Shown here: in pieces, positions 1 to 64,000 of the stretch | How the letters are laid out: each line of letters begins with the position of its first letter | Numbering within the stretch: position 1 is the stretch's first letter | Virus record (IMG/VR): IMGVR_UViG_3300031998_000001 | Coordinates: 237,064 to 301,063 of that record | Direction: 5' to 3' (one strand) | Source of the DNA: a virus | Taxonomy: Duplodnaviria; Heunggongvirae; Uroviricota; Caudoviricetes | Length of the DNA: 64,000 bases | The notes under the pieces: model-generated | Database searches by the model: none | Told to the model about the DNA's origin: nothing | What the model saw: only the letters and a program-made list of their open reading frames with translations | Translations under genes and position numbers: made by a program

Positions 1-9
1 TCCATAACT

Positions 10-38
10 AATATATAGTTAATAGATAGGAATTTCAG
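10..38 (-). promoter_or_regulatory. CTGAAA-N17-TATATT phage promoter (copy 1 of 11), pointing out of the window
   Basis: Exact hexamers with 17-bp spacer, same as 10 other intergenic copies. Confidence 0.75.
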
Positions 39-50
39 AAAGTCCCGAAA

Positions 51-58
51 TATAAATA
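51..58 (+). promoter_or_regulatory. T4-type late promoter TATAAATA
   Basis: Exact T4 gp55 consensus upstream of ORF 117. Confidence 0.65.
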
Positions 59-116
59 ATATGTGCGGGGCGATATGCCCGCGCGATGAAACAAATATAA
101 TATAACAATTATCAAT

Positions 117-605
117 ATGAGAGTTTTAGAAATTACAGGAAAGAGCACAAGCGAAAAGGACGGCACACTGTCAATCACGGCGAAAGGCGTTATTTCTGGC
201 GAGCAGGAGAATGGCTATTTTATAGCAAACCTTACGGAGTGCAGCGTCACGATTGACGGAAAGTCAATTATGAGTGCCGACAAGTTGTACCTTGCCAAAG
301 AGTATGATACCGACTTGAATGAAATCTACTACAACGACGGCGAGAATTACATATCATTAGGCTCAATGATTGAAAAGTCTTGGAAACCGAGCGACTTCCG
401 CGTATCGAACACCGAAGTTTCAGGCGAGAGCGGGAAGATTATCGAAACCTTGCAGGAAACCATAAGCAAGATGGGCGACACATACAAGGCTGTCTTCAAC
501 TACATTGCGACTGGCGACACCGTAAAGGCTCGCAAGGTTCTGTATAGTCTGGTATCACCGTTGAAGGCAATGAACTTGCTGTTCGACGAACAGGGCTTGA
601 TTTAA
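117..605 (+). CDS. hypothetical protein (late-expressed)
   Basis: 162-aa ORF, AT-rich leader, TATAAATA upstream, terminator downstream. Confidence 0.75.
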   Translation: MRVLEITGKSTSEKDGTLSITAKGVISGEQENGYFIANLTECSVTIDGKSIMSADKLYLAKEYDTDLNEIYYNDGENYISLGSMIEKSWKPSDFRVSNTEVSGESGKIIETLQETISKMGDTYKAVFNYIATGDTVKARKVLYSLVSPLKAMNLLFDEQGLI

Positions 606-623
606 CCCTTCGGCAACACACCA

Positions 624-659
624 AAAAAGCCGTTCCGTTCGGGGCGGCTTTTCTTTTTT
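624..659 (+). terminator. rho-independent terminator
   Basis: AAAAGCCG..CGGCTTTT hairpin followed by T tract. Confidence 0.7.
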
Positions 660-701
660 CCTGACATTTATAAATAATATAGAATATAATGATTTAAAGT
701 T

Positions 702-1196
702 ATGGCTACTGATATTACCGCTGCACCGACAGAAGAAAAAGTGTTCATAGGAGTTGAATACAACAAGGAGTGTGGAAATGTGTACCCGACACCAGAGGGG
801 GAAGAACACGGTGTATATGTCCCAGTCGGCTCGACCGTCACATTCGCATTTATACCGAACACAAACTACTTCATAGAAAATATGATAATTGACGGTGAGA
901 AACTTCCACAACCAGTGCATACATACACATTCTCGAATGTCAGTTCGGAGGAACAGCATACTATTAGCATTGGATTCAATTCAATCAAAGAGAACGAGAA
1001 TGGCAAGTTATTGAGAGATGAAATGGCTGATGCCACAAAGCATATGCAACAATTCATAGAGAACGCCCTCCGCCCAGACATCGACACCCACGCCCCGTTG
1101 AGCAAGTTGAGATACGACCTGCTTGACATCGACAAGATGCTTCGGACTTTGTTCGGGTATGTTGACAAACTCTCAACCGAATCGAACCTCAAATAA
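702..1196 (+). CDS. hypothetical protein with a small beta-rich (InlB-B/Flg_new-like) module
   Basis: GSTVTFAFIPNTNYFIENMIIDG...YTFSNV..HTISIGF pattern; TATAAATA at 669-676. Confidence 0.55.
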   Translation: MATDITAAPTEEKVFIGVEYNKECGNVYPTPEGEEHGVYVPVGSTVTFAFIPNTNYFIENMIIDGEKLPQPVHTYTFSNVSSEEQHTISIGFNSIKENENGKLLRDEMADATKHMQQFIENALRPDIDTHAPLSKLRYDLLDIDKMLRTLFGYVDKLSTESNLK

Positions 1197-1211
1197 AAAC
1201 ACGACAGGACT

Positions 1212-1769
1212 ATGCTTCTTCCAGCAAGGAACAACCAGTTCGAGTTCTTCTTCTCGAAAACGCTCATACCGAAGGAAATCGAGGAACTCTACAGCCCGTA
1301 CCTGACAAGGATAGCGGGAGGGTGCATCGACCGTTGCATCGACTTCCTCAACTACGGCATACAGAGTTTCAACCTCGAAGGCGTACAGTTCGATGTGGCG
1401 AGGCAGTCGGACAGGCGGACACCGTACGACAGGATATTCCGCTCGTCCCAGACACCAGAGTCAACGCAGGGCAAGACGCTCACGATTACAAACCAGTTGT
1501 ATGACGGGCACATAAACTACTTCCTCTGGCGGTCGCTCTATGACTACTACTACAAGTCGGCACAGCACTCCGTCCTTCCGGGCATACCGTTCGTGCGGAT
1601 ATTCGACGCGGACGGCTATGAACTCTTCGACATAGGCTTCAGGAACATAATCTTCACGGCGATAGACGGCATAGACTTCAACTATTCGAGCAACACGATT
1701 GATATGAAGACATTTACCTGCACATTTCAGGCGCAGGAGGTTATGGTGAAACTCGCGACATTGAGATAG
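1212..1769 (+). CDS. putative virion protein (tail-tube/baseplate-like)
   Basis: 185 aa, late operon, beta-rich C-terminus IDFNYSS..FTCTF resembling T4 gp19/gp54-type tube proteins. Confidence 0.4.
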   Translation: MLLPARNNQFEFFFSKTLIPKEIEELYSPYLTRIAGGCIDRCIDFLNYGIQSFNLEGVQFDVARQSDRRTPYDRIFRSSQTPESTQGKTLTITNQLYDGHINYFLWRSLYDYYYKSAQHSVLPGIPFVRIFDADGYELFDIGFRNIIFTAIDGIDFNYSSNTIDMKTFTCTFQAQEVMVKLATLR

Positions 1770-1786
1770 AATACGGGAGAAACGAT

Positions 1787-2092
1787 ATGCCGAGCAAAAG
1801 CAAAAAGCAACAAAGGTTCTTTCAACTTGTCAAGGCTGTTCAGGACGGCAAGGTCAAGAGGAAGGATGTAACCAAAGGCGTAAGGGATGCCGCTGGCTCT
1901 ATGTCAAAGCGTCAGGTGTCCGACTTTGCCGACCATCTGTCAAGGCGCAGGAAAAGAGTCAACGACGGGATTATGTGCTTCGATGACTTCGTGGCATCCG
2001 CGCTCTGCGAAACTCTTTTCACGCATATCAAGAAATTAAGTGATTTCGGAATTATCCCTTTTAGTCTTGTAAAATGTGAGTTGTATAAATAG
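1787..2092 (+). CDS. DUF3008-like small basic phage protein; C-terminus altered by the cassette insertion
   Basis: MPSKSKKQQRFF..V..VQ.G motif; removing the cassette and one TSD gives ...HIKKLSDFK-TAG. Confidence 0.65.
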   Translation: MPSKSKKQQRFFQLVKAVQDGKVKRKDVTKGVRDAAGSMSKRQVSDFADHLSRRRKRVNDGIMCFDDFVASALCETLFTHIKKLSDFGIIPFSLVKCELYK

Positions 2093-3331
2093 AGTATAGT
2101 ATTTCAATCGGATGGAAAGAGTTTACACATACAAGTTCAGGTTGTATCCGAACAGAGAGCAGCAGGTTTACCTTGCCAATGTGTTCGGTTGTTGCAGGCT
2201 TGTGTACAATCATTTCCTTGATGAAAAGAAAAACCAATACAATGAATCCAAAACAAGTGATTCGTACAATGTACAACAGTCTAAACTGACACTACTTCGC
2301 AAGACTGAAGGTTTCGAGTTCTTGAATGCTGTTCCTTTGCAGTCTTTGCAATGCAGTTTGAGAAATATGCACACCGCATACGAGAATTTTTATAAACATA
2401 GAAGTTCTTATCCGAAGTTTAAGAACAGAAGGGACAAACAATCGTTCAAACTACCACAGGAGCAATGCTTCAAAATAAAAGATGGCAAACTTTACATTCC
2501 GAAACTAAAAAGCGGGATTGATATTGTGATGGAGCGTGTGGTTGTAGGAAAGATATGCTTTGCAACCATCTCAAAAAACAAGGCAGGACGTTATCATATA
2601 ACCATAACAGTCAAGCAAGACTATGAACCTTGCAAAAAGACAAACCGTTCGGCTGGACTCGATATTGGTATAAAGGATTTTGTCATTACAAGTGACGGGG
2701 TGAAATATAAGAACCACAGGAGTATAATTAGGGCATTAAAACGCAAACTCAAACATAACCAACGACATCTGTCAAGAAAGATACACGGAAGTAAACGATA
2801 CGAAAACCAAGTGTTGAAATGCAACCGAATCTATCAAAAGATAACAGATGTCAAAACTGACTACATACATAAGATAACCAATGAACTTGTTAGAAACTAT
2901 GATGTTATAAAGGTTGAGGACTTGAACATCAGAGGAATGATGAGGAATCACAAGTTATCAGAGGCAATATCAGAATGTAATTGGTATCAGTTCATACAGA
3001 CGCTTGAATACAAGTGCCTGTGGAATGACAAGACCTTGATTAAGATTGACAGGTTTTATCCGTCAAGCCAAATGTGCAGTGATTGCGGTTATGTTGAAAA
3101 GCGTGTAAAGAACTTAAATGTAAGGGAATGGACTTGTTGCAACTGCGGTTGTCATCACGACAGGGACATCAATGCAGCAAGAAACATTTTGAAATATGAT
3201 TCGGCAAGGAGTGCCGAAAACAGTCGTGGAGTTGTATGCAAACCGTTTGCAAGACCCAAGAAAACTGGTGAACGAACGGACAACTGTGAAGCGACCATTG
3301 AACTTTTACAAGAATAAAAGGGATAATTCCG
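2047..3331 (+). mobile_element. 1285-bp TIR-bounded, transposase-less element carrying tnpB (IS1595-like ends)
   Basis: 28-bp inverted repeats 2047-2074 and 3304-3331 (1 mismatch); 8-bp direct repeat AGTGATTT at 2039-2046 and 3332-3339. Confidence 0.9.
2112..3317 (+). CDS. tnpB: TnpB RNA-guided nuclease (IS200/IS605-type OrfB)
   Basis: YKFRLYPN..Q HTH; RuvC-I GLDIG, RuvC-II VEDLN, Zn finger CSDC/CCNC, RuvC-III DRDINAARNI all intact; TATAAATA at 2084-2091. Confidence 0.95.
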   Translation: MERVYTYKFRLYPNREQQVYLANVFGCCRLVYNHFLDEKKNQYNESKTSDSYNVQQSKLTLLRKTEGFEFLNAVPLQSLQCSLRNMHTAYENFYKHRSSYPKFKNRRDKQSFKLPQEQCFKIKDGKLYIPKLKSGIDIVMERVVVGKICFATISKNKAGRYHITITVKQDYEPCKKTNRSAGLDIGIKDFVITSDGVKYKNHRSIIRALKRKLKHNQRHLSRKIHGSKRYENQVLKCNRIYQKITDVKTDYIHKITNELVRNYDVIKVEDLNIRGMMRNHKLSEAISECNWYQFIQTLEYKCLWNDKTLIKIDRFYPSSQMCSDCGYVEKRVKNLNVREWTCCNCGCHHDRDINAARNILKYDSARSAENSRGVVCKPFARPKKTGERTDNCEATIELLQE

Positions 3332-3354
3332 AGTGATTTCAAATAGGAACGCCG

Positions 3355-4083
3355 ATGGAAAACAACAGAATCATAAACTGGAGCGGATACGAGTGGCAGA
3401 CGCAGGAACGCTGGGGGAATCTTCATAAGGACAAGGCTTGGGCTTGGTACGACTCGAAGTGCGTGGGCATTGACGATGACGGGACGCTCCGCCTGTGGAT
3501 AGACTACCGCCCGAACACGGTAACGGTAGATGGCGTGCAGTACAGCCCGTCATACGGAATGGGGCTTCTCTCCTCGACCAAGAACAACCCAGAGTTCAAG
3601 TTCGGCAGGTACGCTTGGGAGGCGAAGTTCCCGAAGGGCAAGAACCTGTGGTGCGGTCTGTGGATGTGGTCGTGGCAGTCTTGGCCCCCAGAGATAGATG
3701 TGGTCGAGGCTTGGACTAACTCCTGCGGGGGATACTTGAAGTGCTTTGCGAAGGACGCTCTGCTGTACTGGGACTTGACGACGAATCTGCACGACCCGAA
3801 CGCGAAGTGGAATATGGTCAGGCACTGGGCGTTGAGGCACAATGCGAAGAACCCAGCCGACAACTTTATGGAGTACGCGCTCGAATGGACACCAGAGAGC
3901 CTGAAGTTCTACTACGGGGGCAAGTGCATAAGGACTATCGACGACAGGGAACTTATGGAATACCTCAACTCCAATACCAACGGGGGTATGAATGTCATTA
4001 TGAACAACCACCCGACGGAGAAGTACGCATCAATCTCCCCGTCGGAGCCGTTGCTCGTGCGCTCGTTCAGGTACGAGAAATGA
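3355..4083 (+). CDS. glycoside hydrolase family 16
   Basis: F.FGRY..EAKFP.G..LW..LW and catalytic PPEIDVVE motif, Y.LEWTP. Confidence 0.85.
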   Translation: MENNRIINWSGYEWQTQERWGNLHKDKAWAWYDSKCVGIDDDGTLRLWIDYRPNTVTVDGVQYSPSYGMGLLSSTKNNPEFKFGRYAWEAKFPKGKNLWCGLWMWSWQSWPPEIDVVEAWTNSCGGYLKCFAKDALLYWDLTTNLHDPNAKWNMVRHWALRHNAKNPADNFMEYALEWTPESLKFYYGGKCIRTIDDRELMEYLNSNTNGGMNVIMNNHPTEKYASISPSEPLLVRSFRYEK

Positions 4084-4102
4084 TTTGTGGCAACACATAC
4101 AC

Positions 4103-4132
4103 AAAAGCCCGAACAACACTTCGGGCTTTTTT
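4103..4132. terminator. bidirectional rho-independent terminator
   Basis: AAAAGCCCGAA-loop-TTCGGGCTTTT between convergent genes. Confidence 0.8.
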
Positions 4133-4136
4133 ATTT

Positions 4137-4161
4137 CGGAATTATCCATTTGGTCTTGCAA
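4137..4161. repeat. orphan TIR of the CGGAATT cassette family
   Basis: CGGAATTATCCATTTGGTCTTGCAA, close to the TIRs at 2047 and 5884-5908. Confidence 0.75.
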
Positions 4162-4173
4162 CGATTGGGCAGG

Positions 4174-4917
4174 TTAAACGCCTTTCATACGATACATATA
4201 ATATTCCTCGCATTTTTCCCCAGTGTTCTCGTGCGTCCAAGTCTTGCCTGTAAAATAGACCCATTCGGTAGTGCCGTGATATTCGTGATTTGATACATTC
4301 CTTTTGCCCGAAACTTGCGTCCGAACATAATTTTCGGCTTGCTTCTTTGATGGGAACACCTTGCTGTCGATGCAAACATATTCATCCTCAAGGTCGCCTT
4401 TTCTCCAAGCGGGACGATAATGGAATGTCTTGACTTCATATTTGCCCCCGCTGGAACTTGCCATTTCGTCAATCCTCTTGCTTTCCGCCCTATGCGAAGC
4501 ACGGCTTTCGGTCATTCCTCTCCTTATCCTGTCGTAACTTCTCGGAACTCTGTCTGGGCGTTTGCTTTCAATCCTGTCAAGCATCCGCTCAAATTCGGAT
4601 AGCGTCATCGTTTCCCCGTATCCGTCCACTTCGCATTTCCCGAAATCGTATATCTGCTCGCCACCGTTAAAGCGCATAATGCCACGACCGTAGCACAGTT
4701 CCTTCAGCCTCTTCTCTTCATCCGTATTTCTTACATATACGGCGACTTTCCCCCAGTTGCCGTCCTTTCCGCCGAAATCCATTTCGTCCGAGAGCAGATA
4801 TGTGCAGCCTCTCCGCCTTTCAGACGGATTTGCGTCCTCCAGTGCCGTGAAGTCAAAGTATTCCTTGCCGTGCCATACTTCGTTCACAAATTCATCATAT
4901 CCCTTGATGTGTGCCAT
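4174..4917 (-). CDS. hypothetical protein with CTS-like N-terminus (candidate internal head protein)
   Basis: MAHIKGYDEFVNE start; TATAAATA on minus strand at 4942-4949. Confidence 0.7.
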   Translation of the reverse strand: MAHIKGYDEFVNEVWHGKEYFDFTALEDANPSERRRGCTYLLSDEMDFGGKDGNWGKVAVYVRNTDEEKRLKELCYGRGIMRFNGGEQIYDFGKCEVDGYGETMTLSEFERMLDRIESKRPDRVPRSYDRIRRGMTESRASHRAESKRIDEMASSSGGKYEVKTFHYRPAWRKGDLEDEYVCIDSKVFPSKKQAENYVRTQVSGKRNVSNHEYHGTTEWVYFTGKTWTHENTGEKCEEYYMYRMKGV

Positions 4918-4976
4918 ATTCAAATAGATTATATACTATCTTATTTATATTCCGCAAAACTAAATAATCTCATTTT

Positions 4977-5005
4977 CTGAAATTCCAATAAATAGCCTAT
5001 ATATT
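4977..5005 (+). promoter_or_regulatory. CTGAAA-N17-TATATT phage promoter
   Basis: Exact match upstream of ORF 5051. Confidence 0.8.
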
Positions 5006-5050
5006 AGTGATGGAAAGAAACAATTATTAACAACTTAAAAAAACAGAACT

Positions 5051-5296
5051 ATGGGAAGACCAGTAATTGATTTAAGAGAATTTCTCAACGCGGTTGAAAC
5101 GGTAAGCAAAGAGGTGGCAAAGGACAGCGACGGTAACAGATACCTCGTGGTCGTGGTGAAGTCGGAGGACGGGACATACGCATACTACTGGCACGACGAG
5201 GAGATGCCGACCGCGTTCCACGACTTCGCGACAGGCATCGGCACGGCGGAGGAAGCAAGACAATATGCTCTCGAAGAGTGCGGTGCAGGCGCATAG
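5051..5296 (+). CDS. hypothetical protein
   Basis: 81-aa ORF downstream of promoter and AT-rich leader. Confidence 0.7.
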   Translation: MGRPVIDLREFLNAVETVSKEVAKDSDGNRYLVVVVKSEDGTYAYYWHDEEMPTAFHDFATGIGTAEEARQYALEECGAGA

Positions 5297-5316
5297 CACA
5301 TTTTTTCATTTTTAAA

Positions 5317-5908
5317 CGGAATTGTCCCCTTTGGTCTTGCAGATTTTTTTTCAATTTCAATCGGTTATCTTTTATCTCTTACAAGAAATACATAATTCCT
5401 TTCATATTTATTTGATGAATAAATACAAAACTCATACATATTGTCAATACCATAAGAATATGCGCAGTGTTTAAATTTACGGTCTGTGTCCTTTGTCCAG
5501 ATATGAAAGCCACCGCCGTATGGGGCTTCATCCCTTATTCTTAATTCCTCACCCTTTATTTTTATAATTTCATACGGGATTGACCAATAGGCGTTCCATC
5601 TTGTGTTCGGTTTGAATATCTGCTTTATCTCTTTTAATGTCGGAAGCCTCCATCCGTTGTCATTAAAGTCTTCAACATCATTGAACTTAAATTTGTGTTC
5701 ACCATTGATTTCAAGTGCGTATTTTGCCCAAAGCACTGTTGTATTACCACCGAAATCAATAAACTCACGCCCTTCGATTTGATTTGTATTGGTTGTGTCA
5801 ACCGTAGCATTTTCGATTGCCATTTCGTTAATTCTTTTGATGTGTATCATATTCAAATAAATTATATTATCTTATTTATATCTTACAAGACCAAAGAGGA
5901 TAATTCCG
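5317..5908 (-). mobile_element. 592-bp TIR-bounded cargo cassette, same family as the tnpB element
   Basis: TIRs 5317-5341 and 5884-5908 (22/25 match); 8-bp direct repeat TTTTTAAA at 5309-5316 and 5909-5916. Confidence 0.88.
5365..5850 (-). CDS. cargo protein: CTS-like N-terminus plus DUF1566/Lcl-like (WRLPT..E) domain
   Basis: MIHIKRINEM start; FIDFG..LWA, GWRLPTLKE, IWT, FLVR motifs; TATAAATA at 5873-5880 inside the cassette. Confidence 0.7.
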   Translation of the reverse strand: MIHIKRINEMAIENATVDTTNTNQIEGREFIDFGGNTTVLWAKYALEINGEHKFKFNDVEDFNDNGWRLPTLKEIKQIFKPNTRWNAYWSIPYEIIKIKGEELRIRDEAPYGGGFHIWTKDTDRKFKHCAYSYGIDNMYEFCIYSSNKYERNYVFLVRDKR

Positions 5909-5933
5909 TTTTTAAAAACTATAAATTACAAAG

Positions 5934-5960
5934 AAAAGCCCAATGTGTGTCGGGCTTTTT
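5934..5960. terminator. rho-independent terminator
   Basis: AAAAGCCC-loop-GGGCTTTT downstream of ORF 5968-8988. Confidence 0.65.
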
Positions 5961-5967
5961 CTCTTAT

Positions 5968-8900
5968 TTACTTCGTATTCAACTTGGCGTTAACGCTGGC
6001 AAACTCCTTGCTCAACCCAGAAGATGTGCCCCTATTGGCAATATCTACGATAGACGGAAGAATTTTGCCGCCAGTGTCACTGGCATCGGCAATCTCGTCC
6101 ACGCTCGGCATATATCCAGTTCCACCGCTTCCGCTACCACTTCCGCTTCCGCTTGACGAGCCACCGTTTCCATTGCTTGCACTGCCCGTGCCCAATGGTA
6201 CATAGGAAAATATCGAATTTGCAAAAACAGTCTCGGTTTCCTTGTCGGCATTGTTACGCCTGAACGGAACGTGGTCGTTGAACAAGAACCTTGGATTGAG
6301 TATGTACGAATAATTGAGCGTTGCGCTCGTGTACAACTTATCGACAACCGTCATTACCTTTCCGCCATTGCTTATCGGCTTGGTGTACGATGGAATGAAG
6401 AATGTGATTATATTCTTTCCGTCAATATTTATCAGCCAGTCGCTTAATGTGATGTAAAGCGTATCGCCAGCGGGATACTGCGAATTGTAAACTGCGGACA
6501 CCCACCCCTCGTTTCCTGCAAAATCAATCGCCCAGTCATTTGTATCACCAATCGGAAAAATTGGATTTGAGTTTACATCTGACATTCCACCATTGCTATT
6601 GTGCCTCGTCAGGTTGCCGAAACCATTGCTCAATGCGCTTTCGGAATAACTGAACATAGCGGTTGTCGGCTCGGAGAAGAACTTGTCGCTCGGAGTAGTC
6701 TTGCTTTCCGTAAAGAATGTTCCAGTTCCGTTGAGCGAACCCACCATACACGCATTCAAATCACTGCTATACGGTATGGCGCAGACGATAGGAAGATATA
6801 TGCTGCTATATAAGTTGACATTTGCATATCCCCTCAACGGAGTTGTGCCGAACAGGGGGCAATAGTTGGCAAGGTTTGCGCTCCCCTCAAGAATACGGTA
6901 GCCGTTGTAATAGTAGTAATTGTTTATCCTCGTCGAGCACTGCACCACATTGCCGACCTTTGTCCAGTCGGTGGACACGAGCGAACAGAACGCACCGTTG
7001 GGTGGCTGGTGATTCCGAATACTCCTCGAAAACATATTGGAAACAATATTCCCGTCGGCATCAAGATATTTCTCAATGATATAGCAGAACTTACCGCTTA
7101 CCATCTGGTACTTGTACAGGTCATCGTGGGTAACGATTATCGGCTTGCCGTGGTGCAAGGTACACAACCCGCCCATATTCAGGGTGATATTCTTGTAACT
7201 GCTCAAACTCGGAGCAAAATACAGCGGATTGGCGTAATATGTCTGGTCGTTCCCCCTGAACGCCCTGTCCTGCGCATTGCTGTCGAGCCAGATATTGTTT
7301 GCGTGAGCCGTGAAGTTGTTTATGTCATAGAAGTCAAGCGTCTGACCGCTCTTCGCATCGTTCGCGCCCCTTACCGCTACATCCTCGCCCCTTGCCGTTG
7401 CATAGTAGTCCTTGTGGTTGTTCGGGTTTACGCCGACCACGACATCACCGAAGTACATCGGGAGATATATGTTGCTCCTGTTGTAGTTCGCCACCGCCTC
7501 TGGGTCTTGGGACAGCACGCTACCGCCTGCTATATAGACATCACCGCCAGCCTTCTCGTTGTACTCCCTGCCGCCAGAAACGAGGACGCTGTTCCCGTAC
7601 TTTCCGCCCTCTATGTTAAGTTGGTTGGTAAGTTTGGATGAAGTCGAGTTGCCAGAAGTGTTGAGCGTAATGAGGGGTGAACAGCCGTACTGCGAACCTT
7701 TGGGGAGGTTGTCCTTGTACGCCTGCGTCATATTCACCCGACCTGTGCATACCACATTCATATTGCTGTCATAGTACATAGTCTTTTCGCCCATAGCACC
7801 AGTTATATAGTCTGGTGAAGCATCATTCATACCGTCAAGCGACAGGCAACCTCCATACGACTTTGTGTCGCGGATGTTCATACCCCCGCGCTTCCTGTTG
7901 ATATGATTCAGCCCCAACGAGCCGAGCGTAACAAAATTACCAGCGACAGCACCGTTGCCGTGCGTAGCAAGGTGGGTTTCGGCATCATCGCACACATTAA
8001 AAACAAAAACGCCCGTGTCCGAATAGTCTGGAACACGAATCATACCCGCAAATGAACCGTTGCCAAGAAAAATCGTATTTACTTGGTTGTCAAACCAGCC
8101 GAGTGAAGATAATGAGTTGTTGTTGGGTATCATTATGTTCCAGTCGAAACTATCCACATATTTGATAAATCCCCACTTCCACTTCGTCTGGTCGTCAGAA
8201 GCCCAAGTGCTTATGTACCCGTTGTTGTCACCGACGAGCAACGGCTTTATGTCGGTCGAGTCAGTCGAGCCAGCAAGCGGTGTCCACTTGAGTTTCCTTC
8301 CGCCCTCGACCACAAGGGAGTTCCTGTCCACCCCGTCGGAACTCGAAAGCCTCGTGTCGCCATCGGAGTGGATGTCCAGTATCGCCCTGTCACCGTCATA
8401 GTTGACGCTTATCCTTCCCGAAAAGTAGTCCGTGTGTACAAAATCCCGATAGAACTCTATGCCGTCCGTGTGGGGGTGCGCTTCGCCCATCGTATTGTTG
8501 CAGATGACAATGGAGGGCTTTGTCTCTATGCTCCTTTCGGTGATGCCGTTGAAGGTGCTTCCGAATGTAAGGTAGTATTCGCTGAAGTCGCTTTTCTCGA
8601 CTATCGCCCCGACACTACCCCTTACCGCGAACGGGCTGTCGAGAGCACTCGTTATGTTGAAGTCGGTCACCTCCCAGTGGGACATACCGCCGTCCACGAC
8701 ATATATCCACACATATCCGTTCTCGTCTATGCCGAGGTCGTTTTCCTGCGGTTCAATCATCGGTGTCTGGGGGATTCCCCTATCGCCGTCCATCGCAAAC
8801 CAAGCGCACCCGCGCTCGCCCTGCAAGCCCCTTGCGCCCCTCGGTCCCATTTCACCGCGTTCACCGCGCTCGCCCTGCACCCCGCGAGGACCCCCGCCGT

Positions 8901-8988
8901 TAGCCTGTATCTGGTCGAAGTTGTAGTTTATCTTCTGCACCATTCCCTGAATGGTATCGCCAGCATTTATGTCCTGAAGTTGTATCAT
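5968..8988 (-). CDS. large virion fibre/baseplate-associated protein with short collagen-like repeat
   Basis: GXY repeat GPRGVQGERGERGEMGPRGARGLQGERG, Gly/Ser linker, late promoter 9009-9016. Confidence 0.7.
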   Translation of the reverse strand: MIQLQDINAGDTIQGMVQKINYNFDQIQANGGGPRGVQGERGERGEMGPRGARGLQGERGCAWFAMDGDRGIPQTPMIEPQENDLGIDENGYVWIYVVDGGMSHWEVTDFNITSALDSPFAVRGSVGAIVEKSDFSEYYLTFGSTFNGITERSIETKPSIVICNNTMGEAHPHTDGIEFYRDFVHTDYFSGRISVNYDGDRAILDIHSDGDTRLSSSDGVDRNSLVVEGGRKLKWTPLAGSTDSTDIKPLLVGDNNGYISTWASDDQTKWKWGFIKYVDSFDWNIMIPNNNSLSSLGWFDNQVNTIFLGNGSFAGMIRVPDYSDTGVFVFNVCDDAETHLATHGNGAVAGNFVTLGSLGLNHINRKRGGMNIRDTKSYGGCLSLDGMNDASPDYITGAMGEKTMYYDSNMNVVCTGRVNMTQAYKDNLPKGSQYGCSPLITLNTSGNSTSSKLTNQLNIEGGKYGNSVLVSGGREYNEKAGGDVYIAGGSVLSQDPEAVANYNRSNIYLPMYFGDVVVGVNPNNHKDYYATARGEDVAVRGANDAKSGQTLDFYDINNFTAHANNIWLDSNAQDRAFRGNDQTYYANPLYFAPSLSSYKNITLNMGGLCTLHHGKPIIVTHDDLYKYQMVSGKFCYIIEKYLDADGNIVSNMFSRSIRNHQPPNGAFCSLVSTDWTKVGNVVQCSTRINNYYYYNGYRILEGSANLANYCPLFGTTPLRGYANVNLYSSIYLPIVCAIPYSSDLNACMVGSLNGTGTFFTESKTTPSDKFFSEPTTAMFSYSESALSNGFGNLTRHNSNGGMSDVNSNPIFPIGDTNDWAIDFAGNEGWVSAVYNSQYPAGDTLYITLSDWLINIDGKNIITFFIPSYTKPISNGGKVMTVVDKLYTSATLNYSYILNPRFLFNDHVPFRRNNADKETETVFANSIFSYVPLGTGSASNGNGGSSSGSGSGSGSGGTGYMPSVDEIADASDTGGKILPSIVDIANRGTSSGLSKEFASVNAKLNTK

Positions 8989-9008
8989 ATCCTAAAGATG
9001 TTATATAT

Positions 9009-9038
9009 TATTTATAAATAACACCGACCGTATAAATA
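9009..9038. promoter_or_regulatory. divergent late promoters (overlapping TATTTATAAATA plus second TATAAATA)
   Basis: Palindromic 9009-9020 and TATAAATA 9031-9038 between divergent genes. Confidence 0.7.
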
Positions 9039-9065
9039 CTATGTTAACCAAAATCATATTTCATT

Positions 9066-9932
9066 ATGGCAAAGAAACCAGACAGGAAAAACGCAAGGGA
9101 AAAGAGGATGGAGGAACTTGCAGTCGCCTACAGTTCCGCCCGCGCAAGAGTTAATTTCAGTGACGAGACAGACGCACAGCAGCAGGCAAAGGTCTTCATA
9201 AGGGAAGGCGTGAAGATACTCGTCAAGATTACGGACGAGAGCAATGCCGTCATAGAGGACGACTACAACCAGATAGCCAATGTACTCGGACTTCCGTTGA
9301 GCAAGTCGCAGTACAAGGAGTGCGTTGATGTTATGTCGAAAATCAAGGCTGGCGAGTATTCCGACAGGAACAGGGAGAAGTATGCCGAGCAGGTCGAGCA
9401 GAAACGCTACGACGGTATGCTCCGCGAATCGTTCCTTGAGAATGTGATAGACGACGGGAAGGAGATGTTCCCTATGCCGACGACCAACTCGGACAAAATC
9501 GGCGATGTCGTTCGCGAGAACATCAAGGCGGAGGACGACAAGGAGTTCGGGGAGATATTCTCGAAGAGCGTGGAGAGGATAATGAACATACGCGACATAT
9601 TGCAGGCGGAGTTCAACATATTCGCGGACGCATTCTCCTACATAACTTCGGACAGGTATTCGAGAAAGGACTTCAAGAGACTTGTCGAGTGGGAATACTT
9701 CGAGGCTGGCGTGCCGAGCGAAACGAGCGCACCTAAACTCTGGTCGGACATATACAGGGCTTGGGACACGATAAGGCTCGCACGGGCTTTCAGGGGCGAG
9801 GACTTCGGGGACTACACCCACGAACTCGGACTTGAATGCGAACTCTACGAGCCAGAGCCGAACGAAGACCACCGCTCTTGGTGGAAACGCCAGCACTGGG
9901 ATTTGTTCTCCAATAAGGACGACAATGAATAA
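9066..9932 (+). CDS. hypothetical protein
   Basis: 288-aa ORF, phage codon style, overlaps next start. Confidence 0.75.
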   Translation: MAKKPDRKNAREKRMEELAVAYSSARARVNFSDETDAQQQAKVFIREGVKILVKITDESNAVIEDDYNQIANVLGLPLSKSQYKECVDVMSKIKAGEYSDRNREKYAEQVEQKRYDGMLRESFLENVIDDGKEMFPMPTTNSDKIGDVVRENIKAEDDKEFGEIFSKSVERIMNIRDILQAEFNIFADAFSYITSDRYSRKDFKRLVEWEYFEAGVPSETSAPKLWSDIYRAWDTIRLARAFRGEDFGDYTHELGLECELYEPEPNEDHRSWWKRQHWDLFSNKDDNE

Positions 9933-10593
9933 CTACTACAGGATACTCGGAGTGTCGAGGAACGACGGGACGGAGTTCATCCGCTCCCGCTTCCGCGAGT
10001 TGAGCAAGGCGATGCACCCCGACAAGGGCGGGGACAACGATGCCTATGTCCTCGTACTCGAAGCGTACCATACGCTCACGGACGAAAGGAAACGCTCGGC
10101 ATACGACAGGAGGCTCGACCTCGCCAGTATGAAGTGCGAGGCAAGGGCGGTGTCCGCGCAGGACATTGCCGTAGAAATATATGTCCCCCTGTCCGATGCC
10201 CTCTCTGGCTGTACGAGGGAAATCGACTACGGCAAGAGCGTGATGAAAGTCACGATACCGAAGGGCGTGAGGGACGGGCACATAGTCCGATACGACAACT
10301 ATATGGGGCTTGGGATAAACCTCTCGGCAACGATTCGGGTGATAGTCCCGCCCTCGTGCGAACTTCGGGAGTACCGCAACCGTACGGAACTGATATATAA
10401 CCTATATATAGCGGAGGGTATGCTCGGCACGCAACTCCGAATATCGCCTCTCGGAGAGGACATATTCGTAACCATACCGAAGGCTTCGCAGGACGGCACT
10501 ATGTTCAAGATAAAAGGAAAGGGCTGCTACCTTTCGGAAACAGCCCGTGCAGACCTTTATGTGAAGATACACATTGTTCCTGTCAGAAAATAG
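9925..10593 (+). CDS. J-domain (DnaJ/CbpA-like) co-chaperone
   Basis: YYRILGV, HPDKGG, AYHTL.DE.KR..YD; DnaJ C-terminal V.IPKG and KGKG..DLYV motifs. Confidence 0.88.
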   Translation: MNNYYRILGVSRNDGTEFIRSRFRELSKAMHPDKGGDNDAYVLVLEAYHTLTDERKRSAYDRRLDLASMKCEARAVSAQDIAVEIYVPLSDALSGCTREIDYGKSVMKVTIPKGVRDGHIVRYDNYMGLGINLSATIRVIVPPSCELREYRNRTELIYNLYIAEGMLGTQLRISPLGEDIFVTIPKASQDGTMFKIKGKGCYLSETARADLYVKIHIVPVRK

Positions 10594-11575
10594 GCGAAGC
10601 ACCGCCGTTGCGGTTCACTCCCCTTTCGAGGCATTTGCGCATAATGTTGTCGGTGTGCTTCTTCCACGCCTTGTAGTTCTCCTCCGAGCCGAACTCCTCT
10701 ATTATCTCGGCTTTCTCCTTTTCCGAAAGCGTGTCCCAGTGTCCGTCCACTACGGCATCCGCGTCAGCCTTGACCTTCTGACAGAGCCTTTTGAGTGCGA
10801 TGGCACTCTTCCGCCTCTCCCTGTCGCGTGCCTTGTAGTTCTCTTCCGAACCGTATTCGTTAACAAGTTCGGCTTTCACTTCGTCCGTGAGGGTGTTCCA
10901 AGAGTTTTCGACCTCACCGTCGATGTCAATGTCCGCCTTGCTCTTTCCATACGGGAAGCCGAACACCCCGTAGATTGCCTTCGCCGTCATTATGCGCTTG
11001 ATTTCACCTTCCTTGAAGCCAGCGATTGAGCCGTATCTTTCGATAAGATGTTGTTTCGTAAAGTCGCCAAACGAGTTCCACCTGCGGTTCGTCTCATCTT
11101 CCGCCTCCTCCCTCGCATACGGGAGTTCGGCAAGTTTCTTCTCTATTCCACCAGCCTTAATCCACCTGACAAGGGCATCGACCGCCCTGAAGCCGTCTTG
11201 GTTCTTCAAGCCTGTCTTTTCGGCAATCCATTTGGCAGCATCGCATTTGCGGGCAAGACCGATTACCTTGTCTTCATCCCACTCGCGTGTGCCTATTGGA
11301 AATACATACACGCCTTCTTCGGCGACACCGTATTCGTCGGTCGTTATCGTGCCGCCTCCGTTGTATAGTTCAAACACAAGCCTGCTGTCCAACTGCTCAA
11401 TGCCTATAAACACAACGGATGTGTGCGGGAACAGTCCCAACGGGTGTGCCTTGTGATACTTGTATTCCCTGTCCATCAGGTTAAACTCCGCCCCGTAAGG
11501 CATTTTCTTGAAAAGCCCGATGAGGCTCTTTCTTGATTGTTCGTTCATAATATCTTTTGTTTTTTGGTTAGACAA
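10583..11575 (-). CDS. hypothetical protein with internal repeats
   Basis: W..L....K.E...E[YF]GSEENYKA twice plus a degenerate third copy. Confidence 0.7.
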   Translation of the reverse strand: MSNQKTKDIMNEQSRKSLIGLFKKMPYGAEFNLMDREYKYHKAHPLGLFPHTSVVFIGIEQLDSRLVFELYNGGGTITTDEYGVAEEGVYVFPIGTREWDEDKVIGLARKCDAAKWIAEKTGLKNQDGFRAVDALVRWIKAGGIEKKLAELPYAREEAEDETNRRWNSFGDFTKQHLIERYGSIAGFKEGEIKRIMTAKAIYGVFGFPYGKSKADIDIDGEVENSWNTLTDEVKAELVNEYGSEENYKARDRERRKSAIALKRLCQKVKADADAVVDGHWDTLSEKEKAEIIEEFGSEENYKAWKKHTDNIMRKCLERGVNRNGGASPIF

Positions 11576-12035
11576 TATTTTTTCTTTTCCAGAACCTGTC
11601 GGTTATATCGACAGGCTTGCCAGCGTCAATCCGATACATCCTCTGGTTCGTGCTTTCGGACGAGAGTCCGCCCCTTGACATATCGTACCCGCCAAGTTTC
11701 ACATAGTCGAAGTCGGTCAGGTCGGACGGCATCTCGTTGCGCCCAGAGTACCAAGCGACCTTCTTGTGCAAGGACTCCCTTATATACTTGGCTGCCTCCG
11801 CCACCGAAGCCCTGTCCCCGTCGCCACCCATAAGGCACACGCAGGTCACCGCCTTGTCATACTGCGCCACTATGTCGGAGAGAACCTTGCCGTTAAGTTC
11901 ACCGCCTATGTTCTCGCACAAATGGGGGCTATGGCAGGCACGGCACTTCACTGGGCAGTTCGTTATGTTTATCGCAAGGGAAACCTCGTCGGGCACTTCC
12001 TGAAACACAATGTCGTAGTTGTAATATTTGAGCAT
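11568..12035 (-). CDS. nrdG: anaerobic ribonucleotide reductase activating protein (radical SAM)
   Basis: IVFQEVPDE.SL, CPVKCRACHS, MGGDGD, WYSG, DYVKLG, STNQR. Confidence 0.9.
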   Translation of the reverse strand: MLKYYNYDIVFQEVPDEVSLAINITNCPVKCRACHSPHLCENIGGELNGKVLSDIVAQYDKAVTCVCLMGGDGDRASVAEAAKYIRESLHKKVAWYSGRNEMPSDLTDFDYVKLGGYDMSRGGLSSESTNQRMYRIDAGKPVDITDRFWKRKNIV

Positions 12036-12038
12036 ATC

Positions 12039-12281
12039 CTATATTTCAAAATGACCGTTGTCATCAAAGAAACTGCACAGGCACGCCATTTCGTCCCTGC
12101 ACTTCCCGTACAGTGAACATTTGGCTGTGCAACTCTCATCCTCGCTTAACTTGTCCTTTACGAATGTGTGCTTCACACCGTTCAGTATGATTGCATTCTC
12201 CTTTTTCGCATTGGTGGTATGCTGACCATCGTACTGCCGACCGTATATGTGTCTTCCTCCATATTCCATTACATCAGCCAT
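12039..12281 (-). CDS. hypothetical protein (Cys-rich)
   Basis: 80-aa ORF in tightly packed operon. Confidence 0.6.
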   Translation of the reverse strand: MADVMEYGGRHIYGRQYDGQHTTNAKKENAIILNGVKHTFVKDKLSEDESCTAKCSLYGKCRDEMACLCSFFDDNGHFEI

Positions 12282-12282
12282 A

Positions 12283-12399
12283 TTAAAATTCCCTTTCTGC
12301 TATTTTTCTTGACCTATTCCAGCGTGCCTTCAAGAGACCGCATACATCCTTAACCTTCACGCACTTCTTAAAATCTATGTTGTTGTAGTATTTCAGCAT
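12283..12399 (-). CDS. 38-aa ORF starting like NrdG (MLKYYN), possibly a remnant
   Basis: Fills the gap between ORFs; start context duplicates that of nrdG. Confidence 0.35.
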   Translation of the reverse strand: MLKYYNNIDFKKCVKVKDVCGLLKARWNRSRKIAEREF

Positions 12400-12402
12400 A
12401 TC

Positions 12403-12678
12403 CTATCCCTCCGTGAACTCGACTTCCACATCGCCTATATGGTGCAACGGCATAGCGTCGTCCGTGCTTGCATATACATCCACATAAGCACCTTCCCCAG
12501 TCAAATATCCTCCGTCGTTCTTCACAAGGTTAATCTCGAACAGCCTGCCTCCGTTGTCCGCAGTCTGCTCCAAGAAGTATGCGTAATCTTCGTCATCATA
12601 GTTCCTGTCGAACTTTGACATTTCCCTTTCGTATTCGTAAGCCTTGCCAGAATACTCGAATTTCACCTTTGCTTTCAT
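12403..12678 (-). CDS. hypothetical protein
   Basis: 91-aa acidic ORF in operon. Confidence 0.65.
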   Translation of the reverse strand: MKAKVKFEYSGKAYEYEREMSKFDRNYDDEDYAYFLEQTADNGGRLFEINLVKNDGGYLTGEGAYVDVYASTDDAMPLHHIGDVEVEFTEG

Positions 12679-12681
12679 TTC

Positions 12682-14130
12682 CTATTCGTTATAATAAGAA
12701 CCGTACTTTCCGTCATAGTCATCCTTCGTTCCGACAAGACGCGCGGTCTCGTCGTCATAGGGGAGGCACTGCGTATATGCGCTGTCCGTCGTCACGAACA
12801 CCCCGCTTGAGTTCCTGTGCGAATATATGGCGCACTTCCACACGCCCGCAACATCGCGGACTATAACCCTGTCGAACGGCTTGAGCGTGTCCGATACCCA
12901 TTTGGCTTCCCCCGTTGTCCCGACAAGGCACTTGTTGAGGTTGTCCCAGCCGTAGCCGTCACCCGACACGAACTCGCCGAATTTCTTTTCGACACCTCGC
13001 GCCATCGGTACGAACTCCTCGCACAGCCAACATCTGTTCTCCTTTTCGTCCAGATTGAGATGCTTGCCGTCGCAGTCGTAGTTCCGCACGAATGCGTGAG
13101 AACGGAATGTGTTCGGATTGTCCGTGTCAATGCACTTGAACACGAGGGAGATTTCCCCGTCCCTCGAAACAAGGGGCATACCCTCCTCGACCATCGTGAT
13201 GTCCCAGTTTACGAAATTCCGCGCCAGATAGTCCTTGTCGGCATACAGAGGTACAGTCTCCTCGTCCCCGAACATATACAACTCGAAGCACTTGCCGTCA
13301 TTGTCAACATTCGCTATCCTATACCACTGGCGGTTGTCGGTCTGGCAGAGCCAGTCGCCTACATTGTACGGTCTGACGGGGCTGGAGATTATCGACTTGA
13401 TGTAGCAAGACCAGTCGAAGCCGAGCCTGTTGAGGTAGCATCGGAAGTCGAAAGCCTCCTCGTCCGTCATAGGCACGAGCCTGCAATCGTTGGTGCGCTC
13501 GCACTCCTGCGTGTCGAGTCCGCTCCACCGCCTGCCGTCCGCCTCCCTTGTCGCAACCGCAAACGCAACATACCTGTCGGTGTTCGGGACAGCCTCCTTG
13601 AACAATATGCCCGTAGTCTTGTCCTCGCTCATCAGCATACAACCCTTTCGGGCTTTGCCGACACTCCATTTCTCATAGCCAGCGTCAAGTTCGGCTTCGG
13701 TCGCCTTCTGCGGTATCTGGTAGCCCCTTCCCGAAAGGACATACCTGTCGTGCTTGTCCTTGCCCTCTATGCGCCACAGCCCGCCGTTGCCGTCAACAAG
13801 CCAGTCGTGCAGGCGGTACTTGTCCTGCTTGCACTGCTCGGCTTTCTTTCCGTAAGCCTTCTCCCGAAGCACGCCCCCGATATAGTTCTCGTAGTCGTCC
13901 TTCAGGCAGTAGAAGTAGTCGAAGTATTCGAGGTCGTGCATAAAGTCTATCGTGTCGTTGTCAACCTCGAACCTGTACGAGCCGTCATTGTTTGTGTCGA
14001 AGTACCCGTCATATACGGTAACATCGCCCGTAACCCTGTGTATCTCGACAAGGGTATATATGTTTCTCTTCTTCTCAACGCCGAGAGCCTTCAGGTTCTT
14101 CGGTGCTATTTCCTTAAATTCAATGTCCAT
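12682..14130 (-). CDS. modular hypothetical protein (two internal repeats plus LKPFDRV.VRD C-terminal module)
   Basis: Repeated DWL..WxI..W...A.[KE]G.L.S module; C-terminus shared with 16116 and 16898. Confidence 0.75.
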   Translation of the reverse strand: MDIEFKEIAPKNLKALGVEKKRNIYTLVEIHRVTGDVTVYDGYFDTNNDGSYRFEVDNDTIDFMHDLEYFDYFYCLKDDYENYIGGVLREKAYGKKAEQCKQDKYRLHDWLVDGNGGLWRIEGKDKHDRYVLSGRGYQIPQKATEAELDAGYEKWSVGKARKGCMLMSEDKTTGILFKEAVPNTDRYVAFAVATREADGRRWSGLDTQECERTNDCRLVPMTDEEAFDFRCYLNRLGFDWSCYIKSIISSPVRPYNVGDWLCQTDNRQWYRIANVDNDGKCFELYMFGDEETVPLYADKDYLARNFVNWDITMVEEGMPLVSRDGEISLVFKCIDTDNPNTFRSHAFVRNYDCDGKHLNLDEKENRCWLCEEFVPMARGVEKKFGEFVSGDGYGWDNLNKCLVGTTGEAKWVSDTLKPFDRVIVRDVAGVWKCAIYSHRNSSGVFVTTDSAYTQCLPYDDETARLVGTKDDYDGKYGSYYNE

Positions 14131-14158
14131 TGCCTTTCTGGTTATTCGGTTGTTAATG

Positions 14159-14590
14159 TTATGAAATCCTCTCTATCACCATCTCCACGAACTCGCGTGA
14201 AATGGGGGTGTTGTTGTAGTGCCTCTCTCCGCGCCAAGTGTACGGCTTCTTGAAGTACAGGACGGACTTGTCGTCCTTGTCCGCATTCTTCACGAGGGCA
14301 TCCCGAAGTATGCCAGCCCATTCGTTTCTCGGCTTGCCTTCGAGCATACCGACTATGAACTCCGCAGACTTCTCCCAGTCGAAATATATCGGAGACCACG
14401 GCTTGCTGATGAAGTCCGAAGCCTTCATAATGTATGTGTTGCCCGAAAGTTTCTTCGGTGCGTGCGGATTTTCCTTCGCTACTTCCATCATCGCGTCCAC
14501 TATCGCGTTGCCGAGTTCCGTCTCAAGCATCTCCTTCTCACGGAGAAGTGCCTCTATCCTTTCCCTTGTTTCCCTTATGTTCGTATTCAT
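14159..14590 (-). CDS. hypothetical protein
   Basis: Start refined to MNTNIRE after AT-rich leader; TATAAATA at 14617-14624 on minus strand. Confidence 0.65.
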   Translation of the reverse strand: MNTNIRETRERIEALLREKEMLETELGNAIVDAMMEVAKENPHAPKKLSGNTYIMKASDFISKPWSPIYFDWEKSAEFIVGMLEGKPRNEWAGILRDALVKNADKDDKSVLYFKKPYTWRGERHYNNTPISREFVEMVIERIS

Positions 14591-14619
14591 ATTCAAAAAA
14601 TTTATTATATATATGCTAT

Positions 14620-14802
14620 TTATAATATTCCGAAAGACTTGAGTTGCAGGTAGCCAGCCTCTATCTCGGCATCGAGGCAACCCGATATGCCCTTCCTGAC
14701 GACCTCATCGGGCTTGACATATTCCCCGAAAGCCTCGTCGCAGACCAAGTACCGCCCGCCCCGAAGGTATATCATATATTTCCTGTTTGCCACAACTCCC
14801 AT
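14620..14802 (-). CDS. hypothetical protein
   Basis: Start refined to MGVVANR directly after promoter 14824-14852. Confidence 0.55.
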   Translation of the reverse strand: MGVVANRKYMIYLRGGRYLVCDEAFGEYVKPDEVVRKGISGCLDAEIEAGYLQLKSFGIL

Positions 14803-14823
14803 TTTCTTTTCCTTTCCAACACT

Positions 14824-14852
14824 AATATATAGTGAACTTCTGCCGATTTCAG
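14824..14852 (-). promoter_or_regulatory. CTGAAA-N17-TATATT phage promoter
   Basis: Exact match. Confidence 0.8.
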
Positions 14853-14917
14853 AAAAAAAAGGCGGAATGACATTTGGGGATGCCAGTTCCGCCCGAAAGT
14901 ATGACATAAGTACAAAA

Positions 14918-15301
14918 TTAAGCGTTTTCCTTCTTTTCCTGCATATACCTCAACAAGTCCTTCATAACGGAAGTGCCCCGCAAATGATGATGACCGCGTT
15001 CATCATACTCGTTACCGTGTATGTTGAGCCAGTCCTCAATCTCCGCATAAGTGCCTCTCGCACCGTCACGCAAGCCGTCCGCATAGTCGCTCAACTGTGC
15101 GGTTTCGCTCGGCTCTTCAATAAACTCTATGCGTATGGGAGTCATAATAGTTTCATCCATCTGCTCCTTTTCAAGCCCTTCCTTCCACCTGCGTATTTCC
15201 GAGATAGACTCGTTCTCGTCGAACTCGGCTATCTTAACAATGTCGTCATACCTGTCATACGACAGTTGCTTTGAGATTATTGTATTCACCCTTGCTTTCA
15301 T
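14918..15301 (-). CDS. hypothetical protein
   Basis: 127-aa ORF in operon. Confidence 0.65.
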   Translation of the reverse strand: MKARVNTIISKQLSYDRYDDIVKIAEFDENESISEIRRWKEGLEKEQMDETIMTPIRIEFIEEPSETAQLSDYADGLRDGARGTYAEIEDWLNIHGNEYDERGHHHLRGTSVMKDLLRYMQEKKENA

Positions 15302-15303
15302 AA

Positions 15304-15681
15304 CTATTCAAATTTATACATTCCCTTCTCCGCTTCAAATGCAAGCCCCTTCGGTATAAGCCCGCGCCAGTCGATATGATGCTCATATATGAAGCGCACC
15401 GCGAGCGATGCTTGGTTTCCCGCGTCCACCGCACCAAGCACAACGGCGAGTTCCTCGAACTCCTTTCTTTCCTTCTCCGTCATCGCGCTCTCGGAACGGA
15501 GGTACGGGCGCACGCTGTCTATTTCCGTGTAGCCGTAGTTCGTAACTGGATAGTCGGTGTCCGTGTCCGCGATGTCCTCCAGCCAGAAGTCCTCCCCCGC
15601 AGACGCATCATAGCACTTCAACCCGAACGGCAGGCGGGCGCAAAGTTCCTCAATGAGCAATCTCCTATCTTCTTTCTTCAT
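15304..15681 (-). CDS. hypothetical protein (Bacteroidales-phage type, LCARLP.G..PYLR..S.MT..E..H.D.RGLI..GLA)
   Basis: Recognisable phage motif; start refined to MKKEDRR. Confidence 0.7.
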   Translation of the reverse strand: MKKEDRRLLIEELCARLPFGLKCYDASAGEDFWLEDIADTDTDYPVTNYGYTEIDSVRPYLRSESAMTEKERKEFEELAVVLGAVDAGNQASLAVRFIYEHHIDWRGLIPKGLAFEAEKGMYKFE

Positions 15682-16051
15682 ACTTCCCGTCCTCGCAATA
15701 ATGTGTTGAGCCTGAAACCTCGCCGACAACACATTCTTCAAACGACTTGCACTTCACAATGTCCCAATGTGTGCGGTACGGATTGTCCACGCCCTTCGGC
15801 TTGGTAAGGTCAAGGCTCTTCAAGCCCATAACATACGCGCCATCATCATCATTAACAACGGCTTCTACGCCAAGTATGTCGTCCCACTTCCCGCGCTTCG
15901 CGTTTTCAAGGTGCGCGACTATCACCACTTGGTCGCCGATGAAGAGTTCCGAACCCTTGTCGTCGAACATATCGGTCTTTGTCCCGCATACGCCCTGCCT
16001 GACTGGTATGACAGTCTTGCGACCTTTCCTTATATACCTGTAAAGTTCCAT
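15665..16051 (-). CDS. hypothetical protein (YopX-like fragment possible)
   Basis: T...D.KG.ELF.GD.V motif; downstream of promoter. Confidence 0.6.
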   Translation of the reverse strand: MELYRYIRKGRKTVIPVRQGVCGTKTDMFDDKGSELFIGDQVVIVAHLENAKRGKWDDILGVEAVVNDDDGAYVMGLKSLDLTKPKGVDNPYRTHWDIVKCKSFEECVVGEVSGSTHYCEDGKYEERR

Positions 16052-16083
16052 ATCCTGTTTTTTAATGTTTCCTTTCCAACACT

Positions 16084-16112
16084 AATATATTGGCTATTTA
16101 TTGGAATTTCAG
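16084..16112 (-). promoter_or_regulatory. CTGAAA-N17-TATATT phage promoter
   Basis: Exact match. Confidence 0.8.
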
Positions 16113-16115
16113 AAA

Positions 16116-16901
16116 TCATTCGCACTTCCCGTATTTGCCTATGTAGTCCTTGCTCGTACCGAGCAGGTATCTCGTCTCCTCGTTGTACGGCACACATTGG
16201 GAATACATATATTCGTTGCCGACCGTACACACCATTCCGTCCGCGCTTACGCTCTCAAAGAAACCGAGCCTCCAGTGGCGTGCGGGGTATCGGGAATTAC
16301 GGACAAGCACCTTGTCGAAAGGCTGCAAGTCCGAAAGCGAGAACTTCCCGCTTTCCGCCCTCATCTTCTCGGCAATCGGTCTGGTCAGGTCGTCAAGCGC
16401 AACAAGTGCCTCCGTGTGTTCGTCCCAAATGTAGCCGTTGCCATAGAGCGTCCCGTTGAAGAACTCCGCCTCGCTTTCCGTAGCATATCTCATCCTCCCC
16501 AACTCAACCGTTATCCTGATGCCGAGGGCGTTGTATGCGTAGCCGTCGCCCGCATAGACATATATCGCGACCTTCTTCGTATTCGGATTGTCAGACGCAT
16601 CGATGGCTATTATGTCACCAGCCCTGAACAAGACCGACTGCCAGTCATCCCAAGTCCTGTGCTCCCTGCTCGGAAACAGCACGCACTCGCCTCTGGTACT
16701 ACGCTGACCGTACCTGTTGAACCAGTGGAATATGCCGTCGTCCTCCGTATATGTCTTTATGCGCATAATCTCGTTCGTCTCCTCGTTCTTCCCGCGACCT
16801 GCAAGTTTCACAACCCCGCATATCACGGAATAAAGTTCTATGTCGCGCGGCGCATCAGCCAGTATCAGTTCGATGTCAGTCATTTCGTTCATATCAGTCA
16901 T
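16116..16901 (-). CDS. modular hypothetical protein, paralog of 16898
   Basis: LYS.I.G..GEC.LFPS..W..WQ N-module and PFDKVLVR..QC.PYNEET..LLGT C-module; ATGA overlap with upstream gene. Confidence 0.75.
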   Translation of the reverse strand: MTDMNEMTDIELILADAPRDIELYSVICGVVKLAGRGKNEETNEIMRIKTYTEDDGIFHWFNRYGQRSTRGECVLFPSREHRTWDDWQSVLFRAGDIIAIDASDNPNTKKVAIYVYAGDGYAYNALGIRITVELGRMRYATESEAEFFNGTLYGNGYIWDEHTEALVALDDLTRPIAEKMRAESGKFSLSDLQPFDKVLVRNSRYPARHWRLGFFESVSADGMVCTVGNEYMYSQCVPYNEETRYLLGTSKDYIGKYGKCE

Positions 16902-17908
16902 ATTTTCCAAGTTATGTATTTCTTGTCGCAGTTGTCCCTTGTTCCGAGCAACTTCCTCGTTTCGTCGTTGTAGGGTATGCACATCGCCCACCCGCTGTCC
17001 ATACACCTGTACCTGTATATTGCATCGTCCTTGTCGTAGTGCTTGAATATGCTCGCGTCCCATTCCGCACCCTCCGAGTCCCTGACGAGAACTCGGTCGA
17101 ACGGCTTCAGTTCCGTGAATGATTTTTCTTCGGTGGCTTCTGATGTCTTGACGCTTTCCTTCTTCACGGGAATCTCACCGTCCTCCGCAGGACGGAAGTA
17201 TTCGTCTGTTTCACTGCCCACTGGCAGAGGGTAGCCGTGCTCGTCCACAAGATAGCCGTCGGCGTTGCACCTGTACGCCTTCCCAGAGTGGAACGCCACA
17301 TAGTCGTCCCCGTAGTATTGCGTGCGGAGGGATACATACCACCTGCCAGCGACTATGCCGTGCTTCGTGTTCGGGGCTTCCCCGCCCTTCGGTTCGCCGA
17401 GTACCATCTCTCGCCTCTGCTCGTCCCAGCGGTAGCCCTTTCGTTCAAGCACCGTCATAAATGCACGCGCCTCCTGCGGGCTTGCATACCTGCACTCCGT
17501 GAACAGCGGTGTCCCGTCGCACATAACATTGGCGTACCGAGTGCCGTCCTTGTCAATCAGAATGTAGTCATACATATCTACACCGTCAAATCCATTAACG
17601 ATGATATATGTCCCGACACCTTCGCGCACCACAATATCGCCCTTGCCGAAAAGTTCATTTTGCCATCCGTCCCAACTCTTGTGGTCTTGCGATGGATAGA
17701 GCAGACATTCGCCCATTCCCGTCCAGTAGCGTCCGCACCAGTCGAAGCCGTAGTGCTGGGTATCTTCGAGATTGGATACTACAATTTCATCATCGCTTAC
17801 CCTTACGAGCGTACACGAGCCGATGAGGGGCGAATAGAGCATAGTTCCCGTCGGTGCGTACTTCAGCAGTTTCGCGATGTTCTTTCCTTTCGTGTAATTC
17901 TGTTCCAT
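16898..17908 (-). CDS. modular hypothetical protein, paralog of 16116
   Basis: Same N- and C-modules with an extra inserted module. Confidence 0.75.
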   Translation of the reverse strand: MEQNYTKGKNIAKLLKYAPTGTMLYSPLIGSCTLVRVSDDEIVVSNLEDTQHYGFDWCGRYWTGMGECLLYPSQDHKSWDGWQNELFGKGDIVVREGVGTYIIVNGFDGVDMYDYILIDKDGTRYANVMCDGTPLFTECRYASPQEARAFMTVLERKGYRWDEQRREMVLGEPKGGEAPNTKHGIVAGRWYVSLRTQYYGDDYVAFHSGKAYRCNADGYLVDEHGYPLPVGSETDEYFRPAEDGEIPVKKESVKTSEATEEKSFTELKPFDRVLVRDSEGAEWDASIFKHYDKDDAIYRYRCMDSGWAMCIPYNDETRKLLGTRDNCDKKYITWKI

Positions 17909-17909
17909 A

Positions 17910-18119
17910 TTAAAACTCCCCCTTTATTATGCCAGCATCTTTCCATAGTCGAAGCCCGCCTATGGACGAGCCGTCCGCAAATTCAATCTTCGTTATTCCG
18001 AGCCGATTGTATGTCACGCTCGACACATTGCACTGCTGGGCAAGTTCGTTAAGCCCGACTATGAACTGCTCGCAGTCGCACTTGCCCATAAGTTTGTCCG
18101 TTGGTATTATTATCGCCAT
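17910..18119 (-). CDS. hypothetical protein
   Basis: 69 aa, abuts neighbours. Confidence 0.55.
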   Translation of the reverse strand: MAIIIPTDKLMGKCDCEQFIVGLNELAQQCNVSSVTYNRLGITKIEFADGSSIGGLRLWKDAGIIKGEF

Positions 18120-18724
18120 TATATTTTCCTCCTGTAAACGACAAGCCCCTTCATATCCGCGCCAATCTCGATTGCCCAGCCGTTATCAAGCATAACCTCG
18201 TAAACGAGCCTTGTGCTTTGCGCCTGCGATTCGGCGCAGGACGAAACCGCAATATGCCTCTCCTCTATGGAAACTACATTGTTCTTGCCGACCTCGTAGT
18301 CAAGGTACGGCGTTTCAGGGGCGCATACGCTCCATATTTCCGACTTTCCCGCTTCGGCGGCGGTTTCCTTGTCGGATGAATTATCCTCCCCGTATGCCCC
18401 GTATATACGCTTCATATCTATCACAAAGTCGTCCGACCACATCGAGTCTGGTTCGCCCTCTATATAGTTCTCCGCGCAATACGCCACCGTGACGGCAAGC
18501 ATACCGTCGTACATCTGACCGATTGCTGTCACCCCGTCGAAATTCTCCGCACCGTCCTTGCCAAGTATGGCGATACACCTGTCCTCGTCGGCGAGTATCT
18601 GGTTCAACGCCTTCAGGAGAAGGTTGTGGTTCTCCACAAACTTCCCGTCATTGAGGATGTGCCTGCACACTATTTGCGGTGCAACTTCGGTTGCCACTCC
18701 CGTTTGTTTGTTGTTGTCTTTCAT
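18119..18724 (-). CDS. hypothetical protein
   Basis: 201 aa in operon. Confidence 0.7.
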   Translation of the reverse strand: MKDNNKQTGVATEVAPQIVCRHILNDGKFVENHNLLLKALNQILADEDRCIAILGKDGAENFDGVTAIGQMYDGMLAVTVAYCAENYIEGEPDSMWSDDFVIDMKRIYGAYGEDNSSDKETAAEAGKSEIWSVCAPETPYLDYEVGKNNVVSIEERHIAVSSCAESQAQSTRLVYEVMLDNGWAIEIGADMKGLVVYRRKI

Positions 18725-18736
18725 AGCAATTATCCT

Positions 18737-18982
18737 TTAATCAAAAATGTCAATGCTTTCCACTGGAAAATCCGCCTCGTCGAGCCTGCGATGGTACTCT
18801 TCGAGCATAGCGTCCGCCATATTGAATGCGAATCTTGCCGTATCGTTCGTGTCGATGTCCGCGAATGTTCCGAGAAACTTCCACCCAGACTCCTGTATGC
18901 CCTGCATCGCCGAGACCGCAGCCTCCCGCCAGAACTCTATGTCGTGGTCGTTCCTGAATGTCCTTTTCGTCTTGTCCGCCAT
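18737..18982 (-). CDS. hypothetical protein (AMQG..A...ADAML family)
   Basis: Common phage helical motif; downstream of promoter. Confidence 0.7.
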   Translation of the reverse strand: MADKTKRTFRNDHDIEFWREAAVSAMQGIQESGWKFLGTFADIDTNDTARFAFNMADAMLEEYHRRLDEADFPVESIDIFD

Positions 18983-19005
18983 AGCAATTATTTTTCCTCA
19001 ACACT

Positions 19006-19034
19006 AATATATAGTTAATAAATAGAAATTTCAG
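19006..19034 (-). promoter_or_regulatory. CTGAAA-N17-TATATT phage promoter
   Basis: Exact match. Confidence 0.8.
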
Positions 19035-19035
19035 C

Positions 19036-19602
19036 CTAATTGCATTTCGGCTTGGCGACCTTGATGACCGAAAGGAGTTGCATAGCCTCTCCAACCGCAT
19101 CAACGCACTCAATCCTCTGGTCGTACGGGTCTATCCCCTCCGACTTTATGAACAACTTCAGATACTCCATCGCCATACGGAATATCTGGACAATCTGCTC
19201 GGAATATTCCGTGCGACCGCCAGCAACGAGGTCGCGGAATACCCATATCACGGAGCAGGCGTAATCGACAGGCTCTATGTCAAGACCTGTCTCGATGCCG
19301 TCGTCGCTGTTGCGGAAAATCCTGCCGAGCATTTTCATAGCCCTTTCGTCCGCAGCCTTGCGCGAAAGGCAATCTTGTCTTGCATCTTCACCGATGAGGT
19401 CGTGTACCGTACCGCTCCACCCGCAGTGCTGGCACTCCGCTGGGTTGCCGTCCTTGAAATCCTCTGGTCGCGACTCGTCAAGTATATAGCAGGCAAGCCC
19501 CCTGCGTATCTCGTTGCCCCCGCATATCGGGCAATACTTGTGTACCTCGTGGTAGTCGTTCAATGTCTTTAAGTCCATATCCGTATATCTATTTGGTTTC
19601 AC
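19036..19602 (-). CDS. hypothetical zinc-ribbon protein
   Basis: CPICG...CQHCGW. Confidence 0.65.
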   Translation of the reverse strand: MKPNRYTDMDLKTLNDYHEVHKYCPICGGNEIRRGLACYILDESRPEDFKDGNPAECQHCGWSGTVHDLIGEDARQDCLSRKAADERAMKMLGRIFRNSDDGIETGLDIEPVDYACSVIWVFRDLVAGGRTEYSEQIVQIFRMAMEYLKLFIKSEGIDPYDQRIECVDAVGEAMQLLSVIKVAKPKCN

Positions 19603-19975
19603 TTATGTTTTCGTTCGCCTTCCTGACGAGAAGATATATCTCCTTCAACAGCCCGATGTCAATCAGGGAACGCTTCTCGTTGCGGGCGATAGCGTCCACG
19701 CTTTCCTTTATAGCCTTCACATACTTGGTCGCAAGCAGTTCGTCCTTTATCCTCTTCACCTCGTCTGCATCCTTCGGCTTGCGTACGCACGAGTGAATCC
19801 AAGCGTCCCCGTTGACCGCATAGCCGTTGGACAACTTGAAGCGCGAACCGTTGGCGCATACCACCATTGTCTTTGTTACCTTTTCAACCTTCACGATTGT
19901 ATCGTATGTATGGGCTGAACTGTAAACAAGTTCATCACCGACCTTAACTCCGTCAAGCGCATTGTTTCCTTCCAT
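19589..19975 (-). CDS. hypothetical protein (SH3-like, VKVGD..VEKVTKT)
   Basis: ORF in operon. Confidence 0.65.
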   Translation of the reverse strand: MEGNNALDGVKVGDELVYSSAHTYDTIVKVEKVTKTMVVCANGSRFKLSNGYAVNGDAWIHSCVRKPKDADEVKRIKDELLATKYVKAIKESVDAIARNEKRSLIDIGLLKEIYLLVRKANENISETK

Positions 19976-19993
19976 AGCAAAGTTCCGTCTCAC

Positions 19994-20197
19994 CTACAAC
20001 ATTATGGCATCTATCTCTGGATATGTCAGCGCACTGCCGTTAGCATCAACCGAATGCAAACGCCTGTACTCGCACACTGCGGAAAACCCGTCAACCGCCA
20101 TTATGCCGCCCTGCTTGAAATGCCTGCGCGTTACATTTCCGTTCGGCTCAACGGATTCCACGATTCCGAATACTAAAAATTCCCTTTTCATAACCAT
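19994..20197 (-). CDS. hypothetical protein
   Basis: 67 aa with AGGAGG upstream. Confidence 0.5.
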   Translation of the reverse strand: MVMKREFLVFGIVESVEPNGNVTRRHFKQGGIMAVDGFSAVCEYRRLHSVDANGSALTYPEIDAIML

Positions 20198-20303
20198 TTC
20201 CTCCTATGTTTAGTTTATGTCTTTCGTTGTCTGTACCACAAACATATAAATAATATTTTTAACGACAATATTTTTTTAACGACAATTTAACATTTTTAAC
20301 ATT

Positions 20304-21080
20304 TCAGAACAACCTGCAACCAGCCTCCTTTATCCTCTTTTCTGCGACCTTATAATACTCTTCGTCAAGTTCGATGCCTATGAAGTTCCTGTCCGTGTTC
20401 ATACACGCCACACCAGTGCTCCCGCTCCCCATACAGTTATCCAGCACGGTTTCGTTTTTATTGGTGTATGTCCGTATCAGATATTCGAGCAGGGCGACTG
20501 GCTTCTGCGTGGGATGCACCTTGTCCCTGTCCCTGTTGAACCTTATTATGTTCTTCGGCATCCTCTCCCCGTTGTTCACGGTAAGCACACCCCCTTCTTT
20601 CGCACCATTGTCCCTGACAACCGCGCTGTTCGGCTTCTGCTTGCCACTCACACACGAATAAGGTTTCCCTTCGCTTTTCTGGGGACTGTAGAAAAGAGTA
20701 ATCCCGCTCTTGACAAATGATGACGCACCGTTGCCGAACACACAAATATCCTCCGTAACCTTGAGTGGCTGGAACTTGCTGTTAAGAAAATTAGTACCGT
20801 TGTCCTTCTCCCACACCCAGTTGTACTTCCACCATTCTATGTTCGAGCATATCAGTTTGCTCGTAAACGGCTGTTGCGAGAAAAGCACTATCGCACGCCC
20901 GTCCTTTATTATCCGCTTATAGTGTTCCCACAGTGGCTCGAACGGAATAACGCTGTCCCAACTGCAAGCCGTAGTGCCGTACGGCAAATCGCATAGAATG
21001 AGGTCTATGCTTTTGTCTGGAATCTGCTTCATCACTTCAAGGCAGTCACCGTTGTATAGATTGTATTCGCTCATAGTCAT
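20304..21080 (-). CDS. DNA N6-adenine/N4-cytosine methyltransferase (beta class)
   Basis: GDCLE, DLPY, HPTQKP, VLDNCMGSGSTG, FIGIE; ends GCRLF. Confidence 0.92.
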   Translation of the reverse strand: MTMSEYNLYNGDCLEVMKQIPDKSIDLILCDLPYGTTACSWDSVIPFEPLWEHYKRIIKDGRAIVLFSQQPFTSKLICSNIEWWKYNWVWEKDNGTNFLNSKFQPLKVTEDICVFGNGASSFVKSGITLFYSPQKSEGKPYSCVSGKQKPNSAVVRDNGAKEGGVLTVNNGERMPKNIIRFNRDRDKVHPTQKPVALLEYLIRTYTNKNETVLDNCMGSGSTGVACMNTDRNFIGIELDEEYYKVAEKRIKEAGCRLF

Positions 21081-21088
21081 TTATAATC

Positions 21089-22360
21089 TTAAAGCCCGAA
21101 AATCTCCGCGATATGGGCATCATCCTCGACTTCCATAAACTTGTCCACCGAATATCTCTTCCTGTCCGTACCGAAGGACAGCGAGCCTTTGTAGTGGGTG
21201 TTGCCGTATTCGGCTATCGCCTTCCTCTGCGCCTGTGTAATCGGGACTTCCCTGCGCCCGTCAACGCGGAAGTACCCGTCATAGAGAACCCAGTTCTTCG
21301 CCACCTTGACGAAGCCCTTTGCGCTCATAAGCCAAGCGTCAACGCTGTAGTTGAAGTCGGAGGGCTTCTCCCAGCCGTAGTATTCCATAATGGCATCCGC
21401 CATACTTATATGGAGGAGGTTCGACACCTCTCCGTCAATGCCGAAGTATGTGCCGTCTGGGGCGATGAAGCCAGCATCGTGGAGTTCTGAAATCGGGCAG
21501 GGCTTGAAGTCGGAGAGTGCCTTCTCCACTCTCTTCTCGCCTTCGAGGAAATCGTCAATCCCCTGCAACCCTATGGAAAACTTATCACGGCTCGGCTTCC
21601 CGTCAACATCATCGAGCCATTCCCGAACCTCGCCAGCGAACAGGTCTGCCGAAGTGCATACCCACTCGCACACCCTTTCGAGTTCCTTGCAGGCGGTCTT
21701 GCCCTCGTCGTCAACAACCATATTGTCCCTGACGAACCGTATCGTCGATATGATGTTGCTTCTCGTTTCTCCGAGCCTTCGGGAAAACACAAGCGAGCCG
21801 AGTGCCATAGAGAGAACACGGTGGGACTTGTCGTCCGCGCAGTCATACAGCCTGAACGGAAGTTCGTGGTCGTGGGAGAGATAATACGCGATTATCCTCC
21901 GAAGCGGTATGTACCTATTTTCCGACATACCGTCCAACAGCCCGTCAAACGCCCCGTCGAGTTCTATGCTTACACAGATGTCCTTGTTGTTCTGCAAGTA
22001 GAACAATGTGTTCTGGCGGTACTCGTTCCAAGCACCCTCTATGCTCCCGCTCCCGTCAACCGAGAGAGCCTCCCTTATGCTCCTTATGATGTCGCCGACC
22101 GAGAACGACGGGTAGCCCGACAAGTCCTTCTCCGAGTATTCGTCGCGGGGCTTGACCATAACTTCCGTCACCCCGTCCCCCTCCACGCACATAAGGTACT
22201 TGCCCGCAGTGAGTGCAACGGCAACCTCCCTGCCCATTCCCGGAAACGAGTCAGTCCACAGCGAGACCGCCTCCTCTGGGGAGAGGTCAAGCAGGTGCGA
22301 CCAAGAGAGTTCGTGCAAAATCTTTCCTGTATTTCTTCCGAGTGTAAATCCGACTTCCAT
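21089..22360 (-). CDS. hypothetical protein
   Basis: 423-aa ORF; GFIAPDG..H motif. Confidence 0.75.
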   Translation of the reverse strand: MEVGFTLGRNTGKILHELSWSHLLDLSPEEAVSLWTDSFPGMGREVAVALTAGKYLMCVEGDGVTEVMVKPRDEYSEKDLSGYPSFSVGDIIRSIREALSVDGSGSIEGAWNEYRQNTLFYLQNNKDICVSIELDGAFDGLLDGMSENRYIPLRRIIAYYLSHDHELPFRLYDCADDKSHRVLSMALGSLVFSRRLGETRSNIISTIRFVRDNMVVDDEGKTACKELERVCEWVCTSADLFAGEVREWLDDVDGKPSRDKFSIGLQGIDDFLEGEKRVEKALSDFKPCPISELHDAGFIAPDGTYFGIDGEVSNLLHISMADAIMEYYGWEKPSDFNYSVDAWLMSAKGFVKVAKNWVLYDGYFRVDGRREVPITQAQRKAIAEYGNTHYKGSLSFGTDRKRYSVDKFMEVEDDAHIAEIFGL

Positions 22361-22372
22361 AATCTTATCTTT

Positions 22373-22780
22373 TTAGTTGCCAATCTTATCTTCAAACCTA
22401 TCGTATGGTGCTTTGTACTTGACGCGCTTCGCGTTAAGGCACATATCCATAAACTCCTTCTTTCCCGATGCGTTGAGTTTGTTGTACGACACGATTGTCA
22501 TACCAGAGCGTCCGTTCCAGCGGTTGAGCGTTACATTGGACTTGCCGTCGTGCTCGTACACCTCAACCGAATACCACACGCCGACCATATCCCACGCCAC
22601 AAGCCTTGTATCAAACGGATTGGGCTGGGGGTTCTCGTATTTGAGCGTGGTCTTGCCGTATTTCAAGGTGTATTCGTTGTCGGCAATGGGGTTAACAAAA
22701 TCAACCTCGTATCCCGCCTCAATGAGCCTGTGCGTAGCCTCGCTTGCGGTAAGTGCCCTTTGTCTTTTTCCCTGTTCCAT
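22373..22780 (-). CDS. hypothetical protein
   Basis: 135 aa, first gene after promoter. Confidence 0.7.
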   Translation of the reverse strand: MEQGKRQRALTASEATHRLIEAGYEVDFVNPIADNEYTLKYGKTTLKYENPQPNPFDTRLVAWDMVGVWYSVEVYEHDGKSNVTLNRWNGRSGMTIVSYNKLNASGKKEFMDMCLNAKRVKYKAPYDRFEDKIGN

Positions 22781-22809
22781 AGTTTAATTCCTTATGTCCT
22801 TCCAATACT

Positions 22810-22838
22810 AATATATTGGCTATTTATTGGAATTTCAG
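22810..22838 (-). promoter_or_regulatory. CTGAAA-N17-TATATT phage promoter
   Basis: Exact match. Confidence 0.8.
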
Positions 22839-22890
22839 AAAAAGTGCAAAAATATTTCGGCACAGCCGAAGCGCAATCCCGCATCCGGGA

Positions 22891-23610
22891 TTAAAGCGCG
22901 ACTGTCGTGTTGATTGTTTCGGGCGGGAGTTGTGCAAGCGGAGGCTCGCTCTCCCCGTACTTCGTGAGATGGGTGTGGCTGTTGTAAGCCTTCAGGAGAA
23001 GGTCTCCGTTGATGCCCGAATACTTCACCTCCCCGCCGAGTTCTATTCGGGGCGCAACGAAGCGGATGATGTTGTCGCTCTTGATTGTCACCTCACCGTT
23101 GTCCATTGTTATCATATCCCCGTTTATGTTCTTCAGGGTTATGCTCCCGTCGGAGTTCATTATGAACTGCATATTCCCGTTGTAGTTCTTGTAGTCTATG
23201 ACAAGCCCCTTCGTGTCGGTGAAATACATCTTGATGAACTCGCCAGCACGCACGCCGCCGTCCTCCTCCCCGTTGGAGAAGTCCGTGTCATACATAAGTA
23301 TATGCGATGCACTGCTGTCCTCGTCGCTCACCTCCTTGCCGACATCCGCGCCTATGTTCACCACGCCGAGCCAGAGAGGTGCATAGCGGACATCGCCAGT
23401 AACATAGACCTCCTGACCAATCTTGGGTATCGTGTACGAGCCACCCGAAAGGCACAAAGGTCGCGCCCACGGCAGGAACTCCGTAGGTATCACATAAGAT
23501 TCCTCGTCATCCGCCTCCTTCTGGTCGGTAACTCCGTATATCCTTATCTTCAGCCGAGCCTCGTTCTTCGGGTCGAGGTTGTCCTCGACTATTCCAATGA
23601 AAGGTGTCAT
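22891..23610 (-). CDS. baseplate hub/central spike (T4 gp5 / P2 gpV-like)
   Basis: GIVEDNLDP..RLKIRI.G..LPWA..P.IG..V OB-fold; beta-helix repeats; HTH metal-binding tip. Confidence 0.85.
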   Translation of the reverse strand: MTPFIGIVEDNLDPKNEARLKIRIYGVTDQKEADDEESYVIPTEFLPWARPLCLSGGSYTIPKIGQEVYVTGDVRYAPLWLGVVNIGADVGKEVSDEDSSASHILMYDTDFSNGEEDGGVRAGEFIKMYFTDTKGLVIDYKNYNGNMQFIMNSDGSITLKNINGDMITMDNGEVTIKSDNIIRFVAPRIELGGEVKYSGINGDLLLKAYNSHTHLTKYGESEPPLAQLPPETINTTVAL

Positions 23611-23655
23611 ATCGTTCAGAATTTTAGTTTTGCAAAATCCAATACAGTATTATGT

Positions 23656-24450
23656 TTACAGATATATCCTGTCCTTTATCCTGCCAGTCGGTGTCTTGAC
23701 CGTAACCTTGATAGTCTTTTCGATTGAACCGTAGCACTCCGTCTCATAATATATCGAGTGCGACCTGTCCTCCTTGTCGGAGTGTTCGACCTGCTCGACT
23801 TCCAATATGTCCCTCGACGACCTCACCGCTTTCAGTTTTTCAATGAACACAGCGCATCTTCTCTGGCTGGTGCAGGCAAACGAGCGTTGGTCGTTATGCT
23901 CATAATATTCGCCCCGCTTTCCAGATGTGGGCGCATTGTAGCACATATCCTCCGTCAACTTGAAGTTCGCGTATTTCAGCAGGTATTTCTGTATCTGCAC
24001 AAACTCCTTCGCGACCTTCCTGATGTAGCATATTTCGGAAATGCGGTCATAATAGTCGGGATAGTTCCCCGCCTTCGCCGTCTTGACAATCATTCTGCCG
24101 TCGTCCTTCGCGAGCCTTGCTATTCCGTCGCATATCCTTGACACCACATACTGGTTTTCAAACTCGTATTCGCATCCGACCGCCTCCAATGTGTAGGTGG
24201 TCATACATTCGCCCCTGCGCTCGCGCTCCTCGTGCCCCTGCCCGAACGGATATATGCCGTACCCGCGCCTGCCATATTCAAATGTTATGACGCAAATGTC
24301 ATCATTGCTCTTCTTTATATGCGCCATTATGTTCTTGTATATCTCGCGAGCCACTATGTCGGCGTTCCGCTTCTCGCATTTCCCCAGCACTGTTTCCCTG
24401 ATGCTTTCGTTAACTGGGAACATTTCGTCTATCCTCTTGATGTGTGTCAT
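23656..24450 (-). CDS. hypothetical protein with CTS-like N-terminus
   Basis: MTHIKRIDEMF.VNES start. Confidence 0.7.
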   Translation of the reverse strand: MTHIKRIDEMFPVNESIRETVLGKCEKRNADIVAREIYKNIMAHIKKSNDDICVITFEYGRRGYGIYPFGQGHEERERRGECMTTYTLEAVGCEYEFENQYVVSRICDGIARLAKDDGRMIVKTAKAGNYPDYYDRISEICYIRKVAKEFVQIQKYLLKYANFKLTEDMCYNAPTSGKRGEYYEHNDQRSFACTSQRRCAVFIEKLKAVRSSRDILEVEQVEHSDKEDRSHSIYYETECYGSIEKTIKVTVKTPTGRIKDRIYL

Positions 24451-24470
24451 ATCCGATATTCGCTTAAATA

Positions 24471-24881
24471 TTATCCCTCGATGTCCTTGTTCCAGAAAGT
24501 GCAGGTCATATCGTATCGGGAGAACGCATCGTCCATACTTCCCGCGCTGTGGCAAATCAAACGCCCGATAACAATGCCGTACTCGGTTTCGATTTCGAGC
24601 CTGTACTCCTTGTATGCGGGGTGGTTGAAGTCAATGCTCCTCCCTGCATAGTAGTTCCGATAGCCTCCGTCTGGCGTGCCAGCCGAAATGTCGATTACAC
24701 CCCTCACCTTCCGAAGCGCGTCTATGTGCTGGCTTACATTCTGCCATCCCTCGTCCGAGTAACTGTGCATAGTGAACGGGCGGGAAGCCGTATAAAGCCT
24801 GTTTATGAGAAGGCTCAACTGGTAGGACTTCTTCTCCGTCCTGTTAGCCGATGATTCGTTTATTCTCCTGATATGTACCAT
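24471..24881 (-). CDS. hypothetical protein with CTS-like N-terminus
   Basis: MVHIRRINES start; directly downstream of portal. Confidence 0.7.
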   Translation of the reverse strand: MVHIRRINESSANRTEKKSYQLSLLINRLYTASRPFTMHSYSDEGWQNVSQHIDALRKVRGVIDISAGTPDGGYRNYYAGRSIDFNHPAYKEYRLEIETEYGIVIGRLICHSAGSMDDAFSRYDMTCTFWNKDIEG

Positions 24882-24919
24882 AGCAAATTTCCTCTCCTAT
24901 ATTATAACGGACTGTCGGC

Positions 24920-26638
24920 TTACAACTGGAAGCCACCGCCTCCGCCACCGCCTTCGTCCTCATCTTCCTTCTTCTCCTTCTTCACCTTCTTGAACTTCGA
25001 CTTGTCAGCACCGTCAAACGCTATCTTCTGCGCGTCCTCGTCCTTGTAGCCTTCCTTTATGAGAGCCTTCTTCTCCTTTATCTTGCGGTTGTTCTCCAAG
25101 TCCTCGTACTTGAAGCCTCCGTATGTGCGGATAAGGTAGTCCAAGTCCCAGTACGGCTGTTCGTTGCCCTCGCTGTCCTGCTCGGTGAGCGACTGCATAA
25201 TATTGCCGATTGTCTGAACCTTGTGGTCGAAGAGTTCGAGTTCCCTCTGCTCCGTGAACACATTGTTGTTTATGAACTTCAGCATAAGGCTGTTGCGGAA
25301 GTTCGTGTCCGTCATAAGTTCCTTGTGGTTGAGGCAGAGTTGTATGTACAGGGGCTTGACAAGTATCTCCTGCCATATCGCACGCACTCGGTTGATATAG
25401 TTGGCGAACTTCATCTCCTCGCGCATCATCGCCTCCGCAGTGAGCGCATACTGACCGCGCCCCTGCTCGTTGTCAAAGCGCGAGAAAGGTATCTTTGAAA
25501 CGCCCCACAACTTGTGCTTGAAATACTTTAACGCCTCCGTGTCGGAGATGTCGGGTCCGTCCCCGCCGAGCGTCTGCACCTGCGGGCTTTGACCGTCAAC
25601 CTGCGGAAACCAGTATTCCTTGTTGAAGGGCATCATAGGTTTTCCGTTGCACTGCAACTCCCCGCTTTCCCAGTTGAAGTCAACAAGTTCCCTGTAGTGG
25701 TGCATTGTTTCGCTCAATGTCTGCTTGCCCCTGCTCTTCGTGTCCTCGACTGGTATCGTGAACATAGTCTTGAACGATGCGTTGGAAACCGCCCAGATTA
25801 TACGGGTGCTCTCCATTATGCGGAGCAAGTTGAAACAACGGGCGAGCCTTTCCACATAACTCACTCGGCAGGCTGAATCGAACTGCGAGTATGAGATGTA
25901 GATGACCTGCGAGTCGTACAGCACCCTCTGCTTAACTGGGTCTTGCGGGTTCTCAATCCATATCTTCTCGTTAGTCTCCTCGCTGAACGCAGGTGCGAGC
26001 AACAGCGGGTCGAGTTCCTTGAAGCCGATTATCCGCTTCTGCTCCCCGCTCTCGCCAGCCTCCACATCATAGAGTATCTCAAACGCAAGGAAGCCATCGA
26101 TGAGGAACTTTCGGAAGTAGCCCCAAGCCATATTCTGGTCATAGAACGAGAAGTATGTGTAAATCTTGTTGAACTCGTCCTGAACTTCCTGCTCCCTCTT
26201 CTCGTCCATCAACTTGTTGTCGTAGCGAGGCTCGCAGAAAAGCCCGTCGTCCGTGTAGCAGATGCACTCGTCGGTAAGTATGTCGAGTATCTCCTCTATC
26301 TCGTCCTGCATAGCAAGCCTCCTCAACTCCGCCCGCTTCTTGTCGTCGTATGTGCGGTCGAAAATCGGGATGTTCTTGTTCATCGTAGAGTCGGTGAACG
26401 AGTAGCCGTTGAATATGTCGTACACGCTTCCCTCGTACTCGAACTTCTGCGCCTGCTGTTCCCCCTGCATCTGGGAGGTGTAGTCCGTATCGTAGAGACC
26501 GATTGAACGGCTCACCTTGAACAACTTGTTCGAGAAGTCCATACCGAGCGTGCTCAACTTGCGAAGTCGCTTGCTGACATTGTTCTGCGGTGTCACCCAC
26601 CGAGAAGTATCGTGCCGTGTCTTGATAAAACCTGCCAT
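24920..26638 (-). CDS. portal protein (T4 gp20-like)
   Basis: F.IDG, N.LRIME...IW, EYWFP..G..V.TL.G, LKYF..KL...SKIP.SR, REE.KF..I.R; TATAAATA at 26686-26693. Confidence 0.9.
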   Translation of the reverse strand: MAGFIKTRHDTSRWVTPQNNVSKRLRKLSTLGMDFSNKLFKVSRSIGLYDTDYTSQMQGEQQAQKFEYEGSVYDIFNGYSFTDSTMNKNIPIFDRTYDDKKRAELRRLAMQDEIEEILDILTDECICYTDDGLFCEPRYDNKLMDEKREQEVQDEFNKIYTYFSFYDQNMAWGYFRKFLIDGFLAFEILYDVEAGESGEQKRIIGFKELDPLLLAPAFSEETNEKIWIENPQDPVKQRVLYDSQVIYISYSQFDSACRVSYVERLARCFNLLRIMESTRIIWAVSNASFKTMFTIPVEDTKSRGKQTLSETMHHYRELVDFNWESGELQCNGKPMMPFNKEYWFPQVDGQSPQVQTLGGDGPDISDTEALKYFKHKLWGVSKIPFSRFDNEQGRGQYALTAEAMMREEMKFANYINRVRAIWQEILVKPLYIQLCLNHKELMTDTNFRNSLMLKFINNNVFTEQRELELFDHKVQTIGNIMQSLTEQDSEGNEQPYWDLDYLIRTYGGFKYEDLENNRKIKEKKALIKEGYKDEDAQKIAFDGADKSKFKKVKKEKKEDEDEGGGGGGGFQL

Positions 26639-26684
26639 TGTAGAATAAGTTATAGTCGGGTGCTATGCCCCGAAGCATTATACA

Positions 26685-26993
26685 TTATTTATATATAACG
26701 CGCCGACCGAAGAGCCTTATGCAAAAGCCCTTCAACGAGCAAGCCCTCGCCCTTCGGAGTTCAATCCCGTCCGCATAGTACACATACTCTGGTCTGCAAC
26801 CCTCGTATGCCCCCTCGCGCTTGTCGAAGCCGAGTTCCCTCCACCAGTAGTCGAACTCATTGCTGGTGAGCGAACGGCAGTCGCGTCCGATGTACCTCGA
26901 CAATATCTTCTTTTTTCGTGCGGTTATGATGTCCTCAAGTTCACCGATGAGGTCAACACCGTAAATTACATTTCCCTTGAAATAATATATCAT
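26685..26993 (-). CDS. hypothetical protein
   Basis: 102 aa following the MTase array. Confidence 0.55.
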   Translation of the reverse strand: MIYYFKGNVIYGVDLIGELEDIITARKKKILSRYIGRDCRSLTSNEFDYWWRELGFDKREGAYEGCRPEYVYYADGIELRRARACSLKGFCIRLFGRRVIYK

Positions 26994-26998
26994 ATCTC

Positions 26999-27958
26999 CT
27001 AAAAAAGTTTAACCGAATTTATCTTCCTTGCCTCTCCAATTCTTCTTTGTGCAACAGCGAAATATCCCTCGTCGAGTTCGATGCCTATGAAGTTCCTGCT
27101 CGTGTTCATACAGGCTACGCCCGTGCTTCCGCTTCCCATACAGTTATCCAGCACGGTTTCGTCCCCGTTGGAATATGTCCGTATGAGAAACTCAAGCAGG
27201 GCGACTGGCTTCTGGGTAGGATGCAAGCCAGTTTCACGGGCGAAGCGAAGCACACTCTTCGGGTAGCCCGTCTTTGTCTGTATGTACGCATCCCTCTTGC
27301 CTTCGGATGCAATATGGTTAAGCGTACCGCCCTTCCCCTTGTTCGAGCAAGCCTCGAATGTATCGGCAAGTTCGAGATTGTATGTATGCCTCGACTTCTC
27401 GTACTTGTCATATTCGTCTGGGATACCGAACAACCCGCAGAGTTTAGCCCACTGCTCCCTTGTCGGGAACTGCCTCCCGCTTATCTTGTTGCTCAACCAC
27501 CCAGTCCTGTTCCCGTTCTTTGAAAGGAAGAGTTCCGACACCTCCCCGTATGAAAGCCCAAGCCTCTCCATATTGCTCGTTATTATGTCCGAGAATGTCT
27601 TGCACTCGGTATTGTCATAGAACACGGAGATATTCTCGTGGACTTTCAACGGCTGTTCATTCGCAAGTTGGAAGTTCCCAGCATTGTTCTTCTCCCATAT
27701 CCAGTCGTAGCGATACCAGTCGAGGTTGCTCACCCGAAGAAGCGACGAGAAAGGCTCGCTACCGAAAAGCGCAATGACACCGTTCTGCTTCAGCACCCTC
27801 CTGTACTGCGCCCACAGTGGCTCGAACGGGATAACGCTGTCCCAAGCACAGGCTGTCGTCCCGTAGGGCAGGTCGCACAGAACCAAGTCGATGGACTTGT
27901 CTGGAATCTGCTTCATCACTTCGAGGCAGTCGCCGTTGTACAATCTGCATTCGCTCAT
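26999..27958 (-). CDS. DNA N6/N4 methyltransferase (beta class) with inserted HTH
   Basis: DLPY, HPTQKP, DNCMGSGS; HTH-like insert RLGLSYGEVSELF; ends SVKLF. Confidence 0.92.
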   Translation of the reverse strand: MSECRLYNGDCLEVMKQIPDKSIDLVLCDLPYGTTACAWDSVIPFEPLWAQYRRVLKQNGVIALFGSEPFSSLLRVSNLDWYRYDWIWEKNNAGNFQLANEQPLKVHENISVFYDNTECKTFSDIITSNMERLGLSYGEVSELFLSKNGNRTGWLSNKISGRQFPTREQWAKLCGLFGIPDEYDKYEKSRHTYNLELADTFEACSNKGKGGTLNHIASEGKRDAYIQTKTGYPKSVLRFARETGLHPTQKPVALLEFLIRTYSNGDETVLDNCMGSGSTGVACMNTSRNFIGIELDEGYFAVAQRRIGEARKINSVKLF

Positions 27959-27960
27959 AG

Positions 27961-28698
27961 TTAAAACAGGCATTTCCTTTCCTTGAACACCCCTCCGTTT
28001 TCGGAAACATAGGGTTTAAGCCGTTCATTTGCAAGTTTGTAATACTTCTCGTCAATCTCAAAGCCTATGAACTTCCGTCCGCTTGTGGCGCAGGCGACCG
28101 CCGTGCTTCCGCTTCCCATAAACGGGTCGAGCACCACTTCGCCTTCGAGCGTCGAGTTCGTTACGAGCGTTTTCATAAGTTCGACTGGCTTCTCGCTGTC
28201 GTGGGCGTTGCTCCCGTCATCATTCTTTGTTTTCCTGTTCGGTATGGAGATTATGTCCGAGCAACCGCAGTCGTTAATCTGCTTGTCCTTTCCCTTGCGT
28301 ATGAATATTATGTATTCGTACTGCCCCATATAGTAGCGTCCGCATATCTTGTTCTGCTTGTCCCATATCAGGCACTTCGTGAAGTGGAACTTGCTCCGCC
28401 CTATCACTTCGAGGAAATGGCAGATGTTATAGTTGTTTGTCATTATGTAGCAGTGGGCATCGTCCTTCAGCAGACGGTAGAACTCGCCTATGTAGTCCTC
28501 AATGTCGATGTCGTTGTGGTCGAATATCTTTCCCTCCATAGACTTGTCGGTGGTTATGTATCCGCTCATCGTCCCGCTACACCCTTTCGGCATAATCCTG
28601 TATGGCGGGTCTGTCGCGATGAGGTCTATGCACCCGTCTGGAAGTTGACGCATACCTTCGAGGCAGTCCATATTGTATATCTTATTAAATTCAAACAT
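27961..28698 (-). CDS. DNA N6/N4 methyltransferase (beta class)
   Basis: DPPY, EKPVEL, DPFMGSGS; ends RKCLF. Confidence 0.92.
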   Translation of the reverse strand: MFEFNKIYNMDCLEGMRQLPDGCIDLIATDPPYRIMPKGCSGTMSGYITTDKSMEGKIFDHNDIDIEDYIGEFYRLLKDDAHCYIMTNNYNICHFLEVIGRSKFHFTKCLIWDKQNKICGRYYMGQYEYIIFIRKGKDKQINDCGCSDIISIPNRKTKNDDGSNAHDSEKPVELMKTLVTNSTLEGEVVLDPFMGSGSTAVACATSGRKFIGFEIDEKYYKLANERLKPYVSENGGVFKERKCLF

Positions 28699-28699
28699 A

Positions 28700-29482
28700 T
28701 CAGAAAAGTTTATTCTTGTCGGTTTCGATTTTGGTTTCCGTTTTGCCAGTCGCTTCCTTTATCCTTCGCTCCGCAATCCCAAAGTAGTCTTTATTGAGTT
28801 CTATCCCAATGAAGTTCCTGCCCGTATTCATACACGCAACACCCGTGCTTCCGCTCCCCATAGTGTTATCGAGGATTGTATCGCCCTCGTTGCTATATGT
28901 CCGTATAAGGTATTCGAGCAGGGCGACTGGCTTCTGCGTGGGATGCACCGAAACGCTCGGATGCGGTTTCTGGAACTGGATTATGCTGGTCGGGTACTTC
29001 ATATCGTCATTGACATCGACATCTTTCGGCTTGTAACTGCCGTAGTTGTTGTTCGTCTCGCCCTTCGTGAATATGGCAGTGCCTTTCGTGTGGCTCGGCT
29101 TGCCCTTCGTTTTCTGCGGGTTGTAAACTGGCTTGCTTCTGTAGAACACGGCAATCTGCTCGTGTACCCTCAACGGCATAACCCTTGCGTTAAGGAAACC
29201 GCCCTTGAGCACCTTGTCCCAGACAATATCGTATCGGAAGTCCTTTCTGTTCGAGTGTACGAGGTCTGCGTAGAACAGCCCCTGCGCGAACAGGACTATC
29301 GGGGCTGTGTCCTTCGCTACCCTGTTATATTGCTCCCAGAGCAGGTCGAACGGAATTACCGCATCCCACTTGTTCTGCGTAGTGCCGTATGGCAAGTCGC
29401 AGAGCACCATATCCACGCTTCCGTCTGGTATAGACTTCATCACTTCGAGGCAATCGCCGTTGTATAACTTGTATTCAGCCAT
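28700..29482 (-). CDS. DNA N6/N4 methyltransferase (beta class)
   Basis: DLPY, HPTQKP, DNTMGSGS; ends KNKLF. Confidence 0.92.
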   Translation of the reverse strand: MAEYKLYNGDCLEVMKSIPDGSVDMVLCDLPYGTTQNKWDAVIPFDLLWEQYNRVAKDTAPIVLFAQGLFYADLVHSNRKDFRYDIVWDKVLKGGFLNARVMPLRVHEQIAVFYRSKPVYNPQKTKGKPSHTKGTAIFTKGETNNNYGSYKPKDVDVNDDMKYPTSIIQFQKPHPSVSVHPTQKPVALLEYLIRTYSNEGDTILDNTMGSGSTGVACMNTGRNFIGIELNKDYFGIAERRIKEATGKTETKIETDKNKLF

Positions 29483-29483
29483 A

Positions 29484-30227
29484 TCAGAAAAGTTTGTTCT
29501 TGTTCATTTCAACTTCAATTTCCGCCTCGCGCTTCGCTTCCTCTATCCTTTGTTCGGCAGCATTAACATATTCCTCATTAAGTTCAAAGCCAATGAAATT
29601 GCGGTTCTCCTTGATGCAGGCGACGGCTGTCGTCCCTCCCCCGCAGAACGAGTCGAGGACGGTATCACCCTCGTTGCTTGAAAGAAGTATGAAGTCCCTG
29701 ATGAGTTCGACTGGCTTTCCTGTCGGATGATATTCGTCCGTCTTTACACCAGTCTTTATCTTTCCGTATGTATAGTTGGGATTGTCAGTTGGTATCTTGT
29801 TAAGCCCGTTGCCGTCGTACAGCCTTACGATATAGTCTATGTGGCTACGGAAGAACTTGTAACTAATCATATTAGACACCTGCCTGTCCCATACCAGAAG
29901 ATTGTACCTTATGCCGTGCTCCACTGCATATTTGAGGTAATAGCAGACCTGCATTTCCGAACAAAAGAAATACGAGTTCCATCCGTTTCTGAACTTCGGT
30001 GCTATGGCATCAAGCAGGGTACATATGTGTTCTCCGTCAAAATCTGACATATCGGAGTTTATATAGTTGCCCTTTGATTTTGTCCCCCTGCTGAACCTTT
30101 TGCTTGACATTCCGCCCTTTGTGAAAAGATATGGCGGGTCGGTAACAACCAAGTCGATGCTCCTGTCATCGACAGACCTTATCAGTTCCTTGTAGTTCCC
30201 GTGATATATTCTGTTCAGTTCAAGCAT
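29484..30227 (-). CDS. DNA N6/N4 methyltransferase (beta class)
   Basis: DPPY, HPTGKP, DSFCGGGT; ends KNKLF. Confidence 0.92.
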   Translation of the reverse strand: MLELNRIYHGNYKELIRSVDDRSIDLVVTDPPYLFTKGGMSSKRFSRGTKSKGNYINSDMSDFDGEHICTLLDAIAPKFRNGWNSYFFCSEMQVCYYLKYAVEHGIRYNLLVWDRQVSNMISYKFFRSHIDYIVRLYDGNGLNKIPTDNPNYTYGKIKTGVKTDEYHPTGKPVELIRDFILLSSNEGDTVLDSFCGGGTTAVACIKENRNFIGFELNEEYVNAAEQRIEEAKREAEIEVEMNKNKLF

Positions 30228-30228
30228 A

Positions 30229-31122
30229 TCAGAAAAGTTTGTTCGTTATTTCGGAGATGCGCCACTTGGCGAGCCTCAAATACTTCCTGTCGATTTCAAC
30301 GGCGATGCACTTCCTGCCGAGTTCCATCGATGCGATTGGAACGCTTCCGCATCCGCAGAACGGGTCGAGCACCGTGTCGCCCTCGTTCGTGCTCGCCTCT
30401 ATCAACCGCCTTAAAAGTTTCTGGGGTTTCTGTGTCGGGTGGTATCTCTCCTCGTCATAGAAGTCTATGTCGTCCCATACATCCCCGAAGCCGACCTGCG
30501 GATTGAATGTCTGCGCGACCTTCCCGTACGACAGGTCGAACTTGAGTATCTCGGACAACTTGTCCCACATTTCCTTTTTCGGAAACTGCTCGCATACATT
30601 CCTGCCAGTGTACAGACTCCACATACCGCCCCCGTTCGACTTCACTCCGAGAGCATCGTTTATCTGCTTCGCCGACAAGCCGAGTTCCTTCTGCCTTTCC
30701 TTGAAGAACGGCTTTATGAACCTCTTGTTGTCCTTTATCGCAAAGAGTATGCTTTCGGTGGTGTTCGGGAACATCTTGTAGTTTCTCGTGGCACGCCCCG
30801 ATATTGAGCGCAAGCCCTTGTTCACGACTATCTGCTGGCGGAGTTCAAGCCCCAGTCTTTTCAGGTGCGGGACTATGAGAGCGAGCATTCGGAAGTATCC
30901 GAAGCAGTAGAGCGTACCTCCGCATCTTAATGTTCGGGACGCTTCCGAGAGCCACTTCAAAGTCCACTCCACATAGTCCTTCTCCGTGCGCCAAAGGTAG
31001 TCCCATTTCTCGCCTATCGCCTTGTAGTAGGGCGGGTCCGCTATCACCAAGTCAACGCTTCCGTCTGGTATTGCTTTCATCACTTCGAGGCAATCCCCGT
31101 CGTGCAATATAATGTCTTGCAT
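30229..31122 (-). CDS. DNA N6/N4 methyltransferase (beta class) with inserted HTH
   Basis: DPPY, HPTQKP, DPFCGCGS; HTH-like insert ELGLSAKQINDALG; ends TNKLF. Confidence 0.92.
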   Translation of the reverse strand: MQDIILHDGDCLEVMKAIPDGSVDLVIADPPYYKAIGEKWDYLWRTEKDYVEWTLKWLSEASRTLRCGGTLYCFGYFRMLALIVPHLKRLGLELRQQIVVNKGLRSISGRATRNYKMFPNTTESILFAIKDNKRFIKPFFKERQKELGLSAKQINDALGVKSNGGGMWSLYTGRNVCEQFPKKEMWDKLSEILKFDLSYGKVAQTFNPQVGFGDVWDDIDFYDEERYHPTQKPQKLLRRLIEASTNEGDTVLDPFCGCGSVPIASMELGRKCIAVEIDRKYLRLAKWRISEITNKLF

Positions 31123-31143
31123 ATATATAATATATTAGGTGTG

Positions 31144-31647
31144 TTAGAACAACTTGTTTTTTGTCTGCATATCCACATCGTTCTGGAAAAACCTGTTCAG
31201 CAGGCTCTTGTCCTTTATGCAGGAATACACATTGTCGTACAGCGTCTGCTGGATATGGTTCGGAAGTTCCCTTATCAGCGACAGGTAGTCAAGCCCGAAG
31301 TAGTCGGCAAATATGAGTATCATAAGCGACAGCGGGCAGTCCTTGCTGAACTTCTCGTAAACAATCATAAACGATGTTATGAAGTCCGCTGCCGTGCATT
31401 TCTTCCCGTTCTCGTCCGCTATGTTGTTATACTTGCCGTACGGTGATGACGCTATGTATGCCGTGATAGCGTTCTCGACATCGTTGAACTTGTCGCCTTC
31501 TATCTGCGCAAGTGCCTCCTCGTTGAGCGCGTTGGTCAAGTCCTTCTGCACATCCGTCAGGTCGAAATCGGTTGTATAGTCGGCATCCCCGTCATAGTAT
31601 TTAGATTTCAGTTTGCTGACATCTATGCTCTTGCCTTTCTGTCCCAT
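31144..31647 (-). CDS. putative late-transcription coactivator (T4 gp33-like)
   Basis: Acidic N-terminus, helical core ILIFADYFGLDYLSLIRELPNHIQQTL, C-terminal KNKLF tag. Confidence 0.45.
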   Translation of the reverse strand: MGQKGKSIDVSKLKSKYYDGDADYTTDFDLTDVQKDLTNALNEEALAQIEGDKFNDVENAITAYIASSPYGKYNNIADENGKKCTAADFITSFMIVYEKFSKDCPLSLMILIFADYFGLDYLSLIRELPNHIQQTLYDNVYSCIKDKSLLNRFFQNDVDMQTKNKLF

Positions 31648-31696
31648 AGTAGTATAGTGTTTAATATCTATTATTATTTATACCCGTGTTGCCCTT

Positions 31697-31725
31697 AATA
31701 TATTGTAAACTTTCTCCGATTTCAG
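31697..31725 (-). promoter_or_regulatory. CTGAAA-N17-TATATT phage promoter driving the gp33-like/MTase operon
   Basis: Exact match; a TATAAATA also lies at 31675-31682 on minus strand. Confidence 0.8.
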
Positions 31726-31963
31726 AAAATATGTGAAATTTATTTCCACCCCCTCTTTTTCCACAAACATTATATATTAGAAATATATAATGTCGTTCCG
31801 CTTTTTGCTCCATCCGGGCGTTTTTGGGAATTTTTCGGGTGCTTCGAGCGAAGAAAAACACCGATTTTTATGATTTTTTGGGTGAAAAATCAACATTTTT
31901 ACCCTTGTAACTTTCTGGTAATTATGTACTTATAACTTTTTTTTAAAAAAATCAAAAAAATAT

Positions 31964-31992
31964 TTTGCGAATTAAATAATTCATTATATTTG
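31964..31992 (+). promoter_or_regulatory. Bacteroidetes housekeeping promoter (TTTG ... TAnnTTTG)
   Basis: TTTG at 31964-31967 and TATATTTG at 31985-31992 upstream of the sigma gene. Confidence 0.65.
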
Positions 31993-32038
31993 CAATAGAA
32001 ACAAACAACAAAATGTCAAACCAAAAAACACAAACAAA

Positions 32039-32620
32039 ATGAAATCACAAGCAACAAATTCAGGAAAGCCCTCATTTGACGAGGCAGTAAAGGCAGAATC
32101 ATTCAAGAACATTGTTCGCAACCTCTGCAAGAAGCACAATAAGATTAACGACCCAGACTGGGAACAAGAGTTTCAAATCGCTCTCTGGGAAGGTATCACA
32201 AAGTACAATCCCGAACGCGGTGAGTTCTGGTCTTACATATACTTCGTACTGTCAAGCCGCGCTATCGAACTGGCAGCGAAGGACAGGCTCGTCCAACTTC
32301 CACACGACACTATCTGCGGTAATCACGGCAGAGCAGTAGAACGCAATGTCGCGCTCGAACTGAAGGAAGAGGTCATAGCAGATAATGACGACTATCTGGT
32401 CGAGGACGCAACGACCGCAATCGCACTCCGTCAGGCTCTCGACAGGCTCACACCGGACGAGAGATACTTAATCGAGGTCAAGTACGGTATGCGAAAGGGC
32501 AACGGCGAATACACAGGCGAACAGGTTGACAAGATAGCCGCTGAAATCGGTTACTCACGGTCAAAGTCGTGGAACTTGCACGACAGCGCAGTGTCAAAGT
32601 TACGCAAAATGTTACGCTAA
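32039..32620 (+). CDS. RNA polymerase sigma-70-family factor
   Basis: Region 2 D.EQE..IALWE.I.KYNPERG.F.SY; region 4 ALDRLTPDER..I...YG..IA.EIGYSR..A..KLR. Confidence 0.88.
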   Translation: MKSQATNSGKPSFDEAVKAESFKNIVRNLCKKHNKINDPDWEQEFQIALWEGITKYNPERGEFWSYIYFVLSSRAIELAAKDRLVQLPHDTICGNHGRAVERNVALELKEEVIADNDDYLVEDATTAIALRQALDRLTPDERYLIEVKYGMRKGNGEYTGEQVDKIAAEIGYSRSKSWNLHDSAVSKLRKMLR

Positions 32621-32632
32621 AATTCACAGGCG

Positions 32633-32875
32633 ATGGAAACAAAACTCACTTCACCCATTACAGCAACTCTCCTGCAACCAGACAGACGCTGGGCAGGGGA
32701 GTTGGTTGCATCCGAAGTTGAACTTCGGGAGTATGCACGCAACTCGTTCCTGCGCGACAATCATATCAAGTACCGCAAGTATTGCGAGGAGTGGCTCTCT
32801 GGGCTTACACCAGAGCAGTGGGAAGGAATTAAGATTTGGAAATATTACGAAGAGTCGGGGAACTTGAAGAAGTAG
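32633..32875 (+). CDS. hypothetical protein
   Basis: 80 aa after sigma gene. Confidence 0.6.
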   Translation: METKLTSPITATLLQPDRRWAGELVASEVELREYARNSFLRDNHIKYRKYCEEWLSGLTPEQWEGIKIWKYYEESGNLKK

Positions 32876-32923
32876 CACCCCTCTGGCGCATATAAATATA
32901 ACGATTATATATTTAATTTTCAA

Positions 32924-33229
32924 ATGACAACAGAAAAGGAAAGGGAACTTCGGGACAAGATGGTGTCGGTGATAGCCGACATCCTGCCAGAGCGTTTCAA
33001 TGTTCAGGCGGAAATGTGCGTTGAACTTGCCGACAACACGACCGAATATACGGACTGCACGGCGGGCGACAGCCTTGCGTCAGACCTTCTCGTAACCCGC
33101 GTGTATCTTGCGGACGGGAATGTTATGGCGGACTGTCGGGACACTTGCTTCAAGAAGGACTTGCAGATACCGCTCGCCGAGTTCAGCGAGGGCAATGTCG
33201 AGAGTATATTACGGGCTGTGTTATGGTAG
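32924..33229 (+). CDS. hypothetical protein
   Basis: 101 aa; TATAAATA just upstream (about 32891). Confidence 0.6.
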   Translation: MTTEKERELRDKMVSVIADILPERFNVQAEMCVELADNTTEYTDCTAGDSLASDLLVTRVYLADGNVMADCRDTCFKKDLQIPLAEFSEGNVESILRAVLW

Positions 33230-33618
33230 CGGATGCGGTTTCAAGCCTGCGCGGTGAGATACCGCCGAGAGGGGACTACCGCAACTGCGACAACCCCTAC
33301 TTCATAATCAACTTCTTCATTGACGGGAAGTCCGAACCGCTGTACGAACTCGAAGAGATACTCGTGTCATACGAGATTGACGATGTGAGGAAGACACTCG
33401 AAATAGAGTTCCATACATTCGTCCGCGTAGGGAGCAACCCCTGCGAGGCGTTGAAGGACTTTCGGGAACTGAAGATAATTATGTACCGCCTCGACAGGAA
33501 GGGCGAATGCACCGCACGGAGGGAGTTCAACAACTGCCGTGTCCTTTCACACGCCCAGCGCATAATAAAGGGCGGGGTGAGGCGCATAAAGGAGACATTC
33601 GTGTTCTCGTTTGAATAA
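33223..33618 (+). CDS. hypothetical protein
   Basis: Start refined to MVADAV, overlapping upstream stop. Confidence 0.6.
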   Translation: MVADAVSSLRGEIPPRGDYRNCDNPYFIINFFIDGKSEPLYELEEILVSYEIDDVRKTLEIEFHTFVRVGSNPCEALKDFRELKIIMYRLDRKGECTARREFNNCRVLSHAQRIIKGGVRRIKETFVFSFE

Positions 33619-33637
33619 CACTTAACACATATACATT

Positions 33638-34084
33638 ATGAGCAAGGAAGAATATCTACATTCAATCGGGCGGAGAATAGAACGCCTTGATGACATATAC
33701 GAAGGTATAACGACATACCTCATCGGGGAACTCTCGAAGGGGGACAACTGCACGGACGCGGTGGTCGGGAACTTCGACTACAAGGACTGCATATACATCG
33801 TTGCCGACGGGGGCGAGAGGGAGTCCGTCAAGAAAAGGCTCGGCGAGAGGGAGGTAAGGAAGATAATCACATTCAACGAGTGCAGGCGGGAGCGTATGCT
33901 CGGTATGTCGTACCCGTTGCTCGTCAGCCACCGTGCGCTTATGAAGTTTATGAGCAGGTCGCTCGCGCTCGGTGAACTCCGTGTAGCATCGAAGTTGAAC
34001 AAAATCGGCTTTTTCCAACGGCTGAAATTCCTGTTCGGTGGCGAAATCAACGACCTCGTGTCGTTCGACATAGAAGCCATCTGA
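33638..34084 (+). CDS. hypothetical protein
   Basis: 148 aa. Confidence 0.65.
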   Translation: MSKEEYLHSIGRRIERLDDIYEGITTYLIGELSKGDNCTDAVVGNFDYKDCIYIVADGGERESVKKRLGEREVRKIITFNECRRERMLGMSYPLLVSHRALMKFMSRSLALGELRVASKLNKIGFFQRLKFLFGGEINDLVSFDIEAI

Positions 34085-34131
34085 CTATAAATAAGCAATA
34101 TATAACAAAAATAACCGTGCTGGATTTTTTT

Positions 34132-34160
34132 CTGAAATCCGTGCGGTTTTCCTATATATT
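34132..34160 (+). promoter_or_regulatory. CTGAAA-N17-TATATT phage promoter driving the polymerase operon
   Basis: Exact match. Confidence 0.8.
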
Positions 34161-34185
34161 GAAATTACAAAGACTACTGCGAACT

Positions 34186-34686
34186 ATGAACGACGACACA
34201 AAGAAACTCATACTTGAAAAGGCAAAGGAGCAGGAGATACTCGGCAACGAATATGTATCGCTGGAACAGGGTGCGAAAATCCTGATAAACGGCGCATACG
34301 GGGCTACTGGAACGCCAGCATTCGGATTCTATGACAGGGACTTCGCGGAGTGCATAACCAAGCAGGGCAAGAACGCCATACTCTATGCGGAAAGGTGCAT
34401 CAACAGTTACTTTATGAACGAGTGGGTACACGATACTGGGCTTCACAGGGCGATGGGCATAGAGGTTCACGGTGAGGTCAAGGGCGAGGTCAGCGTTTAC
34501 ATTGACACGGATTCGCTGGCTGGCGATTCTCTTATAACATTGTCGGATGATGTAATTGCCGTTGAAACGGAACACGGCATCAAAGTCTATCGTATGGACG
34601 ATAAAGTCAAGATACGCCGTAATGATATTGAAATGGAGATTTCGGCATCGGAAATGAAAGACGATGATATGCTAATTGTGGAATAA
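34186..34686 (+). CDS. polB: DNA polymerase B middle piece (motif B to YIDTD) fused to N-terminal split intein (34513-34683)
   Basis: KILINGAYG motif B, AECIT.QG, YIDTD followed by intein block A SLAGDSLI. Confidence 0.9.
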   Translation: MNDDTKKLILEKAKEQEILGNEYVSLEQGAKILINGAYGATGTPAFGFYDRDFAECITKQGKNAILYAERCINSYFMNEWVHDTGLHRAMGIEVHGEVKGEVSVYIDTDSLAGDSLITLSDDVIAVETEHGIKVYRMDDKVKIRRNDIEMEISASEMKDDDMLIVE

Positions 34687-35894
34687 TGGGCGGTATGGTG
34701 CATATTACACAGGACATATTGACGGGGCTTGAAGGCAACGGGACGACCAAATGCGAATGCTGCGGCAAATCAATCTGGTATGACACGACAAAGGTGTATA
34801 TGAGAAGCAACGGTACATATGGTAACAAATACGAGGGTACTACATACAGGAGTTCCAAAAACATATATGGTGTGAAGTACCCAATTCGTGTATGCCAAAA
34901 ATGCCTTGAAGAAAAATATCCAGACTTCGCGGATAAAAACAAATCAAGAATATTCAACACATTCAACAAGTATGTGGCGTATGCCTTTGGGATACCTGAT
35001 GAAATAATAAGAAAGAAAAACCAGTCGAGTGCCATTACCCTTGAGAATTGCATAAGAAAGTATGGCGAGGAAAGGGGAACTGAAATGTTCAATGAGTATA
35101 AAAGAAAGCAGGCATATTCCAATACATTCGAGTACAAGAGGGATAAGTTCGGATGGTCAAAGGAGCAGTTTGACAAGTATAACGCTTCAAGGGCTATCAC
35201 AATGTCCAATTTAATAAAACGGCACGGTGATGATGAAGGTATGCGAATCTGGAAGCAATATATCGAAAGGCAATCGTACACATCAACTTCCAAATATTTG
35301 TCCGAAATGTATGACGAATATGACAAGGAAACGATACGGTTGCTGAAATCCTGCAAGTTGGAAGGGTTCATTAGGCGTTATGGTGAAAGTGAAGGGTGTA
35401 GAAGATACGATGATTTTATAAACACCATCACTAAAAGGGATTGCAACACAGACAAGTATCACCAGTCCGAGATTGGCTTTAACTTCTTTGAGAAACTAAT
35501 TGAAAAGTTATCGGAGTCGGGGTGTCATTTCAAATATTATTATGGGGATTGCGAATTTAAGAAATATTCACACATAACGAACTCGTTGTACTCGCTGGAC
35601 TTTTATATACCCGAATTGAATGTTGCCGTTGAATTTAACGGAGACTACTGGCACGCCAATCCAGACATATACGAAGCCGATTGGTTTCACCCAGTAAAGA
35701 AACAATATGCCCGCGACATTTGGAAGCACGACAAGGAAAGGACTGAAGTTATTGAACAGGAATTTGGTATGACGGTATTTGTGGTGTGGGAAAAATCCAT
35801 TCTTACAGCAGAGAATATGGACAATACTATTTGTGAACTTTTAAATAAGATAAGGTATGTATCAGAAAATCAAGAAAATCACAAAAACGAATAA
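34686..35894 (+). CDS. free-standing homing endonuclease (Vsr/EDxHD-like C-terminal domain)
   Basis: Repeated KYGEE.G..[FY] units; DFYIPELNVAVEFNGDYWHANP; AT-richer; sits between the intein halves. Confidence 0.82.
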   Translation: MGGMVHITQDILTGLEGNGTTKCECCGKSIWYDTTKVYMRSNGTYGNKYEGTTYRSSKNIYGVKYPIRVCQKCLEEKYPDFADKNKSRIFNTFNKYVAYAFGIPDEIIRKKNQSSAITLENCIRKYGEERGTEMFNEYKRKQAYSNTFEYKRDKFGWSKEQFDKYNASRAITMSNLIKRHGDDEGMRIWKQYIERQSYTSTSKYLSEMYDEYDKETIRLLKSCKLEGFIRRYGESEGCRRYDDFINTITKRDCNTDKYHQSEIGFNFFEKLIEKLSESGCHFKYYYGDCEFKKYSHITNSLYSLDFYIPELNVAVEFNGDYWHANPDIYEADWFHPVKKQYARDIWKHDKERTEVIEQEFGMTVFVVWEKSILTAENMDNTICELLNKIRYVSENQENHKNE

Positions 35895-37332
35895 AATTAC
35901 AATCGAGCAGTTGTATGCACTCGGCAGACAGAATATGGGTTCTACCCCGAATGGGCACGAAAGCGTTGACTGCCCGTTCGGTATCCTTAACATAGGCAAT
36001 GACCTGCAAGCATATTACGGAGATGTAAGGCGTGTGATAAGGCACAAGGTCTCGAAGGAAAAGTGGGCTGTTGAGGATTGCTTCGGTAATGTGGTTTTCG
36101 TCACCGGCGACCACTCGCTTATGGTTATGCGCAACGGGGTGCTGGTAAAATCTACCCCGAAGGAGATGTGCGTTGATACCGATATGCTTGTGTCGGTTAC
36201 AGAAGGCGATATTACGGCAAATGGCATCGTGCGATGCGAATGTGTCGGGGTGTTTGACGATGAATATGTATATGATATTGAAATGAACGACGACACGCAT
36301 ACTTTTGTTGCGAACAATATGCTTGTCCATAATTCCTGTTACACATCCTACGACCAGATTATAGCCACTACGGACTGGTGCTACAAGGAGGGTGAGACGA
36401 ACTGGCGCATAAAGTTCCGCAAGCCGAACGACAAGCCTAACGAATACCGATACAGGTATTTCTGCGGGCGCAGGTCGGAGGAGTATGTGAAGCGGATATT
36501 CGGGCTTGACAACAAGGAGAAGGTCGCCGAGTATGAACTCGAAAGGGTGAGGGGCGAGGTAAAGGACTTCGTGCTTCTCATCAACGAACTCAAGATGGAA
36601 AAGTATTTCAGGCTGTGCTTCGACAGGTATGCCGAAATGTTGCAGACGGAGAACTACCTCGACTTTGAACTTGAGACATATTCGGACGCTGGCATCTGGC
36701 TCGCCAAGAAGAAGTATGTGCAGAACTTGCGCTGGAGCGACAAGTTGTCGAAGATTGACTGCTACCCGCCGTACTCGAAGATTAAGGCGAAGGGGATAGA
36801 GATGATACAGGCATCCGCCCCAGCCGCAGCGAGAAAAATCATAAAGAAGATTGTGGTGTGGATGTTCGAGCATCAGGGCTTCACGATAAACGAACTCCGC
36901 GACCAAGTGAAGGAGTGTCGGGCGGTGTTCGACAATTCCGACCCGAACGATATGTGCTGGAACAAGAAGCCCAACGGCTACGGCAACTATGTGCTGAAGG
37001 ACGATGTTGAACTTGTGCTCGCATCAAAGTGCCCGCCCACAATCTCGGCTTGCGCCCTGTACAACTACCTGCTGAAGCACAACGCCAGACTTATGAGCAA
37101 GTACCCGCTTCTTCGGGACGGAAACAAGTACAAGTATTATTACTGCGTGCCGATGCACGGGATTGAGATGTTCGCATACGAGGCTGGGCTTCTCCCGAAG
37201 GAGTTTGCGCCAGCGATAGACAAGGATGCCTGCTTCGAGCACGGGGTGCTCGACCCGCTGAACAGGATTATAACATCAATGGGCTTCAACAAGTTGTCCG
37301 TAAAACTCGAAGCGTTCAACAAGTTGTTTTAG
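35857..37332 (+). CDS. polB: C-terminal split intein (35857-36333) fused to DNA polymerase B palm/thumb
   Basis: Block B VTGDHS, YVYDIE, LVHN|S junction; KKKY, KAKGIE; ends FNKLF. Confidence 0.9.
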   Translation: MYQKIKKITKTNKITIEQLYALGRQNMGSTPNGHESVDCPFGILNIGNDLQAYYGDVRRVIRHKVSKEKWAVEDCFGNVVFVTGDHSLMVMRNGVLVKSTPKEMCVDTDMLVSVTEGDITANGIVRCECVGVFDDEYVYDIEMNDDTHTFVANNMLVHNSCYTSYDQIIATTDWCYKEGETNWRIKFRKPNDKPNEYRYRYFCGRRSEEYVKRIFGLDNKEKVAEYELERVRGEVKDFVLLINELKMEKYFRLCFDRYAEMLQTENYLDFELETYSDAGIWLAKKKYVQNLRWSDKLSKIDCYPPYSKIKAKGIEMIQASAPAAARKIIKKIVVWMFEHQGFTINELRDQVKECRAVFDNSDPNDMCWNKKPNGYGNYVLKDDVELVLASKCPPTISACALYNYLLKHNARLMSKYPLLRDGNKYKYYYCVPMHGIEMFAYEAGLLPKEFAPAIDKDACFEHGVLDPLNRIITSMGFNKLSVKLEAFNKLF

Positions 37333-37341
37333 GAGGTTCAT

Positions 37342-38127
37342 ATGGAAATCAGGGGAAAGGTACACTGCTTCTTCGAGCAATCGGGAACATTCAAGAACGA
37401 GTTTATCAGGTTGGGGATACCAGCGGAGGACTACGACCTGAAGGACAACTTCGGTCAGACGGATAATGTCGTTGATTTGTTCGATGCGATAGAGGACGCA
37501 TACGAAGGCAAGCCGAGCCTGTTCGACAATATAACGCCAGACGATTTGATATTCGCCTTCTTCCCGTGCATAAAGTTCTGCAATGTGGCGGAGTTCAACC
37601 AGAGTTCAAAGGCTGATGTTATGCGCAGGCACGGCGCGTCGGTAGAAAAGGTGTACGCCTACCTGAAGAAGGAGAGCGACGAGAGGTATTTCTTCTACCA
37701 GAAATGCCTGAAAATGCACGCAGTCGTGGAGATGCGCGGGCTTCGTATGATAATGGAAAACCCGTGGGGCGAACTCAACTACACAAACCACTTCTGGTTC
37801 AAGAAGGTGACGCTGATAGACAGGGACAGGACGAAAAGGGGCGACTACTTCGTCAAGCCCACTGGATACTGGTACACGAACTGCGAGCCGACTATGCTCG
37901 AAACATACCAGCCCGTAGCACCAGAGAAGCGCAAATGGGTGTCGGCTGGAAGTTGGACGGACGATGTGCATAAGTTTACATCGGAGCAGGTGGCGAAGCC
38001 GTCAAGGAAGATGGGCGAGTGTTCGGAGGAACGCTCGCTGATTAGCCCAGACTACGCCCGCAACTTCATCTGCGACTTCGTGCTTGGGATAAGGCAGGAC
38101 GGGATAACGAAAGGCAAACTATTCTAA
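37342..38127 (+). CDS. divergent C5-cytosine methyltransferase-like protein
   Basis: FEQSG (motif-I-like), DLIFAFFPC (motif IV), MENP (motif VI), KPT; ends KGKLF. Confidence 0.65.
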   Translation: MEIRGKVHCFFEQSGTFKNEFIRLGIPAEDYDLKDNFGQTDNVVDLFDAIEDAYEGKPSLFDNITPDDLIFAFFPCIKFCNVAEFNQSSKADVMRRHGASVEKVYAYLKKESDERYFFYQKCLKMHAVVEMRGLRMIMENPWGELNYTNHFWFKKVTLIDRDRTKRGDYFVKPTGYWYTNCEPTMLETYQPVAPEKRKWVSAGSWTDDVHKFTSEQVAKPSRKMGECSEERSLISPDYARNFICDFVLGIRQDGITKGKLF

Positions 38128-38149
38128 CGCAATAAATAGATTATATATT

Positions 38150-38605
38150 ATGAAGAATTTTGACGACACCAAGACGGTTGCGAACAACGCGAAACTCGAA
38201 GCCGAGTTCCGTGACGAGCGTGCCGACTGGAATGTGAAGATAGGCGAACTGCTTGACAGCGTGCGCAACAACAGCAGGCTTTCGGAGGCGCAGGCTTTCG
38301 GGCTTTCGTACAGGCAGATGCTCGTGGAGAAGATGACGCAGTACAGGATTGCGATGCACAAGAAGTCTGGCACTTTCGACAAGGTGAAGGTCGAGAGGTA
38401 CAAGCAGTATATGACGGAGGGCGACTACAAACTCACGGCTTCGGAGAGGGCTGACTTCGTTTCCGCAGACCTCTCGGCGGTGAAACTCCAGTTGCAGTTG
38501 CTCCAAGACCAGATAGACTGGATTGCCGAGACATTGCAGACGCTTTCGAGTTTGCAGTTCGCCATAAAGAACAAGATTGAAATCATAAAGGAGGAAATCG
38601 CGTAA
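38150..38605 (+). CDS. uvsY: recombination mediator UvsY-like
   Basis: Helical protein with FVSAD...F.IKNKIE C-terminal signature. Confidence 0.7.
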   Translation: MKNFDDTKTVANNAKLEAEFRDERADWNVKIGELLDSVRNNSRLSEAQAFGLSYRQMLVEKMTQYRIAMHKKSGTFDKVKVERYKQYMTEGDYKLTASERADFVSADLSAVKLQLQLLQDQIDWIAETLQTLSSLQFAIKNKIEIIKEEIA

Positions 38606-40149
38606 TGATACTCGAAATAAAGCAACGACCAGAAACCAACGACCTCACATTCTCCTATGTTGACAAGAGCGGGGAGATACGGCACTGCGTATGCCCGATT
38701 ATAGACAGGGACAGGAAGATTGACGACAACTTCAACTGGGTGGAATGTTCGGCAAACGACAACCAGAGGATACCCGGCAAGATGAACTGGAACGGAAGGT
38801 GCGTCAAGAGAAGCGTGCATTCCGTATTTGACGCATACGACAAGAGCAAGACTGGCTTCGAGAAACTCACGCAGTCGAGATGTATGGAAATCATACAGTC
38901 GCGGTACGGTGGGGACTTTCTCGATGAGGTCAACTGCTTCAAGATGCCGAAGATGACATTCATTGATATTGAAACTGGTATGAGCGAGGACGGCTTCGAG
39001 CGACCAGAGACCGCTGGTCAGCCAGTCACCGTGATAGGTATGGCTACGGAGAGCCACGAGATAACGGTGTTCGGGACGCGGGTGCTCAACAGGGACGAGC
39101 AGGACAGGATACAGTACCTCATAAACGAGCATACGAAGTCCCTCCCCTCCCAGATACACTTCGACTTCAAGTACAAATACTTCGCGAAAGAGGAGGATAT
39201 GCTTGAATGTTTCTTCAGGGAGATGAAGCATATGGGTATGATAAGCGGGTGGAATGTGGTCGAGTTCGACTGGGCGTACCTCTACAACAGGGGCAGGATA
39301 CTCGGCAAGAACGCCAAGTACCTCGCTGGCGAGTTCAATATGTTGAGCGGAAAGGACAACATACCCACGCACATCCCGATTGTTGACTATATGGAGTGCT
39401 ACCGCAAGTGGGACAGGAGCGTGGAGCAGAAGGAGAACTACAAACTCGACCAAGCGGGCTACGATGTACTGAAAATGCAGAAGGTTCACTTCGACGGCTC
39501 GTTGCAGGACTTGTACGAGAGGGACTTCCCGATGTATGTCTATTACAACGCAATCGACTGCATACTCGTCGAGCAGTTGCACGAGAGGTTGCGCCTTGCC
39601 GACATCGGCTGTACCCTCGCTTGGATTGCGAAGACACCAGTGAACAGGATGATGAGCGTGGTCGCGACAACCGAAGGTGCGCTCACGGACGCATACAGGC
39701 GGAGCGGAAGGGTGGTTGCCGACAGCAAGTGGAAGGCGGGCAAGGACGCGGAGGGCTACGAGGGTGCTTTCGTGAAAGAGCCAGTGGTCGGTCTGCACCT
39801 CTATGTTTCGTGCAACGACTTCGCCTCGCTGTACCCGAACATAATCAGGACGCTGAATATGTCCCCCGAAACATTCTACAAGAAGGTGGACGAGGACGAT
39901 ACGGTCGCAAAGGAGAAGTGGAAGAAGAAGGGCTACATAGTAAGCGAGAGCGGGTGCGTGTTCCAGCCGAACACCACACCGGGCGTGTTCGCCACCCTCA
40001 TCGGCGACCTCTACAAGCAGAGAAAGGCTTTCAAGAAAAAGAGTTATGTCTGCGCGGACAAGCAGAGGAGGCTCGAAGAACTTGCCGAGAGGATAGACCT
40101 GACGGACGAGGAGGCGTTAGCCGAAATGCACAAGATACTCGGCGAATAA
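38605..40149 (+). CDS. polB: DNA polymerase B N-terminal piece (3'-5' exonuclease, motif A, first fingers helix)
   Basis: FIDIET, GWN..FD, YKLD, YNAID, YEGAFV.EP, DFASLYPN, LYKQRK. Confidence 0.93.
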   Translation: MILEIKQRPETNDLTFSYVDKSGEIRHCVCPIIDRDRKIDDNFNWVECSANDNQRIPGKMNWNGRCVKRSVHSVFDAYDKSKTGFEKLTQSRCMEIIQSRYGGDFLDEVNCFKMPKMTFIDIETGMSEDGFERPETAGQPVTVIGMATESHEITVFGTRVLNRDEQDRIQYLINEHTKSLPSQIHFDFKYKYFAKEEDMLECFFREMKHMGMISGWNVVEFDWAYLYNRGRILGKNAKYLAGEFNMLSGKDNIPTHIPIVDYMECYRKWDRSVEQKENYKLDQAGYDVLKMQKVHFDGSLQDLYERDFPMYVYYNAIDCILVEQLHERLRLADIGCTLAWIAKTPVNRMMSVVATTEGALTDAYRRSGRVVADSKWKAGKDAEGYEGAFVKEPVVGLHLYVSCNDFASLYPNIIRTLNMSPETFYKKVDEDDTVAKEKWKKKGYIVSESGCVFQPNTTPGVFATLIGDLYKQRKAFKKKSYVCADKQRRLEELAERIDLTDEEALAEMHKILGE

Positions 40150-40175
40150 GAAATTAGTTGTTCATACTTTGTTAC

Positions 40176-40210
40176 GGGACGGGATGTGCGCCTGCCTTCC
40201 GTCCCTTTTC
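40176..40210 (+). terminator. rho-independent terminator
   Basis: GGGACGG..CCGTCCC followed by TTTT. Confidence 0.6.
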
Positions 40211-40263
40211 TCGGCATTTATAAATAATGTATATATAGCGATATGACATAAAGGTTTTTGACT

Positions 40264-41166
40264 ATGATAACAATACCCGAAATAAAGGAGGCGAACATAA
40301 TCGAGATACAGGGGACGGACAGCCTCAATGCGAGCCGAATAACAATAAACCACAACTTCCGCTCGGTGAACGGAGTGATAAGGAAGATAATCGGTGTCAT
40401 CGAGGAGGGTGCGCTTGACGGCAACAGCCAGTTCAAGGGTTCGTTCGACAATGTTGACAACTTCATCAACCGCACCGCAGGCGAACTTGGGGACGAGTGG
40501 CAGTACACTGGCTCGGCTACGACCACCATAAGCGACCAGACGCTTTCGCGGGGGGATATTGTCATAGTGAACTCCGTCACAAGCGGAGGTCGGATAAACG
40601 GAGTGCTGGTGGTTTCGGCTAACAGCGGAGGCTCAACGGCAGGGTGCGTGACAAACTCGCAGACACCATCCCCGCTCGAAACGGACACGATAGTTCTCGG
40701 CTCTGGCAGGAACACGGTGAAGCCGTCCGTGTATAAAATATCCGACAATGTTGAGTTTGACAGCAAGATAATACTCACCTCCAGAGCGGTCAACGAATAT
40801 ATAAGGCGAGTCATTGATGAACTTGACGCGGGCACATACGACTTGGCGAAGTATAATGATGTGGACGGTATTCTCCTTATCTACAGGTTGCTCGAAGACA
40901 ACGGCATAATAAAGAATGTTGAGCAAGACCCCGTGAAAGTTCCAATTCTCCGAAAGGTATGTAGAAAAGTTCCGCTCCAATGGAACGAAGACGAGGGCGC
41001 ATATGTCGGCAAATTCAACCACAAACTCGGCAATGAGGTCATAGTCCAGATATATGACGGTGATATGAACTTGATTTCCTGCGGCATAAGGAACACGGAA
41101 GAAAACGGAGGGACTACCGAAATCGCTTCTGGCGACCAAGTGGTGATTGCGTGCGTAATCGGGTAA
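40264..41166 (+). CDS. putative virion protein
   Basis: TATAAATA at 40219-40226; N-terminal I...D......IN.NF anchor shared with 5968-8988. Confidence 0.6.
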   Translation: MITIPEIKEANIIEIQGTDSLNASRITINHNFRSVNGVIRKIIGVIEEGALDGNSQFKGSFDNVDNFINRTAGELGDEWQYTGSATTTISDQTLSRGDIVIVNSVTSGGRINGVLVVSANSGGSTAGCVTNSQTPSPLETDTIVLGSGRNTVKPSVYKISDNVEFDSKIILTSRAVNEYIRRVIDELDAGTYDLAKYNDVDGILLIYRLLEDNGIIKNVEQDPVKVPILRKVCRKVPLQWNEDEGAYVGKFNHKLGNEVIVQIYDGDMNLISCGIRNTEENGGTTEIASGDQVVIACVIG

Positions 41167-41167
41167 C

Positions 41168-41197
41168 AAATTTTACGGGCATAAATTTTACGGGCAT
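41168..41197. repeat. 15-bp perfect tandem duplication AAATTTTACGGGCAT x2
   Basis: Read directly. Confidence 0.8.
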
Positions 41198-41226
41198 AAA
41201 AAAAAGGCGGGGACAACCCGCCTTTT
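41198..41226. terminator. bidirectional terminator
   Basis: AAAAGGCGGG-loop-CCCGCCTTTT between convergent genes. Confidence 0.8.
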
Positions 41227-41269
41227 AATTTATAATTGAACTGTCCCCTTTATAAATTGTCCGTACTGG

Positions 41270-42448
41270 TTAGTAGTCCCACTCGTCATCCCTTCTTGGC
41301 GGATTGACTAAATCGCTACAACCCATAATAATGTCATTGTCATTATCATTATTACTCGCCCACTCGTTGAATGTGTTATACATATATTCGCCAATGATAC
41401 TGCCTATCGGGAACTTTTCAACAGGATACCATCCGCCGTTTTTCCATCCCAATGATACCTTAAAGTTTTTCATATCCCTGTGAAGTTCAACTTCTTTGTC
41501 TTCGTAATCATAGCAGTCCCAGAAATCCGCCGTTCCATCTGCGTCTATATAGAATACATCCCAGTCGTCATTGTGCGAAAGTTGACATTCTACGGTTGCC
41601 TTGATTTCATATTTGCTATCTTTAATGTGCTTGTAACTTTCCTTACCGAAGCAGAATGAAACCGACTTGAATATGTCGTTGACTTCCTTTTCGCTCGTAC
41701 AACCGAGAAAATAAAGCAAGGCTATTGCAGGCTCGTCGATTTTCCCGTTCTTTGTGATGTCATTCACTATGCCAGCGTCACGGATGCCAGAGATGTCGAT
41801 GTCGCTGTAGTCCCCGTCAAGCCCTCGTTCTGGATAGAGGTTTTTTATGATGCCCACGAGTTCGACTTCGGTCTTCGGGGTGAACATTGTCCCGTCATTC
41901 ACTATCATCTCGTTTATCCTGCGCCCCCTGCGGTATGAACGGCTTTCGGCTACAATGCTGTACTTGTCCTCGATAAAGTTGAGGTACATACGGAATACCT
42001 GCGCAATCTCCGACTTGCCCTTATTCCAAGGCTCAAACATATAAAGTTTGTCCTGTACAATTTTCTTGTGGAAACTGCATATCGCTGCGTCCTGCACCTT
42101 TCCACCGCCATAAATCCTGTCAATGTTTACAGCCATATTGAAGAACTTTTCACCCAAGTCTGGATTTGTCTTGATGTGGTCTTTTATCGGTTCATACATT
42201 GCGCCTATGTACCAGTTGATGTCCTTCAGTACATCGTGGATACCGCCGAAGTCGCTCGGATTGATTTTGCCATTATGGTCAAAGAACACTTTTATTCTTT
42301 TGAGGTCGTCTTTACGCTTGGCTGCGGTCATAGCCTCGTGTGCGTACTTCCTGTGGTTTTTTTCCTCATTGTCCTTCCCGTCCAGCCACGGTGCGAGCGG
42401 GTGGATTGCTTCATTTATGAAATCGTCGAGTTTCTTAATGTATGTCAT
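41270..42448 (-). CDS. two-module hypothetical protein with CTS-like N-terminus
   Basis: MTYIKKLDDFINEA start; internal AESR..RRINEM linker; TATAAATA at 42478-42485. Confidence 0.7.
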   Translation of the reverse strand: MTYIKKLDDFINEAIHPLAPWLDGKDNEEKNHRKYAHEAMTAAKRKDDLKRIKVFFDHNGKINPSDFGGIHDVLKDINWYIGAMYEPIKDHIKTNPDLGEKFFNMAVNIDRIYGGGKVQDAAICSFHKKIVQDKLYMFEPWNKGKSEIAQVFRMYLNFIEDKYSIVAESRSYRRGRRINEMIVNDGTMFTPKTEVELVGIIKNLYPERGLDGDYSDIDISGIRDAGIVNDITKNGKIDEPAIALLYFLGCTSEKEVNDIFKSVSFCFGKESYKHIKDSKYEIKATVECQLSHNDDWDVFYIDADGTADFWDCYDYEDKEVELHRDMKNFKVSLGWKNGGWYPVEKFPIGSIIGEYMYNTFNEWASNNDNDNDIIMGCSDLVNPPRRDDEWDY

Positions 42449-42492
42449 ATTGTTCAAAAATTATATTATATATAACTTATTTATATTTCATT

Positions 42493-44382
42493 TCAGTACC
42501 AGCATCCGACCTTGTACGACTTGCGCATAAGTTCCCCGTTCTCGACCCACAGGAACTCCACTATCGCGTTGCCCCTGACCACAAGCCGAGCCGTTGCGTG
42601 CGGTTTAAGCCTCGTGTCGTATATGAGCCGTCCCGTCGTGTCGTATGCGTATGCGTCCGTAATTGCGCCTCCCGCCACAAGGAGTATGCACCCTCCGTCA
42701 TACATTATGTTCGGGAGTTCTGCCCGCCTGCCCTGCCTCATCGCCACTATTATCTCCGACGCTTCGGGGTAGTATGCCTCGGACTGCGACCACACCGAGT
42801 CGTATTGCACGAACTTGTAGTAAGTGGTGTCCCAGCGTATGTCGGCATCCATATACGAGTAGTTTGTTGTTATGGTCGAGTTGCCCCCGCACAATGTCGG
42901 CTGCCAAGCGAACACCTCCCAGTCCGTTGCGTCGGGGCTTCTCATAAGGCTGAAGCCAGCATTGCGCCTTTCCGTCGCCGTAGCCCATTCGAGCAGGTTT
43001 CCGCAGTCGGTTTCCGTAACCGTGAAGTAGAGCAGTGTTATCGGAAGCGGTGTCGGGACATTCACATCCACGATTACATTCTTGTAGTAACTCCCGCACC
43101 TGACCGTAAGCGTGTCACGCCCGTCGGCGAGTATGTTCACATTCCTGTCGTCGATTTCGGTCAAGCCCCTGTCCGTCGAACCCCAAGCCGTGCCAGCAAA
43201 GTCGGACACCATAAAGTTCGTATGTATGTCGTCATAAGTTTCCGAGTTGGAGAACAGCGCGTATGACTTCGCCACCGCAATCACGCTCTCGTTTGTAAAG
43301 TCCTTTGGATACGGATAGCCATTGGTAAATGTCCACCCGTTTAATTGGGCAGCCAATCCATCTTCTATTGTTTCATCAGTACGCTTTGCAACTCCTTTGC
43401 CTGATGTATTTAATGTAGTCCGAAATCCATCATAATAATTATCGCTTATTTGACAAGTGCTTATGAATTGCGTTTCTGATATTTTACCAACGATTGCGGA
43501 CGGACTACCATTTTTGGCAACAACAAGCCCAGCACTCAAACAACTATCTATAACTATATCTTTATAGTACCCACCAACAATACCTCCAAAAAATGTATTT
43601 TCATTTCGACGACCATCAATATTGCCACAATTTAAGCAATTTCTAATCGTTGTATGCTGTCTTGCGTATCCTAATATTCCACCCACTGATGAATATCCAT
43701 TACAGTCGGACAGATTTATACATTTCTCTATAAAACATTCAGGGTCATTTGAAACATTATTGCCTGTGGGTCCGCTCCTGCCAACTATTCCGCCTACGCA
43801 TTTTACATTGCCCGTAGTTCTTATTTCGCCAGAAGTTGAACATTGGTACACACTTGCGCCGCATTTCAATTCACCGACAATACCGCCTACATATAAATCC
43901 CTTCCTGTAGCGGTATTGTCAGAAGTAATGACCGTTATGCTTCCTATGAAATGACAGTTCCGTACAAGTGTTCCCTTTTTCTGCGCAAGCCCGACAATCC
44001 CAGATATATGTCCACTATCATCTGTCGAAACAATAACACCCTTCACAATTACATTTTCCACTACGCCTTCCAGCAAGCCGAAAAGGGCAGAATAATTACC
44101 GCCATTAGTTATATGCAAGTTTGATATTGTGTGGTTCTGTCCGTCAAACACACCCTTGAATGGTCGGGCTGTGCTGTCGCTAATGTATCCTATCGGTGCC
44201 CACGCACTTGTAAGCACAATGTCATTTGCAAGTTCTATTCTAATGTTCTCGTATGTGCGCAACCCCATATTTACCGAATCGGCTATCACCCGAAGTTCCG
44301 TTTCGGAAGATATGCTTATCGTCCGCGCATATCCGGCTATGCACACCACAAGGCACACCAACAGTGTAATCGCTTTCTTCAT
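42493..44382 (-). CDS. secreted GLUG-repeat protein with Bacteroidetes PLP(I/V)xL domain and T9SS-CTD-like tail
   Basis: Signal peptide MKKAITLLVCL..AYA; PIG..F.G.FDG..HTI; several VGGIVG; PLPITLLYF..W.TATE; YDTTGRLI; TATAAATA at 44410-44417. Confidence 0.75.
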   Translation of the reverse strand: MKKAITLLVCLVVCIAGYARTISISSETELRVIADSVNMGLRTYENIRIELANDIVLTSAWAPIGYISDSTARPFKGVFDGQNHTISNLHITNGGNYSALFGLLEGVVENVIVKGVIVSTDDSGHISGIVGLAQKKGTLVRNCHFIGSITVITSDNTATGRDLYVGGIVGELKCGASVYQCSTSGEIRTTGNVKCVGGIVGRSGPTGNNVSNDPECFIEKCINLSDCNGYSSVGGILGYARQHTTIRNCLNCGNIDGRRNENTFFGGIVGGYYKDIVIDSCLSAGLVVAKNGSPSAIVGKISETQFISTCQISDNYYDGFRTTLNTSGKGVAKRTDETIEDGLAAQLNGWTFTNGYPYPKDFTNESVIAVAKSYALFSNSETYDDIHTNFMVSDFAGTAWGSTDRGLTEIDDRNVNILADGRDTLTVRCGSYYKNVIVDVNVPTPLPITLLYFTVTETDCGNLLEWATATERRNAGFSLMRSPDATDWEVFAWQPTLCGGNSTITTNYSYMDADIRWDTTYYKFVQYDSVWSQSEAYYPEASEIIVAMRQGRRAELPNIMYDGGCILLVAGGAITDAYAYDTTGRLIYDTRLKPHATARLVVRGNAIVEFLWVENGELMRKSYKVGCWY

Positions 44383-44592
44383 AACGCCTGACAAGATGCT
44401 ATATTGTATTATTTATATGTGGAAAGAGAATGGGGGAGCGTTTCATCCCACTCCCCCGAACACCAGTCCTTTCTGCGAGAAATTGGTAGCGAAATTCATT
44501 CTGCAAGCCTGATGTATGCTGACGGCAAATGCTACCTCCGTGTATGTTATTTATATCTTGGCGCGTACTGGTGTTTTTTTTTCAACAAATTT

Positions 44593-44621
44593 CTGAAATC
44601 TATTCCGTTTCCCAATATATT
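44593..44621 (+). promoter_or_regulatory. CTGAAA-N17-TATATT phage promoter driving the second MTase operon
   Basis: Exact match. Confidence 0.8.
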
Positions 44622-44641
44622 AGCAATAAATAGTCTGGAAG

Positions 44642-45526
44642 ATGAACAACTTGCAACCCGTCATAAAATGGTCTGGCTCGAAGCGAAGCCAAGCAAAGGC
44701 GATAGTGTCCCTCGTCAGCGGGCGTTACGGCACTTACTACGAGAGTTTCTGCGGAGGGTGCTCCGTCCTCTACTACATACTGAACAACCGACCAGAACTG
44801 TTCAGGAGATATGTGTGCAACGACATCAACGAGCCTCTAATCGAACTCTATCGCCTGATAATGTCAGACCACAGGCGCGTGTGGAAATCGTACACCGAAC
44901 TCTGGCACGGACTTAACGACGGGAAGGGTGCTGGCGACCTTGACAAGAAGAAGGAGTATTTCTACAAGGTCAGGGACGAGTTCAACAGGACGCACTCCCC
45001 CGAACTGTTCTTCTTCATTATGCGGACGACAACCAACGGTATGCCGAGATACAATGCGGACGGGGACTTCAACAACTCCTTCCATTTCACGAGGGACGGG
45101 ATAACGCCAGACGGTGCGCTCGAAGTCCTCGAAGAATGGTCTCGGACGCTCAACAGGCACAATGTGGAGTTCAGGAGCGGAAGTTACGACCGCATATCGC
45201 CAGAGGCGGACGACTTCCTGTATCTCGACCCGCCGTACTACAACACGAAGGGTATGTACTACGGAACTATAGACTTCGACGGGCTGTGGAACTACCTCCG
45301 TGGCGTGCCGTGCGACTACTTCTTGAGTTTTGACGGGCTTGCTGGAGACATCGACTTAACAGCCCCCGTGCCAAGTGACATATATGACGAGCACAGACTG
45401 CTCGACGGCGGGAACTCGTCGTTCCGCAGGCTGATAGGCAAATCCCGCGACACAATAGTCAGGGAAAGCCTCTACATAAGAAAGAAACGCAACACCAATA
45501 TATTGGCTATAAATAAGTTGTTCTGA
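44642..45526 (+). CDS. Dam-family (D12, alpha class) adenine methyltransferase
   Basis: IKWSGSK, YYESFCGG, YN..G.FN, YLDPPY; ends INKLF. Confidence 0.9.
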   Translation: MNNLQPVIKWSGSKRSQAKAIVSLVSGRYGTYYESFCGGCSVLYYILNNRPELFRRYVCNDINEPLIELYRLIMSDHRRVWKSYTELWHGLNDGKGAGDLDKKKEYFYKVRDEFNRTHSPELFFFIMRTTTNGMPRYNADGDFNNSFHFTRDGITPDGALEVLEEWSRTLNRHNVEFRSGSYDRISPEADDFLYLDPPYYNTKGMYYGTIDFDGLWNYLRGVPCDYFLSFDGLAGDIDLTAPVPSDIYDEHRLLDGGNSSFRRLIGKSRDTIVRESLYIRKKRNTNILAINKLF

Positions 45527-45537
45527 TATTCGTGATT

Positions 45538-46338
45538 ATGGCTGAATACAAGTTATACAACGGCGACTGCCTCGAAGTGATGAAGTCGATACCCGACGGA
45601 AGCATAGACCTTATTCTATGCGATTTGCCCTACGGCACTACGGCTTGCAGTTGGGATGTCGTAATTCCGTTCGAGCCGTTGTGGAAGGAATATGACAGGA
45701 TTGCAAAGGACACCGCCCCGATAGTCCTGTTCGGCTCACAGCCGTTCACTACGCTTATGGTCGCATCAAACATAAGGAACTTCAGGGAGGAACTCGTGTG
45801 GCTCAAAAACAAGAGCGGAAGCGGTCTGCACGCGGACAGGAGGCACATAAAGGTTCACGAGAACATAATGGTATTCTCGAAGGGGGCGTACACATTCAAC
45901 CCGCAGAAGTGGGAAGTGAAGGACAGGGAGTTCCTCGTACACAGGAAAGTCTTTGACTACGGATATGCCGACAACAACATATACGGAAGCGTGCGGGATA
46001 TGAAGAAGGCTGACGACGGGACGAGAAACCCGATAAGCGTGGTATCATACGAAGTCCCGTTCACACCGCAGAAGAAAAGGCAGTACACGGATGTTGACAT
46101 AAGGCTTCACCCGACACAGAAGCCCATCGCATTGCTCGAATACCTGATTAGGACATATTCCAACGAGGGCGATACGGTGCTCGACAACTGTATGGGAAGC
46201 GGTTCTACGGGTGTGGCGTGCATAAATACTGGGAGAAATTTCTTCGGCATTGAACTTGACGAGGAATACTACAAGGTCGCCGAGCAGAGAATCGGGGAAG
46301 CAAAAAGACAAACCACAGAAAGCATAAAACTATTCTGA
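45538..46338 (+). CDS. DNA N6/N4 methyltransferase (beta class)
   Basis: DLPY, HPTQKP, DNCMGSGS; ends SIKLF. Confidence 0.92.
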   Translation: MAEYKLYNGDCLEVMKSIPDGSIDLILCDLPYGTTACSWDVVIPFEPLWKEYDRIAKDTAPIVLFGSQPFTTLMVASNIRNFREELVWLKNKSGSGLHADRRHIKVHENIMVFSKGAYTFNPQKWEVKDREFLVHRKVFDYGYADNNIYGSVRDMKKADDGTRNPISVVSYEVPFTPQKKRQYTDVDIRLHPTQKPIALLEYLIRTYSNEGDTVLDNCMGSGSTGVACINTGRNFFGIELDEEYYKVAEQRIGEAKRQTTESIKLF

Positions 46339-46339
46339 T

Positions 46340-47212
46340 ATGAACGAATATATCAAAAGTCCGATAAACTACACAGGCAACAAGTTCAAGTTGCTGGGGC
46401 AGATAATCCCGCTGTTCCCGTCAAAGATAAACAGATTCGTGGATGCGTTCGGCGGAAGCGGAACGGTAACGCTCAACACCAGCGCAAGGCAATACACATA
46501 CAACGAATTTGCGGAATATGTATATAAGATGTTCAGCGGGCTTATACACGGGGACTATGACGAGATAATAGAAAAGATAAACGCCACGATAGACGAATAT
46601 TCGCTTGACAAGACCAACGAGAACGGATACCTGAAATTAAGGGACGACTACAACAACGGCAGGAACGACTGGATAACCCTGTATGTCCTGTGCTGCTACG
46701 CATTCAACTCACAGGGGCGTTTCAACGGTGCTGGGAAGTTCAATATGCCTTTCGGCAAAGACCGCTCCTGCTTCAGCGATGTCCAGAAGGAAAACATACG
46801 GAGAATGAAAAACGGGTTCGACGGCAAATATGTAGGATGCACGAACCTGTCGTTCGACGAGATTGACTACTCCGCGCTCGGCTCTGGGGACTTCGTGTAC
46901 TTCGACCCGCCCTACTACGGAAGCACGGCGGTATATAACGAGAAGAACGGATGGACATACGCGCAGGAGAAGAAACTTGCCGAGATAGCCGATATGCTTG
47001 ACGGCAAAGGCATCAGTTTCGCAATATCCAACAACCTGAAATACGGAAACCAGATACTCGACGAACTGTGCGAACGCTACACGGCGATACATCTCGGAAG
47101 CAAGTACAACAACTCGTCATACCACAAGAAGGACAAGGAAGCATCGGACGATGAGGTTCTTGTAGTCAACTATGACATCAGCAGGTCAAACCTCCGCATA
47201 AAACTATTCTGA
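46340..47212 (+). CDS. Dam-family (D12, alpha class) adenine methyltransferase
   Basis: NYTGNK, DAFGGSG, RFN..G.FN.PFG, YFDPPY, EVLVVNY; ends RIKLF. Confidence 0.9.
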   Translation: MNEYIKSPINYTGNKFKLLGQIIPLFPSKINRFVDAFGGSGTVTLNTSARQYTYNEFAEYVYKMFSGLIHGDYDEIIEKINATIDEYSLDKTNENGYLKLRDDYNNGRNDWITLYVLCCYAFNSQGRFNGAGKFNMPFGKDRSCFSDVQKENIRRMKNGFDGKYVGCTNLSFDEIDYSALGSGDFVYFDPPYYGSTAVYNEKNGWTYAQEKKLAEIADMLDGKGISFAISNNLKYGNQILDELCERYTAIHLGSKYNNSSYHKKDKEASDDEVLVVNYDISRSNLRIKLF

Positions 47213-47282
47213 CTATGAATAGACCTTGACAAATTACCGTAACCGCCAGCCTTATATATAAATATTATATAGTGTTTGGAAA

Positions 47283-48050
47283 ATGAAAGACTTTTTGAAG
47301 GACAACTGGCTGACGATACTTATACTCATTGCAGGCATAGTGCTTGCAATCCTGCTTGGGCGCAGTTGCTCGAAGCAGAGGGAACTCAAGGATGAAATCT
47401 CCCGATACGAGAACAACATCAAGGCTCTAAACGACACCCTCAAGAACTACAAGGACGGCACTTACCAGTGCGCCGAGATGAGGGCGTTGCAACTCCGCGT
47501 GGGCGAACTTGAAGATTCGCTCAAACTCGAAAGGGGCAAGGAGCCGATTACGATAGTCAGGTACATCACGGTGGTAGCCGACACGGTTTATGCGGACGGA
47601 GAGATAATACACGACACGACTTTGATATACGGTAGCGTATGCGATGCTGGGTCACTTACATTGCACTCCGAAGATACATTCGGGAAGAGTTCGAGGGTGC
47701 TCGACGCGACCATTCCGTATAAGATAGATACCCTCTGCAATATGGAAACCGAGAAAGGCAGGTTCACGATAAACCAGAACATATGGCTTGACGCGACGGT
47801 TTACCGTAACAAGAACGGGGAGAGTTTCCTACGGCTGAAAACCGACTATCCGAACATAACATTCAACAGCGGGACGGCAATAGCCATAGCGGACAGACCG
47901 TCGGAAAAGAAAAAGCACTTCGGTGTCTGCATCGGTCCCGCAGTGGGCTATGGGGCTGTGATAGGCAACAACGGAAAACTTGTATCGGGCGCACCCTACA
48001 TAGGCATAGGCGCATCAATCGGATGGTGTCCCGACAAACTTAAATTTTAG
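47283..48050 (+). CDS. membrane-anchored coiled-coil protein (spanin-like)
   Basis: N-terminal TM helix, coiled coil, C-terminal G.G.G.GYG..YIG.G beta hairpin; TATAAATA at 47257-47264. Confidence 0.5.
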   Translation: MKDFLKDNWLTILILIAGIVLAILLGRSCSKQRELKDEISRYENNIKALNDTLKNYKDGTYQCAEMRALQLRVGELEDSLKLERGKEPITIVRYITVVADTVYADGEIIHDTTLIYGSVCDAGSLTLHSEDTFGKSSRVLDATIPYKIDTLCNMETEKGRFTINQNIWLDATVYRNKNGESFLRLKTDYPNITFNSGTAIAIADRPSEKKKHFGVCIGPAVGYGAVIGNNGKLVSGAPYIGIGASIGWCPDKLKF

Positions 48051-48054
48051 GACA

Positions 48055-48735
48055 ATGGCGGACAATGAAGAACAGAGGCACAGGCGAGACCAAGCCAACG
48101 AGATAGCCAATATGCTCAACGAGTTCTCTGCGGGGGTGGTTGACAACTTCGTGGACGAGAACACTATGGTATTCGACAACAAGGCGGAAGAGGAGGAACT
48201 CCAACGGCTCAAGGACGAGCAGGAGAAGGCGGAGGTCGCGCTTGCGACCACATCGAAGAACTCCGCGCAGGAACTCATAGACTCGGCACTCCAACTCTAT
48301 GCGAAGAAAACGGGGGACATAAGTTATGTCAAGTTCAAGGCGAAGAGCGATGTCAACGCATTCGGCAAGATACTCCAGCAGATAGAGATAAACGAGGACG
48401 CGATAAGGGAGATAATGAGGGACATAAAACTCAACGGTCCCAACCCGAACCTTATGCGCTGTCTGTCCGACCTGCAAAAGACGGAGATTGAACTCCTCAA
48501 AATCCGCTCCCAATACTTGCAGGAAATCGAGCAGTCGCTGAAACAGGTGTCAAGCGATGTGGAGATGTCGGAGGCGGTCGAACTCGAAAGCGAGGAGGAA
48601 ACCACGAGCGCGAAGATAAGAGGTCAGAGAGACCTGATGATAATGCTCGAACAGGCGAAGAAGGACAGCACGAAGCAAATCACGGAAATCACAAACCAAG
48701 AAAACAATAGCGGGAATGAAGATACAAATGGTTAA
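48055..48735 (+). CDS. hypothetical helical protein
   Basis: 226 aa, acidic coiled coil, late operon. Confidence 0.65.
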   Translation: MADNEEQRHRRDQANEIANMLNEFSAGVVDNFVDENTMVFDNKAEEEELQRLKDEQEKAEVALATTSKNSAQELIDSALQLYAKKTGDISYVKFKAKSDVNAFGKILQQIEINEDAIREIMRDIKLNGPNPNLMRCLSDLQKTEIELLKIRSQYLQEIEQSLKQVSSDVEMSEAVELESEEETTSAKIRGQRDLMIMLEQAKKDSTKQITEITNQENNSGNEDTNG

Positions 48736-48967
48736 CGGGTATGTGCTCGTCAAGGACGACAAACTCGAAGACATAACCACGAAAGCAGGCATAGTGATAC
48801 CGCAGAAGTGGCAACGCATAGCGACTATCGTCGCAGTCCCAGAGGGGGAAACAAGATACAGCGTGGGTGACAGGGTTATAAAGCCGATAGGCAAGGGAAC
48901 GCCCATAACGCTCGAAGGCGAGGAATACGAGGCGATAAGGGGCGAACTCCTATTCGCCAGACTTTAA
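48716..48967 (+). CDS. groES: GroES-like co-chaperonin
   Basis: VLV......TKAGIVIP, IVAV, VGDRVI, G..I.LEGEEY..I....L. Confidence 0.8.
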   Translation: MKIQMVNGYVLVKDDKLEDITTKAGIVIPQKWQRIATIVAVPEGETRYSVGDRVIKPIGKGTPITLEGEEYEAIRGELLFARL

Positions 48968-49480
48968 CTTCTTCTTCTTCGTGAAACCGCTCGGTCTGCG
49001 GGTGGCGATGAACGACCTCGAAGGGTCTATCACCGCGTTTATCGTGTTGATGAATATCCTGTTGAGCAGGACTTCCGCGTATGAATTGTTGCGGCGGGCT
49101 ATCGTGAACGGAATGTTCTCGTACAACTTGCCCCTGAATGTTATGTTGAGGCGCGTCTTCACCCTTTCCTCGTCGCCCCTGTTTCGGATATTGCACTTCC
49201 CGATGTACGGGGTTTCAAACTCGACATCTCCGAGTTTCCACCTTACCTTGTCACCGTCAACTTCATATTCGTCCGCGTGTATGGAGCAGAACGAACCGTT
49301 GCCAGTGTCCATCTTGGCGACAACCTCGCCCATACCGTTTATGTCTATGGTTTCGAGATAACCGCACCTCACCTGAACTGTGTCAGACCTCCTGCTCTTG
49401 TGCTTCTCGCCGTCACTGCCATATATGAAAGCCTCCCAGAGAGGGCTTGAACCGAACTCGTCAAATGTCATAATATCCAT
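48950..49480 (-). CDS. retropepsin-like (RimK-associated type) protease with CTS-like N-terminus
   Basis: AKMDTGNG...SIHA, ER..VK, F...R, VLLNR; starts MDIMTFDEF; TATAAATA at 49507-49514 on minus strand. Confidence 0.7.
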   Translation of the reverse strand: MDIMTFDEFGSSPLWEAFIYGSDGEKHKSRRSDTVQVRCGYLETIDINGMGEVVAKMDTGNGSFCSIHADEYEVDGDKVRWKLGDVEFETPYIGKCNIRNRGDEERVKTRLNITFRGKLYENIPFTIARRNNSYAEVLLNRIFINTINAVIDPSRSFIATRRPSGFTKKKKLKSGE

Positions 49481-49524
49481 TTTGCAAAGATATAAATATT
49501 ATATAGTATTTATAATTATCGACT

Positions 49525-51042
49525 ATGAGAACATTCGACAGGCTTTTTGAAAAGTACGGCATCGGCAGGCAACTCGACGAACTTATGCCAGCATACATAA
49601 CGGAGGGTGAAACATTTGACACCGACTGCTTCGAGCGCATATCGCTCAACGAGAGCGAGGAGAAACTCCCGACCAAGTATCCAGTCAAGGACGCACCGAA
49701 GGTAAAGGGCTGGTTCGGGCTTATCTCCGTAAGATATATGATGAAAGTGCGTGCAATACGCAAACTCTGCATCCAGTACATAAACTCCTATGTGGAGAGT
49801 GCGCTCAATGTGGCGAAGAATCTTGACAAGGTAAAGATGTTCAAGGAGATGAGAAACCTTGCAACCGACCTCGCTATGTCGTATGACGACAAGAAGAACC
49901 ACGAACGCTCGGTGAACACGAAGGCTGGTCTTGCATTTTTAAGCGGGGACAAGGCGTTGCAGGACAAACTCTCCGCAATACTCGGACAGATTGACACCCA
50001 CGCGCAGAAAAGCGACCAGTTGAAGGAATGGGCTGACCTGATGAAACTGAAGAGCAAGGAAATCGCCTGCAATGTGGTTTACAACGAAACACGCGAAATC
50101 ATCGAGAAGGAGGCTTCCGAAAAGGAAAAGCGGGAACTCAAGGAAATCGACAAGGAATTTGTCGAGGCGGGAAAAGGCGCAGAGGAAGCACTTGCAGAGG
50201 GCGCGGAAAAGACAAAGAAGAACAAGGAAGTCCACGAGTTGAAGGAGAATTTCAAGAAAAAACTCAAGGGCAAGACTGGCGACGATGTTCCGCAGGAATT
50301 AAGGGACAAGAACGGCAAGTTCAGCACCCAGAAGTTCAACAAACTCGCAAAGACCGAAAACGGATTGAAGCAGTTGCAGAATTTGCTTGACGGATTGAAT
50401 GAAAGTGCAAGTTATGTCATAACGAGTTTTGACAAGTTCAATGAAAGCCTTATGAACAAAATGGACTATGCCGTGATAGAGGTGCAGCACTTCGACGACA
50501 TCGAGAAGAGATGGTGCGTGGATGTATGGAAAACCCACAACCAGATGGAGGAGGGCAAGACCGTAGCGTATGTATATGAGGACGGCGATGTCGAGTTCAT
50601 CGACCCCGAAGCCGAACAAAGCAAGCAGGTACATCGGGAAATCATACACTTCCTCAAGACCCAATACAAGTGGTACACCAGCGGAAAGAAGTTCAACGAA
50701 AGTTATATCCCAATCAGGGGGAAGGTAGTAACCGACGGAGAACTCCGCAGGGCGATAGCACAGGCAGCGAAATACGACAACGGCACACAAAAAGTATATG
50801 CCGAGGACATTTCGGCAGAACCCGTAATACTCGACAGTTCGGTAATAAGAGGTATGAAGTGGGCTGTACTTGAAATCGAACTAAACGACGGTCAGATAGG
50901 AGTACGGGTGATGCCGTACAGGGGCAAGATGCGTGACGGGCATTATGTCGAAAGAGAGTACGACGTGCTTCCGCTCGAAGCGTTCACCGACGAAAGCGTA
51001 AACAGGCTCTATGACATCATAGAGAGGTACAACGACAGATAA
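49525..51042 (+). CDS. multi-module hypothetical protein with repeated [LF]NES linkers (candidate processed head protein)
   Basis: MRTFDRLFE start; LNES twice and FNES twice; TATAAATA at 49491-49498. Confidence 0.7.
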   Translation: MRTFDRLFEKYGIGRQLDELMPAYITEGETFDTDCFERISLNESEEKLPTKYPVKDAPKVKGWFGLISVRYMMKVRAIRKLCIQYINSYVESALNVAKNLDKVKMFKEMRNLATDLAMSYDDKKNHERSVNTKAGLAFLSGDKALQDKLSAILGQIDTHAQKSDQLKEWADLMKLKSKEIACNVVYNETREIIEKEASEKEKRELKEIDKEFVEAGKGAEEALAEGAEKTKKNKEVHELKENFKKKLKGKTGDDVPQELRDKNGKFSTQKFNKLAKTENGLKQLQNLLDGLNESASYVITSFDKFNESLMNKMDYAVIEVQHFDDIEKRWCVDVWKTHNQMEEGKTVAYVYEDGDVEFIDPEAEQSKQVHREIIHFLKTQYKWYTSGKKFNESYIPIRGKVVTDGELRRAIAQAAKYDNGTQKVYAEDISAEPVILDSSVIRGMKWAVLEIELNDGQIGVRVMPYRGKMRDGHYVEREYDVLPLEAFTDESVNRLYDIIERYNDR

Positions 51043-51112
51043 CATATATGTTACATAGGGACGGGTGGCTTTCGGGCTGACCGTCCCTCCCCTAAATAAA
51101 TAACCAGCAACG

Positions 51113-52837
51113 ATGAAGATATTAAGTTCGGAGGAGTTCATAAGCGAAAGCATAAGTGTTGCAAACAATGTGGGCGACATCCGCTTCTGCAAACTTACGG
51201 AAATGAAGTTCTGTAGCCTTGAACTGCTTTTCAGGGACTACTTCAAGAGGCTTGCGAACATAGACGACAAGTTGCTTAACGACTGGAACTCCGTAATGTT
51301 CGAGAACTACTACAACGACAAGGTAGGGGATTGGAAAAGTCTGCCAGAAGTGTGCGGGTGTTCATACGAATTTGTTTCAACCGACAAGGGCGACAAGTAT
51401 GTGTTCACATACGACACAGGCAAGGAGATTTGGGTGTACCCCGTAGTTGAGGCTAATGGCAAGCCGAAGGACTACATAGAGGTCAATCCGAGTTTCCCCT
51501 ACCTTATGTTCGCGGTAAAAACAGGAAGCAATGTGGCAAGGCTTCCCAGACTCGGCAAGATGTTCGACCTCAATGACTACAACTATGGACGGACAACAAG
51601 CCGACCGCCCCTGCTGAAACCGAGTGAACTTTTCGCTATGCTCGACGAGCACACGGCAAACTGGGGTGTCGAGGGCAGGTTGAGAGGCACGGTTGCAGAA
51701 TGCAGGAAGATAGTGTCGGACTACTGGACGGACACCACGAAGTCGGAATATATCCACAGGCAAAGGCATTTCACCAAGACCATAAGGTACTACCACAACT
51801 CGGAGTTGGCACTTGAAGTCGAATCCGAAGCGTATGGGACGCTCTACAACATAAGCAGGTATGCCAGCAGGCTCGGCGACAACGCCGAGATATACAGGAA
51901 ACTGTTTGCCTTTGCGATGAGGTACGACATAGAGGACGCGCTGGCTGCCGACATACATCCAAGCACCGTCGGAATGGTCAACAAGAAGAACATTCGTGTC
52001 AACAACACAAGGTATATTGCACGCAACCTCCCGAAAGACGACTATGAACTCATAGATACATACAGGAACAAGCACGGGGAGGTATGCGAACACTGCGGCA
52101 AGGAGCATATTGTCAACATTATGGTGATAGAGAACCCGCAGGGTGAAGTGTTCCACGTCGGCAACGAGTGCGTATGGAGGCTTGTCAACATACCAGAGGA
52201 GGAGTTCGATGAATGGAATCAGCCGTTCACCGACGCATACAACGCAATCAACCTCTACAACAAGAACGAGAAGAACGGCATACACCAGTATTGGTTCATA
52301 TACGGTGACAACGCATACTTCGTATATTGTGACAGACCTTTCGACCAATATGACTTCCTCAACACCGACAAGGCGTATGACCACGAAAGGAAAGAGCCAG
52401 TCAAGACCAAGTTCAAGTGCAAGGAGTACACTGGCGTACACAACATCACAGGGGGTGAGTCGATAAACTATACAGGTGTGGAGTTCCTCAAAAGGATGCT
52501 TCCCGTGTACTACAAGCAAGCGGTGGTAATCGACCACAACATAATGGACATCGTTGATACCGTCACAAAGAGCAAGACAGAAAACTGGAAATACATAACA
52601 TATGACGGCTTCAAGTATAACATAGGCATATTTGACAGGCTGGAGATTGTCCCCGACAAATATGAATTCGGGAAGGAATATACATATAATGAGGGCGACC
52701 TGAAAGTGGAGGTTCGCACAATATCGGAGAACTGGGAAGAATACCCGTACTGGAAGGCTACTCTCGGCAACTGCAAGGTTGAAGTGTCATACACCTGCGA
52801 TGAACTCGAAGGCACACCCAACCCGTACCTGAAATAA
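51113..52837 (+). CDS. hypothetical protein with CTS-like N-terminus and Zn-finger-like CEHCGK..H..VG.EC
   Basis: MKILSSEEFISES start. Confidence 0.7.
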   Translation: MKILSSEEFISESISVANNVGDIRFCKLTEMKFCSLELLFRDYFKRLANIDDKLLNDWNSVMFENYYNDKVGDWKSLPEVCGCSYEFVSTDKGDKYVFTYDTGKEIWVYPVVEANGKPKDYIEVNPSFPYLMFAVKTGSNVARLPRLGKMFDLNDYNYGRTTSRPPLLKPSELFAMLDEHTANWGVEGRLRGTVAECRKIVSDYWTDTTKSEYIHRQRHFTKTIRYYHNSELALEVESEAYGTLYNISRYASRLGDNAEIYRKLFAFAMRYDIEDALAADIHPSTVGMVNKKNIRVNNTRYIARNLPKDDYELIDTYRNKHGEVCEHCGKEHIVNIMVIENPQGEVFHVGNECVWRLVNIPEEEFDEWNQPFTDAYNAINLYNKNEKNGIHQYWFIYGDNAYFVYCDRPFDQYDFLNTDKAYDHERKEPVKTKFKCKEYTGVHNITGGESINYTGVEFLKRMLPVYYKQAVVIDHNIMDIVDTVTKSKTENWKYITYDGFKYNIGIFDRLEIVPDKYEFGKEYTYNEGDLKVEVRTISENWEEYPYWKATLGNCKVEVSYTCDELEGTPNPYLK

Positions 52838-52848
52838 CAAGTGGAAAT

Positions 52849-54558
52849 ATGGCAAGGGCATACACGGAAGATGAATTGCAGATATTGCAGATTAAGGACC
52901 CGACCGTAAAGTTGGACGAACTCACCATACTCAACACGGAGAGCAAGGACGGGAAGGCTATACCGAAGGAGAACTCGACCACTGGCGAGGAAAGCCGTAT
53001 GTACGCCTTCATACCCTATGTAAAGTTGAACAACCAGTTCGTCATAGTCCAGACCAACATCTCGGAGTTCAGTTTGAGTTGCAACGGCTTCGCCCCGAAA
53101 CTCTATATGAAGATAACCGACACGAACAACCAGTTCGCGACAAAATACTATCCGAAGGAAGGCTCTGTCGTGAATGTCTATATAGCGTCAATGGGGGATG
53201 AAAAAAAGTACAAGCCGATAAGACTTGACTTCCTTATCACGGACTTCAGCGAGTCGTCAACATTTATGGGGGACGAGAGTTCTGGCAACATCTCGGAGTA
53301 TTCGCTTTCGGGCGTGCTCAACATACCCGAACTCATATACCTCAACAACCACTTCGAGAGCGGGACTACGAGGGACGCGCTGCTCAACATATCCGATGAG
53401 GTCGGGCTTGGCTTCGCCACCAACATAGAGGCTACGGACGACGCGCAGGTATGGCTCTGCGGGTACGACACACTCGAAAACTTCATAACCCACATAACGA
53501 AGCACGCATACATAGACAACGAGAGTTTCTTCACATCGTACATCGACTGGTACTACAACCTCAACCTCGTGGAGTGCAACCGCCTCTTCTATATGGAGGG
53601 GGGGAACGGCAAGGTCACGGTCTATAACACCAACCACTATGAGAGCGACGACTTCGACAACGACTACGAGGAGGCTAACGCGAAGGAGGAGATAGATGAC
53701 GCGGAAGCCGACAAGGTTGACCTCTGGAAAGGCGTGGAGAGGGAATGGGAGTACGAACTCACGAACAACATAGCGGTAAGGAACTGGTCTCTGTTCTTCG
53801 ACAACTACAGGATAGTGAGCGACAACAGCCGTTGCCTTTCGGACGGATATGTGAAATACTCCCAATGGTGGAACAACTCGACTTCGGAATGGAAGTCGGA
53901 CGAGATTGCCACCCCAGCGTTCGAGACGAGCGGGCTTATGCCACTTAACAGGGGAAGGCTCATAGACGACGAGCCGAGCGAACTCAACCAGAAACTGAAG
54001 GCTTATGTCAACGGCGGGATAAACGGGGACGACTGCAACGAGCACTATGTGTATTCGGAGGCGTTCAACGATATGTGCCTCGCGGATATGGACAAGTACG
54101 GACTTGAAATCGAACTTCCGTGCTTCAACCCCGCGATAACGAAGTTCAGCCGTGTCAAGATAAGCATATTCGAGCGCAACCCGATTGCGATAGACAACAT
54201 CATCGACCACCCAGAGGAAGAGGACGCGACCGCGCAGGGGAAGAACGGTGAGACGATATACCTCAAAGACCACCCAGAGTTCCAGAGCGACAACACTCCG
54301 AGCATCGGGGAGGAAAGCGTGGGCGGTATAGGAAGCAAGTTCCAGACCAAGCCTATGCAGTCGTCGGACGGGACGCTCTACGCTGGCAACGGGGAGATAC
54401 TCGTGGAAAGCCTTTCGGGATACTATGTCGTGACTGGCGTTGAACTCTATATGGGGTACGACAGCACGACATTGAGGGAGAGGGTGAAACTCCGCAGGAG
54501 GGAAGGCAGACCGCCGCTGCGCAGCGACTATGACAGCAAGGTTACTGGCAAGAGTTAG
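52849..54558 (+). CDS. putative baseplate hub/tail protein
   Basis: 569 aa next to gp25-like gene; C-terminal SGYYVV..L.RR typical of hub proteins. Confidence 0.5.
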   Translation: MARAYTEDELQILQIKDPTVKLDELTILNTESKDGKAIPKENSTTGEESRMYAFIPYVKLNNQFVIVQTNISEFSLSCNGFAPKLYMKITDTNNQFATKYYPKEGSVVNVYIASMGDEKKYKPIRLDFLITDFSESSTFMGDESSGNISEYSLSGVLNIPELIYLNNHFESGTTRDALLNISDEVGLGFATNIEATDDAQVWLCGYDTLENFITHITKHAYIDNESFFTSYIDWYYNLNLVECNRLFYMEGGNGKVTVYNTNHYESDDFDNDYEEANAKEEIDDAEADKVDLWKGVEREWEYELTNNIAVRNWSLFFDNYRIVSDNSRCLSDGYVKYSQWWNNSTSEWKSDEIATPAFETSGLMPLNRGRLIDDEPSELNQKLKAYVNGGINGDDCNEHYVYSEAFNDMCLADMDKYGLEIELPCFNPAITKFSRVKISIFERNPIAIDNIIDHPEEEDATAQGKNGETIYLKDHPEFQSDNTPSIGEESVGGIGSKFQTKPMQSSDGTLYAGNGEILVESLSGYYVVTGVELYMGYDSTTLRERVKLRRREGRPPLRSDYDSKVTGKS

Positions 54559-54587
54559 AAACCCAATATATAACTTATAAATAATGT

Positions 54588-54968
54588 ATGAGTAAACTCG
54601 CTGAAATGTTCTGCATACCAGAGGGAAGCCCAAGATATTCCCCAAGCGCACTCGAAATCAGGAATGCGCTCGTGAACCTGTTGCAGAAAATCGAGATGTT
54701 GCTCTATACGGAGAAAGGGAGCGTGCTCTGCCTCCCAGACTACGGGGTGAACCTCGAAAAGTACATCTTCGAGTCCAATGTGAGCGGGGAGTACATACGG
54801 TCGGAAATAAAACTCCAGATAATGAAGTATGTTATGTCAAGGGACGACAGCCAGTACAATGTCGATGTGAAGGTTTCGTTCCACGAGAAGCCGAACTCGT
54901 CAATCGGGTATATGTGCATAGTTGACATATACATATCGAATACCCTTATGTCGAGTTACATATTCTGA
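54588..54968 (+). CDS. baseplate wedge protein (T4 gp25-like)
   Basis: I..LL.T.KG.V...PDYG.NL..YIFE..I..QI..Y; TATAAATA at 54576-54583. Confidence 0.8.
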   Translation: MSKLAEMFCIPEGSPRYSPSALEIRNALVNLLQKIEMLLYTEKGSVLCLPDYGVNLEKYIFESNVSGEYIRSEIKLQIMKYVMSRDDSQYNVDVKVSFHEKPNSSIGYMCIVDIYISNTLMSSYIF

Positions 54969-54971
54969 CGG

Positions 54972-57900
54972 CTACACGACCTCGAACATACACCTGTCCG
55001 AGACATAGACATTCCCGTTCGTATCGCGAAGCACAAGTTTCACATTGTATCTTCCAGTGTCCCTGAAAAGGTGGTGGAAGTTCTTATGCGTGCTTGTTAT
55101 GACTGGGGTGTTCGGGTTGTCCAAGTTCCTGACCTCCCACCGAGGACAGCACTTGCCGTTTATCCTCGACATAGAGTAGTTGAGGTTTATGTCGGTGTTC
55201 TTCGGGACTGCCGTGTATGTGTTCATATATGTAGTGTCAATCCAAGACGGGTTGAAAATCCATTCGCTGAACCAACGCCTCATAATGCCGTATATCCCGC
55301 TTGCAACCGCAACGGACTCGACACGGCTGTTGCCGTCAACCGCCATAACCGTAACGGTGTCTCCGTGTGAAACAAACTGACCGCATATCGTCTCTCCGCT
55401 TCCAGCACCGTCATAAATCCACCACTCCCCAGCCTTTGCCGTGCGTCCAAGCCAGTCCGAAACGGAAACCTCCGAGTTCCCGAAACAGCCAGCGGGCTTC
55501 GGCAGCCTCCAGATACCGTCAGTCTGGACAGCCCTGTTGATTGTCGTGTTGACCGTAGCCTCCCGTATGCCCAAGTCAGTATGACGGGCGACCGCAATAA
55601 TCTCATAGCCAGTTTCGCCCAAGTCAGTGTCGGGGAAATCCGTCTGCTCGAACCTGTTGAACGGGGAGACATAATGGTACTCGAACTCGCTTATCACATC
55701 CTCCTCGCAGGCGTTGAGTGCGTTGACCACGAGCAGTATGTCGGGTGTCCCCTCGACAGCATCGGGGAATACGAAACGCCCGTAGCGGTTGTCGTCCGTA
55801 ATGACCTCAAGCATAGCCCTCGCGCCGCTCCAAGTCCGATTGCCCTCGCTGTCGAAGCCTCCGAGAGTGAAATGCGGGCGTATGTCCCCGCCTATCACGG
55901 TGGAGTTCCAGTCAAGGTGTTCAAGTCCGAGCCAGTTGATGTCCTTCACATTGTCCCAGAAGTATATGCCGTTCCAGTCCCCGTATGGCGAATTGCTCTC
56001 GTCCTGATTGAATGTATGGACGACCATACGCTCGTCGATGTCGTCCGAGTCGTAATACTCGCCAGCGAATGTCGCCCTGTCGAGGCTCTCGTATGTAGCC
56101 GTGTTCATATCGTCCCAAGTGGCGTTGCCCGCAATGAACGGGAAGTCCCACCCGAAGTCGGCACTGAACCAGTCGAGTTCGGAAACATCGCCCCAAGTTT
56201 CATAGACATCAGCCTTGTGCCTGAACCAGCCAGACACCTCCACATTCTTCGGAAGCACCTCCACGCACTCCGTCTTTATGCGCTCCGATATTGAGTTGTC
56301 GAAGCCCCTTATGAGGCAGCGCACGCTGTACTTGCCGACATAGGGCAGGAGTATGCCTATGTCCCCGTAGCCGTAGCGGAACTCTCCCGTAACGGAACAG
56401 AAGAACTCTGGCGAGCCGTCCTCCTCCTTCCATATCTCCCAAGTTATGCGCTGGTGGTTGGCGATATGGTTCTCGCACTCGTCCCAGATATAGTCGCCCA
56501 TATCCCACTGGACTGCGGAAGCGTCGTCCCAACTTGTCCCAAGCCCCGCGCACTGGAGGCGGACAAGCGCACCGACAAGCGCACCGTCGTTGTCTGGCAG
56601 ATGCTCGTTCATATCCGCCGAGAATTCGTTTGCACGGACGGAGTTGTACCGAAGGTTCGGATAGTAGTGGGAGAAGTTGGCTACATAGTAGTTGCCAGCC
56701 TTCTCGCCCTTGCCTATGAAGTATTCGTAGTAGTTCCAAGTACAGCCGTTGTGCGTGTCCTTCACATCATAGAGGGCTGGGTGACCGAGCAACGAAATCG
56801 GCTTGCCGTTGCGAAGCGTAACACCGTCTATCACGCACTCGTCGTCAAGCCCGTCAAGGTCGTCCTCGCTCTCCGCCACAATCGGCATAAGGACATTGCT
56901 CTCCTCGTCAAGCACATTGTAGTCCCTGACATACTCGTTGTAAATCTCCTCAAGCGTAACATCCCTGCTTGTCGGCTGGGATATGCTCTCGTTGAACACA
57001 TCGAACCTGCGCAAGTCCTCAAGATAGACATCCTCGTCGTCCGTAATGACATTGAAGTCGCACTCGCACCCGACAAATGTATCGAATGTCTTTCTGTCGC
57101 TCACATTAGTCCGCACCACATTATAGTCGAAGCCGAACATCTCCCCGACCATATCGACTATGTGGCAGTTGAGGGGGAGGAACTCCTTTTCGAGTTTCCT
57201 GCGGAAAGCATAGAGTTTTATCACAGCCTCCTCTATCGTGAAGGCGAACACCTCCTCCGTCTCTGGCAAGTCGTGCGCGGTGCGTCGGTATGCAGCCTTC
57301 CTAATCCTGTCTATGTCCCAAGCGAGCGTCATACGGTTGGTCTTGCGGAACTTCCTGCTCGGAAGCGTGATGTTCCGCCCGCCTGCCGAAACCCTCTCCC
57401 TGTCCACAAGGGAATAACTCGTGGCGATGAAGTAGTTGCCGTAGTCCTCGCTCGTGACATCCACATTCTTCCACCACTCCTTTATGTGTATGTTGTCATA
57501 GCCGAAGTACCTGATTACATTTATGAGGGACTTGTAAGAACCGATGTACGGATAGATGCTATGACCTTCCATAAGTATCTCCTTGCGCTTCTCGTTCATA
57601 AGGCGGTAGTCCACCTTCTGCTCCTTTATGTCGCTCTCCTTGAATATCTTGAAGTCATCGTTCGTTATCCCGTAGCCGAGATTGGCGCACATAACGGAAT
57701 ACCTTTCGTCCTCCTCTATGCTCTCCGCATAGACGCTTATCTCCGCAACCCTCGTGAATGTCTTTTCCGTACTGTTGAAATATACAAGCACGAGGTCGCG
57801 CCTGAAAGTATTGTACTTGCTCTCGGTGTTGCAGAAGCACAGGTCAACCGTGCTCGCCTCTGGAACAAGCCCGTCTATCTCGTAGTTGACATACTTGAGT

Positions 57901-58391
57901 TCACTTTCAAGGTCAGCACCGCTCACCCTGCAAACAGTTCGGGGGAGGCTGTCAATCCTGACCTCGCCCGTGAGTTCGATGTTCGGGCAGTCATACTCGT
58001 TGTACACAAGTGCGCTCGTGTCCTCTGGCGGACACTGGCTATGGTCGAAGCGGAACATATTTATCTCCCCGACCTCCGTGTTCGAGTCGTCCCACACCCA
58101 AGCGTAGTAGTCCCCGTCCGAACCGCCCGCCGAAAGCGACACCTTGCCGTACTCATAGACCTTGACACCGCCGACGAGGTGCTTCCCTATACCCTCGCCC
58201 TCGCTCTCGTAACTCATATGCCGTGTCGGATACTTCTGCATACAGAGTATCTTCTCCGTCTCGAACAGCCCGCGACTAACCTTGTCGATAAGCACAGTCC
58301 CCCTCCACACGCCGTCGGCATCCTGCTTCCAGCCGTAGTCGTGACCTCGCTTGTCCATAAACATCAAGTCGGAAAAACCCACATTCGCCAT
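54972..58391 (-). CDS. large baseplate wedge/virion protein with PKD-like modules
   Basis: IGSYKSLIN.I..FGY..I.E.W motif; Trp repeats; G.Y.V.L modules; start refined to MANVG after TATAAATA 58421-58428. Confidence 0.65.
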   Translation of the reverse strand: MANVGFSDLMFMDKRGHDYGWKQDADGVWRGTVLIDKVSRGLFETEKILCMQKYPTRHMSYESEGEGIGKHLVGGVKVYEYGKVSLSAGGSDGDYYAWVWDDSNTEVGEINMFRFDHSQCPPEDTSALVYNEYDCPNIELTGEVRIDSLPRTVCRVSGADLESELKYVNYEIDGLVPEASTVDLCFCNTESKYNTFRRDLVLVYFNSTEKTFTRVAEISVYAESIEEDERYSVMCANLGYGITNDDFKIFKESDIKEQKVDYRLMNEKRKEILMEGHSIYPYIGSYKSLINVIRYFGYDNIHIKEWWKNVDVTSEDYGNYFIATSYSLVDRERVSAGGRNITLPSRKFRKTNRMTLAWDIDRIRKAAYRRTAHDLPETEEVFAFTIEEAVIKLYAFRRKLEKEFLPLNCHIVDMVGEMFGFDYNVVRTNVSDRKTFDTFVGCECDFNVITDDEDVYLEDLRRFDVFNESISQPTSRDVTLEEIYNEYVRDYNVLDEESNVLMPIVAESEDDLDGLDDECVIDGVTLRNGKPISLLGHPALYDVKDTHNGCTWNYYEYFIGKGEKAGNYYVANFSHYYPNLRYNSVRANEFSADMNEHLPDNDGALVGALVRLQCAGLGTSWDDASAVQWDMGDYIWDECENHIANHQRITWEIWKEEDGSPEFFCSVTGEFRYGYGDIGILLPYVGKYSVRCLIRGFDNSISERIKTECVEVLPKNVEVSGWFRHKADVYETWGDVSELDWFSADFGWDFPFIAGNATWDDMNTATYESLDRATFAGEYYDSDDIDERMVVHTFNQDESNSPYGDWNGIYFWDNVKDINWLGLEHLDWNSTVIGGDIRPHFTLGGFDSEGNRTWSGARAMLEVITDDNRYGRFVFPDAVEGTPDILLVVNALNACEEDVISEFEYHYVSPFNRFEQTDFPDTDLGETGYEIIAVARHTDLGIREATVNTTINRAVQTDGIWRLPKPAGCFGNSEVSVSDWLGRTAKAGEWWIYDGAGSGETICGQFVSHGDTVTVMAVDGNSRVESVAVASGIYGIMRRWFSEWIFNPSWIDTTYMNTYTAVPKNTDINLNYSMSRINGKCCPRWEVRNLDNPNTPVITSTHKNFHHLFRDTGRYNVKLVLRDTNGNVYVSDRCMFEVV

Positions 58392-58431
58392 AACTGCAAA
58401 TATAAATATTATATATAAGTTATTTATATCA

Positions 58432-58875
58432 ATGACAAAGACAATAGAACTTACAGTAGGCGAGATGGTACGCGCCTTCGCGAAGAACCATACATTCAAC
58501 GGCTTCGTGTACTACTGCGGGAACGGGATGTTCGCGGACTCGCTCACGGGAGACCCAAGAGTACCGAACTCGAAACCGCTTCTCTACACCCCGAAGTATG
58601 TAGTGCCAGAATCGGAGACGCGCATAAAGAGCGAACACGAGCATAACACTGGCTACCCCACCGACTATTCGTCATACGGGGACAAGGTATATACGGTAAA
58701 GTCCTTCGACCTGTTCTCGACCATAGACGAATACAACATAGAGAAACTCACGATAGTCGAGAAACTCCCGAAGGGATACACCCCCGAAAGATTCCCAGTG
58801 CTCGCGAAAGTCCTCGAACTCGCATACGCAGACGAGCCAGACTACAAGGTCGATGTCATAAAGGAATGGAAATAA
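58432..58875 (+). CDS. hypothetical protein
   Basis: Start refined to MTKTIEL after TATAAATA 58401-58408. Confidence 0.65.
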   Translation: MTKTIELTVGEMVRAFAKNHTFNGFVYYCGNGMFADSLTGDPRVPNSKPLLYTPKYVVPESETRIKSEHEHNTGYPTDYSSYGDKVYTVKSFDLFSTIDEYNIEKLTIVEKLPKGYTPERFPVLAKVLELAYADEPDYKVDVIKEWK

Positions 58876-58892
58876 TAAAACACAATAACGAT

Positions 58893-59660
58893 ATGGTACA
58901 CATCAAGAGACTGAACGAAATGAACAAGTATCAAGCAGCAATGGTCAATATGCTCAATGCCTGCGATACTCTCCGCATAGGAAGCGCATCGCATACATTT
59001 GCCTGTGCATTCGGGAACGGCGACTGGGAGGATTTGCCAGAAACACACAGGCGGATTAGCGGTCAGTTGCGTTCTACCGTGGAGGGAGACGGAAGCATTG
59101 AGATTGAATGGGACTTGAACCTTGATACTGGCATAATCGCTGGCTGGGACAGCGGTCTTGTCGAGATATACTTCAAAGTAACCGATATGGGCGAGTATAT
59201 GCTTATGAAGGACGGCAAGCCCGTGTGTGAAGTTACGGGCGAGTATGTCCCGAAGTTCTTGCAGATAGAGGGAAAGAATACATACGGCGACTATATTTCG
59301 ATTATGATTGACGAGAACGGTCATATCAACGGCTGGAACGGCAACTTGAAGCGTCAGGTGTTTTCGTTCTTCCGCAAGTACGGGCGGTATGTCGGCGCAA
59401 AGGGAGTTTCCGAAAGCAGGGACGACAGCAGGTACTGCTATTTCAGCGAGCCGAGCATTTCGATGGAAGTCTATGTTCCAGAAACATTCGATGACGAGTT
59501 CAAGTCGCAGTTCGACGATATGGACAACAGGCAACTTTACAATGCCGTAAAGGAACTCTACGACCTTGTTGCTGGAGACCCGATGCCGAACAAGTACGAC
59601 AGGGACGAACTTCTCTCTTGGATTTACGAATATGCCTGTGAGATGCTTGAAAACGAATAG
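58893..59660 (+). CDS. hypothetical protein with CTS-like N-terminus
   Basis: MVHIKRLNEM start; YVP..L....YGDYI...IDE.G.I..W module; internal VSES linker. Confidence 0.7.
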   Translation: MVHIKRLNEMNKYQAAMVNMLNACDTLRIGSASHTFACAFGNGDWEDLPETHRRISGQLRSTVEGDGSIEIEWDLNLDTGIIAGWDSGLVEIYFKVTDMGEYMLMKDGKPVCEVTGEYVPKFLQIEGKNTYGDYISIMIDENGHINGWNGNLKRQVFSFFRKYGRYVGAKGVSESRDDSRYCYFSEPSISMEVYVPETFDDEFKSQFDDMDNRQLYNAVKELYDLVAGDPMPNKYDRDELLSWIYEYACEMLENE

Positions 59661-59664
59661 AGCA

Positions 59665-59988
59665 ATGATGGACTGCACAAATCTGACATTGCCCGTGAAC
59701 AACTACTGGGGCGGGCTTATCGAGAGCGGAAAGATAGACTGGGACTATCGGGAGGTGAAGCCGTACTGGATTTCGAGGATATGCTCCTGCGCATCTGGCA
59801 CGACCGATGTCCGCACCATAGCAGGCACAATCCGAAACTTCAAGACAGCCACATTCACCAACAGGCACAACGGTCACAAGTCCGTGTTCGAGATAAGGGG
59901 CATAGAGGTCGTGGACGGGACATTCTATGACTTCTTCCAGAACGGCGTGTTCTACTTCATAATAGGCATCGGCAGGAAGATACGGTGA
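59665..59988 (+). CDS. ASCH/PUA-like domain protein
   Basis: L.L.V...W...I.SG..K..DYREVKPYW..R. Confidence 0.6.
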   Translation: MMDCTNLTLPVNNYWGGLIESGKIDWDYREVKPYWISRICSCASGTTDVRTIAGTIRNFKTATFTNRHNGHKSVFEIRGIEVVDGTFYDFFQNGVFYFIIGIGRKIR

Positions 59989-60010
59989 CGGCTCGATAGC
60001 CGACACACAC

Positions 60011-60043
60011 AAAAAAAGGCGGTCTGCACGAGTCCGCCTTTTA
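60011..60043 (+). terminator. rho-independent terminator
   Basis: AAAAGGCGG-loop-CCGCCTTTT. Confidence 0.75.
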
Positions 60044-60055
60044 TTTCGCACTTTT

Positions 60056-60084
60056 CTGAAATCATTATATATTCACTATATATT
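60056..60084 (+). promoter_or_regulatory. CTGAAA-N17-TATATT phage promoter
   Basis: Exact match. Confidence 0.8.
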
Positions 60085-60116
60085 AGTAATGGAAGAAACA
60101 TTAAAATTTTAGTGAT

Positions 60117-60839
60117 ATGACAAGGATTTTAGACTTACAAGATGTCCTCTCGGCAGTACCGCCGAAAGCGACAGCCACCTACGCTCCGATAGAGCACGGT
60201 GTAATTCACGACAAGATTATCGAGTGCATAGGCAAGAACAACTTTTCGCTTGTCGATACATTCGCGAAAGGCAAGAACACGGACAGTTGCATAGTCAACT
60301 ACACGCTCGCGGACAAGGAACGCAACTATGACCTCTCGAACGAGATGGGCATCCGCATCGGCTGGAAGAACAGTTACAACAAGACCGTTTCGTTCGGCTT
60401 CGCAATCGGCTCGGAGGTGTTCATCTGCACCAACGGTATGGTGCGTGGCGAGTACACAATCAAGAAGCAGCACCGCCAGAGGGACTTGCAGAACTATGTC
60501 ACCGACCTCATTGAAGAGTATTTCGGCAACATCCGCGAGACGCACAACGCGAATGTCGAACTCGCAAAGCACCTTATGGGCAAGGAGGTGTTCGAGGACG
60601 ATGCCCGCGAGATAATCGGACAGTTGTTCATAGACAACAAGATACTCAACACGAAGCAGTTGAGGGTTATGTCGAACGAACTCTACCACTCCACCAAGTT
60701 CCACAACTTCAACGAGTGCGAGACGATAACCGCGTGGGACTTGTACAACCACGGCACGACCGCCCTGAAGTCGTCAGCGGTCGTCAACGACTTCTCGAAG
60801 CACGAGGACTACAACAACTTCTTCATTAAAAAATTCTAA
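60117..60839 (+). CDS. DUF932/DUF945-like protein
   Basis: TY.PI.H, NSY....F...G..VF.C.NG, H, WDLYN..T. Confidence 0.65.
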   Translation: MTRILDLQDVLSAVPPKATATYAPIEHGVIHDKIIECIGKNNFSLVDTFAKGKNTDSCIVNYTLADKERNYDLSNEMGIRIGWKNSYNKTVSFGFAIGSEVFICTNGMVRGEYTIKKQHRQRDLQNYVTDLIEEYFGNIRETHNANVELAKHLMGKEVFEDDAREIIGQLFIDNKILNTKQLRVMSNELYHSTKFHNFNECETITAWDLYNHGTTALKSSAVVNDFSKHEDYNNFFIKKF

Positions 60840-60846
60840 CAAAAAT

Positions 60847-60875
60847 CTGAAATGAGAAGAACATTCCCATATATT
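60847..60875 (+). promoter_or_regulatory. CTGAAA-N17-TATATT phage promoter
   Basis: Exact match. Confidence 0.8.
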
Positions 60876-60918
60876 AGTGATGGAAAGAAAAACAATTAAC
60901 AACTAAAAAAATTAGGTT

Positions 60919-61407
60919 ATGACACTTTACGAATTACAACAGGAACAGTTGGAGTTGAACGCACTCCTCGAAGAAAACGGCGGTGAACTTACACCAGAAC
61001 TGGAAGAACGCCTTATGATACACGACTACGATGTCCAGCAGAAGATGGAATCGTACTGCAAGGCAATCAAGCAGTATGAAGCCGACATCGAAGGTTTCAA
61101 GGGCGAAATCGAACGCCTGAAAGCCCGCAAGGACTCGGCTGACAAGGCAATCGAGAGAATGAAGTCCGCAATGGTCAATGCAATGACCACTTTCGGATTG
61201 AGCAAGGTCGAAGCAGGAACATTCAAGATTGGCACTCGCAAGAGCCAGTCCCTCGAAGTCCTCGACGAATCGCTCGTTCCAGACAAGTTCAAGAACGAAG
61301 TCGTTACAATCAAGGTTGACAAGAACGCCATCAAGGACGCTATGAAGGCTGGCGAGGAAGTCAACGGCGTAAAACTCAACGACAACACGAGCATCTCAAT
61401 CAAGTAG
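60919..61407 (+). CDS. Siphovirus Gp157-family protein
   Basis: MTLYEL, K.EI.RL..RK, RKS..LEV.DE..VP..F, DK.AIK..K.G.EV.G. Confidence 0.85.
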   Translation: MTLYELQQEQLELNALLEENGGELTPELEERLMIHDYDVQQKMESYCKAIKQYEADIEGFKGEIERLKARKDSADKAIERMKSAMVNAMTTFGLSKVEAGTFKIGTRKSQSLEVLDESLVPDKFKNEVVTIKVDKNAIKDAMKAGEEVNGVKLNDNTSISIK

Positions 61408-61447
61408 CACTCAACACCCAACATTCATAATTTTACATTTAGGTTTG

Positions 61448-61477
61448 ACGGAATGGTGGAAACGCCATTCCGTTTTT
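61448..61477 (+). terminator. rho-independent terminator
   Basis: CGGAATGG-loop-CCATTCCG followed by T5. Confidence 0.6.
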
Positions 61478-61492
61478 AAAGAAAAAAAAAAG

Positions 61493-62341
61493 ATGGACAC
61501 CAACGACATAACGCCAGTAGAATACATAGACGGTATATATGTCAAGCGGGAAGACCTGTTCAAGCCGTACTCGTTCTCGAACGCAAACGGGAGCAAGTTG
61601 AGGCAGTGCATACTTCTTGTCGAAAAGAACATCGGCAGGGCGAAGAACGGTGTTGTAACTGGAACTTCGGTGGTTTCCCCGCAGTCGGTCATCTGCGCAA
61701 GCGTGGCAAAGGCTATGGGAATACCCTGCACGATAATATACGGGGGGACTAACGAGCAGTCTCTGGCGAAGAAAGCATATCCTACGCTCGCAAAGGAAAT
61801 CGGGGCGAACATCGTAATCGGAGGCAAGTTGGGCTACACATCCGTATTGCAGGCGAAGGCTACCGAATACGCGGAGAAGAACGATGCGTTCCAGATAAGA
61901 TACGGCTTCGACCTGATTGACAACTTGGATGTGTTCGTCGAAAGCGTCGCAAGGCAGGTCGAGAACATACCAGATGTCGATAATGTTGTCATCACGACGG
62001 GAAGCGCAATAACCCTCATCGGCTTGCTCTACGGCATAGCACTCCACAAGAAGAACATAAGGAATGTGTATGCCTATGCAATCGCGCCGAACCGCGAGGA
62101 AAAGATACGCGAGTTCAGAAACCTGATTTACATCAGGGACGACATCGCCCTGCCGACAGACAAATTGAGGTACATCGATTATTTCGCGGAAGTCGGATAC
62201 AACTACAACAAGGGCGTAAACGAAAAGATTGGCGATGTCATCCTGCATCCGAAATACGAGGCTAAAACATACCGCTGGCTGAAACAGGCTGGACTGGAAG
62301 GCTCTACGCTGTTCTGGATTGTCGGCGGGGACATAATATAA
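61493..62341 (+). CDS. PLP-dependent fold-type-II enzyme (ACC deaminase/D-cysteine desulfhydrase-like)
   Basis: TPVE...IYVKREDL..NGSKLR, SPQ, GS..T..G, YEAK, LFWIVG. Confidence 0.75.
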   Translation: MDTNDITPVEYIDGIYVKREDLFKPYSFSNANGSKLRQCILLVEKNIGRAKNGVVTGTSVVSPQSVICASVAKAMGIPCTIIYGGTNEQSLAKKAYPTLAKEIGANIVIGGKLGYTSVLQAKATEYAEKNDAFQIRYGFDLIDNLDVFVESVARQVENIPDVDNVVITTGSAITLIGLLYGIALHKKNIRNVYAYAIAPNREEKIREFRNLIYIRDDIALPTDKLRYIDYFAEVGYNYNKGVNEKIGDVILHPKYEAKTYRWLKQAGLEGSTLFWIVGGDII

Positions 62342-62351
62342 GGAGAAAGAT

Positions 62352-62606
62352 ATGGAAGGAAGAAAGATATACGACTACAGGTGGAGAGAGCCGTTCGGCA
62401 CGAACTGGTACACCACCCGATGCGAAGTGATAGGGGAGTACCCGAAGTCACTCAAGATTAAACTTCTCGGCTGTGGGAAGAACGGTATGCGCCCGGGCAC
62501 GGAACTCACCGTAAGGAAGGCTTCCGTCATCGGCTGGCAGGCTGAACAGAAGAAAGCCACAGCGACAGTTGACGACGGTTGGAAGGAATATACATACTTC
62601 TATTAG
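62352..62606 (+). CDS. hypothetical protein
   Basis: 84 aa in operon. Confidence 0.6.
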   Translation: MEGRKIYDYRWREPFGTNWYTTRCEVIGEYPKSLKIKLLGCGKNGMRPGTELTVRKASVIGWQAEQKKATATVDDGWKEYTYFY

Positions 62607-62609
62607 GAT

Positions 62610-63653
62610 ATGATAAGGGTGTTCACTACATTCAGCGGTTATGACAGCCAGTGCGTTGCGCTCGAAAGGCTCGGACTGGAATACGAACTCGTAGGCTGGT
62701 CGGAAATCGACAAGTACGCGATAGAGGCGCATAATGCGCTTTTCCCACAGTATGCCGAACGGAACTACGGGGACATAAGAAGCATTGACTGGTCGCAAGT
62801 TCCTGATTTCGACCTGTTTACTTATTCATCGCCTTGTACGGACTTCAGCATCGCTGGCTTAAAGCAGGGCGGTGAGAAGGGAAGCGGAACTCGCTCTTCG
62901 CTGTTGTGGGAATGCGAAAGGGCTATCTCCGAGAAGCGTCCGAAATATCTCGTTATGGAGAATGTCGCGACGCTTATGGGGGAAAGTTTCATAGACCTCC
63001 TGAACAAATGGCTCAAGACGCTCGAAGGCTACGGATACAAGAACTTCGCGAAACTCATCAACGCGAAGGACTACGGGGTTCCACAGAACAGACTGCGCAC
63101 CATAGTTGTCAGCATACATCAGGACGAGAACACCAAGTGGCACGAGATAATGTACAACTTCCCAGAGCCGAAAAGAACGAAGGGGAAAATGAGCGACATA
63201 CTCGAAAACGAAGTCGATAGGAGATATTATATCGGAATGGACGGCAAGAGTCTGGAAATAATACCGAGGCGCAATATGTACGAGTACGACACTTCAAATG
63301 TGATAGCGATGATTTCTGGAAAAGGATACGGCACGAAGTTCGAGTCCATAAGGCGGGTGTACGACATAAACGCCCTTGCGCCCACGATTACGACATACGG
63401 TGGCGGAAACAGGGAGGCGAAGATTATGCTTGAGGATTCGGACGGCAGGAAGTCGGTAAGGAAACTGACGGAGCGCGAATGCTTCCGACTGATGGGGCTT
63501 AACGACGCGGAGATAGACGCGATAAAAGCCACTGGTGCAAGCAGGACACAGCAGTACAAGATGGCTGGAAACTCAATCTGCGTCAACGCGCTCTCGGCTG
63601 TGTTCGACAAACTTTTCGTGCATACTGCGGACAAGGAAAAACGGTTATTCTGA
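62610..63653 (+). CDS. C5-cytosine DNA methyltransferase (Dcm-family)
   Basis: FSGYD, SEID, SSPCTDFS.AG, MENV, PQNR.R, YKMAGNS; ends EKRLF. Confidence 0.92.
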   Translation: MIRVFTTFSGYDSQCVALERLGLEYELVGWSEIDKYAIEAHNALFPQYAERNYGDIRSIDWSQVPDFDLFTYSSPCTDFSIAGLKQGGEKGSGTRSSLLWECERAISEKRPKYLVMENVATLMGESFIDLLNKWLKTLEGYGYKNFAKLINAKDYGVPQNRLRTIVVSIHQDENTKWHEIMYNFPEPKRTKGKMSDILENEVDRRYYIGMDGKSLEIIPRRNMYEYDTSNVIAMISGKGYGTKFESIRRVYDINALAPTITTYGGGNREAKIMLEDSDGRKSVRKLTERECFRLMGLNDAEIDAIKATGASRTQQYKMAGNSICVNALSAVFDKLFVHTADKEKRLF

Positions 63654-63676
63654 TAAATACTATATAAAGCCTATAT

Positions 63677-64000
63677 ATGGAGATAAGGGGAAAGGTACAC
63701 TGCTTCTTCGAGCAATCGGGAACATTCAAGAACGAGTTTATAAAACTCGGCATCCCAGCCGAAGACTACGACATACAGGACAACTTCGGTCAGACCGACC
63801 ACTTCGATGACTTGTTCAAGGCGATAGAGGATGCCTATGACGGCAAGCCGAGCCTGTTCGACGGCATATCGGAGGACGACCTGATATTCGCCTTCTTCCC
63901 GTGCATATACTTCTCGCCACTGTCCCAGATGTCAATGTACTGGACTTGCATCAACTACAAGTCAAAGACGACGAAGGAAACGACAGACCTCATACTCGAA
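63677..64000 (+). CDS. second divergent C5-methyltransferase-like protein (paralog of 37342), cut by the window end
   Basis: MEIRGKVHCFFEQSGTFKNEF identical to 37342; DLIFAFFPC; not in the supplied ORF track. Confidence 0.75.
   Translation, partial: MEIRGKVHCFFEQSGTFKNEFIKLGIPAEDYDIQDNFGQTDHFDDLFKAIEDAYDGKPSLFDGISEDDLIFAFFPCIYFSPLSQMSMYWTCINYKSKTTKETTDLILE

Follow-up and report, generated by a model that had tools for sequence, protein, structure and literature searches.

How an intact tnpB gene comes to lie between the ends of an IS1595-type transposon in a phage genome, and what it could gain there, is the question raised by this locus. The window, that is the whole 64,000-nt stretch of DNA analysed, is part of a virus record of 387,654 bp with a gp23-type capsid match, and the host virus is a large gut phage of the rumen jumbo phage group. 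The element measures 1,285 bp and has IS1595-type inverted terminal repeats (TIRs) and an 8-bp target duplication (TSD). It has no transposase, and its sole gene is an intact tnpB. The features at the locus are:

1787-2046, + strand: host phage ORF with the insertion site in its last codons; its product has 88 aa in the empty allele and, by extension into the TIR, 101 aa in the filled one
2037-2038, + strand: TA dinucleotide directly 5' of the TSD, the putative TAM (TA, or TAW with the first TSD base)
2039-2046, + strand: left TSD copy AGTGATTT, the single copy of the empty alleles
2047-2074, + strand: left TIR of IS1595 type, whose first 25 bp equal those of an autonomous element in the same genome
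2084-2091, + strand: TATAAATA, 20 nt upstream of the tnpB ATG, probably a phage late promoter
2112-3317, + strand: tnpB, 401 aa, with intact catalytic triad and C4 zinc finger
3304-3331, - strand: right TIR; the pseudoknot is predicted to involve its outer bases TTCCG (3327-3331)
3332-3339, + strand: right TSD copy AGTGATTT; its first base is the predicted scaffold position -1 and the rest would open the guide
3333-3351 (alternative register 3332-3350), + strand: predicted guide
3355-4083, + strand: GH16 glycoside hydrolase gene (domain match) in the downstream flank, outside the element

The sequence-only reading of this locus had described 28-bp TIRs with one mismatch around tnpB, a perfect 8-bp duplication, a 37-bp interval between left TIR and ATG that holds TATAAATA, and a tnpB stop codon within the right TIR; all of this is seen at the positions given above. 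It had also noted that removal of the element restores the end of the upstream ORF (HIKKLSDFK-stop), and had called for empty alleles to be sought. Real ones exist and have exactly this ORF end. They were obtained by comparing public runs with the locus, not from relatives of the upstream ORF, and were found with one TSD copy in four of eight runs from two studies (X8 and X10 from study P6, X9 and X12 from study P7). The contigs join position 2038 to 3332, with 8 letters fitting both sides; the short side of the joint comprises 255 letters in X8 and X9 and 60-61 letters in X10 and X12. The TIRs as well as tnpB are missing from these alleles, and because a single TSD copy remains, the insertion is real and not a product of chance. 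In two runs from other studies (X3 and X5) and in locus L025, the allele is filled and position 2040 reads A instead of G, a change confined to the left TSD copy. The upstream ORF has one relative (65%), in a different gene context, and no relative of the GH16 gene was found in viral contigs. The motif TATAAATA, which we take to be a T4-type late promoter, is present in 126 copies in the genome (about 13 expected) and lies within 80 nt upstream of 100 of the 760 ORFs, in 73 of those 100 at a distance of 20-29 nt.

No DDE transposase was found inside the element. That TnpB had been captured by a non-autonomous IS1595-like element, as the sequence-only reading proposed together with a search for an IS1595 transposase with the same ends, is supported by the empty alleles and by a partner in the same genome. 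A genome scan for the TIR revealed an autonomous IS1595 element (G000:156819-160206), whose 25-bp TIR cores are identical to those of the tnpB element and which is flanked by an 8-bp TSD, ATTTTAAA. It encodes a transposase of 310 aa (NF033547, 181.6 bits at a cut-off of 75; PF12762) and three passenger ORFs. TIRs of about 25 bp and an 8-bp TSD are hallmarks of the IS1595 family (PMC5704250), and the tnpB element has both, sharing its TIRs with this family member. Given the identical ends and the 8-bp TSD, the tnpB element would very probably be mobilised in trans by an IS1595 transposase encoded elsewhere. Transposases 92-97% identical to this one occur in three loci from Bacteroidales MAGs, which points to Bacteroidales as the phage host, with the proviso that some of the MAG contigs could be misbinned phage. 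Five related phage records, including one complete record, contain TIR elements, but a search for an IS1595 transposase in them found none; in these phages it would be supplied by the host or by a co-infecting phage.

The protein itself is a regular TnpB. It matches PF12323, PF01385, and PF07282, scores 314 bits against NF040570 (above the cut-off of 100) and 394 bits against NF038281 (below the cut-off of 425), and matches the PDB entry of ISDra2 TnpB with an E value of 7e-76. The RuvC residues D184 and E269, the DRD motif (350-352), and the four zinc-finger cysteines are present, so that it has the RuvC triad and zinc finger of IS200/IS605-type TnpB. The element around it does not conform to the definition of that family (IS1341-type members included), which has neither TIRs nor a TSD (PMC13565253). 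TnpB scans returned 5 viral and 33 metagenome loci; six same-site duplicates, four loci whose left TIR is missing or ambiguous, and three cut by contig ends were left out of the junction count, and six distant hits of the metagenome scan (31-33% identity or short fragments) were set aside. Close relatives (75-100% identity) lie within the same TIRs at 20 independent sites, counted as left junctions, which settles in the affirmative whether close homologs share the TIRs at different sites. All three catalytic motifs (D/E/D) are kept in 21 of 21 full ORFs. The median dN/dS is 0.078 (170 of 210 pairs, those computable with dS > 0.05), and, as judged from this ratio of about 0.08, the family is under purifying selection. 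A protein search yielded a tier of about 88 near-full-length clusters with 56-100% identity, below which identity falls to about 53%. The 21 TIR-bearing sequences group in one branch (SH-aLRT 100) of a quick tree, together with 13 proteins examined at the protein level only; a single origin of the TIR-bearing TnpBs is suggested by this tree, for which SH-aLRT is the only support measure. For the tier of 60-70% identity, the element ends are suggested by C-terminal peptides alone; a scan with the distant clade member P0064 found one weak locus only, and no TIR core was detected in next-tier viral loci having a full ORF. Among annotated phages, no relative closer than 47.5% was found.

These observations fit a reading that we regard as likely, in which a transposase-less, IS1595-ended tnpB element is moved in trans, its guide RNA directs the cutting of empty alleles, and the element spreads by co-infection. 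An IS1595 transposase from elsewhere would move the element to new sites, and the insertions beside a TA would be those that TnpB keeps; by the site preference of the transposase, about one third of new insertions should be usable by a TA-reading TnpB. An omegaRNA extending across the right TIR would take its guide from the right flank, and TnpB with this RNA would cut empty copies of the site next to TA(W). In a co-infected cell, the cut empty allele would be repaired from the filled one, by which the element would pass between phages. The element would be protected from its own nuclease, since no more than 8-9 guide bases fit the filled left junction and a TAM is missing at the right junction. 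The 9-nt fit at the filled left junction that had been pointed out from the sequence is correct when counted from TSD base 1, and mismatches follow at positions 10-11; double mismatches within positions 1-12 abolish cleavage by ISDra2 TnpB (PMC10097598). This partial target arises because the TAM, unlike in IS200/IS605 elements, would lie outside the 8-bp duplication. Besides this match, the genome contains no TA followed by a guide match of at least 8 nt. With filled and empty alleles and a partner transposase in the same genome at hand, the model of homing between phages is directly testable.

TnpB activity is predicted, and its benefit to the element would, on balance, come from homing or from the exclusion of empty alleles during co-infection. 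An active TnpB might instead mainly serve the phage or the retention of the element within the genome, either by cutting competitor phages or excision products or by binding and regulating neighbouring genes. This is improbable, even though many guides mismatch the original site, several in the family begin at or within a downstream start codon, and RNA-only mini-elements persist in a complete phage without a TnpB of the same clade; restorative homing and the killing of competitors are also both discussed in a review (PMC13565253). Where the TSD is intact, however, the guide matches a real empty allele from other samples, and the intact catalytic residues in 21 of 21 ORFs argue against a regulator that only binds. 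An excision footprint with a doubled TSD would, moreover, have no TA in front of the second copy.

Homing into empty alleles presupposes a TAM, and the left flanks contain a candidate. TA directly precedes the left 8-mer (positions -10/-9) at 19 of the 20 independent TnpB sites, compared with 45 of 128 distinct same-TIR ends without TnpB from 119 bacterial genome loci (p=2.8e-7), 6/17 ends upstream of a transposase, and 2/25 scaffold-side ends. The frequency is likewise 6/20 at non-TnpB TIR ends in phage loci, which are 22 ends minus the two left ends of TnpB-derived mini-elements. Loose ends among the run contigs, whose pairing and class are unsure, were excluded from all TA counts. These comparisons speak against another account, in which an IS1595 mini-element carries TnpB as ordinary cargo and the TA stems from target choice by the transposase or from insertion into late promoters, not from a TAM. 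Unrelated passenger genes are indeed common within the same TIR family. The transposase favours (Y)A at -10/-9, with A at -9 in 95 of the 128 ends, along with an AT-rich 8-mer, and its target choice therefore accounts for part of the TA signal. Furthermore, 4 of the 20 TnpB sites lie inside TATAAATA. Once these are removed, TA is nevertheless found at 15 of 16 sites (p=7e-6), and mere cargo would account neither for purifying selection on TnpB nor for a scaffold loop altered to match the TIR (see below). We thus hold the cargo explanation to be quite improbable, and on the strength of the left flanks a TAM of TA(W) just 5' of the target appears likely, with good confidence. A TAM of two bases is unusually short. 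It appears to have been reduced to two bases for which the transposase, next to its target, already has a preference. With TA(W) as its predicted TAM, this compact TnpB would be a candidate for broad-targeting editing. The left TA is also present in the three RNA-only mini-elements; no TAM could be read from the left ends of the non-TIR relatives.

The guide, in turn, depends on where the omegaRNA ends. The following parts of its scaffold are recognised in the window:

3201-3217, + strand: omegaRNA hairpin 1, with a 5-nt loop (3207-3211, AGGAG here) predicted to form the pseudoknot
3222-3296, + strand: central nested stems, GTCGT...GCGAC around a long covarying hairpin
3303-3320, + strand: predicted terminal hairpin, 3' arm formed by the TIR, at the place taken by the right-end hairpin in IS605

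The scaffolds of 28 members of the TIR family align without gaps over 110 columns. The common structure is 97.5% paired in these sequences, versus 27-51% in slid controls, and 11 of its 32 pairs show double changes, far above the slid controls, with the qualification that the relatedness of the 28 sequences inflates the covariation shuffle test. A conserved structured RNA with covarying stems thus overlaps the 3' end of tnpB, as in OMEGA systems; positions 3000-3500 have no match in Rfam. The sequence-only reading had seen no IS605-type terminal hairpin. This stands, as neither such a hairpin nor a GTTCAN end is found in any of the 28 TIR-family scaffolds, with the amendment that a weak hairpin built on the TIR is predicted at 3303-3320 (-2.4 kcal/mol in the window copy). 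Longer variants have a stronger version of it, and it is predicted for most variants, though some lack it or show another one.

The ISDra2 pseudoknot forms between the terminal bases of that element (-6 to -2) and positions -102 to -106 (PMC10097598). The non-TIR relatives of the present TnpB have a 6-bp hairpin with the loop GGRAC (GGGGC in one) and a GTTCAN end in 29 of 29 scored cases. In the TIR family, the same hairpin has the loop AGGAA (19 scaffolds), AGGAG (6), or single variants (3), and the elements end with TTCCG (25/28) or TTTCG (3/28). The pairs between loop and end accordingly are G.A, G-C, R-T, A-T, and C-G in the non-TIR relatives and A.G, G-C, G-C, A-T, and A-T in the TIR family, so that, by this comparison, the capture was accompanied by changes in both partners at three of the five pseudoknot positions. 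The four canonical pairs are 98% paired within the TIR family, and no two-sided change was found among the 28 scaffolds. The pseudoknot at the element end is thus predicted from complementarity and from the change between clades only. On this basis, the omegaRNA very probably runs through the right TIR, whose end would form the pseudoknot. By the geometry of ISDra2, the last TIR base is position -2 and the first TSD base position -1, which places the start of the guide at TSD base 2. This register is probably correct; all 25 right flanks have A or T as their first TSD base, and the entry of that base into the scaffold would parallel the assimilation of a flanking base shown for IS607 TnpB (PMC10711439). 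A start at TSD base 1 requires that the closing pair of the hairpin opens and is the less probable register, albeit a serious candidate. The earlier proposal that the omegaRNA ends in the TIR and takes its guide from the flank is hence supported by the loop complementary to the TIR end, whereas its guide start should probably be shifted by one base.

The same scaffolds leave little room for an ordinary IS1341/IS605-type tnpB nested in a pre-existing MITE and moved by a Y1 TnpA, which we consider very improbable. The genome does encode one Y1 TnpA match and four other tnpB genes without these TIRs, and TIR mini-elements without tnpB exist (L015 and L019). The latter, however, are read as deletion derivatives. 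IS605 ends nested in the element, the finding that would have spoken for such a history, were looked for and not found: a GTTCAN end or IS605 hairpin is present in 0/28 TIR-family scaffolds, compared with GTTCAN in 29/29 scored non-TIR relatives. The element is, besides, bounded by the TIRs and the TSD, and the TIRs are likewise missing from the empty allele. A further idea, that the omegaRNA stops on the inner side of the right TIR and has the TIR for its guide against IS1595 ends, was rejected and has next to no chance of being correct. In the window copy, wobble pairs between GTGAAG and inner TIR bases are conceivable, but the length of the spacer in front of the TIR differs by as much as 17 nt from one relative to another, the loop of hairpin 1 is complementary to the outer and not the inner TIR bases, and the TAM-like signal lies in the flank.

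A guide taken from the right flank may not have remained what it was at insertion. A perfect TSD is seen in only 4 of 18 TnpB copies with both ends, compared with 9 of 15 pairs in the bacterial control. Ten of the 18 copies differ at 3 or more of the 8 TSD bases, and nine of these ten keep the left TA. In copies with broken TSDs, the match between guide and original site is lost unless re-registration of the right flank took place. A at -9, the signature of the transposase, is present in 95/128 control flanks but in just 3/25 right flanks of TnpB copies; its lack there suggests that the right flank, and with it the guide, may have been rewritten after insertion. Individual loci illustrate possible routes. 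L030 starts at the TA/TG boundary in the start codon of the next gene, as seen in two relatives. Trimming to a TA is seen in L009, the sole site without a left TA, where it removes 4 nt, and in L042, where it removes 3 nt. L026 is inserted in the scaffold of another cassette, after a TA. L033 and L043 do not fit re-registration on a native TA. With most broken-TSD copies assessed without a true empty allele, a re-registration reading is possible in 6/13 cases versus 24% by chance (p=0.064), and partial overlaps of at least 4 nt occur in 4/13 versus 6% (p=0.008). Homing into an allele held by a cousin a few bases upstream would give such hybrid flanks.

It is tempting to extend homing between phages to a self-reprogramming system of TnpB-IS1595 cassettes in rumen jumbo phages, although we regard this extension as doubtful. 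The transposase would seed sites and TnpB retain those beside a TA; cassettes would then home into alleles occupied by cousins a few bases off and thereby swap in a new right flank. Guides would ratchet towards conserved start codons, and RNA-only mini-elements would share the machinery. If true, guides at conserved start codons would strike more competitor phages.

TnpB within TIRs of DDE transposons has precedents. Altae-Tran 2023 (PMC10691335) describes such associations in branches DDE-1 to DDE-6, as well as solo TnpBs with ends matching transposase-bearing elements, for which movement in trans was proposed. The present element shares with the former the inverted terminal repeats and a tnpB 3' end at most 250 bp from the element end, and with the latter the match of its ends to a transposase-bearing element, here IS1595. 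As partners, the main text of that study names IS630 (DDE-6), and a 2026 review lists ISL2, IS630, and IS1031 (PMC13565253). IS1595 is absent from the main texts of both and appears once in the supplementary information of the former, in a profile list. DDE/TIR-associated and solo TnpBs thus are already published, while no report of a TnpB-IS1595 pairing was found in the literature searched, a limited coverage that reaches few subscription journals. The passages on DDE-associated TnpB in PMC10691335 are also without a TAM, pseudoknot remodelling, or empty-allele evidence. According to the review, prokaryotic TnpB rarely partners with DDE transposons, possibly owing to inflexible target recognition (PMC13565253). 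A loop seemingly rewritten to pair with the TIR illustrates, at sequence level, how a TnpB-DDE partnership can fit.

The element combines traits of several known systems. With the IS1595 transporter elements MTnSag1 and tISCpe8, as described in PMC5704250, it shares TIRs of about 25 bp, the 8-bp TSD, and the carriage of passenger genes. Unlike these, it lacks a transposase, its passenger is an RNA-guided nuclease, and its RNA appears to fold with the TIR. Protein, scaffold architecture, end pseudoknot, and a guide from the right flank are common to IS200/IS605 TnpB such as ISDra2 (PMC10097598), whereas TnpA ends and the GTTCAN end are missing. The closest parallels for a TIR within the RNA scaffold and an assimilated flanking base, both predicted here, are Fanzor1 and Fanzor2* in eukaryotic TIR transposons and IS607 TnpB (PMC10711439), and the same source reports non-autonomous TIR elements with the nuclease as sole gene in SfAV. 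Those systems differ in that the nuclease here is a prokaryotic IS200/605-type TnpB, a lineage whose scaffold ends at the transposon boundary in that source. The pseudoknot, lost in Fanzor1 (PMC10711439), is predicted to be retained in the tnpB element, and because the TSD is long and variable, most of it would serve as guide and not as scaffold.

Two further traces of the same TIR family are found downstream in the window:

4137-4160, + strand: orphan degenerate TIR, detected in the TIR scan of the genome
5317-5908: second non-autonomous element, with the perfect TSD TTTTTAAA

A partner end with a TSD was looked for and not found for the orphan TIR. The second element carries a passenger gene of 161-163 aa with a weak Lcl_C match that is unrelated to tnpB.

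Mini-elements of about 330 bp, bounded by the TIRs but without tnpB, occur at L019 (the same as L090), L096 and L103/L105. They keep the promoter and a covarying scaffold of the predicted omegaRNA, and in each of them TA, the inferred TAM, precedes the left 8-mer. A complete 413-kb phage harbours two of these mini-elements and encodes neither a TnpB of the main element's clade nor an IS1595 transposase. Broken or truncated tnpB genes, with scaffold and right TIR retained, were seen at L044, L052, L107, L110 and L222.

TnpB-TIR cassettes have also inserted into each other (L026:4220-4308 and L033:2978-3001); one of these nested insertions lies inside the omegaRNA scaffold of another cassette, directly after TA, and the other inside another cassette's promoter. 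Comparison with the left flank of the L047 insertion revealed the uninterrupted site in L100, within the cargo of another TIR element and with TA before the 8-mer.

At the right ends of L030, L045, L046 and L110 the flank begins with TG, and the last G of the TIR could thus provide the next gene with a GTG start, as homologs show for L030 only. Longer right-end variants (L009, L030, L036, L038, L043 and L045) carry an outward-facing TATAAATA in the loop of the terminal hairpin, a putative driver of the downstream gene.

Diverse passenger ORFs occupy elements with the same TIRs (window 5317-5908; L001:3095-3955; L011, L013 and L014). Many passengers share the start M-x-HIKR-x-NEM, which presumably resembles the capsid-targeting leader of phage internal proteins, and a TATAAATA-type promoter stands before several of them. 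Two features lie near the tnpB element in the window:

Window 3355-4083: a GH16 glycoside hydrolase gene of the phage, immediately downstream of the tnpB-element insertion.
Window 4137-4160: orphan left TIR, preceding a minus-strand 249-aa ORF.

A search for a right end or TSD matching this orphan TIR found none.

The whole 387,654-bp phage record (G000) contains other mobile genes:

G000:85585-86835, 194740-196140, 378260-379504 and 386388-end: four further tnpB genes (L002-L005).
G000:375844-376107: Y1 TnpA match, close to one of these four genes.
G000:337845-337952: remnant of a second IS1595 transposase (L326), C-terminus 89% identical.

The four tnpB genes, 35-37% identical to that of the window, belong to a family of their own, whose conserved ends are not TIRs. 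Similar passenger genes follow the transposase remnant.

Follow-up and report, generated by a model that had tools for sequence, protein, structure and literature searches.

The window (the whole stretch of 64,000 nucleotides analysed here) is part of a 388-kb phage genome and contains eleven complete genes for DNA methyltransferases (MTases). On the minus strand lie a beta-class N6/N4 MTase with DLPY and DNCMGSG motifs (20304–21080, ending in AGCRLF) and five further beta-class enzymes at 26999–27958 (NSVKLF), 27961–28698 (ERKCLF), 28700–29482 (DKNKLF), 29484–30227 (NKNKLF), and 30229–31122 (ITNKLF), an array headed by a 167-aa protein of unknown family that, by its sequence, ends in TKNKLF (31144–31647, minus strand). 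The plus strand encodes a C5-like MTase with FFPC and ENP motifs (37342–38127, TKGKLF), a D12/alpha-class adenine MTase (44642–45526, AINKLF), another beta-class MTase (45538–46338, ESIKLF), a second D12/alpha-class adenine enzyme (46340–47212, LRIKLF), whose tail extends past the xNY end usual in its family, and a C5 cytosine MTase (62610–63653, KEKRLF). The ATG at 44642 was taken as the start of the first D12 gene; the gene caller chose 44705, and the Pfam D12 match holds from 44642. An earlier note, made from the sequence alone, had placed these eleven genes and their last five residues correctly, and its classes agree with the family matches: seven PF01555, two PF02086, one PF00145, and, at 37342, no Pfam match but a match to phrog_757 (E 5.5e-21). 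Its count of eleven holds for the window; three more MTases, outside the window or at its edge, end in DRLF, RKLW, and ERIF. One of them, a second phrog_757 C5-like enzyme (SFDRLF), runs on the plus strand from 63677 to 64000 and on to 64405 past the window, and is followed by a radical-SAM gene (64417–65601, NSKKLF).

Catalytic and SAM-binding motifs are intact in these enzymes: D[LP]PY and motif I in 8/8 beta-class members, DPPY in 2/2 D12 members, and the PC and ENV/ENP motifs in all four C5 and C5-like MTases. The best PADLOC models for the MTases are Type II MTases, and 17 non-MTase proteins scanned alongside gave no match. The claim that no restriction endonuclease is present stands to the extent that no restriction endonuclease Pfam family is matched in the window, most genes being unannotated.

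The plus strand also carries a DNA polymerase (PolB) gene in pieces. The N-terminal piece, comprising the exonuclease and the start of the polymerase domain (38605–40149, PF03104 and PF00136), has no tail. After VYIDTD the middle piece (34186–34686, PF00136) runs into an intein-like N-terminal fragment, with which it ends, a homing-endonuclease-like ORF follows (34686–35894, phrog_3339 and phrog_559), and the remainder of the intein together with the C-terminal PolB piece (35857–37332, weak PF14890 match) ends in AFNKLF, which serves here as the reference tail. A search of the whole window with Rfam gave no match at the gathering score, and thus no known intron family accounts for the interruption of PolB.

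All 14 DNA MTases of the genome end, like PolB, in a basic residue followed by Leu-Phe or in a near variant of this ending. LF is the ending of 13 of the 78 genes that lie wholly inside the window, namely the eleven MTases, the C-terminal PolB piece, and 31144–31647, exactly the set that the earlier note had named. The genome-wide count of C-termini proposed there as a check bears the pattern out: LF is the end of 12/14 MTases (the other two being those in RKLW and ERIF) vs. 4 of 510 other genes (Fisher P 2e-19), and of 16 of 524 called genes in total, where the frequency of LF at internal positions would predict 1.6 (Poisson P 3e-11), both P values being optimistic owing to paralogy. With the ending widened to [LI][FW], the figures are 14/14 MTases and 9/510 other genes. 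The four non-MTase genes with LF are PolB, RNase H, the radical-SAM enzyme, and one unknown, so that the first three are the only other carriers with a family match. The possibility that LF ends are equally common in structural genes was also raised in that note; structural genes lack the tail, as do the ligase, the sigma factor at 32039, gp44, and UvsW. A degenerate D12 paralog, in which DPPY has become YAPL, has no tail either (n = 1).

The 18 tails listed draw on five different Leu codons, on either Phe codon, and on each of the three stop codons, and this codon variety points to selection at the protein level. A role of the LF-stop as a DNA element is ruled out by the same synonymous variation. 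Avoidance of CTCTTC was also considered as the cause of the missing CTC codons in the tails and was ruled out, since the hexamer occurs 220 times vs. 214 expected. The tails could have arisen as a by-product of array building, in which new genes recombine in at a common stop/start junction and take over the last codons of a neighbour without benefit. Indeed, the tandem genes at 28700, 29484, and 30229 have identical last three codons, stop codon, and next four bases, and those at 45538 and 46340 have their last four codons in common. However, the identity between neighbouring tails stops within about five codons, the dispersed genes (20304, 37342, 62610, RNase H, and PolB) use other codons, and orthologs in a relative keep LF though their flanks diverge. 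This explanation, already largely refuted by the synonymous variation, is regarded as extremely improbable.

The Leu-Phe anchor belongs to a tail that follows the folded domain, as seen in the beta-class enzymes and in 46340, where it is appended past the end of the family. A charged linker had been described in front of it; in the beta-class enzymes (n = 8) a linker is indeed present past the last helix, while its length and charge vary (8 to 19 residues, 25–59% charged). Lys or Arg occupies position −3 in 13/14 MTases, and none of the 14 keeps a Gln. These features invite comparison with the bacterial beta-clamp motif QL[S/D]LF of Pol II, Pol IV, Pol V, Hda, and transposases, whose consensus is Q-aliphatic-x-[L/M]-[F/L] (PMC11139829). 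The terminal Leu-Phe anchor is common to both, whereas the Gln and the aliphatic residue at position 2 are missing here. Homologs of two MTase families carry the canonical form at the same position: those of 37342 end mostly in QL[S/T]LF and those of 62610 mostly in QxxLF, with Q..LF at the tail position in 44/72 classified C5-like homologs and in 51/73 C5 homologs with a C-terminus. Among 160 beta-class homolog loci, 15 end in [LIM][FW], seven of them with a Gln 4–5 residues from the end, and the tail occurs in 0/106 more distant homologs of the D12 enzyme 46340.

Judged by these homologs, the C5 and C5-like families likely derive from phage proteins with the beta-clamp motif QLxLF, the Gln of which has since been lost, and their tails were likely retuned rather than added, while D12 46340 likely gained its tail de novo. 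The proposal that the tails were added convergently therefore survives for 46340 and probably does not hold for either C5-type family, in which phage homologs carry QLxLF at the same position; the refuting condition named in the earlier note, homologs with the same tail, is to this extent partly realised, which weakens convergent addition and strengthens the case for clamp binding. Incoming MTase genes probably acquire the tail by two routes: de novo extension for 46340, and for 37342 and 62610 the paring down of a host beta-clamp motif that they inherited. The tails might also be degenerate beta-clamp motifs that still dock on the host DnaN, alone or besides a phage clamp, e.g., for methylation of host or early phage DNA. 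The canonical motif in the homologs agrees with this, as do the Gln-bearing beta-class loci and the report that LF alone can bind the beta-clamp, Gln being important and not required (PMC11139829). Nevertheless, no MTase of this genome has kept the Gln, the same tail is found on the gp43-type PolB of a phage with its own clamp, and the exchange of Phe for Trp described below tracks the phage PolB. Docking on DnaN is consequently considered quite improbable.

The polymerase tail is strongly conserved. KLF ends 13 of 15 aligned PolB rows, KLF/SLF/ALF being conserved, and PolB ends in LF in 79/80 related viral loci, many of which are near-identical; a search of viral contigs with the N-terminal PolB protein found no relatives. 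The best PDB matches of a PolB profile are 903-aa gp43-type polymerases (E 9e-114), the 903-aa entry presumably being the RB69 polymerase, and the alignment extends to residue 880, leaving equivalent tails. In T4 and RB69, gp43 docks on the gp45 sliding clamp by a C-terminal peptide. The PolB tail thus occupies the place of the RB69/T4 gp43 clamp-binding tail and is conserved across the clade.

The gp45-like clamp, for which a search had been suggested, was found as a predicted PCNA-fold gene at genome positions 30614–31450. The candidate was spotted by eye and then tested by profile and structure. Its structure neighbours in the Atlas are PCNA clusters (TM 0.70–0.72), archaeal PCNAs are the top five of six PDB matches of a deep profile (E 0.009–0.12), and its AF2 model (pLDDT 88, pTM 0.84) has PCNA as the best Foldseek match (E 1.3e-11, TM 0.65). 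A first AlphaFold run with five sequences was poor (pLDDT 48), a 21-sequence profile gave no PDB sequence match, a viral-contig search with a five-row alignment found no relatives, and PF09116 (gp45) has no match in the genome. In many related loci a homolog of the clamp lies directly upstream of the C-terminal PolB gene. The clamp has a conserved loop with Y42, P44, H46, D47, V49, and K50. A gp44-type loader is also encoded (Gp44_lid, PF21328, E 3e-11).

The pattern recurs in a 413-kb relative (G002), where 22/548 genes end in LF, including 11/11 MTases as well as PolB, RNase H, the large subunit of topoisomerase II, dUTPase, and a few genes without a DNA-related family match. According to a quick tree, four MTase ortholog pairs between the two genomes retain LF despite differing upstream residues; the G002 orthologs of 26999, 27961, 28700, and 45538 end in EKKLF, ERKLF, NKKLF, and AKTLF, respectively. 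A Mom-family gene adjoining PolB in the records G003/G004 ends in HRLF. In another lineage the last residue of the tail appears to shift with that of PolB. The PolB of G006 ends in EGLW, and LW ends 5/9 tailed MTases there vs. 1/25 in the 388-kb and 413-kb genomes (P 0.002), 8/17 MTase ORFs of G006 being without a tail. In four records whose PolB ends in GLW (G011–G014), 18 MTase ORFs read from stop-to-stop frames comprise seven with LW, six with LF, and five untailed; in the PolB-GLW records 10/22 tails are still LF. Since these records are close kin, the shift amounts to about one independent switch. Three other jumbo phages (LR745206.1, LR756501.1, and Lak-C1) have the tail on 0/17 MTases.

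It is probable that the [K/R]-Leu-Phe C-terminus is the putative docking motif of this lineage for its own PCNA-fold clamp, by which MTases would be tethered to clamps on newly copied DNA. The distribution of the motif, the clamp gene, the gp44-type loader, the intact catalytic motifs, and the conservation in relatives are direct observations. The clamp-docking reading of the earlier note gains from the presence of a clamp, the conserved PolB tail, the repetition in G002, and the tail that follows PolB's, while clamp binding and fork-coupled methylation are what we infer from them. The Leu-Phe pair would insert into a hydrophobic pocket of the clamp as the PolB tail would, and the MTases might use clamps at the fork or those left behind it. 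The gp45 clients of T4/RB69 resemble this arrangement in that a gp43-family polymerase terminates in a short hydrophobic peptide, which other phage proteins carry as well, and in a phage-encoded PCNA-superfamily clamp with a gp44-type loader. They differ in that the gp33/gp55 motif is LDFL (PMC9690074), whereas it is [K/R][L/I][F/W] here, and in the clients, which here comprise 14 DNA MTases along with further DNA enzymes; a sigma factor (32039–32620) ends in RKMLR without the tail, and a gp33 is not confirmed. DNMT1 is recruited to PCNA and methylates newly replicated DNA (PMC9690074), and a DNA MTase tethered to a PCNA-fold clamp would be common to both systems. However, DNMT1 serves eukaryotic maintenance methylation via a PIP box, while many prokaryotic-type MTases of three classes with a C-terminal tail are concerned here, and the tails do not match the PIP consensus Qxx[I/L]xxFF (PMC9690074). 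No precedent for clamp-docking MTase tails was found in literature searches, and in a term search of a review of beta-clamp partners "methyltransferase" and "methylase" occur nowhere (PMC11139829).

The tail could instead be a signal for another hub, such as a degron read at the C-terminus by a protease of the phage or the host, or a dock on gp32 or another replisome protein. The motif comprises only 2–3 residues and depends on a free C-terminus, a ClpA/B-type AAA protein is encoded in the genome (PF07724), and some carriers in G002 are without a DNA-related family match; yet the positional homology to QLxLF and to the gp43 tail, and the fact that those carriers whose family is known are enzymes acting on DNA or nucleotides, make such a signal very doubtful.

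Under the clamp-docking reading, the tether would make the methylation of progeny genomes more complete, and its main purpose may be anti-restriction. Sets of several orphan MTases that lack a partner endonuclease occur in phages, jumbo phages included, and are read as anti-restriction (PMC7824862, PMC12707154). The present set is similar in that several MTases occur without an endonuclease family match alongside, and differs in the proposed tether, which is not described in the accessible portions of those reports; "clamp" occurs nowhere in PMC12707154. The earlier note proposed methylation of many host R-M sites, yet not one GATC, CATG, AGCT, CTAG, or CCWGG site occurs in the genome. These common palindromes are thus avoided rather than methylated, and the phage's own DNA offers the D12 enzymes no GATC to act on. 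Methylation by clamp-riding MTases could hence serve mainly regulation (late transcription, packaging, or marking of replicated DNA) or defence against rival phages instead of restriction escape. Against this, avoidance of sites to such a degree is a mark of strong pressure from restriction, the PADLOC models that fit best are those of Type II MTases, and repertoires of MTases vary between relatives, so that this alternative, too, seems unlikely. The docking step is common to both explanations.

More broadly, the chances appear about even that clamp-coupled DNA modification is a general and overlooked phage strategy. Phages using the host replisome would put QLxLF on their MTases, and those with their own clamp would rewrite or append a lineage-specific, polymerase-tracking tail on DNA-modifying enzymes of every kind (three MTase classes, Mom/GNAT, and radical SAM) as well as on topoisomerase II and dUTPase. 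If so, the last residues of the polymerase would predict the whole clamp interactome of a phage and would help to single out, among genes without annotation, DNA-modifying enzymes not yet recognised. The question addressed is how simple orphan enzymes completely methylate many copies of a 390-kb genome, and a clamp tether would be the prokaryotic-virus counterpart of DNMT1-PCNA coupling. One small protein and a peptide of five residues would suffice to test the docking idea. As an annotation handle, the tail marks out likely clients of the clamp, namely the radical-SAM gene, the 167-aa protein, and the topoisomerase subunit. The 167-aa protein had been labelled gp33-like, which comparison with the Atlas, PF16805, and the PDB did not confirm; it has no Pfam, PHROG, Atlas, or relevant PDB match, and the PF16805 profile gives none. 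Its homolog in G002 is 32% identical and ends in WTKLF.

The methyltransferase (MTase) tails are a real feature of G000, the 387,654-base single-contig virus record that contains the window at positions 237064-301063. Among the called genes, all 11 window tails match those listed in the earlier note. Genome-wide, Leu-Phe (LF) directly precedes the stop in 16 of 524 genes (from a purpose-made dicodon caller), against 1.6 expected, and the C-terminus count proposed in the earlier note places this ending chiefly in MTases (12 of the 16). The others are the C-terminal piece of the DNA polymerase (PolB), RNase H (a 5'-3' exonuclease, ending GKLF), a radical-SAM enzyme and a 167-aa protein (window 31144-31647, minus strand) previously labelled gp33-like, an identity that comparisons with the Atlas, PF16805 and the PDB could not confirm. 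The remaining two MTases, in other parts of the genome, have the endings RKLW and ERIF, and [LI][FW] endings occur in 14/14 MTases versus 9/510 other genes. The tails are encoded with five different Leu codons, either Phe codon and any of the three stops; therefore, the constraint acts at the peptide level. All 14 MTases retain intact catalytic motifs, and in a single case, a degenerate D12 paralog with YAPL replacing DPPY, encoded near gp32 and RNase H (L004:17718-18386; genome 73061-73729), the tail is absent. The G000 ligase, sigma factor and UvsW also lack it. The radical-SAM enzyme, just past the window (L014:781-1962; window 64417-65601), ends KKLF and may represent a new DNA-modifying enzyme; neither of the related records G002 and G004 showed a close homolog. 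Its gene comes directly after three MTase-region genes.

With regard to the origin of the tails, a quick tree of beta-class enzymes comprised 140 proteins with the last 10 residues removed: 8 from G000, 7 from G002 and 125 homologs, the latter being 160 loci minus open, motif-less and over-long frames. Its well-supported branches give at least six separate origins for the eight G000 enzymes, two of whose rows are long branches, and four G000/G002 ortholog pairs keep LF while the residues upstream differ. Of the 160 loci, a small sampling of the collections, 15 end in [LIM][FW] (13 by classifier and two read by eye from unclassified rows), seven of them carrying Gln. For the D12 enzyme at 46340, the LF tail is present in 12 of the 14 closest proteins (at least 59%, query included; one is QLSLF) versus 0 of the 106 next-closest homologs, 102 of which stop at TNY; because of this distribution, its tail is assigned, by sequence comparison, to de novo extension. 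In the C5-like family (enzyme at 37342), 72 of 80 loci were classified: 18 end in Q..LF, 26 have Q..LF plus a few residues, 10 have LF without Gln and 18 end otherwise, while 6 of the 8 unclassified loci end LF. Homologs of the C5 enzyme at 62610 show Q..LF ends in 51 of the 73 loci having the C-terminus, with only 21 distinct tails. Judged by sequence, the Q..LF ends of both families are canonical beta-clamp motifs, the bacterial consensus being that given in PMC11139829. In the G000 MTases, Gln is lost in 14/14 and K/R stands at -3 in 13/14. The proposal that the tails were "added convergently" thus holds for 46340, whose tail is absent beyond close kin, but probably not for the C5 and C5-like enzymes; since their homologs already carry Q..LF and Gln was lost in G000, it should read "added or retuned".

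PolB ends LF in 79 of 80 related viral loci, mostly as SLF and with many near-copies. In an alignment of 15 rows (the query and 14 of the 16 longer homologs found), KLF ends 13 rows, SLF one and QLTLEGFFA the most distant. In the top PDB match of the PolB profile, a gp43-type polymerase of 903 aa, the alignment extends to residue 880, so that the gp43-type and phage tails beyond it are of about equal length. RB69 polymerase uses this C-terminal tail for gp45 binding. The clamp motif of gp33 and gp55 is LDFL according to PMC9690074. PolB itself is divided into three ORFs (window 34186-37332 and 38605-40149), the N-terminal piece lying downstream. A homing-endonuclease ORF interrupts the intein of the C-terminal subunit, the short N-side fragment seeming to duplicate part of the long C-side fragment; a plainer split-intein arrangement occurs in four related loci (L335, L339, L050 and L075), and other relatives have an intact mini-intein. 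No Rfam intron was found at the interruption.

The gp45 clamp model of Pfam has no match in G000. The search for a phage clamp advised in the earlier note did yield a candidate of predicted PCNA fold at genome 30614-31450, a 278-aa gene near DNA ligase chosen by eye. Its model (pLDDT 88, pTM 0.84, 21-row alignment) has PCNA as top Foldseek match (E 1.3e-11, TM 0.65), its structure neighbours in the Atlas are PCNA clusters, and archaeal PCNAs make up 5 of the 6 PDB matches, all weak, of a 142-row profile. A clamp homolog is the immediate upstream neighbour of the PolB C-terminal gene in many related loci. A conserved 194-aa gene (L014:1982-2563), without a Pfam match, adjoins RNase H in relatives; from its motif we take it to resemble the gp62 clamp-loader small subunit. 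Its homolog in the related record G006 ends EGLF.

The MTase endings partly follow that of PolB. In G006 (363 kb), PolB ends EGLW, and of 17 MTase ORFs nine are tailed (5 LW, 4 LF) and eight untailed; LW accounts for 5/9 tailed MTases there versus 1/25 in G000 and G002 (P 0.002). The records G011-G014, whose PolB ends GLW, have 7 LW, 6 LF and 5 untailed among the 18 MTase ORFs of the retrieved loci, a count that includes some parts of split C5 genes; in G011, ETGLW ends PolB and YTGLW a C5 piece. The GLW and EGLW records are kin and therefore represent about one independent switch. In G011-G014 (L545, L546, L548 and L543), C5 MTases are split into N-terminal (~250 aa) and C-terminal ORFs, each with its own LW or LF tail. 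Within the MTase array adjoining PolB in G006, a 227-aa gene (L508:6937-7620) without a Pfam match ends IPLW; its counterparts in relatives end SLF and ALF, ORFs with similar ends occur in L606 and L607, and its product is a candidate DNA-modifying enzyme.

In the complete 413-kb genome G002, LF closes 22 of the 548 called genes, including 11/11 MTases found by profiles and Pfam; the others are PolB (SALF), RNase H, the homolog of the 167-aa protein, the topoisomerase II large subunit, a dUTPase, a GNAT protein, a resolvase and four proteins that belong to no recognised family. A Mom-family gene adjoining PolB in G003/G004 ends HRLF. Closer relatives are represented by 10 metagenome loci, in which LF ends 3/3 MTases found as well as one RNase H and one subunit of topoisomerase. 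The topoisomerase II large subunit, a possible clamp client, ends LF in G002 and L330 and lacks the tail in G006; in G000 (L005:12673-14652; genome 87816-89798), KLKLF is followed by five further residues, which may reflect the slip of a single base within a run of T. LF/LW endings occur in 0/17 MTases of three other jumbo phages (LR745206.1, LR756501.1 and Lak-C1); the tails are therefore lineage-specific and not generally needed by phage MTases.

It seems fairly probable that Leu-Phe docks in the phage clamp pocket and delivers each MTase to new DNA. The pair would enter the pocket of the phage-encoded clamp like the polymerase tail, and the docked clamp would bring each MTase to newly made DNA. 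The comparisons establish tail distribution and conservation, the clamp fold, QLxLF homology and partial co-variation; pocket binding, choice of the phage over the host clamp, fork coupling and an anti-restriction purpose are inferred. Counting against this reading are the untailed ligase, sigma factor and UvsW, the untailed MTases of the three other jumbo phages, the unconfirmed gp33 label and the avoidance of common restriction sites. The clamp-peptide chemistry is already known, and its putative use on MTases would be a new client class; a literature search of titles and abstract beginnings, scarcely covering subscription journals, found nothing on clamp-binding tails of phage MTases.

CATG occurs 0 times in G000 against 3221 expected (both strands); AGCT, GATC, CTAG and CCWGG are also absent, as are TTCGAA, CTCGAG and GTCGAC in 388 kb, together with many 6-base palindromes. 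The genome encodes two D12 enzymes and has zero GATC. These missing palindromes point to heavy restriction pressure, and to sites that are avoided rather than methylated. The avoided sets differ among the relatives examined (G000, G002, G004 and G006): CGWCG is absent in G002 and common in G000, while GCWGC and GAWTC are depleted in G000 and little depleted in G002.

By Pfam, covering the 78 window genes and 412 of 446 other genes (those of at least 70 aa), G000 (93% complete by CheckV) is a T4-like jumbo phage with portal, gp23 capsid, terminase, gp32, DnaB-type helicase, gp44-type loader, UvsW-like helicase, topoisomerase II and split PolB. Since the named phages among its polymerase matches include Flavobacterium, Chryseobacterium and Prevotella phages, a Bacteroidota host is tentatively suggested. 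The genome carries four IS605-type TnpB genes (window 2112-3317; L005:10442, L011:2368 and L018:2604), one IS1595-type transposase (L009:3657) and two anti-Thoeris matches, Tad8 (PF25189; L015:5815-6144) and Tad3 (PF25185; L002:10128-11000), the latter directly upstream of the clamp gene. Upstream of the MTase at 44642, a 1.3-kb stretch without a called gene (window 43357-44640) has a coding-like appearance on the minus strand and lower GC.
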